The notes under the pieces were generated by a model, which made no database searches, had not been told where the DNA came from, and worked only from the letters and a program-made list of their open reading frames with translations. A DNA stretch of 64,000 nt from Tubulanus polymorphus (lineage: Eukaryota; Animalia; Nemertea): assembly GCF_964204645.1 (NCBI RefSeq), contig NC_134032.1:558001-622000 (forward strand). Reading direction: 5' to 3'. Positions within the stretch are counted from its first letter, which is position 1, and each line of letters begins with the position of its first letter. Positions 1-64,000 of this stretch are shown here, piece by piece. The translations under genes and the position numbers were made by a program.

Positions 1-57
1 TTCTACTTCATGATTTCTTCTGAAATATCAGAGTCCATTTTTTAATAAGACAGAATC

Positions 58-484
58 CTTACTGTCTGTCACACCTGCTCTCCGAGCGACGTTTTGGTCC
101 GTAATTTTGTTAATAATCGGTTTATCTCTAAATATTATGCATCAATTTGTTCAGTAAGGAATTTGCATTCAGAAATAAATCATGAAGTGGCATAGATTTG
201 TTTGTATTTTCATCTATCAGCGATAGTATACCTAGGAATTTCGATATGCTAATGAGCAGGTGATGACGTCGCTGTAACGTTTCCGAGCGTCCGCGGAGCT
301 GATTTTTCAGCATTACGCGAGCGTATGCCGAGTAAACTATCGCTCATAAATGAAAACAAAAACAACTTTAGTGAAAATTGTTGTTTATTTCTGAATGCGA
401 ATTCCTCAGTGAACAAATTGATGCGTAATAAAGGTAGATAAACTAGTTATAAACGCACGGAGAGCAGGTGTGACAGACAGTAGG
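58..484. mobile_element. Foldback/MITE-like element with long terminal inverted repeats
   Basis: actgtctgtcacacctgctctccg (61-84) is the reverse complement of cggagagcaggtgtgacagacagt (458-481); internal arms (~125-185 vs ~375-440) are also inverted. Confidence 0.7.
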
Positions 485-2599
485 TAAGATAAGATAAGAT
501 GAGATAAGATTTGCCTCCTATAAATCCATATTTGCTGCTTACACTCTTAACAAATGGTTCTTCAGGGGATTCTTCACAGAACCTACAGGTTCTTCGCAGA
601 ACCGTTGGCCCTTTGAATTGGTTTTTCACGACTTCGAGGGGAACTTGGTCGTGTAAAAGGTTCTTTGAACCCATCATTTAGTAATGATAGACCATATTTT
701 TTTTAATAGATTTTCCCTCTAGATTTAGAGATAGGGTCCATGTCAAAAACTCGACGAGGAGACACTGACAATTTGCAGCACTGCGTTTATAGTCTCTAAA
801 GATTTACAAGAAGCCCTAAAAAGACACTTTCTAGAACCCTTATTTGGATATATCTTAGGTTTTTCGAAAATCCCCTAGGTTCTTCAATGAACCTTTCATT
901 GCATAAGGGATGGTTCTTTGAGGAACCTTTGTCCGAGTGAATGGGGTTCTTTCAATGGGGTTCTGCGAAGAACTCTGTGGTCACAATATCTAGGAGTCAT
1001 ATAGAAGAGTTTAAGGAAAATAATGTAAACAGTTTGATAGATCAACTGTTTAGATGCTGACACACAAGGCCGGATGTTTGTTTACTGGTAGCGTGCGGAT
1101 TGGCTACCAACAGCTAAAGCGTAACAGATCAGTTTTATCATGGACTCTTAACTCGTTTTCAGAGTCCATGGTTTTATTAATATGAAAGATTGCAGACCAG
1201 CATTTAATCCACTGTTTCAGGATTCCAGTATGTTATCAGTGATAAACATGTTAAACTATCTGAGATTGATAACAGAGGAGCTGTTATTCCTATCAGGTAC
1301 GATGATCTGGGGACCAGCAGTTCAAAGGTTGGTTGACGATAACCTCAGCGGATAGATAACATAGTGACGATCGACTTTTAATTGTCTCTATGTCAACTAT
1401 CCACTGGTGAACCCGGGTTTGACAACTCTTGAGCAACTGGTAGTATTAGATATAATGATCACGCGCGTTAAGTGGTGGACTCTACACATCACGTCAGATA
1501 CATAAAGCGATAAGAGTAAGAAACAGCACTCACTGAGAGTCTATCATATGAACGCTATAATTTAATCCCCCCCCCCCCCGATTCAGGAGACAAAGTTTTT
1601 AAAGGAATATATGCTGCAAGAATATTGCGAATAATATATATATATATATATCAATATTGCGAATCCACTCGATTATGAATGGATTAAAACTTGTCACATG
1701 ATTACATCTGAAGACATAGATCAGTCGCGATACTTTCACATAAGATAGAGTGGAAATTCTGTCTTGAAAGCGCAAAACCTTTAAGGCAATATTCATAAAT
1801 CCTGCCGACATTCCTATAGTATCGGTATCAACCGATATCGGCGACCATATAATCAGAGTTGCTGATAAATATCATCCCAAGGCTGAAAAGCTTTCATCTC
1901 AAAAGACGACGGAATATCCATCCGTTTAAGTTTAATAAACTCACGGATATTCGATAGAAATTTTACCTGTGGAGAATTAAAAGATTTTAAAATCATTTGA
2001 GATCGGAACAATGTTGAGCTCCATGGGAACAAGCTGATGGTAGAAATCATCCTTACAAACTGTCTTACGATTTATGCAAAAGCAACACGATGTAAAACCT
2101 ATAACAAGATGGCGCAGATATTGGAGTAGAGATAATATAGGATGCTACAGGATGGACTAGTCAGCAGAAGGAAACGCAAGACTGGCCAATACGCGCGCGG
2201 CGTTGCACGGGTAGTACTCTTGTCACAATGGCGGCGGCAAGTTCGGCTCCTCCAAGGAAGAAAAGGAAGCATGAAAATGAAACTACTTCGGTCGTTGGGA
2301 CATTGCCCGACGGGGCAAGGGTCGATGGTACAAGGATTTTTTTTGGAGAAGAGAATGAGAATTAATTCCAAAAGGAAAATATTAGTCTCTGAAATAAGCA
2401 ATGACTTTCATAGAGAACAACCCTATAAACAATCAGTCGGACAGGGTCCAGTGAATAAATATTCTGGGGATTTGAATTAATATCGCAGGGCTTTGAATGG
2501 ATGCCATCATGATGTCAAGGCTTTCCTCCACTAAAAATCACTCATCAATAATATCCAGGATAACCTGATCGAACAATTCGCCGGACAAAATAGGGTACG

Positions 2600-3340
2600 G
2601 ATCTTGGAAATGGAATCTGCATTACGTGCTATGAGTGATTTACCTCGGTGCTAGAGGTTTCTGCACAGTATTCTAAGGAGGTACACAAATGGCTGGCCTG
2701 CGTACGGAATCTAATTGATGAGTATCGGCCGATCAATCTAGGACCATCGCACCTAATTTTCCAAAACAATCGGTACAATTCGAGATCTTCCTACGCATTA
2801 TTTTGGATTCACGATTTCATATTCGAATCCAGGGCATTACTATCAAGTGCGAAACGTTCTCTATACGAGGACTGACAAGGCGATATATATCAACGTCAAA
2901 TTTTCGATATCAGAAACCAGCACTATTTTTACCGACTATTCCGTTTCTGCAATGCCCGTGCCGGTCGATGCGCACAATTGCACCTTGATAAAAAACCTTC
3001 CAGACTATATCGGTGTCTCCCATTCTGGTGATTTTTATACGGAATTTAATTCCAAACAATTCCTACAGCGTGAAGGAAAGGGTATTAAAGTCTGTCCCAC
3101 TGCACTGCACTGTTCACGAGCCGTTCCGTCGTGTGCCAGTGGAACCATAAACACATAATGCAATTTTGCGATATAAGTTACCAGGAGTCAGGCTTGTTTG
3201 ACGGGGGGAGGAGAGAGGCCTCTTGGTCAATGGCCTGCCCTGATAAACCTGCACAAGCTTTCCTGTACCATGTGTCTGATACGATTACCATGCGGTTGCG
3301 GAATCACATCAGCCACATTCAAAGTTCAAGTGACGTTTCC
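2600..3340 (+). pseudogene. Degraded envelope (env/F-like) ORF fragment of an invertebrate Ty3/gypsy-like retroelement
   Basis: Joined frames read ..KWLACVRNLIDEYRPINL..YYQVRNVLYTRTDKAIYINVKFSISETSTIFTDYSVSAMPVPVDAHNCTLIKNLPDYIGVS..KVCPTALHCSRAVPSC..IMQFCDISY. The PVP/LPDY and cysteine spacing match my recollection of env-like ORFs of invertebrate gypsy elements. Multiple frameshifts. Confidence 0.55.
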
Positions 3341-3974
3341 ACATGTAACACTACTAGGGATAAAATAAGTAGTAGATTTCCAAATCTAAAGGGGAGATCA
3401 GAGACACAGAGAAATATTTCGTATCCGTTTTCTTCGTATTTCATTGTATTATTGTGCAATCGTCGCTGTTTGTCTCATCGGGATTTTCTTACTAGGAAAT
3501 GAATAATAATATCATAACAGCAGCTACGTATTGTTTTCAACGGTCGTTGAATTATGATCGAGCCCGTATTAGAATTATATCTATTTGAACTCAGTACAAC
3601 CTTAGTTTTGGGTTGCCATAACAAGAATTAGACAAACGCTCGCTGACGATGCAGTCTGGCGAGTGGCTAATATAAGGAGGGTCCCCGAAATCTAAGGGGG
3701 AGATCGGAGACACCAGAAGACGAAACTGGAGAATAGAAATAAAAGCTATATTTTTCACTGGAGAAGAATCTTCATTTACTATCAATAGGATTAGGATGGA
3801 TTGGTCAGTTTTACAGGGAAACGCTAGACTGGCCAATACGCTCGACGTTGCACGGGAAAGAGGGTCGACGCACGCAGAAGTGTACTGTAACGATAATAAA
3901 TACTCAAAAGAAGGATCGAGGAAATTCAGGATTCGAACCCGTTTGTTTTAAGAGTAATTGTTACATCTGTGATT

Positions 3975-6837
3975 ATATCGGCGACAATGTAATCAGAGTT
4001 GCTGATAAATATCATCCCGAGGTAAAAAAGCTTTCATCTCAAAAGATGACGGAATATCCATCGAGTTTTACGCGAGGATATTCGATAAAATTTGACCGGT
4101 GAGGAATGAATGATTTTAACAATGCGTTAAAATCAGCAGAGATCGAAACAATGTTGGAGCTCCCAGGTATAGAATTTTTCTAAGATAATCTTATACAAGA
4201 TTTATTTATTGATGTAGAAATTGAGGCAAGTACAAAAGAAAATGGGGAATTACTATATCGGATGATTTTTGATGATTATAATTTTAAAGAAACACATTCA
4301 TCTGAAGATTTAGATTCAATGATGATGATGAAATTTTAAATGTTCCTAGAGAATTGGATGTTTGTATAGTGCGTAAAGGTAATCTCAAAAGATGACAGAA
4401 TATAAATCAGGTTTAATCAACGCAAGGATATTCGATAGAAATTCAACCTGCGAAGAATTCAAGAATTTAACACTGCATTAAAATCTTCAGAGAACGGAAC
4501 AATATCGAGCTCTATCGGAACAAACTGACCGCAGAAATCATCGACCTGACAATAATACATAGTCAAAAGAAGGATTGTGGAGATTTCGGATTCGAACCCC
4601 TTTGTTAGAAATCAATCGATCTAAAAAAACCATGTTTATGGTCATCGATAGGAACAGGGGAGTTCAGATAAGAGAATGCAAGTGGATGGCCGAAGCAACT
4701 GAAATCCGACGAAGAAAAAATGGCGTATATAGCTGATTTTAAGGAAAGGAAAAGACCTCAACTATGTCAAAAACTAACGCTGAATTCAATGTGGGGGGGG
4801 GGGGGGCAGATGTCCTACTGATTCCCCTGGTGGTGAACACACTAATGTAGAAATACAAAATGATACAAATGGTTTCAGTCCTCGTAGCTACTTGCAAGCT
4901 GCTGCTCAGACGATTGTTTTTGCGTTTTTACAGGCTAACAGACATGACATATCGGCGACAATGTAATCAGAGTTGCTGATAAATATCATCCCGAGGTAAA
5001 AAAGCTTTCATCTAAAAAGATGACGGAATATCCATCGAGTTTTACGCGAGGATATTCGATCAAATTTTACCGGTGAGGAATGAATGATTTTAACAATGCG
5101 TTAAAATCAGCAGAGATCGAAACAATGTTGGAGCTCCCAGGTATAGAATTTTTCTAAGATAATCTTATACAAGATTTATTTATTGATGTAGAAATTGAGG
5201 CAGGTACAAAAGAAAATGGGGAATTACTATATCGGATGATTTTTGATGATTATAATTTTAAAGAAACACATTCATCTGAAGATTTAGATTCAATGATGAT
5301 GATGAAATTTTAAATGTTCCTAGAGAATTGGATGTTTGTATAGTGCGTAAAGGTAATCTCAAAAGATGACAGAATATGCATCAGGTTTAGTCAACCTGCG
5401 AAGAATTCAAGAATTTAACACTGCAATAAAATCTTCAGAGAACGGAACAATATCGAGCTCTATCGGAACAAACTGACCGCAGAAATCATCGACCTGACAA
5501 TAGTACATAGTCAAAAGAAGGATTGTGGAGATTTCGGATTCGAACCCCTTTGTTAGAAATCAATCGATCTAAAAAAACCATGTTTATGGTCATCGATAGG
5601 AACAGGGGAGTTCAGATAAGAGAATGCAAGTGGATGGCCGAAGCAACTGAAATCCGACGAAGAAAGAATGGCGTATATAGCTGATTTTAAGGAAAGGAAA
5701 AGACCTCAACTATGTCAAAAACTAACGCTGAATTCAATGTGGGGGGGGGGGGGCAGATGTCCTACTGATTCCCCTGGTGGTGAACACACTAATGTAGAAA
5801 TAAAAAATGATACAAATGGTTTCAGTCCTTGTAGCTACTTGCAAACTGCTGCTCAGACGATTGTTTTTGCGTTTTTACAGGCTAACAGACATGACATATC
5901 GGCGACAATGTAATCAGAGTTGCTGATAAATATCATCCCGAGGTAAAAAAGCTTTCATCTAAAAAGATGACGGAATATCCATCGAGTTTTACGCGAGGAT
6001 ATTCGATCAAATTTTACCGGTGAGGAATGAATGATTTTAACAATGCGTTAAAATCAGCAGAGATCGAAACAATGTTGGAGCTCCCAGGTATAGAATTTTT
6101 CTAAGATAATCTTATACAAGATTTATTTATTGATGTAGAAATTGAGGCAGGTACAAAAGAAAATGGGGAATTACTATATCGGATGATTTTTGATGATTAT
6201 AATTTTAAAGAAACACATTCATCTGAAGATTTAGATTCAATGATGATGATGAAATTTTAAATGTTCCTAGAGAATTGGATGTTTGTATAGTGCGTAAAGG
6301 TAATCTCAAAAGATGACAGAATATGCATCAGGTTTAGTCAACCTGCGAAGAATTCAAGAATTTAACACTGCAATAAAATCTTCAGAGAACGGAACAATAT
6401 CGAGCTCTATCGGAACAAACTGACCGCAGAAATCATCGACCTGACAATAGTACATAGTCAAAAGAAGGATTGTGGAGATTTCGGATTCGAACCCCTTTGT
6501 TAGAAATCAATCGATCTAAAAAACCATGTTTATGGTCATCGATAGGAACAGGGGAGTTCAGATAAGAGAATGCAAGTGGATTGCCGAAGCAACTGAAATC
6601 CGACGAAGAAAGAATGGCGTATATAGCTGATTTTAAGGAAAGGAAAAGACCTCAACTATGTCAAAAACTAACGCTGAATTCAATGTGGGGGGGGGGCAGA
6701 TGTCCTACTGATTCCCCTGGTGGTGAACACACTAATGTAGAAATAAAAAATGATACAAATGGTTTCAGTCCTTGTAGCTACTTGCAAACTGCTGCTCAGA
6801 CGATTGTTTTTGCGTTTTTACAGGCTAACAGACATGA
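3975..6837 (+). repeat. Direct tandem triplication of a ~950-bp mosaic unit (3975-4948, 4949-5895, 5896-6837)
   Basis: Each unit starts atatcggcgacaatgtaatcag and ends caggctaacagacatga; copies are near-identical with small indels. Confidence 0.95.
4672..4800 (+). pseudogene. Protein-primed family-B DNA polymerase fragment (Polinton/Maverick/adintovirus type); also at ~5620-5750 and ~6566-6695
   Basis: Translates ENASGWPKQLKSDEEKMAYIADFKER..QLCQKLTLNSMWG: the ASGWP..EEK..YI segment plus the KLxLNSxWG polymerase motif B, with an internal deletion. Confidence 0.75.
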
Positions 6838-7270
6838 TTATCAAATTTTCGGGAATTGTTTGAATAAAGGGTTTGCACTTTTTCATTCGACACAAACTGT
6901 AGATATTTCTTGGACCTCTCGGATTAAAGAAAACATATCTATTAGTGCTGGGTACTAGTTTTATATCAAAATCAACAAGCAAATCATCTTTGGGATTATA
7001 TAATTTTCGGGAATTATTTGAATAAAGGGTTTGCACTTTTTCAGTCTACACAAACTGTAGATATTTCTTGGACCTCTAGGCTAAAAGAAAACATATCTAT
7101 TAGTGCCGGGTATGATCGAAAAATTAGAAGAATTCAATGAATTCCTGCGCAGATCAGGAAAATTATTCTCGTTTAAAAAATTCCAATTATTGAGTTTATC
7201 ATTTGCTAATGTTATTAAACATTTGAATGAAATCGAGAAATCGCACCAAGACACTTTGAATTCGTTGGTT
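6835..7270 (+). pseudogene. Fragments of an uncharacterised helical protein family (variant 1; two partial copies)
   Basis: IFGNCLNKGFALF..DISWTSRIKENISISAGY..KKFQLLSLSFANVIKHLNEIEK; homologous by eye to 14882-15350 (IIFGDCLNRRFLMF) and 15602-15880 (KFQLLSLTFVDVVKYLPEIEK). Confidence 0.55.
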
Positions 7271-7654
7271 CATTTTCCCAGACCCTAAATTTAATGGTAA
7301 GCGCCCCAAATACCGAGGATCATGACCCTAACCCAATAAATGGAAGACGGTGATAGTTGGGTGGGCCGGGTTGACAAGCTAGGGGTAGCTTTATACTAGG
7401 GTGTCCTTGAGACGGAGCCGAAGGCGAAGGCCGGGGTCAGCGCCACCAGGTGGCTGACCTAATTCCCCGTGACCCCTCCGCGTCGCAAAGGTCAAAGGTC
7501 ACCCCCGGTTCACTCCCCGATGTCAAAGGGTCACGTGGAGGTGGAGCCACCTACCAAGGTCACGCCCGCCAGCGCCACCCAAGGTCAACCCACCCTTCGA
7601 AAGCCCCCCCAAGGCCCCTAGCAAGCCTTTGGGGGCAGGAGATAGGGGGGGTGA

Positions 7655-8406
7655 CCTTCACGGACAAGCGGGGTCCGGCAAAACGCTTTTAGGGAAGATA
7701 TTATTCCCTAGCAACATAGCTTCAATGATGCCGACTGATAGCGAGGGGGTGGGTGCCTGCGAGATGAGCACGAGACATCGCATATTTAAAGTCGATGATG
7801 CGGGTGACTCGTTTTGGAATAATAGCCGCATCCTTTCCATGGTGCTCGCTATGTTTCAATCGGAGTGGGAAGCGAAGGTGCACAGCACGAAGCAAAAGAA
7901 CCAAGCGTGCGTCACCTTCGTAACCACCAATGAGAAGACCCCCCTGCAACGCTTTGCGGGGGCTGTTGATACAGAGGCGGTGGAGAGGAGGTTCCTAGTA
8001 GTTAAATTCAAGGGTCAGATGAAGACCAATCGATTTAGGGCCCGAGTTATGCGAGCAGGTATATGTAAAACTGATTGAAAGAGCTTTGCTCGGTAGTAAT
8101 TTATTACAGATCAATACGATAAATTCACAGACAATGTTGTTACCACGCATGAATTAATGAGACAGTATGAAATAGAAAAAGAAATGGATACCGAATCAGA
8201 GGGGGGGGGGGGGGGGGGCAGAAGTTGAAATTGAGCCACCTGTTGTAACATTTCAAGAGCCTGAATCATTACCACAGGCGCAGGATATTGACATGCAACA
8301 GATTAATGCTATGTTAGAACAAATGGAAGCGAATAGAAACAGTTCGGAATTAACGGACTCTGTATTAAATGAAATTTTTGATTGGAATGTAAACAATGAT
8401 CAATAA
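7655..8406 (+). pseudogene. Parvovirus NS1/Rep-like SF3 helicase, C-terminal half (endogenous viral element)
   Basis: Walker A GQAGSGKT, Walker B KVDD, motif C VTTNE, Arg finger AVERRF. Continues after frameshifts into an acidic tail ending ..FDWNVNNDQ* (TAA 8404-8406), which overlaps AATAAA. Confidence 0.8.
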
Positions 8407-8529
8407 AAATATGATATAACTGTATTTCAATGTGTTGACCAAGTTAATTCGGATCGAGAAAAGGTGGGCCGGGTCGGCCGAGAGGAAAACTTTATACTAG
8501 GGAGCAGAGGATAGAAACAAAGGAAGGAC

Positions 8530-8592
8530 CCGATCCACTATGCATGGGAAGTAAAGAAGTGGGCCATGGACCAGATCCATGTTGATTTTGAC
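8530..8592 (+). pseudogene. Very short Ty3/gypsy-like integrase fragment
   Basis: With two small indels it reads PL.AWE..SGPWTR(I)HVDF, the PW.RIHVDF motif containing the first catalytic Asp of gypsy integrases. Confidence 0.45.
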
Positions 8593-8954
8593 GATATCTT
8601 GATTCATCTTAAATCAGGAAATAATATCACAAAAAAGAAGACGGGTATTGATAAGCAAAGAACTGAGCGAATATACCGCCGACTCCTGAATTGGCAATCA
8701 AAAAGCTATACTGTGGATGGAGTGGACCACGCAATGTACGGCGTGGAGATACTCCATGTCCCACATAAAGATGTGGAAGAAACCAGGATCGTCTATTTCC
8801 CTGGTGTTCGCTCCCTCATCATTCCATAAAGGAGCGAGGTGGAAGACATTCGAATGTTCTACGGCGCGAGTGCGGTGAACAATCTTGCAAATGTGATCAA
8901 TATATCGACAAAATATACGGGGTTCACACAAAACAATACGAACGTGATTCGTAA

Positions 8955-9677
8955 GTGGAAAAAAGACTTCGCGACATTACCACCGTTTTTAATTCATTGA
9001 TGGTGGGGTCGGCCGTCATGCCCGCAGCATTACGTATTCAGGTAGGAAAACTCGACGTGATGAGAAATCTAATCCCCGAAAGTGTTATCTTAAAAAAAGG
9101 AACGCCGATGCCGTGTACGTTGACGGCTTTAACGGACGATTTAACCGGGGGTCAGTTAGGGACGATTCGCGCTAATAGATTACGTTCTCTCAACTCGATC
9201 GCGAAAGAATTGGAGTCAGACGTGATTTTAACGAAAGCATCCGAAAAATTAATCTGCATGAACCGGGTGCAACTAGACAGTTCACCGGCGGAGGACACTG
9301 TCGACAAAGCCGAGCACACACGCCATTGGAATATCGTGAACGGTCTTTTCCCTCCAGCGTTTTATACCTGTTTATTTGGCGAACTGTACAATCCGGGCAT
9401 AATTACAACAGCCCATAAATTCTATGCAATTACAAATGTTTGTTTAAACTCGTTTCATCGTGAGCACGGGTTACAAAACCTAATCGACTTTCTGCGCGTG
9501 TTGGGTAAAAAACACAACAATAAAAAAACATCGAAAAAGGAATGTATCGCGTGGCACCGTCGAGACCAAGAAGCAATTTCACAAAATGCTTTTGACTGTT
9601 CTACCAGCGAAGAATGGTCCGACGCGTCATTGGACAGTGTTATTATCGGGCAACAACCTAATATTACACGTTTTTGA
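8955..9677 (+). CDS. Orphan intronless ORF (240 aa), probably from a DNA virus
   Basis: Long open frame with no introns, tightly packed tail-to-tail with 9788-10258; no family recognised; the 5' start is uncertain. Confidence 0.4.
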   Translation: MEKRLRDITTVFNSLMVGSAVMPAALRIQVGKLDVMRNLIPESVILKKGTPMPCTLTALTDDLTGGQLGTIRANRLRSLNSIAKELESDVILTKASEKLICMNRVQLDSSPAEDTVDKAEHTRHWNIVNGLFPPAFYTCLFGELYNPGIITTAHKFYAITNVCLNSFHREHGLQNLIDFLRVLGKKHNNKKTSKKECIAWHRRDQEAISQNAFDCSTSEEWSDASLDSVIIGQQPNITRF

Positions 9678-9787
9678 CTCGCTACTTATTTTATTTGTGC
9701 ACTTATGTTACAATGCGCGCCAGGTTACTGGTTGCATGTTGTTTTTTGAATACAATTATTACATACGTATATGATAATGAAATTTTT

Positions 9788-10258
9788 TTAGTTACTTTTT
9801 GTTTTACGAAAGTACATGTCTAACCAGTACAGCCAAATAAGAGTCTTGTAGTCAGTACTAGTATATTTACGGTCAGATATTTCATGGGTGTCTGGATCTT
9901 CCGATAACCACCGAAGCGAATACATGCCCCCCGTGTAGTATATATGGTGCGGCGCTAGTTCGCGTACAAATTGTGTTCGCTCTTCATCGTCCGGGTAAGC
10001 GGGGTCTTTAATTACGCTTACCCGATCTTCGTGTATTTCGTCTAAGAAATCGTCTACGCACCCAATATTTAAACGATGTAATACCGGGCACAGTTGTTGG
10101 CACAATTCTACATATACGACCAACCAGTGTTGTCTCTCCCATTCTCGGATCATAATATCCCAAAGGTTTGACGCCAACACTTTAGAATCACTCTGCAAGT
10201 TGTCTTCCCCCTTTTTTATAACCTCCAGCACGGTATTTGAATATGTAATATTAGCCAC
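9788..10258 (-). CDS. Orphan intronless ORF (156 aa), probably from a DNA virus
   Basis: Open frame convergent with the 8955-9677 ORF across a ~110-bp gap; no family recognised. Confidence 0.4.
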   Translation of the reverse strand: MANITYSNTVLEVIKKGEDNLQSDSKVLASNLWDIMIREWERQHWLVVYVELCQQLCPVLHRLNIGCVDDFLDEIHEDRVSVIKDPAYPDDEERTQFVRELAPHHIYYTGGMYSLRWLSEDPDTHEISDRKYTSTDYKTLIWLYWLDMYFRKTKSN

Positions 10259-10339
10259 GCCGCTGAAGGTTACTATTCGAATCGTCTAAAAGTATAATGA
10301 AAAGCGTGTACACGCTGAGAGGACATGCGTATAACGGGC

Positions 10340-11407
10340 CGGAAGTCCGTACTATCTCATACCTTGTAACGTGATGTCAGGAACTCATTGGGTCCTACTT
10401 GTAGTCGATAAAAATACAAGTAGGGTCCACGTCACGGACAACCTGGCTGACGTAGATACAAAGAAAACTGTGATCGAATACTTTAGAAAATACAATAACA
10501 CCGGATAAAAACTGGACTTTGCAGTTTATACCAGAAATTGTTGGTAAGAACCGGGTATTCCTGTGGTAACCTGGCTAACGTTGACACAAAGAAAACTGTG
10601 ATCGAATACTTTAGAAAATACAATAACACCGGATAAAAACTGGACTTTGCAGTTTATACCAGAAATTGTCGGTAAGGACCAGGTATTCCTGTGGTAACCT
10701 GGCTAACGTTGACACAAAGAAAACGGTATTCGACTACTTTAAAAAAAAACAATTTCTCATCGGATGAAAACTGGACTTTGCAGTTCATACCGGAAATTGT
10801 CGGAAACGACGGGTATTCGTGTGGTTTGTACGTAGTACGAAACGCGGATAGATATATGGGAAATGACACCTCCCATATATCGCAAGCACAATATTATAAC
10901 GATAGTTTGTATTTCGATAAAGTTGATTACTTTATCGAGACTATCGAGAGTCATTCAACTTTAAACTCAAGTAGCAGTGACTGTATTTTACTGTCGGACA
11001 ACTCTACCTATTTCAAAAATGATACCGACAGTGAAATTTGGATGAAATATGGAATGACTGTAACCAACTACGCAGCGCCACTGGATCGATGGGCTGCGGG
11101 CGTAGATCGGGGTTCACGTCACGAAATTTATGAACAATATAAAAGGGAAGTATATTTTGCAACACTGCAGGAGCCCATTGTACAGCATGTTCATACTGAC
11201 ACTCACGAAACACCAATTTCTGATGATGTAATCGATGTTGATTCAGATCCCGATGATTCCGATGAAGGTATTGTTGGGATGTCGGACTCGGACTTTCAGT
11301 ATGAACGTAGTGTCCAATTATTTAAGAAAACAAAGAAAAAGGAAAAATATTTCCCTGTTAACCGCATATTTAGACTCGCTAAAAAGTCAAAGAATGAAGA
11401 AGTCTAA
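10340..11407 (+). pseudogene. Ulp1/C48-like (clan CE) cysteine protease, disrupted by an internal 128-bp tandem duplication
   Basis: YYLIPCNVMSGTHWVLLVVDK..VHVTDNL..NDGYSCGLYVVRNA gives the His, Asp and Cys catalytic motifs. Repeat units start at 10441, 10569 and 10697. Acidic then basic C-terminus. Confidence 0.7.
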
Positions 11408-11819
11408 TTAATATTATGGAGTTGTATCCTGTTTCACAGTCAAATTGATAAATATAAGTGCAATCTGTTTGGGATAGTTTATTCCTTATTTCATTAAGAT
11501 TATTTTGGGAAGGATATCTATATTTTATGTCGCTAGTAGGGAAATCTATATATCGTTCGGTAGAAGACAAGGGAAATGATCAGAGATTGATGAGGCTAGA
11601 ATTAGACTTTCATGATTTGAAAAATCCGCACTTATATAAATGTTGTAAATCAGGGTAGCTGTAGTATGTGTAACCCGAGTGGGTCTTAATATAGTTGGGA
11701 TCAAATTTAAATTCATTTTCCGAAATTCAGCTGTATTTTTATGAGTATGTATTTTTCAGAAGGTCTAAATTTTGGTTCATGTCGAGAAGCCAGTTGAGCT
11801 ACTTCCCGCACATGGGAAA

Positions 11820-12345
11820 CCCAAGCCAACCTTGCCCTTTTCTATGAAATCAAGTAAGCGTCCAGCTGTGGCAACTAATATATTGCAGCCTGCCACTACA
11901 TTTCTTAGTTGATGGCCAACAGATGCACCTCCATAGACTACTACTGCTCGCAAAATGGTGCCGATAGCAAACTTTTACGCCTGCTGGTGTATTTGGATAG
12001 CCAGCTCCCTGGAAGGAGCCACAACTAAACACTGTGGCTCCTGAACCTGGCTAAAGGCTGAAGATTCCAAACCACTGCCGATCATAGCTGTTATAATTGG
12101 GAGAAGAAATGCGGCCGTTTTCCCGATCCAGTTTGCGCGCATACCATCATATCACGGCCATTCATGATGATAGGAATTGAATATTTCCGAACTGGTGTCG
12201 GTTTGTGGTATTTTGCTCTTTTAACATTTTGCATACACCGATCGTAGAGCCCTGCTTGCTCAAATAACTCGATTGGCGCCGGTTTATTCGTACCGCTTAC
12301 TTCCACCGGTATCTTATCATACTTATCAAAGTTGATACTAGCAAT
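11820..12345 (-). pseudogene. vasa: Intronless (processed) vasa/DDX4 DEAD-box helicase fragment
   Basis: INFDKYDKIPVEVSG..KPTPVRKYSIPII..GRDMMVCAQTGSGK/TAAFLLPII..SAFSQVQEPQCLVVAPSRELAIQI..A*KFAIGTILRAVVVYGGASVGHQL..ILVATAGRLLDFIEKGKVGL. One-base frameshift after GSGK, in-frame TAA, no introns over ~525 bp. The QEP, (R)KF and INFDKYD motifs favour vasa over PL10. Confidence 0.85.
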
Positions 12346-12633
12346 GCAGCATGGCTAAGAACAGCAATAGATTGGGACTTGAAACAAACGGACAAAGACA
12401 CACGTAACGGGACAACATACACGGACCCAGACTTCCTGACACAGAAAATGAGTTATAGACAGTACGACTTGGGAAGGGGAACAATAACCATGAACATACC
12501 GACATCGGTATTAAGGAGCGAAATAACGGACAGTACAGACCCGACTAAAGTAATTAGGGCAGTAGACATAGGGAGAAATGACAGTTGGTACGACACGGCC
12601 TTCTACCCACAATGGAATAGCGACTATTCCATG
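12346..12633 (+). pseudogene. Orphan A-rich coding fragment, possibly parvovirus-like capsid
   Basis: Open frame AAWLRTAIDWDLKQTD..YDTAFYPQWNSDYS, Thr/Asp/Tyr-rich; abuts vasa on one side and an env piece on the other. The capsid call is a guess. Confidence 0.25.
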
Positions 12634-12859
12634 ACTGGAATAAAAAACATTAAAAACATTCACCACTTGATCTCTCATCTGCGAGATACCTATTCTGCAT
12701 TTTAGCTGCGGGACTTTTTGTGGGATGGTTTCCCAAATAAGAAATATAAAGGCAATCACTATTTTAGGACGCTAGTTGATTTCCAATATAAGTTAAGCGC
12801 GTTAGTCCACATTTGATACGGGAATTGTAATTTACAGTTTTGGTAGATGAGAACATTGA

Positions 12860-13020
12860 ATCGACTTGTAGCGACCGGTCGCCATCTCTAGAATGAAAGA
12901 ATGGTAAAAAAGGAATCATCACCAGTCCGAACTATCCAGACAACTACGATAACAACCTGAACTGTAACTGGAAGATCGAAACACCTGAAAACACGAAGGT
13001 TAAAAAGGAAATTGTCCATC
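12860..13020 (+). pseudogene. CUB-domain coding fragment
   Basis: STC..GIITSPNYPDNYDNNLNCNWKIETPENTKV, the canonical N-terminal CUB motif. Confidence 0.8.
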
Positions 13021-13748
13021 GAACTGGGGACAATTGTATTTCAGGGCGAGAGGTAGCGCCATCTAACTTGTAAGTAACGGGGGACTCCGATTGGCTAATC
13101 GCAAGCCAATCAGACCCTTTCTCTGTTGTCTTTTCTTTCTCTTTGTAGACAACCATCTCAATAGGTTTAAATATAATAACTGTTTCTTTTAAAATTCGAT
13201 ATGATGTAATAATTTTAGGATTTTATAGCATTGATGTATAGAAGATACTTATTCTTAGATAGCTTAAGCGCATGGGACATTATGATCCGTATATGCTCTG
13301 CACTGTCCATATTCTTCAATAATATATAATGAATATCAGCCGATTCAGTTGTCATTCCAGAAAGCCATAGAAAATAGGATAGTTATTGTCGAAATTCCGC
13401 CACGCACAACTGAATTGATGCCAGATTCCGTGCTCGTGGTACTTATGTCTAGTGTTATGGAATAATTAAAAGCTTTCTAATAAAACCCGGAATTAGATAA
13501 CGATAAATTTATAGAATAAATGCAGGGTACAAACCGTTCTCTAGAGAGCGGGAGAGCAACATTGGTGGCAACATCGTCCGGAGCGGAGGCAGCGCAACAC
13601 GCGGGGTAAGGGTGATATGATGTTGGCAGTTCAGGCAATATAACCATTGAATCGTATATCAACCTGAGTTGAGTCGTTAGTTTATTTTTGGTCAGGTGGC
13701 AAAATCAAACGGAACCAGAGCAGAGGCAGCGTAACACGTGAAGATGAG

Positions 13749-14030
13749 GTGCCAGAAATTATGGATATCGCATCTCAAGAGATCGATGGCCAAACTATTG
13801 AAAAGCTTAAAAAACATCTGAATTACTATCAAGAATTAGCAACAATTTTGGACACAATAATAAGGAATAAACAATCATCTGTTCAAGAATTACCGAAACG
13901 ACCAACCCTAGATCTAAAAACATTGTTAGGACTTAAAGAAACTAGAACCAAGATAAGTAGTCACGAATGAACTTCATGAGTATTTAAAATCAAAATTAAC
14001 GGATGAAAGAGATTTGGCAAACTTTAAACA
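13749..14030 (+). pseudogene. Uncharacterised helical protein family, variant 2
   Basis: KHLNYYQELATILDTIIRNKQSSVQELPK..LKSKLTDE aligns by eye with 14976-15190 KHLEYFQEMASILEKIIENKRSRVASLPK..KSKLTNE. Confidence 0.55.
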
Positions 14031-14394
14031 CAAACTGTAGACCGCATTAGAAACAACAGTGTTGGAGGTGCGGGCGCTCATTACAACTATAGGGGTCGAG
14101 AAAATAATGGAAATCATCATGGCATTTCCCGTTTAAGATGAACACTCATATAAATGTGGACGGTTTTCCAAGCAAATTGGAAGAAGATATAACAACAGCA
14201 TTCGGCTGTTTAGAACGTAAAGACAATAACTGGGTACAAAGCGAAGAAAGCCTGTCTAAGGAGCTCAGTGATTCAAACTGATTGCGGCAATGAAAAAGGA
14301 CATGTGCGAAGACCGTGGAAGGGATGCTGGGTTCCATACTTTGAAGCTGCTCTTTGAAAATATTAAATCGCCTGACCACAAACTCGGCATTAAA

Positions 14395-14690
14395 GTGATC
14401 TTGATGCTTTGAAACGTCTGAGCTCGGGTCTGACCTCAAACCAAGTTAAAAAACTGGGGAAAACGTTGGACTCCTTCGTGAATTCTAGCAATGCTCGGAT
14501 TGAAAATGCCACGACCGGAATAAAGAACACACACCGACTGATTTCCGATCTGCGAGATGCATAAACTGTGCGTTCGTGGCTGCAGACCAGCGTGGCAGGG
14601 CTACGTGGGACGTTTACGTCAGATGATGGCAGACTTTGCTTGTTAATTAAATAACTGGCAGTTTCGTATGCGCTAGTACATACACAAGAC
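14395..14690 (+). pseudogene. env-like heptad-region fragment (related variant at ~12631-12760)
   Basis: LDALKRLSSGLTSNQVKKLGKTLDSFVNSSNARIENATTGIKNTHRLISDLRDA versus MTGIKNIKNIHHLISHLRDTYSAF at 12631. Confidence 0.4.
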
Positions 14691-15880
14691 GTATTAACAC
14701 TGAACCAGAGACCGCTCCCTCAAACAGACATATACAGTTATAATATCTATCCCATTTCGTGATATAATTCAGAGTTTACAGTTCGCGAGTTAAATGTAAA
14801 TATGAAACCTTTAAATTTATTTATATTTAGTATATGTTTTAGATAGCTACAGTTACCACTAATATCTTTTAGATTAATAAAATGTCATACGCATCAAGAA
14901 GCGATGTCGATACTCGAGATACTCTTGATACTCTTTCTCAGAGGACAACCGAAATGGAAGTCGATCCAGTAGAAATTGGAAGAAGTTCCAAAACATTTAG
15001 AATACTTCCAAGAAATGGCATCAATTTTAGAAAAAATAATAGAAAACAAGCGATCTCGTGTGGCATCATTGCCAAAATTGACAGCAACGGATATAAAGAT
15101 ATCGTCGGGGTTAAAGGAATCAAAAATTAAAAAGAAAATGAGTGGAGAAGAGTTGAATGATTTTTAAAAATCAAAATTAACAAATGAAACAGATGTAAGC
15201 TTTAAAGAAATAGAAGGTGTAACATCATTTGCTGAAATAACTGTTTTATTTAAAAAAAACTATAAATCTTTATTATGTAAAAAAGCAAAACGCTTATGGG
15301 ACCATATCATTTTCGGGGATTGTTTAAATAGGAGGTTTTTAATGTTTAACATTCACAAGACGTATTAACCCTGAACCAGAGACCGCTCCCTCAAACAGAC
15401 ATATACAGTTATAATATCTATCCCATTTCGTGATATAATTCAGTGTTTACAGTTCGCGAGTTAAATGTAAGTACAGTTTTCGTTGTTATTGAGGCTATTA
15501 AATATGAAACCTTTAAATATATTTAAGCGCATTAATTTATATTTGGTATATGTTTTAGAGATAGCAAGAGAGTTACCACCGATATCTTTTAGATAAATAA
15601 AATGTCATACGCATCAAGAAGCGATGGAGAAACTCCTTCTCAGGGATCAACCGCAATGGAAATCGAACCAATAGAAAAAGGCGTAGAAGCACAAGAATCA
15701 CAAGAAAAGATAGACGAAGAAACTATACAAGAATTTGTGAAAAAAAACATTTAGACTACTCTAAAAATTCCAATTATTAAGTTTAACATTTGTTGATGTA
15801 GTCAAATATTTACCGGAAATTGAAAAAATGTTTGAAAACAATTCAGAAATTAAAGATTTCTGGTCGAAATTATAAATTCA
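14690..15880 (+). pseudogene. Two tandem, diverged gene copies (MSYASRSD...; variants 3 and 4), each with a duplicated upstream region
   Basis: Shared ~115-bp upstream block at 14693-14800 and 15354-15470; ATGs at 14882 and 15602; frameshifted bodies. Confidence 0.6.
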
Positions 15881-16019
15881 AATGATGTATTGGTTGAAAG
15901 TCATATATACAATTACTTTCCCAATTATCTGACTAAGACATTTCGTCGATTTCTATCGGGTTGTTTCCATTGCCATATTAAGCATTTTTAAATTTCCAAG
16001 GCAGCAGCAGTTTCTGTAT

Positions 16020-16505
16020 ATGAGCAGCAGGTGGAAGACTAGAACACGTTAACAACAGGAATCATTACTAATCCGAACTATCCAGACAACTATGATAACA
16101 ACCCGAACTGTAACTGGAGGATTGAAACACCTGAAAACAGGGCTGTTTTTTAAATTCTAACACAACCTGAACTGTAACTGGAGGATTGAAACACCAGAAA
16201 ACAGGGCTGTTTTTTTAAATTCTAACACAACCTGAACTGTAACTGGAGGATTGAAACACCAGAAAACAGGGCTGTTTTTTAAATTCTAACACAACCTGAA
16301 CTGTAACTGGAAGATTGTGGCACCTGAAAACACGCATGGTAAAAAATAAACATTTTAAAGAAATTTTCAATTGGATATGTTAAGATTTTATAGTGTTGAG
16401 AACATCGACTCGACCTGTAGCACCGGGTACCAATCTAGAATATTAAAGTGGTATTATAACTAGTCCTGGTTATCCAGACAACTATGATAACAATCTGAAC
16501 TGTAA
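16020..16505 (+). repeat. CUB-domain fragments with a ~63-bp minisatellite derived from them
   Basis: TNPNYPDNYDNNPNCNWRIETPEN followed by ~4 units of acaacctgaactgtaactggaggattgaaacacc..aaaacagggctgttttttaaattcta; a second CUB start (SPGYPDNYDNNLNC) at ~16445-16503. Confidence 0.8.
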
Positions 16506-16591
16506 TATCATATATATATCATTATTAATTTCAAGAACTGTTATTTATCAAGTGTGTATCTGTATGAATTTTATGATATATCTTCTTTGTT

Positions 16592-19500
16592 CATTATCGT
16601 CACTAACTGGAGACAACTTATTTATCGCTTTATTATTTATTGCTTATCGTGTGGAAATATATATATGAAACCAGCCTCTGAAGATGACGATATACAAGGT
16701 CTGCAGTTAAACATTGCAAAATGAACCATTTTCCGTGGAATCTAGTGACATCAGCGACGATGAGGGGAATCAGTCGATAAGTCACTCCGAATAAGGGCAC
16801 CGGTAGATGCCAGTGCTAATTTTTTGAAAATTGTCTCTTCCGTCTCTGAACTTGTCTCTTCCGACGACACGAGCGAGACAAGGGAAGCCGACAGGGAAGT
16901 TGATGAACAACCGATTGACAAAAAATAAAACGCACAAAAATATAACAAAGACGTTACCTTCGGGATTTGATGCTGAAATTAACGCTCGACTAACCGGCGC
17001 GATTGAAGGCCTATGAGATGAAGGAACGATTGCGGACAACATCGGCACAAAAGTCGAGCGATTTATGCGGTGTTGCATTAAAGAGAAAAAACTTATTTCG
17101 AAGTATGAACGAGTTCTGGGGGAATCGTCGGCGAAAGGGCATACGGAGATTTCATTATTCGGTTTTACTATCGACTACTTTCGCAACGCTAGGTTGATCT
17201 GGTTACATGCTAAACAGGGGGTCGAATTACAGCCAGAATTATCTAGTAAATTATACGCCTGCTGCTGATAATGTATCAGACACGAAGGATGCGGAAATCT
17301 TGCCGACTAAGAACGACATCAAAACCAGAATTACCGAGCTAAATTAAGGGCAGAGACCATCTGATGAGAAGCGAACAAGTGTATTTATTATCTTGAAAAC
17401 CTATTAACAATAATGATATTAAATATTCAGCATCATATGAATTCGTCAGAAAGTCTAGATAAAGTGTAGCGCAGGCATTAAAATGTCATTAGTTCAATCA
17501 ATGAAAGTTTTACGGACTAAGATAAATTGATGTAGGCGAAATTTATACATAACAGAAACATAAATAAAGCAGTACAGCAGATTTTAAACAGAATTTTTGA
17601 GACAATTTTTGACCTCATTTCGTTGTATACATCGCGTTAGAAATCATCGGCAATTTCCGTCGATCTCCGTCCAGTTTCGAGGGAGGTAGTAACTATAAAT
17701 ACTGTTTGGAAACATGGCCCCACGATCAGTAATCATCTGGACTCCTAACGACACAGAACTCAATATTATTTTGTCGCCGTGCGGTAAATGAGTTTCCTAT
17801 TACACAATGGAAAATATTACCAGTTATCTCGACTTGTTAACGGGTACCGAGTTGATGGATACTGACGAGTTCTTTACGGATATCGACACGATCGATATTG
17901 TCGATACGATAACGGACTTTGATTTAACGCAATTTCAAACAATGCTCGAAAACGAAGGTGAGATTGGGCTGATACTCCCAATGGTGATACACCAAACGCA
18001 TTTAACCGAATACGATTCACCCTACAATCAACACATATTGGACACGATTATAGACAAGGCGTTGTTATTACACTTCGAGAACAACTTAACCCCACAAGTG
18101 TTGTATGAGTTCGATTCTAATACGAGGGGCCCTCGCATATGAAATTTTTAACCATGTACGAAAGGGCTGTTAAACAAACATATCAAGAGGCTGTTGATGA
18201 CAAGTCTACCGATTCGAAAACATTTACGATCACGGATTTTTTGCAGAAATTAAAACGAGAGGTAAACAAACACACAAAATCTGGAAGCAACTACGGTGAC
18301 ATATGTGGGGATACACTACAAAAGGTAGCCACGTTTATGCAAGCGTTCATACCGGGATGTGACAAATTGACACTAAATAAAAATACCGTGTCCGGTTTAT
18401 TCGATCAACTATTGAAATTAGCCCATACCAAAGAACGTGTCTGGCATTTGTTGATGTATGGGATCAAAAATTGCGTCTTAGAAGAAAACAGCGTACACGA
18501 AAAAGCCCGTAATCTATTAGGTTTCGGGCTCTGTAAATTTCGCCTCTTTTCCGAAAACTACGGTCTCCAGCTGACTACAACGGGTATCACGGCAAATCAT
18601 TTAATGGCGTTAAGTAGGGATTATTGCGCCATGTTAGCGTTCAATTTCGAGGTTTCATCGTGGTGGTACGCGGACAAAGTGTTACACCTCTTACCGATCG
18701 AAATAGTCATGTGGGATGTATTTCGGTCGGGAGGGGAAATGGACGCCAGGAAATGGACGCCGTACTGACATTTGTTACCGCGTACCATCAGATGAAAATC
18801 GACATTGTTGATGAACACCAACACGAACATTGGCATTATTGTCATTAACTGGAGACAGTGAACATTTAACTTATTTATCGCTTTATTATTTATTGCTTAT
18901 CGTTTGGAAATATATATATATGAAACCAGCCTCTGAAGATGACGATATACAAGGTCCGCAGTTAAACATTGCAAAATGAACCATTTTTCGTGGAATCTAG
19001 TGACATCAGCGACGATGAGGGGAATCAGTCGATAAGTCACTCCGAATAAGGGCACCGGTAGATGCCAGTGCTAATCTTTTGAAAATTGTCTCTTCCGTCT
19101 CTGAACTTGTCTCTTCCGACGACACGAGCGAGACAAGGGAAGCTGACAGGGAAGTTGATGAACAACCAGTTGACAAAAATATAACAAAGGCGTTACCTTC
19201 GGGATTTGATGCTGAAATTAACGCTCGACTAACCGGCGCGATTGAAGGCCTATGAGATGAAGGAACGATTGCGGACAACATCGGCACAAAAGTCGAGCGA
19301 TTTATGCGGTGTTGCATTGAAGAGAAAAAACTTATTTCGAAGTATGAACGAGTTCTGGGGGAATCGTCGGCGAAAGGGCATACGGAGATTTCATTATTCG
19401 GTTTTACTATCGACTACTTTCGCAACGCTAGGTTGATCTGGTTACATGCTAAACAGGGGGTCGAATTACAGCCAGAATTATCTAGTAAATTATACGTCTG

Positions 19501-22500
19501 CTGCTGATAATGTATCAGACACGAAGGATGCGGAAATCTTGCCGACTAAGAACGACATCAAAACCAGAATTACCGAGCTAAATTAAGGGCAGAGACCATC
19601 TGATGAGAAGCGAACAAGTGTATTTATTATCTTGAAAACCTATTAACAATAATGATATTAAATATTCAGCATCATATGAATTCGTCAGAAAGTCTAGATA
19701 AAGTGTAGCGCAGGCATTAAAATGTCATTAGTTCAATCAATGAAAGTTTTACGGACTAAGATAAATTGATGTAGGCGAAATTTATACATAACAGAAACAT
19801 AAATAAAGCAGTACAGCAGATTTTAAACAGAATTTTTGAGACAATTTTTGACCTCATTTCGTTGTATACATCGCGTTAGAAATCATCGGCAATTTCCGTC
19901 GATCTCCGTCCAGTTTCGAGGGAGGTAGTAACTATAAATACTGTTTGGAAACATGGCCCCACGATCAGTAATCATCTGGACTCCTAACGACACAGAACTC
20001 AATATTATTTTGTCGCCGTGCGGTAAATGAGTTTCGTATTACACAATGGAAAATATTACCAGTTATCTCGACTTGTTAACGGGTACCGAGTTGATGGATA
20101 CTGACGAGTTCTTTACGGTCGATATTGTCGATACGATAACGGACTTTGATAACGGACTTTGATTTAACGCAATTTCAAACAATGCTCGAAAACGAAGGTG
20201 AGACTGGGCTGATACTCCCAATGGTGATACACCAAACGCATTTAACCGAATACGATTCACCCTACAATCAACACATATTGGACACGATTATAGACAAGGC
20301 GTTGTTATTACACTTCGAGAACAACTTAACCCCACAAGTGTTGTATGAGTTCGATTCTAATACGGGGCCCTCGCATATGAAATTTTTAACCATGTACGAA
20401 AGGGCTGTTAAACAAACATATCAAGAGGCTGTTGATGACAAGTCTACCGATTCGAAAACATTTACGATCACGGATTTTTTGCAGAAATTAAAACGAGAGG
20501 TAAACAAACACACAAAATCTCGAAGCAACTACGGTGACATATGTGGGGATACACTACAAAAGGTAGCCACGTTTATGCAAGCGTTCATACCGGGATGTGA
20601 CAAATTGACACTAAATAAAAATACCGTGTCCGGTTTATTCGATCAACTATTGAAATTAGCCCATACCAAAGAACGTGTCTGGCATTTGTTGATGTATGGG
20701 ATCAAAAATTGCGTCTTAGAAGAAAACAGCGTACACGAAAAAGCCCGTAATCTATTAGGTTTCGGGCTCTGTAAATTTCGCCTCTTTTCCGAAAACTAAG
20801 GTCTCCAGCCGACTACAACGGGTATCACGGCAAATCATTTAATGGCGTTAAGTAGGGATTATTGCGCCATGTTAGCGTTCAATTTCGAGGTTTCATCGTG
20901 GTGGTACGCGGACAAAGTGTTACACCTCTTACCGATCGAAATAGTCATGTGGGATGTATTTCGGTCGGGAGGGGAAATGGACGCCGTACTGACATTTGTT
21001 ACCGCGTACCATCAGATGAAAATCGACATTGTTGATGAACACCAACACGAACATTGGCATTATTGTCATTAACTGGAGACAGTGAACATTTAACTTATTT
21101 ATCGCTTTATTATTTATTGCTTATCGTTTGGAAATATATATATATATGAAACCAGCCTCTGAAGATGACGATATACAAGGTCTGCAGTTAAACATTGCAA
21201 AATGAACCATTTTTCGTGGAATCTAGTGACATCAGCGACGATGAGGGGAATCAGTCGATAAGTCACTCCAAATAAGGGCACCGGTAGATGCCAGTGCTAA
21301 TCTTTTGAAAATTGTCTCTTCCGTCTCTGAACTTGTCTCTTCCGACGACACGAGCGAGACAAGGGAAGCTGACAGGGAAGTTGATGAACAACCAGTTGAC
21401 AAAAATATAACAAAGGCGTTACCTTCGGGATTTGATGCTGAAATTAACGCTCGACTAACCGGCGCGATTGAAGGCCTATGAGATGAAGGAACGATTGCGG
21501 ACAACATCGGCACAAAAGTCGAGCGATTTATGCGGTGTTGCATTGAAGAGAAAAAACTTATTTCGAAGTATGAACGAGTTCTGGGGGAATCGTCGGCGAA
21601 AGGGCATACGGAGATTTCATTATTCGGTTTTACTATCGACTACTTTCGCAACGCTAGGTTGATCTGGTTACATGCTAAACAGGGGGTCGAATTACAGCCA
21701 GAATTATCTAGTAAATTATACGTCTGCTGCTGATAATGTATCAGACACGAAGGATGCGGAAATCTTGCCGACTAAGAACGACATCAAAACCAGAATTACC
21801 GAGCTAAATTAAGGGCAGAGACCATCTGATGAGAAGCGAACAAGTGTATTTATTATCTTGAAAACCTATTAACAATAATGATATTAAATATTCAGCATCA
21901 TATGAATTCGTCAGAAAGTCTAGATAAAGTGTAGCGCAGGCATTAAAATGTCATTAGTTCAATCAATGAAAGTTTTACGGACTAAGATAAATTGATGTAG
22001 GCGAAATTTATACATAACAGAAACATAAATAAAGCAGTACAGCAGATTTTAAACAGAATTTTTGAGACAATTTTTGACCTCATTTCGTTGTATACATCGC
22101 GTTAGAAATCATCGGCAATTTCCGTCGATCTCCGTCCAGTTTCGAGGGAGGTAGTAACTATAAATACTGTTTGGAAACATGGCCCCACGATCAGTAATCA
22201 TCTGGACTCCTAACGACACAGAACTCAATATTATTTTGTCGCCGTGCGGTAAATGAGTTTCGTATTACACAATGGAAAATATTACCAGTTATCTCGACTT
22301 GTTAACGGGTACCGAGTTGATGGATACTGACGAGTTCTTTACGGTCGATATTGTCGATACGATAACGGACTTTGATAACGGACTTTGATTTAACGCAATT
22401 TCAAACAATGCTCGAAAACGAAGGTGAGACTGGGCTGATACTCCCAATGGTGATACACCAAACGCATTTAACCGAATACGATTCACCCTACAATCAACAC

Positions 22501-24281
22501 ATATTGGACACGATTATAGACAAGGCGTTGTTATTACACTTCGAGAACAACTTAACCCCACAAGTGTTGTATGAGTTCGATTCTAATACGGGGCCCTCGC
22601 ATATGAAATTTTTAACCATGTACGAAAGGGCTGTTAAACAAACATATCAAGAGGCTGTTGATGACAAGTCTACCGATTCGAAAACATTTACGATCACGGA
22701 TTTTTTGCAGAAATTAAAACGAGAGGTAAACAAACACACAAAATCTCGAAGCAACTACGGTGACATATGTGGGGATACACTACAAAAGGTAGCCACGTTT
22801 ATGCAAGCGTTCATACCGGGATGTGACAAATTGACACTAAATAAAAATACCGTGTCCGGTTTATTCGATCAACTATTGAAATTAGCCCATACCAAAGAAC
22901 GTGTCTGGCATTTGTTGATGTATGGGATCAAAAATTGCGTCTTAGAAGAAAACAGCGTACACGAAAAAGCCCGTAATCTATTAGGTTTCGGGCTCTGTAA
23001 ATTTCGCCTCTTTTCCGAAAACTAAGGTCTCCAGCCGACTACAACGGGTATCACGGCAAATCATTTAATGGCGTTAAGTAGGGATTATTGCGCCATGTTA
23101 GCGTTCAATTTCGAGGTTTCATCGTGGTGGTACGCGGACAAAGTGTTACACCTCTTACCGATCGAAATAGTCATGTGGGATGTATTTCGGTCGGGAGGGG
23201 AAATGGACGCCGTACTGACATTTGTTACCGCGTACCATCAGATGAAAATCGACATTGTTGATGAACACCAACACGAACATTGGCATTATTGTCATTAACT
23301 GGAGACAGTGAACATTTAACTTATTTATCGCTTTATTATTTATTGCTTATCGTTTGGAAATATATATATATATGAAACCAGCCTCTGAAGATGACGATAT
23401 ACAAGGTCTGCAGTTAAACATTGCAAAATGAACCATTTTTCGTGGAATCTAGTGACATCAGCGACGATGAGGGGAATCAGTCGATAAGTCACTCCAAATA
23501 AGGGCACCGGTAGATGCCAGTGCTAATCTTTTGAAAATTGTCTCTTCCGTCTCTGAACTTGTCTCTTCCGACGACACGAGCGAGACAAGGGAAGCTGACA
23601 GGGAAGTTGATGAACAACCAGTTGACAAAAATATAACAAAGGCGTTACCTTCGGGATTTGATGCTGAAATTAACGCTCGACTAACCGGCGCGATTGAAGG
23701 CCTATGAGATGAAGGAACGATTGCGGACAACATCGGCACAAAAGTCGAGCGATTTATGCGGTGTTGCATTGAAGAGAAAAAACTTATTTCGAAGTATGAA
23801 CGAGTTCTGGGGGAATCGTCGGCGAAAGGGCATACGGAGATTTCATTATTCGGTTTTACTATCGACTTTCGCAACGCTAGGTTGATCGGGTTATATGCTA
23901 AACAGGGGGTCGAATTACAGCCAGAATTATCTAGTAAATTATACGTCTGCTGCTGATAATGTATCAGACACGAAGGATGCGGAAATCTTGCCGACTAAGA
24001 ACGACATCAAAACCAGAATTACCGAGCTAAATTAAGGGCAGAGACCATCTGATGAGAAGCGAACAAGTGTATTTATTATCTTGAAAACCTATTAACAATA
24101 ATGATATTAAATATTCAGCATCATATGAATTCGTCAGAAAGTCTAGATAAAGTGTAGCGCAGGCATTAAAATGTCATTAGTTCAATCAATGAAAGTTTTA
24201 CGGACTAAGATAAATTGATGTAGGCGAAATTTATACATAACAGAAACATAAATAAAGCAGTACAGCAGATTTTAAACAGAA
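16592..24281 (+). repeat. Tandem array of a ~2.22-kb unit, 3.4 copies (starts ~16605, 18847, 21071, 23297)
   Basis: aactggagac..ttatttatcgc recurs every ~2225 bp; copies differ by SNPs and indels; the last copy is truncated at 24281. Confidence 0.95.
17807..18848 (+). pseudogene. Orphan virus-like gene (reconstructed ~341 aa); further copies at ~20046-21072 and ~22272-23298
   Basis: Acidic N-terminus, intronless, TATAAA at ~17694. Copy 1 has +2 and +14 bp insertions; copies 2 and 3 have a different frameshift and a TAC>TAA stop. Confidence 0.6.
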
Positions 24282-26159
24282 CACAGAAATCTTCTTGTGG
24301 TTAGTTTGTCGCAAAGCCATTATGATGCAGAGGACAGAATTAATTAAATATCCACGTCATTATGAATTATTAATTGCTCATTATAAACATATTATATATC
24401 CGCATTGTATTTAAATCAATATTGTTTTCAATCCTAACCTTTCACTTCACTCGCGCTGGTAATTTGGACTTTGTTCTACTGACGTCTGCCATTGTCTAGT
24501 GGAGCAATATTAATTCATGTCACTCTATTCCTTGCTCTCTTTCTCTCTCTATATCTCATTCAGTATTTATAATAAATCAACCATTAAATTATCATAACAT
24601 CGTTTGTGTTTGGTGACCTTCTGAGCTAGTTCCAGGTATCAATGGGAAGTTCTACTGGCAAGCGGGAAGAGGAAATTCAACCTTTGCTTGGCTGACCACC
24701 AAGTCGAAGGGATATAATGTTGATGGAACAACAAAAAGTTGGGAAAAGGGGTTACTTGGTATTGACACAAAGGCAAATTTCCCTGGGAGGCACTCGTCAA
24801 CATCTGACCAAAATTATTGAATAACAGCCACTCAACGCGTGTCTCCCTCAATTCATATTATCGATTTGTTATAAATTTAGTAACCTTGGTACTGACCAGA
24901 ACAAATACAGCCCTCTTTGGAACGAATGAAGCCATCTGGCACAGTAGAACAAATGGGGCTGGGATAGGCCAGTCAGTACCAAAGTGGGAGACTCGAGACT
25001 CGAGACTTGAGATTGAGAGCTTACACACGACTCATCGGACGGAACACGCGGGAAGAATAAAGAGAATAAGATATACTCAATCAACTGTTTTTCGTTTGAC
25101 TTACATCGTATTTCTGAGGAAGGAAACGCAGAGTCGACCCCCGGAGAGAATTACTCGAACACGGGAGAACAACTCGCTCAAAAGACAACCCGTTTCACAT
25201 ACATTTGAGCGGAGCCCTTCGCTCAAAACCGCACGAATAAGTTCACGCTAGAACTGGACTTTCGATTGACATAATCAAATTAAGACGAAAAAAAAACTCT
25301 CGGCAAAATTTATTAAATGCACTCCATGACCATTATTACCCAACTTCATTATTATTTTCAGATGTGGATAAATAATAAGAACAAAACGACGAATAGCGGC
25401 AAGCAGCGAAATCAATCGAGAGTCGGCCTGAAGAATTCTCGGAAGGCTTCGGGCTATCAGAAAGTTCTGTTCTGAAATGTTCTTGAGTGAGTTGACCCGG
25501 CGTAGCTGCAGCAGACGTGTTTACTCATCACAAATCTACATTGCCTGTTTATTTCTTATCTTAGATTGTGATGAAAATACTGAGGTCGGAGACCTAATGG
25601 GTGAATCGGCAAAGCACTGGCAGAGATGTCAGCTGAAGAGAAATTAAAATACAAGCCAGATCCCAATCAGGAGTTATCAGAGGCCGGTGAATGAATATTC
25701 CAGGGGTTTGAATTAACTCTTTATTAGAAATTTGGGGTAATAGCTGAAACTTGCTACTAGGTCACTGTGTCATTTAACTATTATATAACTTTCAACATGG
25801 CAGTTCATGTGAGTATGTGACTGAGGTATTAGGTAATATTCACCAAACAATATACTCAGATCAAATAATGATATATACTATTTATTGACCACATATGTTT
25901 CTGGGAAATTAGTTGTTCAAACAGGGCGCATTGTTATTTTACGTAATACTTGGATTATTAATGAAATAGGGGAATTTTGTGTTTAAACTCGGTCATCAGC
26001 TGTGGTCAAAACAGACCCCGGCATATAAGGGGGACACATCGATTGTGGAATAGACCTGGACTGACTGTCGACCCTACAAGACTAAAATACTGTTGTTATA
26101 AGTAAAAGCCACAAATCATAACTTAACAGAGTTGTCAGAGTTTTCTCGACAGTAAGCAC

Positions 26160-26495
26160 CTATCAAAGTGGAAGACTAGAACCGTTACAACTGGTACCAT
26201 CACCAGTCCGAACTATCCAAACAACTACAATAACGACCTGAACTGTAACTGGAGGATTGAAACACCTGAAAACAGGGCTGTTTTTTAAATTCTACCACAA
26301 ACTGAACTGTAGATGGATGATTAGAACACCTGGAAACAGGGCTGTTTTTTTAAAAATTCTACCACAAACTGAACTGTAGCTGGACGATTAGAACACCTGG
26401 AAACAGGGCTGTTTTTTTAAATTCTAACACAAACTGAACTGTAGCTGGACGATTAGAACACCTGGAAACAGGGTTGTTTTTTAAATTCTGACACA
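26160..26495 (+). repeat. Third CUB fragment plus the ~63-bp CUB-derived minisatellite
   Basis: GTITSPNYPNNYNNDLNCNWRIETPEN followed by ~4 units similar to those at 16.1 kb. Confidence 0.8.
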
Positions 26496-28024
26496 AAGGC
26501 CTTTAATTATAAATTTCCCTGGGAGGCAAGTGTCACCACGTGTCCTGCTTGGAACTAATGAAGCCATCTGCCACAGTAGAACAAAGGGGGCTGGGATCTG
26601 TATAAATAGGCTGATCAGAGCCAGAGTGGGGGAGAACTGCTCATTCTGAGACTTACCGCTAGAAATTAGACAGAAAACTAACATTTGGAAACACATCAGT
26701 TTGACATGGATTAAGTCTAAGACTAAATTCTTATCTCAAGTAGTTAAACATGGTTAGATGGCCTATCTGACGATGACCTATGCAATGAAATATAAAGAGT
26801 AATTCAAGACATTTGACTTACCAAAAAATAACAATATTTCATAGATGTAACATAATGTATCTATTTTAAATAGTTCACGGTGAGTTCTGGAACTCGACTG
26901 AGGTTTCAACTCTAGTTTGGGTCCCGACATCGATTTCCCCAACCCACCGAACAACAACGCCGATTGGTTGAACACAGGCAGAGCTCGAGCCCTGATAGGT
27001 CAGCTAGGGTCACCTAGGGACCCCAAAATATAAACAGAACACAAACTGCGTCTTTTAATTACTCATTGTTAAAATAGTTCTGGGGTCTCAACCAGAGACA
27101 ATACAGGTGAGAGTATGAGCAGAGACAGGCGTTGTCAACTGCCATACTCAGAGACCGTCACAAACTACATAATTAATAAATCTAACTTTTGATACAATAA
27201 CATTTTACATAATCAAAAACTCAGATATCTTTTCCTAAGATGATTGGATACTAATATTTCGATACGATTAATATATATAATGAAGGTAATGATTATATCG
27301 ACCGTCTTAATCCCATTTGTTACATATATATTGGAATCTTCCCGATCTTCCCCAGTTTTTGTCTAGTCGATCATCGCTATTCGATACCTCTACACTCACC
27401 CGGGACCAGTCGGTTGTAATCGTTCCCGTATATTTTTACGAAACTTGGACAGTTTTTTCACGGATTTAAATAAGATCATCTCTATCTGACCTAATTCGAA
27501 CCAATATATCATTATTATTTGTGTATTATACATAATTATAGCTTCGCCTGGTTATATCTGATATATAGAAGATCAGCTAAATAGCTTACAGTGAAACATA
27601 TGCTCCGGAAATTTGAGCACATATTTGAAACTCTACATTAGTAAATACGGACTTCGTGATTAATCCAGATGGTCATTGTTTTGCCATCGTGGCCTTCGTG
27701 ATCATCAAGTAATCCAGATGGTCATTGTTCAATTGACGTGGCCATCTGAGAGTATGAATACGCTTGTCGTGGACTCATTCTCTGGTTCTCTCTCTTGTTC
27801 TAGACTCTCTTGTTCTAGACTCTTGTTCTAGCTCTCGCAACAGCTCGGTTGGCTCAATAAACTGAATTAACTAACAACCACATTTCTTGTCAATTCTCTG
27901 AGCTAGGAATTTCACTACGGAACCCTATATCATATCTAAGCTACAGTACAGTTAATCATGTAGACCTAATGGATGTTTTTGATATGTTTAAATTAGCTTC
28001 GTTAGTCGAGTCATCTTGTATCAC

Positions 28025-28168
28025 GTAGTTTGAAAGTCGGAAAAACTGGGTCAAGGGCGATCAACACAAAGGTAGTTTGCAAGTAGGAAAAACTGGGTCA
28101 AGGGCGATCAACACAAAGGTAGTTTGCAAGTAGGAAAAACTGGGTCAAGGGCGATCAACACAAAGGTA
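28025..28168 (+). repeat. 47-bp tandem repeat x3
   Basis: gtagtttgcaagtaggaaaaactgggtcaagggcgatcaacacaaag starts at 28025, 28072 and 28119. Confidence 0.9.
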
Positions 28169-28738
28169 GAATAGAATTAAGACGCATGATCGTGAACCAC
28201 GATTTTCCAAACGGAGCTAAAAAGCTCTAAACACGATTGCGAGGAGGAACGTTTTTAAACTATAGGGCCTAGGACGAGCAGAGAAATCACTTACATCGCA
28301 AATACCGCATCTATTCCTTTGGAACCAGCTTCAACTACTAGACATTTGTGCAAAAACGATCAACTAAATCGGCCCACTAACAGTTGGATATTCTAACTGA
28401 TTAAAGCCCTTGATATCGATAATTTCGTGAACCCTTTGTACACTTCCAGTCTATCTAAATCACAAACACAAGTTCTCGGCTATGGTCTCAATTCCGCGTT
28501 TTACCAGAAACGACACCTTTCGGTTTTTTACAACGCAACTCGAATACCAAGACCGCGACGGCATAATTACGGTTTTATCTACGAACGCATGATTCATTTC
28601 GGACCAACTCAAAATTCGGTACAATCGACGAGCAATTATCTCGAGATAAGATTGAGATAATTGCCCGTATATACTGAGAGGATAGTATCAATTTAATATC
28701 CACGTCATTATTCAGCTGTCATTAAAAACACATTATGT

Positions 28739-28740
<2 letters not shown>

Positions 28741-28806
<66 letters not shown>
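28741..28806. repeat. (TA)n microsatellite
   Basis: Perfect TA run. Confidence 0.95.
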
Positions 28807-28811
<5 letters not shown>

Positions 28812-29509
28812 ATTGTAATTATATTAAAATCAATATTGTAATTATCTCTTTATGATCGTCTGCCATTGTCTAGTGCCTTTATCTCTTGCTCTCTTTCTCT
28901 TTGGGTTTCGGTTCGATAATAGATCAGGCTTTAAATTATTACAATAATCGTTTGTGTTCGGTGAAATTGGTGACATTCTGAGAGTTAGTTCCTGATAACG
29001 CGGCACAATGATTACTTAGTTCACATTGTACCGACCTCGACCTCCGTGATTATTCACGTGACACAAATGCATATAGTTAACCGGCCGGGAGGCACGTGAC
29101 ACCACGTGTTACAATCCAACCGATATTATTGATTTCAGTTATATCGCAATCACTATAAGGGGCGTGTCTCTAAATCTAGAGACTTTGCCACTGGCCAGAA
29201 CAAATGTAGCCCTAGCTCTCTGGAATAAATAAAGCCATCGGTAACAGCAGAACAAAGCGGGGTCTGTATAAATAGATTAGACTTAAACCCGGGTTTATTG
29301 TACTATGGGATAGGAAATGCATCGAATACCAGTCAGCTCTGAGAGTCGACAGCATTACCTCATGCAGAGCCAGCGAAAGAAGATAACAGAAATAGATTCT
29401 GAATCATCGTCGCTGAATTCTTGCATAAATTTCCTGACGAGGAAACAGCCACTGATTGTGTTCGCGGAGAAAATCAACTGAGTTTTTACATTGAATAATG
29501 TGGACTACC

Positions 29510-30060
29510 CAAGCATAGCTTACTAAACCAGGGTTTATTGCACTGGAATCAGGAGATGCGTTGAATAAATGAGGCTTATAAGCATAGCTTACTAAACCTG
29601 GGTTTATTGCACTGAGATCTGGAGATGCGTTGAATAATGCGGACTAAGCATAGCTTACTAAACCCGGGTTTACTGCACTGGGATCCGGAGATGCATTGAA
29701 TAAATAAGACCTACAAGCATGGCTTATACCTAAACCCGGGTTTATTGCACTGGGATCGGGAGATGCATTGAATAAATGAGACCTATAAGCATGGCTTATA
29801 CCTGAACCCGGGTTTACTGCACTGGGATCCAGAGATGCATTGAATAAATGAGACCTTTAAGCATGGCTTATACCTAAACCCGGGTTTACTGCACTGGGAT
29901 AGAATATGCGTTGAATACAAGTGACCTGTAAGCATAGATTTAAAGACCTAAAATGTAATTGCGCTGGTTTAGAGCTTGTGTAGAGCACTGAGTACATAAT
30001 GTGACCTGCAAGCATAGATTCAATAGACCTAAACCCGGATTCGTTGCACTATGGGATAGA
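29510..30060 (+). repeat. ~60-bp minisatellite
   Basis: aagcat.gctta..ctaaacccgggttta.tgcactgggatc.ggagatgc.ttgaataaat, about 9 copies. Confidence 0.9.
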
Positions 30061-31671
30061 ATATTGACGATAATAAAAATGAAATTGTTACATTTTCGAA
30101 ACCACTTAACCGAATTTTCGGAGTTCAGGGGAGTGCCTGCTGCTAGTTTAAATAATTTGCATTTATTTGCCTGCCGCTACAATTGATGAAATAGGCCATG
30201 TATTCATGGAATTCGGCGAAGTTTAAACACGGCTCTCAGATATCAAAATATCAAAAGGGAGATCAGAGATAGAGAGTTGGCGATTCGAGGCGCTCGGGAG
30301 TAAAATACATTCGTCGCTTTCATTAAAATACCCTCGCGAATACGTCGACTTTGCGATTTTAATGACAGTCCCACAAAGGTTACAAACATGACAATTCAAC
30401 ACGAAATACTATTCTATTTCAAACAGTTTTAACTTATCTTTTAATGCTGAATGACATTTCTCTATACAACCAGCAGTTGTGTCACGAACCGGCCTCACTC
30501 GATCCGTCACCATGATGAGTTTAAGGATTGCGATCGTGGCGTACATGCGATTCTCTGCTGCAAAAAAATGAAAAGAGATTCAGAAAACTTCTCATACCTT
30601 ACACCTGAGGCGATAGGGGAAAAAATCGTAGCACTTTTGCCATATTACTGCAATATAAGTAATCTGAGTAATGAAGGTGTAATCTGTTCCAAATACCTTA
30701 CCTAAGTAACCAACAGCTATCCATAGAAATGTAACCAATAGCAATAGGCCTATAGAGTAATGTCTAGTAATAAGATGTAACTCATAGTAATCTTACTGTC
30801 TTTACCAACTTATTATGACATTGAAATACAATATTTTTGCCGTTTGAAAAAAACTTCATAAACATTTATATTACTTGAATTACTTATATTACAGTAATAT
30901 GATAAAAGCGCTAAGCTTTTTTCCCCTATAATGCGCCTTATTAAATACCTTCTAAATCCTGAAACAATCCTACCTATTCCAATCGAAATCTAATTCTAAT
31001 ATTCGTTTATCAAAATCAGAGTGTCTGAATCAAATGTCATTATGCGATATTGAAATATATCGTCACTCGATGTACCCTTACGCGCTCGATGTACCCGTAC
31101 AGGCTCGATGTACCCGTATGGGAGGCATTTCATCAAACACTGAATAGGATTGAATCTATACTATATAAATCTATTAAATGGCGAACTCGTTTTTCACGAC
31201 CGAATTGCGCGAAATCCATTCATTGTTCGGTCATGATAAACGTGGCACAGAGGAATCGATTCTCATGATAACAATTCTATATGGATCCAGGGTCTAATTT
31301 CACCCCCCGGGAATCTAAATCCCCCAAATCACGGTAGATTCTAAGTTTGCAGTAGATAGCGCATACATGGGCGTGTAAATATTTATATATCTGCAATACA
31401 CGGTTTTCCTCCATGAAAATGGTTGGAGTGTAAATAAAATCATAGTCAAAACGTAATCTAATCGCAATATGTTATCTGTCACTGTTTGTTGTGTGGGTGG
31501 GACATGCTGATAGGCAAACTGTGGTTGTCATGTCGATATATAATGTTGATTATGTAATGAATCTTATAATGTTTAACTAAGTTACGTAACAATAAAGAAT
31601 TAATTGAATTGAACTGTCGTATAGTGGTCGGAACTAAAACCGAACGCATGATAGTTCTGTATTTCACAGTG

Positions 31672-31722
31672 TCGGCCATCTTGAAAGAAAGGTTGGAACC
31701 ACGGCGAGGCCTTTTATAATAG
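31672..31722 (-). promoter_or_regulatory. Candidate Pol II core promoter: TATAAAA, pyrimidine TCT-like initiator, YY1-like site
   Basis: Minus strand reads TATAAAA (31718-31712), CCTTTCTTTC (31692-31683) at canonical ~27-31 nt spacing, then AAGATGGCCG. Confidence 0.5.
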
Positions 31723-31798
31723 CTCGGTTTTCACGGGAACCGCCTCCCGAAATTCGAAGAAAAGTCAAATGATAAAAAATTATTTTAAAATTTTTATA

Positions 31799-31968
31799 TG
31801 GGGTCATTCATATATTACGTACGCATTAGGGGAGGGGGAGGGGGGTCAGTGCAATTGCGTATTGTAATGCTTAATGTATATGTAAAAATGGCTAATTTTG
31901 CGTACAGAGGGGGAGGGGGGGTTGAAAAATTTAAATCTTATGCGTACGTAATAAATGAATGATCCCTA
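31799..31968. mobile_element. MITE (PIF/Harbinger-like); other copies at 40877-41042 and, degraded, ~35165-35311
   Basis: TIRs gggatcattcatttattacgtacgca / gcgtacgtaataaatgaatgatccc. Confidence 0.7.
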
Positions 31969-32714
31969 TGCGTAAAATCGCATAAAATCTCTACGAGGAT
32001 GGATGTATTTTGACTGGTAGATTATATAAATAGTAGTAGTTTATCTGCGCTCAGACGCCGAGAAGTCGCGTATGATCAAAACTATGCGTGAACTTGAACT
32101 TATATAACATTTATAAATAGGATAAGACATGCAATAAATTTACTAGACAAAACATTAAAGAATGACATTTAACATAGAGTACATAATACATGTAGCATAA
32201 ACAAAAAACAAAAGCTTATACTAGAAATAATTAGAAAAGCGCCCTCAGTGTCAAAGCTGAGGAATTTCTGCGAAACGGAGTTCGAGTCTTAGCTTAACCA
32301 ATTTATTAACCAAATCGCACGCAATTGTAGAAATTGCGGGATCGTTGTTATTGTAAGACATCGGAAAAGCGAATTTATCAGAGCGAGACAGGGTCCTGAA
32401 ATCGGTAAAAGTGTCCAAATACGTGTAAATATCAGACCTGGCACTGTCGGAGTATGAACAGTCGATCAGAAAATGCAGTTCATCTGCATATATATGGCTT
32501 CAAGGATTTGCCCTCACTTATTCACCGGGTATATGTTTTCTAGGTCAATTTTGCAACACCATCTCGCTGATAAGCCATCTCCTGATAAGCCGCACCCATT
32601 TATTTGCTTAGCCTAAATACTTTGACAAGCTTTATGACCTGCCCTTTGTTAAGGTATGCCATATGTTAACAATAGGCTTTAGAAATGGGATCTGTGGATC
32701 AATCAAGGGTCATG

Positions 32715-32968
<254 letters not shown>

Positions 32969-34035
32969 GTTGACCCTTGGTTGAACCATAGATCCCATTG
33001 TATACGGCTTTATAGAATTTGTGTCCGGGTTCGTTTTGTTTCGTCCTGTCCCTCGTTTTTAAACATTTATGTCCTGTCTTTCAACCTCGAATTTACTGCA
33101 TGTTAAATCCTGTCGTCTGGTACTTTATATAGAATCAATACAGTATTTTCGCCATACCCTCAGCGCCTTTGTCTTGTATTGCATCTTGTACGTGTAAATA
33201 ACGGGCTATCGGTCTCTTTTTTGTGTGTGTTGTTAACCTTATGTTACGTTGCGTTTTGTAAATTACATCTTTATTAACTTGTTTCATCGTTCAAAGCTCG
33301 TACTTTACGGAATTAATAAAGATTTTATTGAATCGAATTGTCTTTTAACCTTGAATTTACTGCATGTTTAGTCCTATGCTATGTAGAAATGTTTTGATCC
33401 TTTGGCTTGTTAACAGAAATACCAGCAACATTTGAACTAGTCGTTAACCTGTCTGTGGTTTTTCGTTTCGCAATCGGATATTTTCACAAACCACATTTAA
33501 GGTATAAGCCCATCCCGTTATATAAAAAGCTTACCACCAACGATTAGGTAACTAACTACATTTGAACCGGTTATAAAAATCATTTTCAAAAATACAGTGT
33601 GTGCTGCAGAATAAAGAACTTACCACGTCATAAAGTTTAAAATTCCTCGTATAGGCGTTGTATCACAGCCGACCGTTAACCGCTGAATGGCCTGTTAAAC
33701 TATGTCAGCAGATTGATATCGCGACTATTCTTTTGTAGCCTATTTGGCGCACAATAACTCGTCGAACACTAAGGCTTTTTAACAATTTACGCGATAGTCC
33801 CTTAGTATACACGCCTACGCCTATTCTTTGTCAACCCAAACCTGTATACGCCTATTTCTCGGGCTTCCTAACGACGCGAGCTATAGATTTGGATCTCTAA
33901 CGCGGACTTTAGCCTCAAAGCTTACATAAACTCCATGATTAGACAGGTTTCGAAGACGGTTGCCATTAAACAGACCTATCCCTTCCATGCCGTGGCCAAT
34001 AATAATATTATAATAGAGCTGACCAGCTGGACACG

Positions 34036-34370
34036 TTGACACGCATGCGCAATGCTGGAAGCTTCCCAGAGTCAACACGCATGCGCAATGCTTCCCAGAC
34101 AGTGTACACGTGTACAGCATGTGAATGCGTATATTCTGAACAAAGGTGATGATGATTCATGATCAGGGAATCTCTCAAGGCCGAATGGAAAAGTACAATT
34201 TTGTAAATTTATATATTTTTTCCTCTCTTTTTCGAATTGTTTAACTTGTAATAATGTAACGCTTCTCTGTGAAATGAATTAAAATTGAATTGAATTACAC
34301 TTCCTCGCTAGTATCGATATAAAAAGATAAAGAAGGATTCGAACCTACCAGGCATTCGTTATGACGTCAT
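34036..34370. promoter_or_regulatory. Probable (bidirectional) promoter region upstream of EBAG9
   Basis: Two NRF1-like acgcatgcgca sites (~34041, ~34077) and a CRE atgacgtcat (~34360). Candidate + strand donor gtaagc at 34762; minus-strand donor GTAAGT at 33623-33618. Confidence 0.4.
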
Positions 34371-35360
34371 CGCGTCGGATTCTCGGGTATCTGAAATAAA
34401 ATGTTCGATGAATAAAGAATGAATTTGAATTGGCTACATTTTTAATCAACGTATAAACAACGGCCCTATATTTATGGCACCAGACCGCTATTAGGTTTGT
34501 AACTTCGGCTTCAAGATGCCAAAAAATAGTACCTAGACTGGAAAAGAACGTCCTCCATAAATGTAGCCGTATTTCCGCGAGTAGAAAAGTTGGATTTCGA
34601 TGTCTTCCATTCCAATCACGCTGGTCGTCGACGTTGTGACAGTGCGCGGATCACATCATCGATATTAATAGAACGATGATGAAATAAGGGATTCCCTGGG
34701 CTTTTTGTTCGGAGTCCTAACAATTTCGGGGGATTCCCATCAATATTCGGCAAGGAAGGAAGTAAGCGTGATACTTGTACCGGGATACCCCTCGATTTCA
34801 AAAAAAGGTTTTGTTATTCGGGAAGTGGATAATTTACTGTCGTGTGTAAAAAAGTGTTAACTTCCGCTATTTTATATCATTGCTATCAACTGATAAATAA
34901 ATATGAAACAATTAAATCATTTTATTGGTTTACGGTTTTGGATTGGGGTTGGGTCAGAGATAGTTAGTTACCTAATCGTTGGTGGTAAGCTTTTTATAAT
35001 CGGATGGGCTTATACCAACCAATATCCGATTGTGAAACTTAACCACAGACAGGTTACTGACTAGGTCAGAGATAGTTAATCGTTGGTTTTTATAATCGGA
35101 TGAGCTCATACCAACTTATACTTATGTGGTTTGTGAAAATGACCGAGTTGGTCAGTGATAGAGGTTTGGGGCTCTTGACCATTAGTGAGGGAGCATCTCA
35201 AAATTACTATAGTTCCGTCAATTGGAATAACTGTCTAATTGGTTTAATTAGTACGCAATTGACCCCTCCGCCCTCCCCTAATGCTTGTACGTAATAAATG
35301 AATGATCCCTATAGCTATCATTATCAGGAATTCTAGGGGTAGGATTATATTGAATTTAGG

Positions 35361-35623
35361 CAGGGTGCGATCTACGCACTTGTCCGATTGCCCGGGACAA
35401 GTATATTCTCATTAGGGGCAAGTAGGTAATCATTATCACTCGTCCCCCGGGCTAGTGCAATTTTATGTCACAAATTGCTTTTTCCCACTGGATACAACGG
35501 ATGATAGCGCCACCAATCGGACTGCCTGTTTAGGGCAAGTAGTTTTTGGAGGGGGCAAGCGAAATTTCAGATATGCTTGTCCCCCCCCGGGCAAGTGGCT
35601 TTCATTCCTTAGATCGGACCCTG
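35361..35623. mobile_element. hAT-like MITE (second copy ~45779-46130)
   Basis: Termini cagggt..accctg; shared internal cacttgtccgattgcccgggacaag. Confidence 0.6.
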
Positions 35624-35741
35624 CTTAGGTGAGAAGAGGGTCCAGAGGGGGTAAGGGTTAGGGTGAGTAGGGGCTAGGGTTGTTCTGTAAATGATGATTT
35701 CGTCGGTTGTCGTTTCAGGTTGTAATGGTGACATTTAGACG

Positions 35742-38591
35742 ATGGGTTTATTAAAGGCAGCTTCGAGTAAACTATTCGCGATATTCCTCGCGCTGGTCGC
35801 CGTGTTCCGCCGGGCGATGTGCTTCCTCGGCAGACGCCGCAAGAACAGCGGCTCCCTCTTGCCGACGACCGTCAACAAATATCCGATTACGTCGCTCGGC
35901 AACGACGTTACGCAATCGGTGCCCGGAAACGAGGTACATACGAATCGGTCCCACCAGGTGGCGTTTATTCCGACTCAAGATTTAAATTGAAAATGCTTTT
36001 AAAGGTGCTCGAAAACTCCTTTCAGTGCTGACTAGTTAATACCCTATAGTGCTGGAGATAATTTGAAAATTCTAAAAAATTCCACCCTAGTGTGTTGAAT
36101 AACGGGAATACCACTATAGTGCGTCTACACCGCGGTGCGATGTATCGTTAGTTACTAATATTTCACTATGTTTGACAGGTGCTGCCATCTTTCAATAGAG
36201 ATAATTACTAATTACATTAATACACCACAGTGCAGTGTACTAGCGAAAACTGTCACTGATTTATACACCGCACTGCGGTGTAGACGCACTGAAAGGATTA
36301 ATTGAGAGAAATAGGCAATTAGAAATGTTTTTCTAGTTTGCAGTTGTACATAAGATTACCCCTATATCGGCGCAGTTTCAATTAGTTCAATGATATTTCA
36401 AAATGAATTGCAGGTTGAACTTGAAGATTGGAACAGCTGGGGTAATGATTCGATGCAAGGCAGTAGAGACAGCGGTGACATCATGACCACCTCCAATAGT
36501 CATTACAACAACGGAGGAGGATTCATATCAAAACACCAGGCGGCGCCAGCAGTCGCGCCAACCCCCGAAGAAGAAGCTGAATTAGATTATTTCCAAGGCA
36601 TGGAACCGAGTTATATAAAAACACAAAAAGTAAGTTCAGTCGAAACAACTTAATCCTTAATCCAATTTCATTTGGGTTTCAATCTTTATCCGGATATAGT
36701 TTATCGTCTACCTTTTTACTTGTAAATTATGTTTTGATTGAAAATAGAGATGATTTCTGTAATGTGACGACTTATGGTTGACATTGACACTGCTTGAGCA
36801 ACTAGTTGTACTCAGTTGCTCTCATATCTGTCGATGTGAGCGCTCCTTAATCATCAACACATGGTTGTAACTGACTAAAACAAGGCGATTTGTCACATGA
36901 TTCGAGATGCCCTGAGAATATTTGCTAGATTACACATCTCAGTTGCTGTTGATGTACGCGCTATGGACCTAGCGACTGGCATGAACCACGCAGTTGCTGG
37001 TTTTCATTAGATTTTCGATGTGCGCTCACTAGCAACTAGTTGTCTCCAGTTGCTTTGTCGATGTAAGCTAAGCGTTACACTCGATAGTAAATCGAATTAG
37101 AAATATAAATTGAAACTCAAAAGTAGCCGATCAACCCATTTCGACTTTGTACTCTGTGTTCTGAAGTCCTCGTTGTTGCTGTTATTTTTTCAGATTTTGA
37201 TAAAGAAAAGAGAAGAATTTGTGGGCAATTCAAATTCCATATCTTCACGTTTAGCAGTGAACGTTGGTGCTCTACAGGTCAGTACTAGTGACTCCCCCTA
37301 GTGAGACTAGTCAGTACTAGTGACGCCCCTAGTGAGACTAGTCTGTACTAGTGACTCCCCCTAGTGAGACTAGTCAGTACAGTGACGCCCCTAGTGAGAC
37401 GAGTCTGTACTAGTGACACCCCTATTGATACCCCTAGTGAGACTTGTCAGTTTTAGTGACACCCCGAGTGAGACAAGTCAGTTTTAGTGACTCCCCCTAG
37501 TGAGACTAGTCAGTACTAGTGATGCCCCTAGTGAGACTTGTCTGTACTAGTGACACCCCTATTGATACCCCTAGTGAGACTAGTCTGTACTAGTGACACC
37601 CCTATTGATACCCCTAGTGAGACTAGTCAGTTTTAGTGACACCCCGAGTGAGACTAGTCAGTTTTAGTGACTCCCCCTAGTGAGACTAGTCAGTACTAGT
37701 GACGCCCCTAGTGAGACTAGTCAGTACTAGTGACACCCCTATTGATACCCCTAGTGAAACTAGTCAGTTTTAGTGACGCCCCGAGTGAGACTAGTCAGTA
37801 TTATTGACACCCCTAGTGAGATTAGAGTGGGTTATTACATCCATTGATGAGAATCCAGTTATTTTGGAAAGTTTTGAAGACGCTCCGATGGATTGTCTTG
37901 ATATTTGGTTCATACATGTTCATGGACACATCTTCAGCCCGAAAACTGGCCCTATCAGATTCAAGATGGCCGACTGATGGACAAACCTGGGCTAAAATGA
38001 AACGGGATTTCTGATTATTATTTTTTTTTTAACACCCTCAACCCGCTAAGCATCACGCAGGGCATTATGAGCAGTTTTCTTTTTCCCAATGGGGGAGAGA
38101 CCGGAGAAGAACCTTCGACCAAGAAACTCTGTCGCCACCAGGGTTTGAACCCATAAACGCTGGATTGACGAGACCAGTGACCGGCAGCTGAAACCACTCG
38201 GCCGCTGCGTCTCTCCGGATTTCTGATTGGCTTACGATGACATCATCAGGCAGGGTTTCGTCCCGTTGTGAGTCTTGGTGCAATCAGGTTCAAATCCCCG
38301 CCGGGGGGGGGGGGGGTAGGGGAGGATGTGCTGGATGTAACAAACGGATTATCTGTGAATTGATCTATTTTGCAGGAATCCGAACTAGGCTCGTGGGAGG
38401 ATTCCGACAACGCGTGGGAGGCCGACATCTCCGACGATCTGACGTGGGAGGCGCAGGAAGCGATCAAAGAGAAACGCCGCCAGGAACGCGAGCGCCGCGC
38501 CGCCGAGCACCAACGCCGAAAATACGAACGCGATAACCAGCGCGCGAGCGGTCGCCGCGACGCCGCCGGCATCGGTATGAAACTATCGTGA
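35742..38591 (+). CDS. EBAG9: Receptor-binding cancer antigen RCAS1/EBAG9 ortholog (~235 aa, 4 coding exons)
   Basis: Exons 35742-35933, 36414-36629, 37194-37277 and 38376-38591, all GT-AG and phase 0. Motifs GRRRKNSGSLLPTTV, EDWNSW, DYFQGMEPSYIKTQKILIKKRE, SSRLA, NAWE, RERRAAEHQRRK and terminal IGMKLS parallel human EBAG9. Confidence 0.95.
36015..36300. mobile_element. MITE family with aaccctttcagtgc termini (also ~47017-47301, 49449-49640, 52606-52821)
   Basis: Shared gtgcgtctacaccgc.gtgc..gcactgcggtgtagacgcactgaaagg motifs in both orientations. Confidence 0.7.
37278..37820 (+). repeat. Intronic ~31-bp minisatellite (actagtgac.cccctagtgagactagtc)
   Basis: Tandem imperfect units starting at the EBAG9 exon 3 donor. 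Confidence 0.9.
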
Positions 38592-38982
38592 TACTCGTTA
38601 TCGGGGAATGTAGTCGGCGAGAGTTGGAAGAACGGTATCGCGCGAAACGTAGCGTATTAACACTTATCTGTTTCGTGTTTATTGCGTTTCGTTGTTTTTT
38701 TATGGCGAGGATTTTATAAACTCTGTTGAACTTCGAGCTCAGAACGCGTCGATTACGTGAATAAATTGTTTCAGTCCCGCACCATCGAATCCTATTGTTA
38801 TATTTTGCCGCCCGTTCTAAGGAGGCCCGGTATCATTCGATCGACTTTATTCGCGACAAATATTTCAAGGAATTGATATTCTCGTGTGTCACTATCTCAT
38901 TAGCGGTGTATGGACATTTTCTACCGTGTATCTTACACAATTATGTTGATTAAAAAACACAAGAAAACTAAAGTTCTACGGT

Positions 38983-39465
38983 TGGATCCAATTCCAGTTG
39001 TGTAGGTTTAATTTGAATGTGGATCCAGTTCCACAGTTGTGTGTAGGTTTAATTTGACTCTGGATCCAGTTCCACAGTTGTGTGTAGGTTTAATTTGACT
39101 CTGGATCCAGTTCCACAGTTGTGTGGGTTTAATTTGACTCTGGATCCAGTTCCACAGTTGTGTGGGTTTAATTTGACAGTGGATCCAATTCCACAGTTGC
39201 GTGGGTTTCAATTTAACTTTGGATCCAGTTCCACAGTTGTGTGGGTTTCAATTTAACTTTTGATCCAGTTCCACAGTTGTGAGGGTTTAATTTGACTGTG
39301 GATCCAGTTCCACAGTTGTGAGGGTTTAATTTGACTCTAGATCCAGTTCCACAGTTGTGTGGGTTTAATTTGACTCTGGATCCAGTTCCACAGTTGTGTG
39401 GGTTTAATTTGACTCTAGATCCAGTTCCACAGTTGTGTTTGTTTAATCTGACTCTGGTTCCAGTT
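38983..39465 (+). repeat. ~39-bp minisatellite (ggatccagttccacagttgtgtgggtttaatttgactct)
   Basis: About 12 tandem units. Confidence 0.9.
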
Positions 39466-42204
39466 GCGAGTTACCATTTGTCGACTCGACAATGAACAAC
39501 CCCGGTATGGTAAACGTATTTCAGAAAACCTAGCGAACATTTAGCAACTTTCATAATGTTTGTAAAGTTGATTCACTTGAATGTAGTAATTCTACTGGCT
39601 ACATGGGTTCGAATGCACTTCACAGGGATCCATAGTACAGGTAGTACTTACAAGGAACTACAAGTTCATTATCCTGTCCTATCCTAATTTACATGTTGTT
39701 TTCATGAAAAAAAAACTGAAAAGATAATGAATATTCCAGTAAACCAAGTGTAAAACGGATCAGTGTTATAGTTGTCAGAAATAAAGATATCAATAAAATC
39801 ATAACCTTTATTATTAAAACATTGCTTTGTTGTTTGATGCAGAGGCGCGCGGTTTCTAGTGTTAAGTTTCTTTACTTCATGGAAATGGTTATCAGTTTAA
39901 GAAGTTTGTCGTCAACTGGCGCTTCCCAGAGCTGAGGCAACAATGGATTTACTCGTAACTCTGATCACCTTCAGAACCACACCCTGCAGTAGGGTCCTGG
40001 GGCCGGTTGCATAGTCATGGCTTAGACTTAAGACCATTATAAGACCTACTTAGTTCTTAAGCCAATCTAACAACTTAAGACCAGTCTTAGAATTTAAGAT
40101 CATTTTTGGACTTAAATCTCAACTGAGGAACCGGTCTCAAAGGAATTAAGTGATGACATATTCTCGCTGCGAAAGATTTATCTTCGATCGCAAGCCCCCA
40201 GTAGAAGATTAGGGGTCCGGGGACACCACGCCCACTTGGGAAGCAGTTTGAAATGCTTGACAGAAAATTTCTAATATTCAACGCCCCCTGGCGAACATTT
40301 AGAGAAACAAATGACCTTGAAACTCAATTATAGAACATTTATCACAGGCTACAATTTCTTATTGCGTAGAAGCATAATACCGAGATTTGGGGGAGCTTAC
40401 TGTGGCAAGTGACTAATGAGAAATCTACGTGCGTAGCCGTGAGTGGAACAAAAAGTCTCAATTTTCATTTTCAAGAAAGGCGTTCATATTTTCAACTCGT
40501 TTAAACTTTAATACTAATATTATGAAATACTAACATAATTATTAATTATACAAACACTGATTGAATGATAACATAGTGTGTAAAACAAGTGCTTTCAAAT
40601 CTGAAAATAACAATACGTGCCATCTTCCTACTACCAATATTTCAAAAGATTTTTTAACAAAAACTAGACATAATCCATGTTTTTTTCTAGCACTTCTCGT
40701 AAAAAAACACCGCGGTTTATCACAGAAAATTATGATTAAGTCTCAATAATTCATGCCGTACTTTATCAGTTAAGGGAGCAGTTATTACGTATTCACGACA
40801 CGTCGCCAATGAATGCTCCCTTATTTCAACAATCTCGCGGCTAAATATCAAAATGCTCCAATTATAAATAAACGATTAGGGATCATTCATTTATTATGTA
40901 CACATTAGGGGAGGGGGAGGGGTCAGTGCAATTGCCTACTGTAATGCTTAATGTATATGCAAAAAAGGGATTTTGCGTACAGAGGGGGAGGGGGGTTGAA
41001 AAATTCAAATTTTATGCGTACGTAATAAATGAATGATCCCTTACTATAAACAGTTCAAAACATTTTCATTATGCAAACATCGAAAAAATAAATTAAAATC
41101 TGTATCAAACGGATACTAATAAAATTCACATTAAAGCAGCCTACACGTTCCGTAGCGATAATCAGATTATTATGTGCCTCGCAAAAAATGGGGTTAACTA
41201 CTGAATAAACGGTATAAACCCCTGAACTAATACGGGTACCCGATTGACGGGACGATCTCCCTCAACCCTGAATGATCTGAGTTTCAGCGTGTCTGAATTT
41301 AAGGAGGCTTAAAAAGAATCAACAGAAATTCGAATATGAAAAATCGACGAAAATAATATCGCGCAAAAAAAAAACAAGCTTTTAACATTTAGTGAAATAT
41401 TCACTGATGCCTCATCAGTATTTTACTGGTCAAGTACGAGCGCGGAAACAGACTATCGCACCGTGCAGCACGTGCGGTAGTCGCAGTTTTCAAATGCCCT
41501 TGAAATTCGCGATAAAAAGAATGAAAGGGCACACAATTTGTGAGCCATAAACAATAACTGCCTTTCTGTACTAGGCTTAAGCGAAAAATGAGTGAAAATA
41601 AATTGCCCAAAATCATAAAAGGCAATCTAAGGCAATGTCCTTTGCTCAAAAGGGCACTATTCCAAAAAGACATTATTGTCGCTCTATAAATTTAATTGAA
41701 AAAGGGCAAATTTTGCCAAAAAAATCTCAAAAAGACACAAGCGAAATAAATTTACTGGCATGATACCAAAAAATGGCACTCTAACTCAAACTCGCTCGCT
41801 GGGCATTAATACTGGCCCTTTTCAAAGTTGGTGCCCTTTTTTCACTGAGCTGTAGTCACTGAATGGTCCTGGATCCATGCCTGTAAAAGAGAGCCATCCC
41901 GCTCAAAGATTCAAAACAAACGACATAATGATTTTACATTTCGTCAATTAAAATGTTTCTATCCATGTTCACTTGGAGATACGCAGAGATAACACATGAA
42001 AATCCCACTGATAAAAATATCAATCTTCAGACATTCCTGGTGCATGATAAAACTGTATGTATTGTCTTTTAATGTCTTTTGGACTAGTTCCACAGTTGTG
42101 TGGATTTAACCCAATCCATGGTTGTGTGGATTTGATTTAACCAAGTTCCACAGTTTACTGAATGTCCTTTTTTGCATTCATGTCCCACAGCAACCTAACT
42201 ATTT

Positions 42205-42755
42205 ACATCAGGTGACCAGCTCTTGACCAGGTTAGCAGGTTGGAACTATTGTCATGTGTCAGGTGACCAGCTCTGGCTAATCACAAGCTAGGGTTAGGGT
42301 TAGTGACCATGTGCTTGGGGCTATTTGCATATATCAGGTGACCAGCGGCAGCCAATCAGAAGCTAGGGTTAGGGTTAATGACCATGTGTTTGAGGCAATT
42401 TGCATATATCAGGTGACCAGCTCCAGCCAATCACAAGCTAGGGTTAGGGTTAGTGACCATGTGCTTGGGGCTATTTGCATATATCAGGTGACCAGCTGCA
42501 GCCAATCAGAAGCTAGGGTTAGGGTTAGTAACCATGTGCTTGGACTATTTGCATATATCAGGTGACCAGCTCCAGCCAATCACAAGCTAGGGTTAGGGTT
42601 AGTGACCATGTGCTTGTGGCTATTTGCATACATCAGGTGACCAGCTCAAGCCAATCACAAGCTAGGGTTAGGGTTAGTGATCATGTGCTTGGGGCTATTT
42701 GCATATATCAGGTGACCAGCTGCAGCCAATCAGAAGCTAGGGTTAGGGTTAGCTG
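42205..42755 (+). repeat. 75-bp minisatellite x7
   Basis: caggtgaccagc..ccaatca..gctagggttagggttagtgaccatgtgct..atttgcatatat; units at 42260, 42335, 42410 and onward. Confidence 0.9.
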
Positions 42756-43226
42756 TTTCTAGGTGGGAGGAGATGTATGTTTACATACAGTGAAATCAGT
42801 TCATTGACAGCTCCCCCTATAGTTAGTCAATTACACATCTACAATTGTGTGGGTTTAATTTGACTCTGGATCCAGTTCCACAGTTGTGTTGGTCTGATTT
42901 GACTCAGTGGTCTGGGTTTAATTTGACTCTGGACCCAGTTCCACAATTGCGTGGGTTTAATTTGACCGTGGATGAGGGGAGATACAAGGTCGAGGCTGAG
43001 GGGGTGCAAGGTCAAGGCTGAGGGGGTGCAAGGTCAAGGCTGAGGGGGTGCAAGGTCAAGGCTGAGGGGTTGCAGATAGAAATAAAAGAAGCAGAGTTGA
43101 AACATTCTTTTTTTTTTTCAAACCAAAGTTTTTTTTCAGTACACGAAGAGAAAGAACATTAGACGACATTGAATAAAGGCCCAGGCTGGCTTCGTAGATC
43201 CCGGATTTTAAAAGCGCGGTCCCGAT

Positions 43227-46200
43227 CTATTTCCGTTGCGTTGAATTGCGAAGATTAGCGGGAGCGGTCTGGGGTCGTTGAACGACGGGTCGTCGCACCG
43301 CGGGGAACTGTTGTCCGATCCACTCCTCGTATTCGTCCGGCGACATTTCGACGACGCGTTCGCGACAGAACTCGATCGCGGCGCTGACGTCCGGTGAACA
43401 GATCTCCCACTCCCTCAATCCTGATAAAACGCGCAGAAACTTATACGTGCTGTGCTTGCTACTCTCAACCTGTTACAGAAAACGTAAAATAAAACGTATT
43501 CAAGTTTGCCGTTACTAAATATTTGATGCTTGAACTGGGGCCAGTTGCACAGTCGTGACTTAAGTCCAAAAGTGATCTTAAATCTTAAGACTGGTCCTAA
43601 GTTGTTAGATTAGCTTTAGAACTAAGTTGGTCTTAGACTGGTCTTAAGTCTAAGTCATGGCTATGCAACCAGCCCCTGGTGTATACTAGTCACTATCTTA
43701 CCATGCCGTGTTTGGATAGTTTGGTAAGAATCTCGTGAAAGTACCAAATACTAGTGATGTCATCGGTGAGGCTTTGCAGTATATCTGAATACCTGAAAAT
43801 AATAATATTATCATCAAGTTTTTGAGTTTGTAATTAACAGCAAGCCCTCAGAAACATGTTTCATATTTCTGTTCAAATTAATCAGTAATCAACGGTAAGA
43901 CCCTCAGTAACATCTTTCATATTTCTGTACAAATTAATCAGTAATCGACAGTAAGACCCTCAGTAACATCTTTCATATTTCTGTTCAAATTAATCAGTAA
44001 TCAACGGTAAGACCCTCAGTAACATGTTTCATATTTCTGTACAAATTAATCAGTAATCGACAGTAAGACCCTCAGTAACATCTTTCATATTTCTGTTCAA
44101 ATTAATCAGTAATCAACAGTAAGACCTGCAGTAACATCTTTCATATTTCTGTTCAAATTAATCAGTAATCAACGGTAAGACCCTCAGTAACATGTTTCAT
44201 ATTTCTGTTCAAATTAATCAGTAATCGACGGTAAAACCCTCAGTAACATCTTTCATATTTCTGTTCAAATTAATCAGTTATCAACAGTAAGACCCTCAGT
44301 AACATCTTTCATATTTCTGTTCAAATTATTCAGTAATCAACAGTAAAACCCTCAGTAACATCTTTCATATTTCTGTGAGCATCAAACAAATCAAATCAGT
44401 ATTTCTCAAGTAACAAATACTGAAAATCAGCAACAGTTGCCAGCTCTTCTTGTAGCATCTTCTCGCAGACACTATACACTATTCTAATGCGCGGGCGTGC
44501 GTAGTTCATTTTGGTCATTTATTTCAATGGAAAAATATGTCTGGGAAAAAGTTCCGAACGCTCGAAAACTGCGTGATTGAGCAGATACAAGAAGAATGAG
44601 TGATAAATAATCAAATGCCTGAGTGGCTATACGGGCTGTAGACCGAGGGGAGGTGTCGGGCTGTGGACCGAGGGGATATACGGGCTGTGGACCGAGGGGA
44701 GGTGTCGGGCTGTGGACCGAGGGGCCGTGTCGAGTCGATACGTACCACTGCGTGTGACCCGAAGTTCGGCGCATTTTCTCCTGCGGTTTTTCGTCCTGGA
44801 TACTTTTCGTTCGCATGTATTCGATCGCTCGGTGGAAACTGCGTCTCATCGGCAAATGACTGAATTTATTCTGACAAACTCTCAATCTCTGCCTGGAAAT
44901 AGACGCGATCAGAGTGAGTGGGGCTCCAGCTTATAGAGCGCTTCAAGTAGAAGCTCGAATGTCTCTTCTTTTCTCTACAGAGATGACTAATGTCTATTTC
45001 AACTTTGTTTGGGAGGACATCAGGTGGCCTAGCCCAGTCAGTTTGAGTAGCACATACCCGATGAAGCCACGTGAAGTCGTCTCTAAGCAAATTCGAAACA
45101 AGACATTTAGTAGCGCGCAGATTTTACCGCTCCCCGGGAATACAAGACTTACCTCTCCATGTGTTCGAGCATCTCGTGAAGATCAATCGCTCGTTCTTCG
45201 CCGACTTCCGAAAACTTCTGTCTCATTTCGGCCAACAGTCGACACCGCTGCGTGCTGGGCAACGAATTCTGAAAATCCACTAACGCCGGCGAGCTGAAGA
45301 GGTAAAAAGGGAATTTTTCTTCATTTTCATAATTCTAATAGGCCCTATGTCCTGAGATAGTATAAAGCGGTATCGCCTACGCGACTGTACTATTTGTTAT
45401 CGGAAGCCATCTTATTTGCCATCTTATTTGTGTAGTTCTGGTGATGATGATGTTCCGGTGCCGAGACATACGCAATTGTTTATTCAATAAAATTCATTTC
45501 ATTTCGTTTGTATAATTTGCTGTCCTAGTAACGTTTATTTGAGGAAACGACTGTTTTTCAACCCGCACTCGCCGTCACTACTCCGCAGTTAACGAACTAA
45601 TACAGGGATAATCAGGCTCAATAACGGATCGCTAATGGGACCGTTCATTAAATGACTTCACGCAATGACGATAAAACATGTATTCCAGTCGTGTTAATAT
45701 CACACTATGTGCGGTTAACATGGAAGTAAAGTTTCGCATTTTGAACCCACATTTTCGCCAGATGCAACGTTACCTTATCAGGGTGCGACCTAAGCACTTG
45801 TCCGATTGCCCGGGACAAGTATATTATCATTAGGGCAAGTAGGTTATCATGATGGCCAGTACATTATCATTAGGGCAAGTATATTATCATTAGGGCAAGT
45901 ATATTATCATTAGGGCGAGCACACTATGATTAGGACAAGCATATTCTCATCAGGGTAAGTAGGTTATCATTATCACTTGTCCGCCGGGCTAGTGCAATTT
46001 TATGTCACAAAACTTTTTTCCCACTCGATACAACGGATGATAGCGCCACCAATCGGACTGCCTGTGTAGGGCAAGTATTTTTTGGAGGCAAAATTTCAGA
46101 TATGCTTGCCCCCCGAGCAAGTGGCTTAAAATTAGATTCATGTTTAGCGCATTTAAAGCAATAAATCGTTATATCATACGCCTCGAGTGGTATCAGTAAT

Positions 46201-46926
46201 CGCACTAGTAGCAATGAATATCAACCTTTCCTACTTTAGTCCCAAGTGGGCTGAAAACTTGTCATTTAAGAAAGTTTGAGATATAAGGATGCTATTACGG
46301 CAGTAGCAGGCACGCGTTTAGGCATCTATAGTGAATATGCCGATAGCTGCTGAAATCAGGCCTGTTTAGAAACTCCCTCCAATGTTACGAGATAATTTTC
46401 AGTAATAAATGTATTCAGGAGCATGCAGTAGCAAATACCTTTTAAGCCAGAGTTCCAGTTCAGAGCTTAGAACTGCGTATAAAAATCTGGTATCGTATGA
46501 CCGCGTGATGAACCGGAATAATCGCAATGACAAACCGATCTCCGCGCTATATGTATGAACATCGACGTACACCTATGTTCATACAAAATCCATTGAAGCG
46601 TCTTCAAAAATTCCCATGAAAATTTTAAAACAAAAAGGCTGTCCGTACATAGGTGTCTTCTTAGATGATACGATTCGAAAAATCTTTAAATATGCGGATT
46701 TCAGCGAACATATATGACAAGACACTCAATCCTCATTGTCTCTCTCCACCCAAGAGTAAATGGGTACCTGTGACTCCTGAGCGCTTGTTAGCAGCTTGGA
46801 TGTTACATCAACCCAGCAAGAGATGACTGATACATGTTACTAAATGGCTGGGGTAATAATACCGAAAATTGTTAAGCGCTCTGAGCAGCTTTGCTGTATT
46901 CAGCACTATATGAAACATTATTATTA

Positions 46927-47015
<89 letters not shown>

Positions 47016-50000
47016 AACCCGTTCAGTGCGTCTACACCGCAGTGCCGTGTATGAATTGGTGATGGATTTTGCTAGTACAACGCATTGTGGTGTATTGATG
47101 TAATTAGTTTTGATCTCTATTGAGAGATGGCAGCACCTGTCAAACATAGTGAAATACTAGTAACTAACGATACACTGCGCCGCGGTGTAGACGCACTATA
47201 GTGGTATTCCCGTTATTCAACACACTAGGGCGGAATTTTTCAAAATTTTCAAATTATCTCCAGCACGATAGGGTATTAATTAGTCAGCACTGAAAGGGTT
47301 AATATCATTATTATTATAATTATTTTAGTTGTGAATTCATAGTATCATGGCCTGACCCTCTCTATAGTGAACACTTTTTGCTCGGTCCCTCAGTCCTTCG
47401 ACTATAAAGGGCTTTTTATGTATATGAAAGTACATAAATTGTCACTACGTACCTTTTCGGACGGACTGGCGTTCCTCTCGAGTTACGCGAGGATAAACGT
47501 ACGTCTTGCGTCGCGCGAGGTCCTCCGTCGTTGAGGATATCAATTCCATGCTTTAACAATACAAACAACAAACTCACACAAACACGTATGTATAAAAACA
47601 ACAAATGACAACGCGACGAAATAAACAAACATCCCACATTCGAGTCCAGCAGATTATCACTTTAGTGTTAACATGTTCGGGATGACAACCCCCCCTGGTG
47701 GTACGGATACATTTCGCGCAATTGCTTTATCAATATCAACAAGGTCTAAATTCACGAAAAGGGTTTTTGTTCTTTAACAGGGTTCCTACAGATCAGTGAT
47801 TCCTGGATATACAGGGTTCCTACAGATCAGTGATTCCTGGATATACAGGGTTCCTACAGATCAGTCATTCCTGGATATACAGGGTTCCTACAGATCAGTG
47901 ATTCCTGGATATACAGGGTCCCTACAGATCAGTGATTCCTGGATATACAGGGTTCCTACAGATCAGTCATTCCTGGATATACAGGGTTCCTACAGATCAG
48001 TCATTCCTGGATATACAGGGTTCCTACAGATCAGTGATTCCTGGATATACAGGGTTCCTACAGATCAGTGATTCCTGGATATACAGGGTTCCTACAGATC
48101 AGTCATTCCTGGATATACAGGGTTCCTACAGATCAGTGATTCCTGGATATACAGGGTCCCTACAGATCAGTGATTCCTGGATATACAGGGTTCCTACAGA
48201 TCAGTCATTCCTGGATATACAGGGTTCCTACAGATCAGTCATTCCTGGATATACAGGGTTCCTACAGATCAGTCATTCCTGGATATACAGGGTCCCTACA
48301 GATCAGTGATTCCTGGATATACGGGGTTCCTACAGATCAGTCATTCCTGGATATAAGGAGTCTTTTAAAGGAGAAAATTTCATATTTCAAAGAAGCGTCT
48401 GCATCACTTTCGTGTCCCAATTACTGCAGACTCCTCCTAAATCGGTACAGTTTATCTCAGTAAACCGGTAATTTGGTGGTTTTGTAAGCTAATCTTCATC
48501 CTTTCTTATTCGGTAACCGCCTAAAATGATTCAGGTCTCAACTGTACTTATTAAGGGGTAGTTTACTGTACGACTAAAGTATCTAATCACCTATCTTTAA
48601 AAATTGAAAGGAGTTTCGGACATTTTGTTCGAATATTAAAAGGAGTTTCAAGCACTTTTAAAAGCGATTTCCATCTAGAATGAGTATTCACTGAATCAAG
48701 GTTTCAAGCTTACCGAAGATGAACGTCGAGATGATAATTTACGATGAGGTTTCGGAGTTTGAGACTCGCGGCCGCATTTCCTACCGCTGTTCGGTTTATC
48801 CGCGGTGTCGTCTGTTTTAATGCTGCCCGTGTCGGCGGCGGCGGCCATATTGTTCATTGATGCATAATATTCGTCAAGAAAACCGAATATACCTAAATTA
48901 TAAACATGTAATAATCAGGATCCAGTTCCACAGTTGTGAGTTAGAGTTAACTGTGAACTCAGGATCCAGTTCCACAGTTGTGAGTTAGAGTTAACTCTGA
49001 ACTCAGGATCCAGTTCCACAGTTGTGAGTAAGAGTTAACTGTGAACTCAGGATCCAGTTCCACAGTTGTGAGTTAGAGTTAACTCTGAACTCAGGATCCA
49101 GTTCCACAGTTGTGAGTTAGAGTTAACTCTGAACTCAGGATCCAGTTCCACAGTTGTGAGTTAGAGTTAACTCTGAACTCAGGATCCAGTTCCACAGTTG
49201 TGAGTTAGAGTTAACACTGAACTCAGGATCCAGTTCCACAGTTGTGAGTAAGAGTTAACTGTGAACTCAGGATCCAGTTCCACAGTTGTGAGTTAGAGTT
49301 AACTCTGAACTCAGGATCCAGTTCCACAGTTGTGAGTTAGAGTTAACTCTGAGTTCAAGTTAGTTTATTTCCAATGAGTTAAATATGAAAGTCAAATCTC
49401 AACTCCGAACTGTGGAACCGGACCCAGGGGATAAATTTGAGGGTATTTTAACCCATTCAGTGCCGACTATTTGATAACCCTAAACTGCTGGAGACAATAT
49501 GGAAATTTCTAAAATTCCACCTTAGTGTGTTGTGTAACAGGCATACCGCTATAGCGTGTCTACACCGCAGTGCGATGTGTGCGCGAAGTCAACCGGCGAT
49601 TCATACACTGCACTGTGGTGTAGATGCACCGAAAGGATTCACGCAAATTGATAATTGACATGGCATCGTTAGCGTAGAACACAGGGGTATATAGGGTTTA
49701 GCGCCTGACATCACCAAATTCAACAGTTTTCCAAAATGGCCAAATGGTTTCGAAAATATTTCCCTGATTTGAGGAAAATCTTTTAAATTCCCAAATATTT
49801 CCAAACTGGGAATTATTAGTTCAAAACTGCCAAGTTTTTCCCGATTTCCCAGTTCTGTGGGAACCATGAAGAATACCGGGTCGAATCTTTGAGCTACGGT
49901 GACAAACCCCTGCGATTTAAAACCATCAACCCGTACTCTGAGTAAATCTACCTGTGTCCCGTACTCTGAGTAAATCTACCTGTGTTAGCTATCTCTTCAT

Positions 50001-53000
50001 CTTCGGCCGATTCCTGAATACTGACGCTCTCCTCATCCTCCGGTATCGTGTCGTCGACGCGCACGTTACCTCCGCTGCCGCCACCTACGTTCAACTGGCC
50101 GATGCTGGACGCGGGACTCGTCAGCGAGCTTCGGTTCGCCGAGTTGATTTGATTGGACGACGTCTTGCGGAACAGTCGCGACGAACGCGGTGTGCTGCTG
50201 AAACGTTTCGCCGGCTGAAAGCAAAATTCGAATCGATGAGTTTTTTCGAACGTCTGCAGCGACAGGAAACATGAAACGAATTCATGTGAAATGAATTCCG
50301 TGTTTATGCGTTTCATTTGTCTACTCATACAACGAAAATAGGATACGATTCATCAACCCGTTTCAGCGCGTCTACACCGCAGTGCGGTGTATAAATCGAT
50401 GATCGAACTAGTTAGTACACTGCTTCAACATGCAAAAAAAGTGTCAGGGCGGATTCGGGCGGCTTGAGGAGTAATAGTCAGGGTGGATACTGGTGGATTG
50501 AGGAGTTATAGTCAGGGTGGATACAGGTGGATTGAGGAGTAATAGTCAGGGTGGATACGGGTGGCTCGAATGCTAATGGGTTAACTCTAACCCAACTGCA
50601 GCTCGTGGTGTTTAAGGGTTAATTTCAATGCGTAACTCACCCGTACAGAATTAGGGGTGGCAGCGTTTAGGAATTGACTGTTCCAATTCGTCTCCGTCAC
50701 TTTCTCGCGCGCAATTTTCTTCGGGGAATTTTTAGCGCCGCCAATTTCCCTAGAATGAACAAATTAAACACAATTCATAACACGCCAGTTAGTGACAGAG
50801 AAATGTAATCGTTTTCATCCATTTTTTTCATGCGCGCGATTTGTTTTTCTGACCTACCTCAAATTCCAGCTGGTGCAGATCGGGGTTATCATGTTCGAAG
50901 ACTCCATCATCATTGCCTCCAACATCCAATAGAGGGCGCACAGTTGACGAAACAATGCTTGACTAGAAAACAAACATTATATCTTTTATGAGTGAAAAGT
51001 CGCTGATTTTCCCTGCAGAGAAAATAAATCCTGAATTCCCTGATTTCGTCTGTGTCAGAACCGTGGGTTCATTGCAGGTAAATTACCTATTAAGACCGGG
51101 GGCCGGTTGCACAGTCATGACTAAAGTCCAAAAGTGGTCTTAAATCTTAAGACTCGTCTTAAGTTGTTAGATTGACTATAGAACTTAGTTGGTCTTAGAC
51201 TGTTCTTAAGTCTAAGCCATGACTATGCAACCGGCCCCAGATCTAACAACTTTAAGACCAGTCTAAGCTCATTTTGGTTCTATAACCAATCTAACAACTT
51301 AAGACCAGTATAAGCTCATTTTGGTTCTATAACCAATCTAACAACTTAAGACCAGTCTAAGCTCATTTTGGTTCTATAACCAATCTAACAACTTAAGACC
51401 AGTCTAAGCTCATTTTGGTTCTATAACCAATCTAACAACTTAAGACCAGTCTAAGCTCATTTTGGTTCTATAACCAATCTAACAACTCAAGACCAATCTC
51501 TCAGCTAATTTTGGTTCTATAGCCAATCTAACAACTTAAGATTAGTCTAAGCTCATTTTGGTTCTATAACCAATCTAACAACTTAAGACTAGTCTAAACT
51601 CATTTAGTCTAATAACTTTAGACCAGTGTTTTCAATAAGAGCCAGGTCCCAGGTCCGTCTGTTGTTTGTAAAGGACCCGCCTGTTTTTTCAAACCAGCCT
51701 TCGTCTCAGGGACTGTGACGTATTATGGGACCCTCCTGTTTTTCAAAGGGACCTGGCTTGTTAATTTCTTGTTGAAAACACTGTAGACCAGCCTTAAGAT
51801 CCATGAACACATTTGGAAACACGACAGAGCGACTAAGGCGTAAGTGACTAAACTGTGACGGTGAAGTTGAAGCGATTACTTACATTTGAGCCTCCGAGTA
51901 ATATTTCTCGCGTGGATCCTCGCCGTCGTCATGGAGAATGTTCGTTTGAGGCGTGTACGGACGACAGCTCGGTAATTTACGTTTACTGTTCGATTTCGGC
52001 GTCGGTCGTACGAACGCGTTGAACTGTTGCGCGGATGTTTCCAGTCTATTTTTCGAGAAACAAACATTTATTATATATCAAGCATCGGATAAACAATATC
52101 TACAGTCACATTGTGCGATATTAAACATCGACTAGAGTTTCAAGATCTAACAATTCAATCCTTGCTAACGTCTATCTATTTCAACCTGATTTGAGAGCAT
52201 TCTGGGTGGCCTAGCTGGCTCATTTTGGTAGAACATACCTGATAAAGGTCTTAATGGGACCAGAAAGGACGGGCAGTCGACCTCAATCATCATTTTTTAA
52301 TCCATTTGAAACTGTATTGAAGGATATCCAAAAAGTCTTTATTGCAATTGGTTTATGAGTAAAAAGAGACTCCATGATTTGAAAGTTTAACAATATGTCT
52401 CCATGCCTACCAACTGAAGTTTGGTATGTAGGCATGGAAACATATTGCTAAACTTTCAAATCATGGAGTCTCTTTTCACTTATTCATTTCTCTTCATTTA
52501 AGTGAAGACTTTTTGGATATCCTTCAATACAGTTTCGAATGGATTGAAAAATGATGATTTAGGTCGACTGCCAGTGCTTTCCGTTCCTACTAAGACCTTT
52601 ATACCCTAGTGTGTTGAATAACGGGAATAGCACTATAGTGCGTCTACACCGCGGTGCAGTGTATCGTTAGTTACTGATATTTCACTATGTTTGACAGGTG
52701 CTGCCATCTTTCAAGAGAGATAATTAGTAATTACTTATTAAATCAATACACCTCGGTGTACTAGCAAAATCCATCACTGATTCGTACACCGCACTGCGGT
52801 GTAGACGCACTGAAAGGGTTAAGTCGACCCGAGCTTAGCTTCAAGTTGTAATTTCTGGCGGCAAAGTCTCAAGCACCCCCTGCAGGTGCAAATGGAAACA
52901 ATCGGAATGAATGAATTCGTACCCGGTGAAAGCGACTTTATTTTTCGGATCCGACGGGTCGTACAAAGTAATCGGAACGTCTTCGTTAGTTTCTCTGTTG

Positions 53001-56000
53001 CTGTAGATATTCGGTGAGAAATAACTGAAATATATATATATATAGAAGAAACACACGTCAAAACAATGCGTCGAGTCGTCGCGCTCAAGTGGCGGTTGGC
53101 TAGTCGAGTACCACGCACTAGCAACGCGATCGGTCGCGATTCACACACAAGACTGTGTCACACGGTTCCGACAGATCGGTCACTCCTGGATATGAACAGT
53201 TTTCGAAGGGAAAATTTCAAGGAAGCGTCTGCATCACTTTCACATCTGGTATCAAATAACCAGACGAGTAGTAATATGTCGGTTAACTAATTATTTGACG
53301 CAGGAGCTTTCGCTTCTAATGTATAGAAGCTTCATTAGGCGAATGAGTGACTCGATAAACTGATGAAGCCTCTATACACCAAGTAGAGAAAGTTTGTATT
53401 TCAAATAAATAGCAATCTATATATATAGTACTAGTTGTCTCGTTTCACTAGCTGGTTGTGTATAGAGGCTTCATCGGGTTATCGAGTCACTCAGTCACCT
53501 GGGGCCAGTTGCACAGTTGTGACTTAAGCCCAAAATTGGTCTGAAATCTTAAGACTGGTTTTTAATTGTTAGATTGGCTATAGAACGAAGTTGGTCTTAG
53601 ACTGGTCTTAAGTCTAAGCCATGACTATGCAACTGGGCCCTGATGAAGCTTCTATTCATTAATAGCGAAAGCTCATGCGTCAAATGAATAGTTAACCTAT
53701 ACAGTAATACTCCGTCACGTTTCTTATTCTAAACCCGATTAACACCAGGGGCCGGTTCCACAGTCATGGCTTAAACTTTAGACCAATCGAAGACCGTCTT
53801 AGTTCTACCTAATCTAACAGTTTAAGACCAGTTTTAAGTTTTAAGACCACTTTTTGACTTGAGGTCTCAACTATGGAACCGGCCCCGGGCTACTCAACAA
53901 ATCTTCTCATACCTGGTATCCCAATTACGGTAGGGGACTCCTACTAAATCAGTACTGTATCTCAGTAAACCATTAATTCAGTGGTTTTGTAAGCAAATTT
54001 TTATCCTACACCCTACCTAAACTCGGTTTTCTAATTTTGCACCCCTGGGGCCGGTTGCATAGTCATGGCTTAGACTTAAGACCATTCTAAGACCAACTTA
54101 GTTCTATAGCCAATCTTAAGTCAGTCTTAAGATCTCTTTTGGACTTAAGTCACGACTGTGCAACTGGTATAGTTCCACAGTTCTGAGTTAGAGTTAACTA
54201 TTCGTTAAAACGAAATCATTTTCAATGAGTTAACTCGGGAGTCAAGTCTTAACTCGCGACCGTGGAACCGAGTCCCGATGATAGATAAACCGAGACGAAC
54301 CTTTTCAAATCGACGTCCTCGCCGAGTTCGTCGTCCGTTACATCGCTGTCCTGGTCGCTCGGTTTCTTCGTTTCACGTTTCGCCGGTTGCCATTCCGTGC
54401 GTTGACGCAATTGTTCTTTCCTCAGTTCGTCGGCCGCGGCGTCCAACTGTTAAATACGTAAAATCAGAATTCGTGAACACAATCATTTTTTAGTTATGTA
54501 GATCGAATATTTTCACATTCAAAATGGCTTCGTAAATATCTTGTAACTAATATCAGTTCAAAGCAAAAAGTACAGCCGCAGATTTTGTGTATGGATGGAC
54601 CCTCAACATATTTAACTTGAAAATAAACTTTTTAACTCAGAGCTAGATCTCTAGCTCACAACTGACTTCGTTAAGGCACCAGTATACAGGGCTTTTTTTC
54701 AATTTCGAAATCAGGGATTTCTCTTTTTTATCAATTTGATTAAGAAATTTGATCAGAAATGTCGAATACAATCTCACCACACTGGTCGCCGAACGAAAGG
54801 GGGAATTTGATTTCGAAATCGGAAATCGAAGTACAGATATAGTCGGTTGATCGGTCGACCGTCACAGCCTAGCTACATGTAAACAATAAGGGCATCTTCA
54901 GTTTTCTATACCTTTGCTTGTCGTTCTTGCGTAATCAGATGGAAAAGACCGTGTCCGAGACTAACATTTCTCATCAGATGTCGAGCGTGTACGACTTCTT
55001 TGTTCAACGTGTTCAGGTCTTTTCGATTTTTCCTCAAGATAAATTTCGCCGGCGTCTGAAAATATAAATACACCGGCATTCAAATAAAATATCAATCGGG
55101 ATCCATTGGATATACAGGGTCCCTACAGATCAGTGATTACTGGATATACAGGGTCCCTACAGATTGGTTATTCCTGGATATACAGGGTCCCTACAGATCA
55201 GTGATTACTGGATATACAGGGTCCCTACAGATCAGTCATTCCTGGATATACAGGGTCCCTACAGATCAGTGATTACTGGATATACAGGGTCCCTACAGAT
55301 CAGTCATTCCTGGATATACAGGGCCCCTACAGATTGGTTATTCCTGGATATACAGGGTCCCTACAGATCAGTGATTACTGGATATACAGGGTCCCTACAG
55401 ATCAGTGATTCCTGGATATACAGGGTCCCTACAGATCAGCCATTCCTGGATATACAGGGTCCCTACAGATCAGTCATTCCTGGACATACAGGGTTCCTAC
55501 AGATCAGTCATTACTGGATATACAGGGTCCCTACAGATCAGTCATTACTGGATATACAGGGTCCCTACAGATCAGTCATTCCTGGACATACAGGGTTCCT
55601 ACAGACCAGTCATTACTGGATATACAGGGTCCCTACAGATCAGTGATTACTGGATATACAGGGTCCCTACAGATCAGTGATTCCTGGATATACAGGGTCC
55701 CTACAGATCAGCCATTCCTGGATATACAGGGTCCCTACAGATCAGTCATTCCTGGATATACAGGGTCCCTACAGATCAGTCATTCCTGGATATACAGGGT
55801 CCCTACAGATCAGTCATTTCACTTTCATATCCCAATTACAGAAGACCCTTAATCGGTACTGTTTATCTCATTAAACCATTAATTCAGGGGTTTTGTAAGT
55901 AAATTTCTATTCTTTTTACTAATAAACACAGTTAGCCTAATAATTTTGTAACCGCCCAATTTGGTATAAACAATCCAGGTCCAAACTGTACCGATTTAGG

Positions 56001-59000
56001 GCGTAGAGTTTTAAAGCAGTTTCTGACATTTTGCTCAAATCAAAAAGGAGTTTCCAATAAGCAACCTCGAAAGAATTTTCTGTATAGAATGAGTTTGTAA
56101 GGAATCAATGAGTCGTAGGCGTCTGCCAATAGTCGACGCCCGTTCGGTGCCTCACAATGTAGATCACCATTCTGCAAGACGCGATCATTTTCTCACTATG
56201 AATAAAAACCTGTCCAGTATTGATTAAAATCATCGCACATAATTCAGTAATTATTCGATCTGTTGGATATGAATAGATTTACCACCGACCGACTGTCACA
56301 CGCAAAAAAATTCCAGTTACCTTTGATCGATTTGATTTCAACTCATTAATAAAAACAGGTCCTACTGATCAGCCGTGGGTATTCTGTGGCGCTGTATTGT
56401 AAGCCGTATAGATAAATAATGAATGTGATTTATAGCGCTTAACTGTTAACAACGCGCGATCACAAAAAAAAATATCAGTGTCACGCAAGGAAAAAATGTG
56501 CAAGGTGCAGAAATCAGCGCGAGACGTTAGACGCCAGTCGTAACCCTAAACATCAGTTGAAACAAAATGCAAGGATTAAAATTAGTATTGAAAAAGTCGG
56601 AAAATATTATTAAAAAAAGAATTTTTTGGGGAATAAAAATCAGTAACCTTTAGCCAAAATGTTAATAGTTTGGGTCTGAATTTGAGCTGCTTTATGAATA
56701 AGACGCCGTATTAGTTTCTCTGACTCCACAATTGTGCTTAATACCGCCGAAAACTGTCTTAAGGAGCACTCCTAACTACGGAGCGCTCCGATGTGACGCG
56801 CGAGATTGAGGCGATTTACACTGATCTCAGGAATGAAGAAAATGGAAGAAAAGGTCGGAAATCCGTCTACGAACAAAACTAAAAACATTTCTCAAAATTC
56901 AAGGGGTTTTTTAAAAGAGTTTTGTGCATTTTGCTTAAATTTCTAAAGGAGTTTCTGAGCACCTAAGCACCTTCAAAAACATTTTCCATTCACGAGTTTT
57001 TAAGGAATCGAAGAGTCGTTAAGGACCCTAGATGTATTTGCCTCGTACATCTCATCGGTAATTTCTTCGAATTAAAAGTCACCAAAAAAAAGAACACGAA
57101 TTGTTGAAACGCCCGCGACCCCCGATACCTGCCGTCGCTGTCCCTAAATACATACTATCGGTTTCGGAGTTGTCGAGTCGGCTTTAAGTTCATCGTCCTC
57201 GTCCGACGTCGTCGACGCTTCGTCATCGGTGTTCTATAAAACAACGTGTCGACAACAATTAAAATGAATCCCCAAAACTAACGACAAAAAATAACATCCA
57301 AAACACAAGTCTCTTTGAACTAGTTATTTAGGCTGAAGAAAATTGAAACCTTGTTTCTCATTTTTGCTGAGCTCAAAAGTAAAGTTGACCCGGCCGACCG
57401 CCTATCTACCATATACATAACTTTTTTTTTAAAAATTGTGATCAATTTCACCATAACAGACCCGGCCGCTATAGAAATGAACTGTTTACAAATTTTATTA
57501 TATTTTTCAAAAATGACCCGGCCACTGCGGAGAAACAAGGTATCATTTTTGCTTAGCCCTATTTGTTTCTTTGAAATCCCCGCTAAATTGAGGAATCCAA
57601 GCCTCTGCGAGTTTAAAAGTCGACCCGACTGGCCGCCTTTCGACCCCTATAAATTACCCTTTTTTTTCTTAAATCATGACCAAGCCCACAACAGAACAAC
57701 CAACTATAGAAATGACCTGATTACGAAATCTACCGCAGTTTAGAAGGAACAAGGTCTCATTCTATTTTAGCCTTATTTCATGTTTCTACTGAAGAAGTCA
57801 TCTTTAGGAATAGAAGTGTTATAACAAAATCGTGAGATATATTTGAAACGCAATCCAGAACAAAGAGACTTATTAAGTAATAAAGTGATACAAACTACAC
57901 GATCTGCCCCCATATTTTTGACGCGCAAACAATAATTTGAAAATTTTGTGAAAATGCTCACAAATGTATATGTGAACTGGGAGTTTACAGAGACTCATTG
58001 AACACACTAAGGCGGAGTGGTTAGAATGTTCGACTCTGGGAAGCCAGGTCGTGGGTTCAAACCCTGTAGTGTCCTCGGGCAAGACACTCAATCCTCATTG
58101 CCTCTCTTTACCCAGGGAATAAATGTGTACCTGTGACTCCTGAGCGCTTGTTAGCAGCTCGGTGTTACATCTACCCAGCAAGAGAGGACTGATACATGTT
58201 ACTAAATGGCTGGGGTAATAATACCGAAAATTGTTAAGCGCTCTGAGCAGCTTCCCTGGATTCAGCGTGATATGACACATTATTATTTAATGATCTATTA
58301 TACCTGTTGCTCTGTTACTCCAAATGAAAAGACATCAAAATCCCAGGCAATTTTATGAAATCTCTGTTTTAGTCCAGACCAAGTCGGACCATCGGCTATT
58401 TCAAAAATCTTTTGATGTCTGTAACGTGTCGATGTGATAGCCATTTTAACTAATCAATCATAGAAACGGTTGCCGAGCCGATAGTTACTATGATACGGTT
58501 ACTAAGGTGATTTTTCAAGGTGAATTTAAGGAGACTTACTGATGCGATTTTTTATGATTTAAGTCCACTTTCAGCTCGTTCCGGTTTAACCAATCCCTGA
58601 ATCTACCAGGCCTTATAATCTATCTAAGGTACATTTTCGGAATTTGAGGGCCCCAGGACTAAGACTCAATATTTTAATAATATATATAGGCTAAAGGGTT
58701 AAAGAGATTTTCTATAAGCCTAAGGCAAATTTTCAGAATTTGAGGGGCCAAGGGCTAAAAACTCAATATTTGAGGGTTAATGTCTCCTCGAAATTTTGGA
58801 ATTTGAACCGGTTTTCGATGGATCTGAGGGGCCCTGAACTAAACCCCGTGAACGATGCCGAAAAAATGATGCAAACTTACGTCGTCCCATTGCCCGAGGG
58901 CGCTGAGTATCAACTTGCGTTCCTCGAGAAAGAACGGATCGCCGATACCCTGATACGGTTTATGAGATACAGCCGAGAACCCCTGCTGAGTTAGCTGCTG

Positions 59001-59162
59001 CAGTCGACGTGCGTAGTTCTCTTTACGGATGACCTCTCGCGTCGGACAGGTGGCGTTGTAAACCGTGTCGCTGCGGGCTTGGATTTTGACGCCTTTGTGC
59101 GAATCGATCGGCAGCGGGAGTTGTTTGACGTAGCATCGCGGGTCTCTGCTGCTGCTCGGCAT
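43227..59162 (-). CDS. CCDC60: Coiled-coil domain-containing protein 60 ortholog (~753 aa, 15 coding exons)
   Basis: Phase-consistent GT-AG exons: 59162-58881, 57233-57156, 55055-54912, 54446-54301, 53024-52923, 52045-51884, 50962-50858, 50749-50641, 50214-49980, 48892-48714, 47550-47453, 45293-45153, 44892-44746, 43792-43702, 43469-43227. Motifs RPYTP, LFRQLCALYWMLEAM and LREWEICSPDVSAAIEFCRE match human CCDC60 as I recall it (RPFTP, LFRQLCALHWLLEAL, WELCSPDIAVAIEFVRE). Confidence 0.9.
43538..43675. mobile_element. ~140-bp Harbinger-like MITE with CTG target-site duplication (copies ~39999-40135, 51098-51238, 53502-53639, 53749-53886, 54047-54167)
   Basis: TIRs gggcc.gttgca / tgcaac.ggccc flanked by ctg..ctg at 43535/43676 and at 53499/53640. 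Confidence 0.75.
43843..44375 (+). repeat. 56-bp minisatellite (~9.5 units)
   Basis: gtaagaccctcagtaacatctttcatatttctgttcaaattaatcagtaatcaac. Confidence 0.9.
46715..47012 (+). mobile_element. 5'-truncated SINE with expanded (TTA)n tail
   Basis: Same body as 58006-58290; (TTA)n at 46917-47012. Confidence 0.7.
47777..48353 (+). repeat. 34-bp minisatellite (~17 units)
   Basis: acagggttcctacagatcagt(c/g)attcctggatat. Confidence 0.95.
48915..49425 (+). repeat. 44-bp minisatellite (~10 units) running into a MITE
   Basis: caggatccagttccacagttgtgagttagagttaactctgaact, ending in the inverted terminus ..actgtggaaccggaccc. Confidence 0.9.
51240..51628 (+). repeat. 47-bp minisatellite (~8 units)
   Basis: atctaacaacttaagaccagtctaagctcattttggttctataacca. 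Confidence 0.9.
52242..52601. mobile_element. Long palindromic (foldback) element
   Basis: taaaggtctta..gcagtcgacct..gaaactgtattgaaggatatccaaaaagtc mirrored by gactttttggatatccttcaatacagtttc..aggtcgactgc..taagaccttta. Confidence 0.75.
55106..55817 (+). repeat. 34-bp minisatellite (~21 units), same family as 47777-48353
   Basis: ggatatacagggtccctacagatcagt.att.ct. Confidence 0.95.
58006..58290 (+). mobile_element. tRNA-derived SINE (CORE-like)
   Basis: A-box ggcggagtggttag, B-box gggttcaaaccc, CORE-like gtgtcctcgggcaagacact, short TTA tail. Confidence 0.75.
58304..58444 (-). CDS. CCDC60: Putative alternative first coding exon of CCDC60
   Basis: aaaATGG start, 47 open codons (MAITSTRYRHQKIFEIADGPTW..VTEQQ), phase-0 donor CAG|GTATAA compatible with the next exon; X-box-like sites just upstream. 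Confidence 0.45.
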
Positions 59163-60559
59163 TATACGAAACTAACTACAGCGCCACCTATAACAAAATA
59201 ACAACGGGGTTTTGAGTTTATACTAGCGCGATTGTATAGGATGTAAAGGACATTGCTCTCTCGCCCTTTTCAAAGTTAGTGCCCTTTTTTCATGACGGCC
59301 GGGCTTACTCAACTACAAATAAACCCTCCCCATGACTCCAACTCTCTAGGCCTAAGCCAAAACACCCCCAGTTTGTGGCGGAAAAAAATTACAAAGTCGT
59401 AGGGAACCGTAACAACGACTGGTATTCAGACTAGCCTAACCCTAACCTGCTAACTAAACCAAGCCTATTATCAACTAATCATTAGTTAGTTACCAATCGT
59501 TGGTGGTAAGCTTTTTATAATCGGATGGGCTTATACCAACTTATGGGCTTATGTGGTTTGTGAAAATATCGATCCGATCGTTAAACTAAACCACAGACAG
59601 GTTACTGACTAATTATCAACCCGTCCCTCCCTGCTCAGCTATTCCATTCCAACAAGGCAAGGCTACATTTAGATAGACAATAGGCCTACATGATTCAGAT
59701 TGTATTGAGACGCCGACATTGTTTGTTGATGTTTAAAAAACAATTTTTTATTGGGAAAAATGTTCACACGGCCAGTCAAAAATATTTTATCAAATCATGT
59801 AACTTACTTGTAGAATTAATTTTCAATATTTGTGAGTAAAGTCCGAGAGGACGTCGCCGAGTCGCTGTTATATTAACCAGTAGGCGTAGAGAATAATACT
59901 TCCATGTCTGAGAGTGAGCTCGATGACATTTCAGTGACAGCCATGTGCGTGTGTTTACCGGACACACCGTACATACATCCTCCCGACGCAGATTCGATCA
60001 CTAATTGGTCTCTAAACTCTTTAAAATTAGCTGATTCAACTATTGAGTTATCGATTGATTATCATCGATAACTGAGGCTAAATTGACGTCTTGAAAATGT
60101 GAAACAATCAACCAAGAGATTCTGATCGAATTAAAAGTTGGAATAAAAGCCGGGAGGTAGATCGGTAATTGTAAGCGATGACATTTATAATTAAATAACG
60201 GGTTTCCTAGTTACTAAAAGTACAACAGGTGCGCGCAACAGGTGCACTTGGGGAGGCTCTTAACGGGGGAAACACCCGGAATCCCCGCGCTTCTCTGCAG
60301 TAAAGTGCTGCTACAGAGATTTCTATTCAATTCTATATCTCTTAAAACAAAATTGCACATCGCATTTACAGAAAACAGTCGTAAAATGCAACTTCAGTTC
60401 GCCGATGACTGCACTCTCGATGCACTTTCATCAGGATTCGAACCTGATCAGAGTGCAGTTGAGCGATCTTTGATTTAAGGATTCGACTCTGATCGAAGTA
60501 TTGCTGATGATTATACCTCAATCATATTATTGATTTGATTTCGGGGATTCGAACTACAT

Positions 60560-60690
60560 CGTAATCGAATTGACGTCATCCAATTGGCCGACTTCCCCTA
60601 GGCTCCGCGATTTTTTTTTCACACCAGGTCCGCCATTTTGTTTCAACATGTGACATGCTATCACGTGACCTCAAACATGTAAACACAATA
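60560..60690 (-). promoter_or_regulatory. Promoter-like motif cluster (possible CCDC60 upstream promoter)
   Basis: CRE tgacgtca (~60571), CCAAT, YY1 caaaatggcgg on the minus strand (~60630) and E-box tcacgtgac (~60661). The first CCDC60 coding exon has an upstream acceptor (59188), which implies a 5' non-coding exon. Confidence 0.35.
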
Positions 60691-62621
60691 ACTACCGGTA
60701 TACATAAAACACGTGTTCCTTATAAAACTGGAATAAGTTGAATAACGAGACCCACCAAGTAACAAAACGAGAATTTGAGTCTAGAATATAATCCTTAATT
60801 ATAATGTTAATAAAATTGGGGAATTATATGCTCAATTATATTAATTATAATTTATACTGAAGTAGATATTTTTAGTATATTTTGATAATACAGCAGTTAT
60901 GAAGAGTGAGACTTAAATGATTATTGCACTTTCTATATACGGGATGCAGCAGTTTAGTAACTAAAACCAACAGATTTGTAATAAAGAGTGAGACTTAAAT
61001 GATTATTTCAGTATCTATATACGAGGTAAAACAGATTTGCCATAATTTCTCTGAATTTGGCGTGCATATTTTTAACCGATCATGCGCTCCGCGTAGCCAC
61101 TGACACTCAATACACTTTTCCTTACACTTTCTAAACTTCTTTTCCGCGAAGTGACGTCGTCTAAGGCTGGCTTCATGTCGACGCCTAGACCAACGCAACC
61201 GGCCGGATAATCGTTTTCAAACTTCGAAGCATTTTCAAACTTCAGAAGAAAAGATGCCATTGACCGCAATTCAAGAATGGCCAGTGACCTACCTGCAATA
61301 CCTTTTGAAATCATTCCCCGAAGCTTTTGTTATCGGTGATGCAACCAATCAACGGCTACGAATTTTAAGGGGGTCAGTTAAAAACTGGTGGGCGCTCCTA
61401 CAAGTTGTCATTACACTTGGAAATTCTACACGGCGAAGAAGTCTCTGTCGCTGGATATTTGCTCAGATAGGACACGTTTTAGAAAAAGAGAATTTTCATT
61501 AGATTGTAACAAACGCAGCTGAGCTATTAATACAACTGGATTTTGGCAACAGGACACGGAATTTAAAAATGACTTTAAAATTGACTCTTAAATAAAAGGA
61601 TTACATTTTCAAATTGCTGCTTCATCCACGTTACAAGGTTGCTGTAAGGTAGGTGGAACATTTATTTAACATTAGCGGTCGAAATTATGTTTTATAGGTT
61701 TAGATTTAGGAAAAAATAGTTGCACTTTAGGTTAGGGTTAGGTTAGGTTTAATTAACAGGTACCGGTAGCCAGTGTTACAGCTTCATGGAAGATACAACA
61801 GACTCGCCTACTGATGAAAAACAAGAGCGGTCCGAATTGAATAAGGTAGGACATATTTCAGCGTGGACTTGTCAACTAGAGTTGATACGTCCATGATTTC
61901 AGTGAGAAGAAAAAGACCCCCCGGGCCACAGAAGATCGAACCCGAAGTTGAATGATGATGACAGAGTGGCTTGAAAAAATTCAGGTGCGACTTGTATGAC
62001 ATGTCTAATAGTTCTTGTAGAAATAGAATTGATAGAATTTATGTTAGTTCTAACTAGTTATTTGACCCCCCAATTAAAACATAATTTCAACCGTTAAATC
62101 TTAGGTATTTTGAATATATTTCACAATTATCCAACGCCCCCACCCTCAACACCTCCCCTTAAAAAGCTTCCACGATTTTGTGGGTTAAGCGTGACTTTGG
62201 TAGGATGAGGAATTGACGATTTGGACTTGACAACTTTTTTCTACATAATAGAAACTACATAAACGTTAACACATGAAGAGCTAGGAGGGTTGGACTATTA
62301 ACCCCTCAAAACACATACAGATAACAGTGATACAAATATAAAACTATAGACAAATATACACTTATACAATATTACACATTAAAATGATAGAATTAAATTT
62401 TTCACGCGCCATTTTATTTTGAAGTAATCTCGCGCCATTTTTTCGAAGTCTCATCTCGCGTCATTTCATTTCGAAGTCTCATCTCGCGTCATTTCATTTC
62501 GAAGTCTCATCTCGCGCCATTTTATTTTGAAGTAATCTCGCGCCATTATATCTGTCTTTTTGCGCATCCCAGATAAATCACTTATTTTGTTGTTCTGTAA
62601 TTAATCATATATCAACTCAGT

Positions 62622-62872
62622 TATGTATTGTAATATATGTATTGTAATATGTATTGTACCATGTATTGTATTATGCATTGTATTATGTATTGTAGTATGT
62701 ATTGTATTATGTATTGTAATATGTATTGTATTATGTATTGTACCATGTATTGTATTATGCATTGTACCATGTATTGTATTATGCATTGTACCATGTATTG
62801 TATTATGTATTGTATTATGTATTGTATTATGGATTGTATTATGTATTGTAATATGTATTGTATTATGTATTT
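62622..62872. repeat. (TGTAT)-type low-complexity microsatellite
   Basis: Pentamer-based tgtattgtattatgtattgtacca repeats. Confidence 0.9.
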
Positions 62873-64000
62873 GTAATTACTCTTCTCACTCGGTTCTCTC
62901 TAATTATTGTCAGTCTGCCTATAAATACTGATTAGTAACGAAAGCTTGTGCGTCAAATAAACCTATATTGTATACTTATACTTGTCTCGTTATAATTATT
63001 CTAAACCCGGTTTATACCCCAGGCTCCTCTACGGAATAAGGGAACATCGTGTTTTAATTCCTGATTCGGACCCACTGTCTCAGCCTTCGTCAGTGGACAC
63101 AGGACGGGCTGGATTCGAACCCTTGAAAGCAGCAGGCCCATTTCTCTCGGACATTGAGGGAAACTTCTAAGACTAAGATTCGATTTTCAGCCTTCTTTGA
63201 CGAAGAGAACTTCAGTGGGACAATACTCAGAATTCGAACTTGTGGAATGAATTTGTTTTGGGAATTTTCTGCGAAAGCTTCATTTTTCTAGAGGAAAATA
63301 AATCAATTTCATATCGGTAACTATTAAGACGAGTAATAGGAAAAATTGTGCCGAAATTGAGAGTATTGAAACAAACACAGCTAACCTACACGGCTGTTTG
63401 GAATCAGTCGTTTCGGGATGAAAAATTTGCAGAAAATTCCGAAACATTTTCATTCCACCACGAGGAGACTGAAATTGACTGGTGACCCACGTACACTGGG
63501 CGAACTTTGGTTATCGGAGCTAGTCGCGACTATAGTCGAACTAAGTGAAACCGAATGTCAGTTAGTCGGAACCATAGTCCGGAAATAGTTCGGAAATAAA
63601 GCGCATTCGGTTATTAGTTCCGACCACTAGTCGACTAGATACGAGAACTGAATTTGGCCCTTACTGAGGAACTAGGATTCTGACCCGGCGGACACGACCA
63701 TCAGCCAGGAACAAGATAGTCCCGACCAGTTTGACCAGTGTGTGGTCGGCGGATGAGAGAGGATTAATGTACAAGGCAAGCCACATCGGAGCCTCGCTTG
63801 GAAGGTCTCCGCTGAAGGCGCTGCTTCAGTCTGATTACTCCGTCATACAATCCACCTTTTTTCAACCCAATATTCCCAGGCGTGGGTCCAGGGGAAGCTT
63901 TGGGTGCTGCAGCACCCCCGCCTAAAGCCCATCGCACACGTTTGCGATATATTTCATAATCTTATGCGATCTTACGCCAATACGATCGTCAAAGGTGATT

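Follow-up and report, generated by a model that had tools for sequence, protein, structure and literature searches.

A mostly same-direction collage of virus, transposon and host-gene scraps beside an EBAG9-like gene of Tubulanus polymorphus: a putative piRNA-cluster-like archive

The window, a 64,000-nucleotide stretch of Tubulanus polymorphus DNA (contig NC_134032.1, assembly GCF_964204645.1), holds a block which is a real collage, patched together from scraps of viruses and transposons and of a few host genes, most of them in the same direction (Table 1). At its right edge, the block gives way to a 72-bp array that stems from the last of the LTR-like pieces. A Pfam scan was performed with 279 of the 282 stop-free ORFs of at least 38 aa in the non-redundant block (three (TA)n ORFs were left out), and at E<0.01 it matched the Ulp1 piece, DEAD-box (vasa-like) pieces and CUB pieces, together with a weak VapE/SF3 match, and nothing else. 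In line with the first-pass annotation, which had seen no intact host gene here, only fragments were found. Neither Rfam nor a tRNA scan gave a match, an Atlas search returned weak, incoherent matches only, and a scan of a viral contig collection found no relatives.

Tool-supported identity extended over about 4.1 of the 20.4 non-redundant kb (20%), and 7.3 kb (26%) of the interval consisted of surplus copies from two tandem duplications of recent date (947 bp x3 and about 2226 bp x3.5). Further, many pieces had common donors: two were halves of one gene, one multi-copy family was repeated, three pieces were LTR-like and four were CUB pieces. Because of this duplication and the identified share of the remainder, the earlier description of dozens of unrelated parasites was overstated. 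Most scraps had no close copy elsewhere in the genome, copy number being estimated from read depth alone.

Table 1. Features of the collage block and its surroundings (positions in the window)
Feature	Position	Strand	Basis or remark
Inverted-repeat elements flanking the block	60-482, 30613-30929		
Whole collage block, co-oriented fragments	1560-30064	+	Ordinary MITE-rich DNA on either side
Env/F-glycoprotein-like scrap with stops, frameshifts, cysteine pattern and hydrophobic tail	2757-3500	+	Sequence pattern
947-bp unit x3, 95-98% identical	3975-6837	+	Tandem duplication; holds an orphan family recurring at 1835-2051
Protein-primed PolB-like scrap, short, internally deleted	about 4672-4806 (copy 1 of 947-bp unit)	+	Motif resemblance
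Parvovirus NS1-like SF3 helicase fragment	7659-8235	+	Protein search, relatives
Integrase-N-terminal-like scrap	8515-8997	+	Motif resemblance
C-terminal part of orphan gene family	8955-9674	+	Relative P0038, 553 aa; profile positions 320-520
165-aa orphan ORF, convergent within its own donor block	9791-10285	-	ORF list
Ulp1/C48 protease-like gene, interrupted by a 128-bp duplication (x3)	10335-11404	+	PF02902, E 1.4e-4
Scrap probably from a LINE apurinic endonuclease, next to the vasa piece on its 3' side (minus strand)	11549-11755	-	Motif resemblance
Host vasa (DDX4) coding scrap, frameshifted, probably intron-less	11825-12342	-	Pfam DEAD; best PDB matches vasa-like
145-aa orphan ORF	12268-12702	+	ORF only
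CUB-domain scrap	12848-13006	+	PF00431, E 1e-8
Unnamed-family scraps	13668-15950	+	Read depth, paralogy; related pieces at 6836-7285
About 2226-bp unit x3.5, copies 97-98% identical	16592-24281	+	N-terminal part of the orphan family of 8955-9674
LTR-like scraps, at least three and related, with TATA, PBS-like and poly(A)-signal motifs	24300-29333	+	Paralogy
Penelope-like scrap	about 28397-28657	+	Motif resemblance
Best-scoring minus-strand splice acceptor of the window, predicted precursor entry	30557-30580	-	Own simple score
Exon 2 of minus-strand RNA, 42 nt	34349-34390	-	Joint 34390-34533, CT..AC ends, side 42
Overlapping first exons, EBAG9-like mRNA (+) and minus-strand RNA	34533-34761	.	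One RNA contig with + GT..AG introns and a minus-strand intron
EBAG9-like host gene, coding exons, flank outside the archive	35719-38590	+	Spliced RNA contig

The first-pass annotation had spoken of an antiviral locus and possibly of a large dsDNA virus; a single piece, the SF3 helicase fragment, was tied by the tools to a virus family. The parvoviral call itself was sound. This piece accounted for 41 of 43 matches in the protein search (best E 6.6e-37, 44%), and relatives of the match P0011 adjoin a VP gene that encodes a PLA2 domain of parvoviral type, so that, through its relatives, the piece shows an NS1-type SF3 helicase encoded next to a PLA2-bearing capsid gene, as expected for a parvoviral EVE. 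It is a fragment, with neither a full NS1 nor VP nor terminal hairpins: the NS1 profile matched over positions 269-397 only, and the VP profile found nothing significant in the block. The Pfam Parvo_NS1 model did not match the piece, nor did a PDB search with the NS1 profile return anything significant.

The N-terminal and C-terminal parts of an orphan gene family were found in separate places. The unit of about 2226 bp matched the family with 36% identity (E 2e-44), and in a profile search it covered positions 45-317; the two halves of one orphan gene lie in swapped order, 8 kb apart. We infer a viral origin for this family; the predicted fold of P0038 was of low confidence (pLDDT 39) and had no Foldseek match. 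The earlier call of a Ulp1-like protease held in the Pfam scan, and a protein search with the adjacent 165-aa orphan found no relatives. The stretches 8955-11404 and 16592-18834 were alike in their high CpG content (o/e 1.3-1.6). The flank had a CpG o/e of 0.99, a value that speaks against a vertebrate genome. A capsid guess for the 145-aa orphan ORF was dropped because its fold was unusable (pLDDT 36), and a PDB search with it gave nothing significant.

Several transposon-like pieces were named by motif resemblance. We take the pattern at 2757-3500 to be env/F-glycoprotein-like and the motif at about 4672-4806 to be protein-primed PolB-like; the piece at 8515-8997 is presumably integrase N-terminal-like, those at 24300-29333 LTR-like, and that at about 28397-28657 Penelope-like. 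No match was found for the env-like piece in PDB, Pfam or the protein search, for the PolB-like scrap in Pfam, for the LTR-like and Penelope-like scraps in Pfam-type searches, or for the integrase-like piece, and the first-pass calls of pPolB, env, integrase and LTR/PBS thus had no tool support. Scraps related to the CUB piece were detected at 16031-16345, 16397-16505 and 26168-26497, and arrays of 64-67 bp accompany two of these. The segment 14650-15950 is no unique relic and belongs to a multi-copy, highly expressed family; this family is a candidate live target because the segment reached about 4-12x single-copy depth in DNA and a depth of up to 1840 in RNA.

One decayed composite element (Polinton/Maverick, Helitron or a large endogenous DNA virus) could have captured such pieces itself, co-orientation being its own gene layout. 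The two CpG-rich stretches resemble parts of one multi-gene donor, and a scrap with a PolB-like motif is present, but none of the 25 longest of 159 inverted-repeat pairs frames the block as long terminal repeats would, and Pfam matched no PolB, integrase, ATPase or capsid of the Polinton/Maverick type. The swapped donor halves, the mixture of parvoviral, LTR-like, LINE-like and host cDNA scraps, the near single-copy depth and the differences between haplotypes also speak against such an element, which we regard as highly improbable.

The orientation of the pieces was strongly biased to one strand, as in uni-strand clusters. Paralogous HSPs were direct in 31 of 31 cases within the block and in 131 of 173 in the right half of the window (Fisher p=5e-4, for HSPs which are not independent and form about 11 families). 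In addition, the + strand of the block was purine-rich in 31 of 39 500-bp bins, compared with 31 of 69 for the right half (Mann-Whitney p=8e-5), and the skew dipped at the two known minus-strand pieces. The co-orientation described earlier stood in these respects, but a third minus-strand piece had been overlooked: besides vasa and one orphan ORF, the scrap adjoining vasa, with a motif which we take to be that of a LINE apurinic endonuclease, is reversed. This scrap had no match in PDB or the other searches run. Same-strand paralogues may also stem from old tandem duplication rather than from independent oriented insertions. Counts of poly(A)-signals and splice motifs by strand were uninformative.

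The vasa piece, noted before as lying on the opposite strand and confirmed by its DEAD domain and vasa-like PDB matches, is about 96% identical to the expressed vasa mRNA; the single piece of the block with such identity to a host mRNA that is expressed is thus in reverse orientation. An RNA contig of 1861 nt aligned unbroken over vasa, and the DNA runs broke at 12117; the mRNA form at this position was seen in 0 of 7 reads of DNA run X5 and in none of X1, whose contigs of the parent end there, in a comparison made from RNA contigs and DNA runs. These alignments suggest that the scrap was likely copied from cDNA.

Reads were mapped over 6850-16590 (9.7 of the 28 kb of the block) and over a control stretch at 32990-37270, each divided into 30 bins. 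Run X5, from a second sample, covered 30/30 bins of the block stretch near single-copy depth. Bins deeper than 150x numbered 0/30 in the block (median 9.3, maximum 113) vs. 14/30 in the control (maximum about 6900; unique DNA about 9.7), which corroborated the reported depletion of MITEs. In DNA run X1, depth was halved across much of 6850-11933. The fragment content was polymorphic, as had been anticipated: 10349-11541 (1193 bp) was exchanged for 412 other bases in another haplotype, and 177 bp within 8515-8997 were missing from other haplotypes through a deletion at a 7-bp microhomology. Trimming by microhomology deletions, shuffling and tandem duplication of block pieces have thus taken place.

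An assembly artefact or contaminant chimera is hardly credible. DNA contigs were identical to the window letter for letter, RNA contigs ran across fragment junctions, the tandem copies diverged by 2-5%, and the second sample covered every bin, although no single record spans the whole of 6850-16590, and the tandem arrays and the EBAG9 junction lie outside the read mapping. The claim that the block is no simple mis-assembly therefore held for this stretch and, over the parts covered, none of the outcomes named in advance as damaging, namely random orientation, one intact element or a plain mis-assembly, was encountered.

Evidence for transcription came from one run of one study, X2, which was judged to be RNA solely from its splice joints and was mRNA-like (GT..AG joints, uncovered introns, and zero depth in 6/30 control bins). 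It covered 28/30 bins of 6850-16590, at a depth of about 10-39 in most unique bins; over this 9.7-kb stretch, long RNA was present against silent unique control bins, as in uni-strand clusters. Among the joints listed, none over the block was specific to RNA. A further RNA-like run, X7, had a single contig over 6850-16590.

To the right of the block lies a gene that we take to be EBAG9-like, with no Pfam match. The contig over its first exon, judging by its introns, points to a bidirectional promoter at 34533-34761. The joint 34390-34533 was seen in run X2 only; exon 2 of the minus-strand RNA ends at a strong donor (99.7th percentile), and the remaining ~148 nt of the contig had no placement shown within the mapped stretch. 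Unique DNA just downstream of exon 2 had zero RNA depth. The acceptor at 30557-30580, in the top percentile of 3210 AG sites, lies 0.5-1.3 kb outside the block, and the longest ORF through 11 candidate acceptors was at most 70 aa (within the window), so that the predicted precursor has no long coding frame. The minus-strand transcription proposed in the first-pass annotation was thus supported by RNA over the block and by a spliced minus-strand RNA pointing into it, but the contigs are unstranded and no read links the two. The block is likely transcribed backwards from the EBAG9-like promoter, a link that we infer.

The depth of X2 rose leftward over the block (rho -0.90 for 19/30 bins and -0.70 for 24/30 bins, vs. 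0.09 and +0.49 for DNA depth; the bins share contigs and 6-11 were left out). This is as expected if a minus-strand poly(A) RNA is covered more deeply toward its 3' end, and it also fits a plus-strand RNA whose level declines away from a promoter on the left side. Transcription could, then, proceed on the plus strand, by read-through from a gene located left of the window; small RNAs of the block would in that case be sense with respect to the parasites and antisense with respect to vasa, like those of the Drosophila AT-chX repeats. In the available parts of the papers, Aedes clusters are driven by read-through (bioRxiv 10.1101/2022.08.22.504762) and vasa-antisense piRNAs exist in Drosophila (PMC6486647). 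AT-chX piRNAs spare vasa through mismatches; guides about 96% identical should cut vasa mRNA, yet vasa was abundant in X2 (depth 415). Moreover, splicing near the block was seen on the minus strand only, and the library looks to be of the poly(A) type, with depth rising toward the 3' end. We consider plus-strand transcription improbable.

A neutral graveyard within a minus-strand lncRNA, or within a gene on the minus strand as its long intron or 3' tail, where sense insertions are purged for their splice and poly(A) signals, would account for the orientation as well, and would require no role of small RNAs. Antisense bias of intronic insertions is established, tandem duplication inflates the same-strand pattern, a short reading frame opens in the first exons of the minus-strand RNA, and downstream exons may lie left of the window, none being seen within the data. 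However, the block does not behave as a plain intron, because RNA depth was zero beyond exon 2 vs. about 10-39 in the block. A graveyard should also gather MITEs, in contrast with the bin counts above, and would leave the concentration of rare, foreign-looking scraps unexplained. This explanation is unlikely, though it deserves serious weight.

On balance, we favour, with some reserve, the reading that the block is a uni-strand piRNA-cluster-like archive, its piRNA role being putative and deduced from sequence and RNA coverage. Pieces of parasite DNA or cDNA, and occasionally host cDNA (vasa), would have been inserted into it. A minus-strand precursor would start at the EBAG9-like promoter and carry the block as its long unspliced last exon, provided that the two RNAs are one, and would be processed into 1U piRNAs silencing cognate RNAs; guides cut from it would pair in antisense with the genes of the captured viruses and transposons. 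Selection may keep parasite scraps antisense, allow vasa to persist only in the sense orientation, where it is non-targeting, and exclude MITEs, whose guides would strike host transcripts. Counter to this reading, two further pieces, an orphan ORF and the scrap that is probably LINE-derived, would be sense to the proposed precursor. More tentatively, the locus may be a compact broad-spectrum immune archive on the divergent promoter of a housekeeping gene, directed at DNA viruses including an undescribed multi-gene virus for which orphan proteins are the sole record, built of shuffled scraps under a strict orientation filter that admits vasa only the harmless way round, and providing an antiviral memory that is heritable, haplotype-variable and allele-specific, in an animal other than the insect and shrimp models; this fuller picture is possible rather than probable.

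As far as the available excerpts of the papers go, the archive reading has several counterparts. In the flamenco-like EVE cluster of Aedes aegypti (PMC7161354) and the core piRNA clusters of Aedes (bioRxiv 10.1101/2022.08.22.504762), as in the block, fragments of TEs and viruses share a coding strand and viral pieces are polymorphically gained or lost; a single long transcript from the opposite strand corresponds to the precursor proposed here. In contrast, Aedes clusters hold mainly RNA-virus EVEs and use their own promoter or upstream read-through, whereas the block holds a parvovirus piece and orphans on an apparent divergent housekeeping promoter; it spans 28 kb vs. 143 kb, and piRNAs were shown in Aedes, being proposed here from sequence and RNA contigs only. 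Drosophila flamenco and flam-like clusters (PMC10643416) share a fragment bias opposite to transcription, a discrete promoter and a spliced precursor with the arrangement proposed here, but their bias comes from Gypsy elements and flam-syntenic loci span 227-1085 kb, in contrast with the mixed content of the block, mostly without close genomic copies. The vasa-derived piece in the piRNA source AT-chX (PMC6486647) resembles that in the putative source described here, except that AT-chX guides are antisense and mismatched, and the present scrap, on the favoured reading, is sense and non-targeting.

piRNAs from EVEs of DNA viruses have precedents in the accessible parts of two studies (PMC6085071, PMC9357335). 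Starfish and sea anemone piRNAs from parvo/densovirus-like EVEs (PMC6085071) show antisense transcription of parvoviral sequence in invertebrates, as proposed here; small RNAs were available in that work, in the parts accessible, whereas integration could not be tested. Shrimp IHHNV EVE clusters (PMC9357335) contain scrambled fragments in allele-like clusters, as in the block, but derive from a single virus rather than from the many sources gathered here under one apparent promoter. A literature search, which left most subscription papers uncovered, found no description of a mixed virus and transposon locus of this kind outside insects and shrimp, and no paper on EBAG9 and piRNA. Mammalian pachytene piRNA genes are not known to be parasite collages. 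Some of them lie on divergent promoters (seven pairs in mouse and seven in human in the excerpt of PMC7782496), with an mRNA on one arm and a long non-coding RNA on the other; they favour long first exons, whereas in the present case two short exons come first and the long one would be last.

If confirmed, the block would offer a small, mappable locus with a candidate promoter, a splice junction and polymorphic alleles. It would permit a direct test of the heritable DNA-virus piRNA memory in invertebrates proposed from starfish and anemone small RNAs (PMC6085071, in its available part), and let one ask whether orientation in such loci is selected, with the vasa scrap as a natural self/non-self control. 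It would also sample otherwise almost unrecorded viruses, such as the presumably viral P0038 family, which was found in only three other sequences.

The collage of co-oriented parasite scraps (the block, 1560-30064) is best read as a putative uni-strand piRNA-cluster-like archive, a reading that we consider reasonably probable. On this reading, captured scraps have been trimmed and shuffled, a housekeeping promoter would drive transcription in its divergent direction, and the transcript would be processed into antisense guides. MITE-rich ordinary DNA flanks the block on the left and right, and no intact gene was found within it. Extra copies from two tandem duplications account for 7.3 kb (26% of the interval) and leave a non-redundant remainder of 20.4 kb. 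A Pfam search with 279 of the 282 stop-free ORFs of at least 38 aa yielded Ulp1, DEAD-box, CUB and weak VapE/SF3 matches, and tool-supported sequence came to ~4.1 kb of the non-redundant block. Motif resemblance gave other block scraps their PolB-, env-, integrase-, LTR-, Penelope- and LINE-like names, for which the follow-up tool searches brought no support.

Tandem duplications and Pfam domain matches in the block
Feature	Position	Strand	Basis
Tandem duplication, 947 bp x 3	3975-6837		Self-comparison, 95-98% identity; recent
Tandem duplication, ~2226 bp x 3.5	16592-24281		Self-comparison, 95-98% identity; recent
VapE/SF3 match, weak	7473		Pfam, E < 0.01
Ulp1 match	10335		Pfam, E < 0.01
DEAD-box match	11780-12354	minus	Pfam, E < 0.01
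CUB matches	12897 and 26127		Pfam, E < 0.01

The frame 7473-11072, with stops as X, was searched against 1.84 billion representative proteins and matched 43, of which 41 aligned to 7659-8235 (best E = 6.6e-37). This is an NS1-like fragment, since at the 22 loci carrying relatives of one match the neighbouring gene encodes a capsid protein that contains the PLA2 domain of parvoviruses (PF08398, E = 1.7e-7 at the parvovirus-like locus L001). L001:1-3692 and 21 related loci form a multi-copy parvovirus-like family (NS1-like genes 63-100% identical). In these elements the capsid gene with the PLA2 domain precedes NS1 and shares its strand, and host transposon sequence adjoins some of them; the family resembles an endogenous, densovirus-like one that has expanded and that Pfam Parvo_NS1 misses. 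The NS1-like relative P0006, annotated as 'uncharacterized protein' in the tunicate Styela clava, is probably another endogenous copy.

The remaining two proteins aligned to the orphan 8955-9674. The longer one (P0038, 553 aa) also matches an ORF within the 2.2-kb repeat (36%, E = 2e-44), and a profile aligned the repeat ORF to positions 45-317 and the orphan to 320-520. They are complementary parts of one gene family, in swapped order and 8 kb apart, which demonstrates shuffling and means that not every block piece is unrelated. We infer a viral origin for this family, which counts three known sequences outside the window and matched no known fold. With ~20% of the non-redundant block tool-supported and both orphan halves from one family, the number and identity of the sources are weaker than the first-pass annotation claimed.

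All 31 paralogous matches within the block are direct, compared to 131/173 for the right half; the 31 represent ~11 families, and old duplication may account for part of them. Purine skew is an orientation signal independent of these matches: the plus strand is purine-rich in 31/39 non-redundant 500-bp block bins vs. 31/69 bins of the right half (p = 8e-5). The skew reverses at the convergent orphan (9791-10285) and the vasa scrap (11825-12342), which, together with a probable LINE scrap (11549-11755), are the minus-strand exceptions.

Within the block, read and contig mapping covered 6850-16590, between the two tandem arrays, and no single record among the mapped runs crossed this stretch whole. 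The collage itself proved real: in a second sample (X5), raw DNA reads covered 30/30 bins at a median depth of 9.3 (unique flank, 9.7), and none of the 30 exceeded 150x vs. 14/30 in the control 32990-37270. Only 14650-15950 was clearly multi-copy. In the DNA run X1, the listed contigs were identical to the window, and a depth of 14-18 across much of 6850-11933, vs. ~30 in unique flank, points to one haplotype. Other haplotypes carry 412 other bases in place of 10349-11541 and lack 8576-8752 (breakpoint at a 7-bp microhomology), in line with the anticipated polymorphic fragment content. Segments 14650-15950 and 6836-7285 constitute an unnamed multi-copy family (RNA depth up to 1840). A ~704-bp back-jump (178 reads) and joins between 15347 and 6905 occur in its reads, and the family is possibly an active element, tandem or mobile.

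Transcription of the block, also predicted initially, gained support from X2, identified as RNA because a contig links exons of the EBAG9-like gene across GT..AG introns, the introns lack unique coverage and 6/30 control bins are empty. X2 covered 28/30 block bins of 6850-16590, mostly 10-39 deep (vasa mRNA, 415); its lowest bins (10425-11399) coincide with the segment that is replaced in other haplotypes, and one further bin, at 13025, was empty. The RNA-like run X7 gave one short contig over the mapped stretch.

In the EBAG9 contig of X2 there is also a 142-bp gap bounded by CT..AC, which the three DNA-type runs lack. Taken as minus-strand sequence, the gap is an intron with GT-AG ends and a pyrimidine tract; a 42-nt exon comes next, and its donor scores in the 99.7th percentile. 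Since ~148 nt of the contig have no listed match in 32990-37270, the minus-strand RNA likely splices further left; the top minus-strand acceptor of the window lies at 30557, immediately outside the block, and no frame >70 aa arose via 11 candidate acceptors. RNA depth, as crudely measured by contigs, climbs leftward (rho = -0.70, 24 bins, six multi-copy bins dropped; rho = -0.90, 19 bins, five haplotype-gap bins dropped as well), with no such rise in DNA depth over the same bins. Such a gradient is expected from a minus-strand poly(A) RNA with 3' bias, but also from decay of a plus-strand RNA. The minus-strand direction expected by the first-pass annotation is the likely one. Coverage in X3, a DNA-like run, is patchy at 33848-34133 and increases locally a short way upstream of the inferred promoter.

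The main rival, a neutral, orientation-biased graveyard within a non-coding RNA or gene tail, seems rather unlikely to us. The vasa scrap differs from the expressed mRNA at 22/515 bases plus one indel, in an unbroken alignment. The mRNA form at 12117, where parent-type contigs stop, never occurs in DNA records, probably reflecting a lost intron and hence cDNA capture. Predicted vasa guides would be sense and harmless from a minus-strand precursor and would match an abundant germline mRNA from a plus-strand one, which favours the former; the direction of the scrap suggests selection on orientation.

Under the archive reading, the block was likened to a flamenco-type cluster without assignment to that class, the antisense-guide step being a proposal. 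The closest cases are the Aedes EVE cluster (PMC7161354), Aedes clusters (bioRxiv 2022.08.22.504762), flam-like clusters (PMC10643416), antisense parvovirus-like piRNAs of starfish and anemone (PMC6085071), scrambled IHHNV clusters of shrimp (PMC9357335), pachytene piRNA genes paired with mRNA (PMC7782496) and AT-chX (PMC6486647). Mollusc clusters have reported sizes of 2.7-17 kb, and the available part of their description holds no counterpart of the block's anatomy (PMC11067994).

A CUB-domain segment, captured or copied, is present four times (12848-13006, 16031-16505, 26168-26497; 73-93% identity) and contains internal 64-67-bp arrays. Its source may be host or parasite; were it a host gene, guides from the minus strand would target it in antisense. 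Fragment junctions and internal deletions coincide with, or lie close to, long homopolymer runs of G or C (1567-1579, 4793-4806 and its copies, 8201-8218), whose lengths vary among tandem copies. In the right half (37278-37825, 38983-39465, 42259-55818), introns and intergenic DNA hold many minisatellites of 20-75 bp period, with one family shared by 47777 and 55107 and another by 38983 and 48915.

Follow-up and report, generated by a model that had tools for sequence, protein, structure and literature searches.

The window, i.e., the whole stretch of 64 kb that was analysed, carries on its minus strand, at 12342-11826, a 517-nt internal piece of a vasa/DDX4 gene, surrounded by a collage of open frames, domain fragments and repeats (Table 1). 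In the six-frame translation, the DEAD-box N-terminal domain of this piece is split over two frames. The first part (12342-12118, 75 aa) matches 19 PDB sequences at E values up to 1e-8; the best is the Vasa-like protein of Bombyx (4d25, E 3e-24), followed by Ded1 (E 2e-23), Drosophila Vasa and DDX3X, and the bit scores (87 for Bombyx Vasa-like, 85 for Ded1, 74-75 for DDX3X) leave a narrow margin for vasa over DDX3/Ded1. The second part (12118-11822), which consists of 99 codons with one TAA, matches 140 proteins at E values up to 1e-20; among the 120 of these that were listed, the named proteins are mostly DDX4/vasa, and the best single-domain matches are DDX4/vasa proteins (58-66%). By sequence comparison, the piece is closer to Vasa/DDX4 than to DDX3/Ded1, and in a tree of 39 rows, built without a DDX3 outgroup, it falls among non-arthropod animals, with no closer placement, outside the starred bivalve and vertebrate clades. 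Both parts are colinear with residues 292-464 of oyster DDX4, the only portion covered, and this is the one vasa match in the whole window. The piece ends about 10 codons before the DEAD motif; compared with oyster DDX4, it does not encode the complete two-domain helicase with that motif, and given that it stops short of the motif, a working helicase is impossible.

Table 1. Coordinates of the vasa piece, its internal features and its named neighbours in the 64-kb window.
Feature	Positions	Strand	Evidence
C-terminal third of a ~500-aa protein family, on the strand of vasa, 1.5 kb away	9788..10285	-	4 matches among 1.84 billion, best E 5e-46, 57%
Ulp1/C48-type protease piece	10350..10490	+	PF02902, E 3e-4, 21.2 bits vs cut-off 20.7
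49-nt piece with counterpart elsewhere in the genome	11782..11830	.	23 reads go loose at 11782, 19 at 11830
5-nt microhomology: first 5 nt of next vasa exon = end of neighbouring piece	11826..11830	-	mRNA-type contig down to 11826; other-locus reads up to 11830
Whole 285-nt vasa exon with motifs Ia, GG and Ib and a premature TAA at 11977-11975	11831..12115	-	protein search, reads
Exon-exon junction, phase 0, between T and A codons after motif I	12115..12116	-	X7 reads, X1 record 6
3' part of vasa exon with Q motif and motif I, starting mid-exon	12116..12342	-	PDB match E 3e-24; read continuation past 12342
1-nt deletion in A run, frameshift in motif I	12117..12118	-	extra letter in X5/X6 contig
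Neighbouring open frame	12343..12705	+	12454-12601 has a ~85% counterpart elsewhere (X1 record 8: 148 letters, 22 differences, 4 gaps)
CUB-domain piece, animal-type extracellular domain	12906..13004	+	PF00431, E 5.5e-9
Second CUB-domain piece	16052..16147	+	E 1.2e-7; related DNA near 16450 and 26198

Most of the frames of at least 120 aa in 2700-25300 lie on the plus strand. The frame at 9788-10285 belongs to a family whose member in L001 adjoins a 1271-aa ORF with a weak match to the herpes major capsid protein (E 0.018, under the cut-off), and L001 also contains a weak integrase match (E 0.025); given this capsid-like and integrase-like gene neighbourhood, the family is probably of viral origin. 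In L001, the gene of the ~500-aa family, the 1271-aa ORF and a tyrosine-recombinase-like ORF occur together at 680-7889, possibly as an undescribed herpes-like element. In tblastx comparisons with the window, L001 and L002 match at 9809-10174 only and share no gene order with it. The block 8955-10285 consists of two convergent frames and looks like a DNA-level capture, and a weak match to a VapE-like ATPase, under the Pfam cut-off, is found at 7473-8075. Among 83 segments of 62 aa or more without a stop (1500-4950, 6400-18900 and 24200-27400), the Pfam scan yielded no reverse transcriptase, integrase or env family; it gave six matches at E values up to 0.05, none above the cut-off (two DEAD, VapE-like, CUB, WbqC and VPS28). 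In a separate Pfam run on six short segments, three had no useful match, and reverse transcriptase, integrase and env families were again absent. Searches of viral contigs with the collage frames were blank, so that no flanking piece is directly identified as viral; PHROGs comparison of 21 segments gave four weak matches, none informative, and no homologues of 18121-18765 and 7650-8075 were found among longer proteins. Further protein-atlas and PDB sequence searches on neighbouring frames were blank or uninformative, as were the searches for a family or homologue of 12343-12705, and the predicted folds of collage frames are of low confidence (pLDDT 42, and 32 for 12343-12705), with no BFVD match at E values up to 0.001.

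Ten sequencing runs are available under one species label; six contain part of the stretch, and four were aligned to 11400-12900. X5 and X6 come from one sample and are taken to be transcriptome-like because of their small run size and unbroken vasa contig, the library type not being on record, whereas X7 consists of raw genomic reads from another sample and study than X1. Two transcriptome-like runs aligned to 6850-16700 yielded no more than the vasa contig, a fragment of 107 nt and 37 nt from a different vasa-like contig, and they are silent on expression and on the source of the CUB pieces.

In X5 and X6, one contig each extends unbroken over 11826-12342, with 23 substitutions and one gap (95.4% identity), and continues into further vasa sequence on either side, the window piece corresponding to letters 203-720 of a 2168-nt contig. 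At 12116, the alignment breaks off for 12 X7 reads from the parent gene (median 71 loose letters) and for X1 record 6 (107 unaligned letters); in minus-strand orientation, the loose letters of the reads are a pyrimidine run followed by CAG, i.e., are acceptor-like. Another 12 X7 reads and one X1 contig leave the alignment before 11829 with the donor GTATGT (boundary 11831/11830). Given that genomic reads of the parent break on an acceptor at 12116/12115 and on a donor at 11831/11830, one intron is precisely missing from the piece; the donor of this intron does not appear among the 15 of 17 loose ends listed. The piece continues 5 nt into the next vasa exon (11826-11830), and this second exon junction is weak evidence because two of the five letters match the donor anyway, which leaves three informative ones. 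Past 12342, the X5/X6 contig, seven X7 reads and one X1 contig carry the same 30 letters, so that no intron starts there. The piece derives from the spliced form of host vasa. The first-pass annotation, which described an intronless, disabled vasa fragment on the minus strand at 11820-12345 and took it for a processed copy, is thus upheld on both counts, with the bounds now at 12342-11826 and the parent intron absent from the window; a host vasa without introns in this interval, named there as the finding that would speak against processing, is at odds with the intron at 12116/12115. The annotation also proposed that germline mRNA had been reverse-transcribed into the locus. The source is indeed spliced vasa mRNA. 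Two samples, each from a different study, carry the piece as inherited DNA, so a germ line must have acquired it; the reverse transcription step is one that we infer. In X9, which lacks the parent vasa mRNA, a different vasa-like contig aligns over 11847-11883 (37 nt, four differences), with other sequence on both sides, and points either to a second paralogue of vasa or to mislabelling of the run.

The piece is a disabled copy, with one frameshift and one stop, and is real in two samples. It is extremely improbable that it represents an assembly artefact or RNA contamination. X1 may be the source of the window itself, and the X1 contig over the inner junction extends by 30 letters on the shorter side, one below the bridging threshold, but genomic reads of X7, from the other sample and study, cover 30 of 30 bins, none of the seven informative for 12117 has the extra letter, and four of nine keep the window letter at 11975, within the stop (11977-11975). 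Furthermore, X1 record 5 matches the window with no gaps, and X1 records 2 and 7 bridge both outer junctions with no differences.

The piece is truncated at both ends and, ending mid-CDS, is not followed by a poly(A) run at its 3' end; unlike L1-type processed pseudogenes, it has neither the 3' end of the mRNA nor a poly(A) tail. Downstream lies the 49-nt neighbouring piece, in which 22 of 31 reads have 7 additional nt at 11816; it shares 5 nt with the vasa mRNA match and only 2 with vasa genomic sequence. This 5-nt microhomology is seen at the 3' junction alone; the source beyond 12342 is not among the 15 of 17 loose ends listed. Of the two flanks, 11782-11830 and 12454-12601 are matched by different sequences elsewhere. 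A splice-bounded origin, suggested by a 5' end that comes after CAG in the mRNA and by a 3' end that coincides with a donor, was rejected because the downstream piece has no preceding AG in its source.

We propose that the piece is best read as a dead retrocopy produced by template switching of a reverse transcriptase, to which we assign a probability of roughly 0.6. Under this scenario, the enzyme would have switched to spliced vasa mRNA and left it at the 5-nt microhomology, and the chimeric copy would have integrated in the germ line and then decayed; we infer switching by an LTR-type reverse transcriptase followed by neutral decay. The missing intron, the 517-nt match of mRNA type, the overlap at 11826-11830 with a piece from another locus, the outer junctions bridged without differences and the lack of poly(A) all argue for this reading. 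Tan et al. (2016; PMC5131818) describe the same features for LTR-mediated retrocopies, which are partial at both ends, lack poly(A) and combine several parents per locus; of 29 junctions, 25 show microsimilarity, with a median of 6 bp, and one family switches near exon-exon junctions. The vasa piece resembles these in being partial at both ends, in the lost intron, the absence of poly(A), the microsimilarity at one junction, the position of a junction near an exon boundary and the chimeric neighbours, and differs from them in that it is inverted relative to most neighbours and lies among virus-like DNA, with no LTR flank established. The points that weigh against template switching are that no flank is identified as an LTR retrotransposon and that Pfam shows no reverse transcriptase, integrase or env in the segments scanned, that microhomology is confined to one junction, and that the convergent frames at 8955-10285 suggest capture at the DNA level.

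The orientation of the piece bears on the same question. A single round of switching among sense mRNAs would give all pieces the same orientation, so that the opposite strand of vasa calls for either a further event or a partner RNA in antisense. No such step is needed if a free vasa cDNA or an RNA-templated patch was pasted, in random orientation, into a DNA break of an insertion-tolerant locus by microhomology-mediated end joining. The 5-nt overlap fits this route too, and the convergent frames and high-copy repeats nearby suggest patching at the DNA level; nevertheless, the flanks have different counterparts, unlike one interrupted element, and a reverse transcriptase would still be required to make the cDNA, and we consider this origin unlikely, though worth keeping in view. 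Copying between two RNAs of like polarity, or a cDNA block inserted either way, would suffice, so that the orientation needs no selection.

The substitutions relative to the mRNA-type contig are compatible with template switching followed by neutral decay, provided that the parent is taken into account. Of 22 listed substitutions (23 in total), 12 are silent, and the other 10 alter a codon or turn it into a stop; with ~118 silent and ~389 other sites, pN is 0.026 and pS is 0.10. The silent changes are too many for a lone neutral copy lineage (p 0.001), which argues against template switching alone, whereas the pattern fits a neutral copy paired with a parent under constraint (p 0.08). Given this silent excess over the copy-only expectation, change on the parent side or divergence of the source allele has to be invoked as well. 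Twelve of the 23 listed differences fall within 12117-12241 and none within 12014-12116 (post hoc p 0.003), a clustering for which gene conversion or a mosaic source is possible on the basis of the alignment. Letters at 11939-12013 and 12307, for which X1 has the parent state and no other, are probably merged variants and were excluded. The excess of silent changes, along with virus-like neighbours within 1.5 kb, would also be in keeping with a history in which a DNA virus or a mobile element had captured a vasa cDNA as a gene of its own and the block had been endogenised later. This is very unlikely given the 95.4% identity to the mRNA-type contig of the host itself and the fact that only an internal piece of 172 codons is present, with sharp junctions and without start codon context or the DEAD motif.

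Vasa acts in the germ-line piRNA pathway, and the locus could, as in the model of the first-pass annotation, be a putative one-strand piRNA cluster that is read on the minus strand, in which viral pieces would be kept antisense and host pieces would survive only in the sense, non-silencing orientation. The strand distribution of most long frames agrees with this, as does the composition of the minus strand of 1500-24300, which is T-rich (33% T, 27% A) compared with 31000-64000 (29.5% and 30%), and an antisense copy would match vasa well: among 492 windows of 26 nt, 155 are identical and 470 are within three differences. A co-oriented cluster of EVEs and TEs with an antisense precursor is known in Aedes (PMC7161354). 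Nevertheless, a single confirmed host piece has even odds of lying on either strand by chance, and the T skew also follows from co-oriented coding pieces. The claim that vasa is opposite to the viral pieces holds for most long frames, which are on the plus strand, and not for the coding frame at 9788-10285, which shares the strand of vasa; with this probably viral frame on the minus strand and the CUB pieces on the plus strand, there is a probable exception on each side, and the rule of viral pieces on plus and host pieces on minus is weakened. We therefore regard selection for orientation in such a cluster as quite unlikely.

Drosophila AT-chX, invoked in the first-pass annotation as a precedent, is, like the present piece, a non-coding, vasa-derived sequence among repeat fragments. 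It runs opposite to the proposal in its orientation: its piRNAs are mainly antisense to vasa (~50-fold), which is tolerated because identity is only ~76% (PMC6486647). AT-chX comprises 26 copies, in which two exon pieces stand in reverse order, whereas here there is one copy in the window, with 95.4% identity and with exons colinear and spliced. Pseudogenes in primate piRNA clusters are likewise host-gene copies in putative small-RNA loci that raise the same question of orientation; they lean slightly and non-significantly toward the reverse orientation, with little or no sign of selection (PMC6461890). By analogy, the best model for the type of locus would be the flamenco-like EVE cluster of Aedes aegypti, which is likewise a patchwork of co-oriented repeats and foreign fragments, with tandem duplications at a local scale (PMC7161354). 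An antisense precursor and phased piRNAs have been demonstrated for the Aedes cluster, whereas for the collage they would be predictions of the cluster model; furthermore, the collage pieces look like genes of DNA viruses or elements, and the host is a non-insect by the tree.

A further, speculative and rather improbable extension is that the collage is a one-strand cluster that writes new memory through recombination by reverse transcriptase with its own minus-strand precursor, such that mRNAs of germ granules, including vasa, would enter in the sense orientation, which is harmless, by mechanism or by selection, and pieces of viruses and repeats would stand antisense. If true, this would amount to a built-in filter of self and non-self in a little-studied invertebrate, and should the locus prove to be such a cluster, a fragment with 95% identity to an essential gene of the germ line would provide a sharp test of whether self-targeting orientations are purged. 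Taken alone, the vasa piece is an ordinary dead retrocopy, of a kind already known. Within the collage, it is a read-verified tracer which shows that a spliced RNA stage and joining at a microhomology lie behind at least one fragment, and thus bears on the construction of loci made of foreign fragments. In the literature listings searched, which include few subscription papers, neither this locus nor any vasa retrocopy in a cluster of this type is described.

Several other features of the collage are repetitive. The segments 14746-16061 and 13430-14087 belong to a high-copy genomic repeat, and joints reaching back ~704-749 nt suggest a tandem unit elsewhere; X1 depth over 14746-16061 is 1200-3200, compared with 14-31 for window-specific contigs, a depth that was not used as copy number. 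A degenerate coding similarity links 13797-13952 with 14976-15131, and some of the "viral" pieces of the collage may be resident repeats. The CUB piece occurs at four places on the plus strand (12906-13004, 16052-16330, 16446-16505 and 26189-26497), its 3' part being amplified as a 64-67-nt tandem. Tandem duplications at 3975-6837, 10440-10825 and 16592-24281, with periods of ~950, 128 and 2226 nt, respectively, are 95-100% identical and hence young. Two frames may resemble genes of mobile elements: the short plus-strand frame at 4657-4800 (repeated near 5620 and 6570) is similar by motif to the protein-primed DNA polymerase B of Maverick-type elements, with a blank Pfam result, and that at 2757-3158 resembles an envelope-like protein of LTR elements, with a weak match to DUF7335 as its only Pfam match. 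The related plus-strand stretches at 24330-25250, 26500-27000 and 28690-29400 look LTR- or promoter-like by eye, with TATA-like boxes and TGG-starting words that resemble primer sites, and are 72-94% identical in short blocks by self-BLAST. At the edge of the window, 60-482 forms an imperfect palindrome of ~420 nt that is 67% self-complementary.
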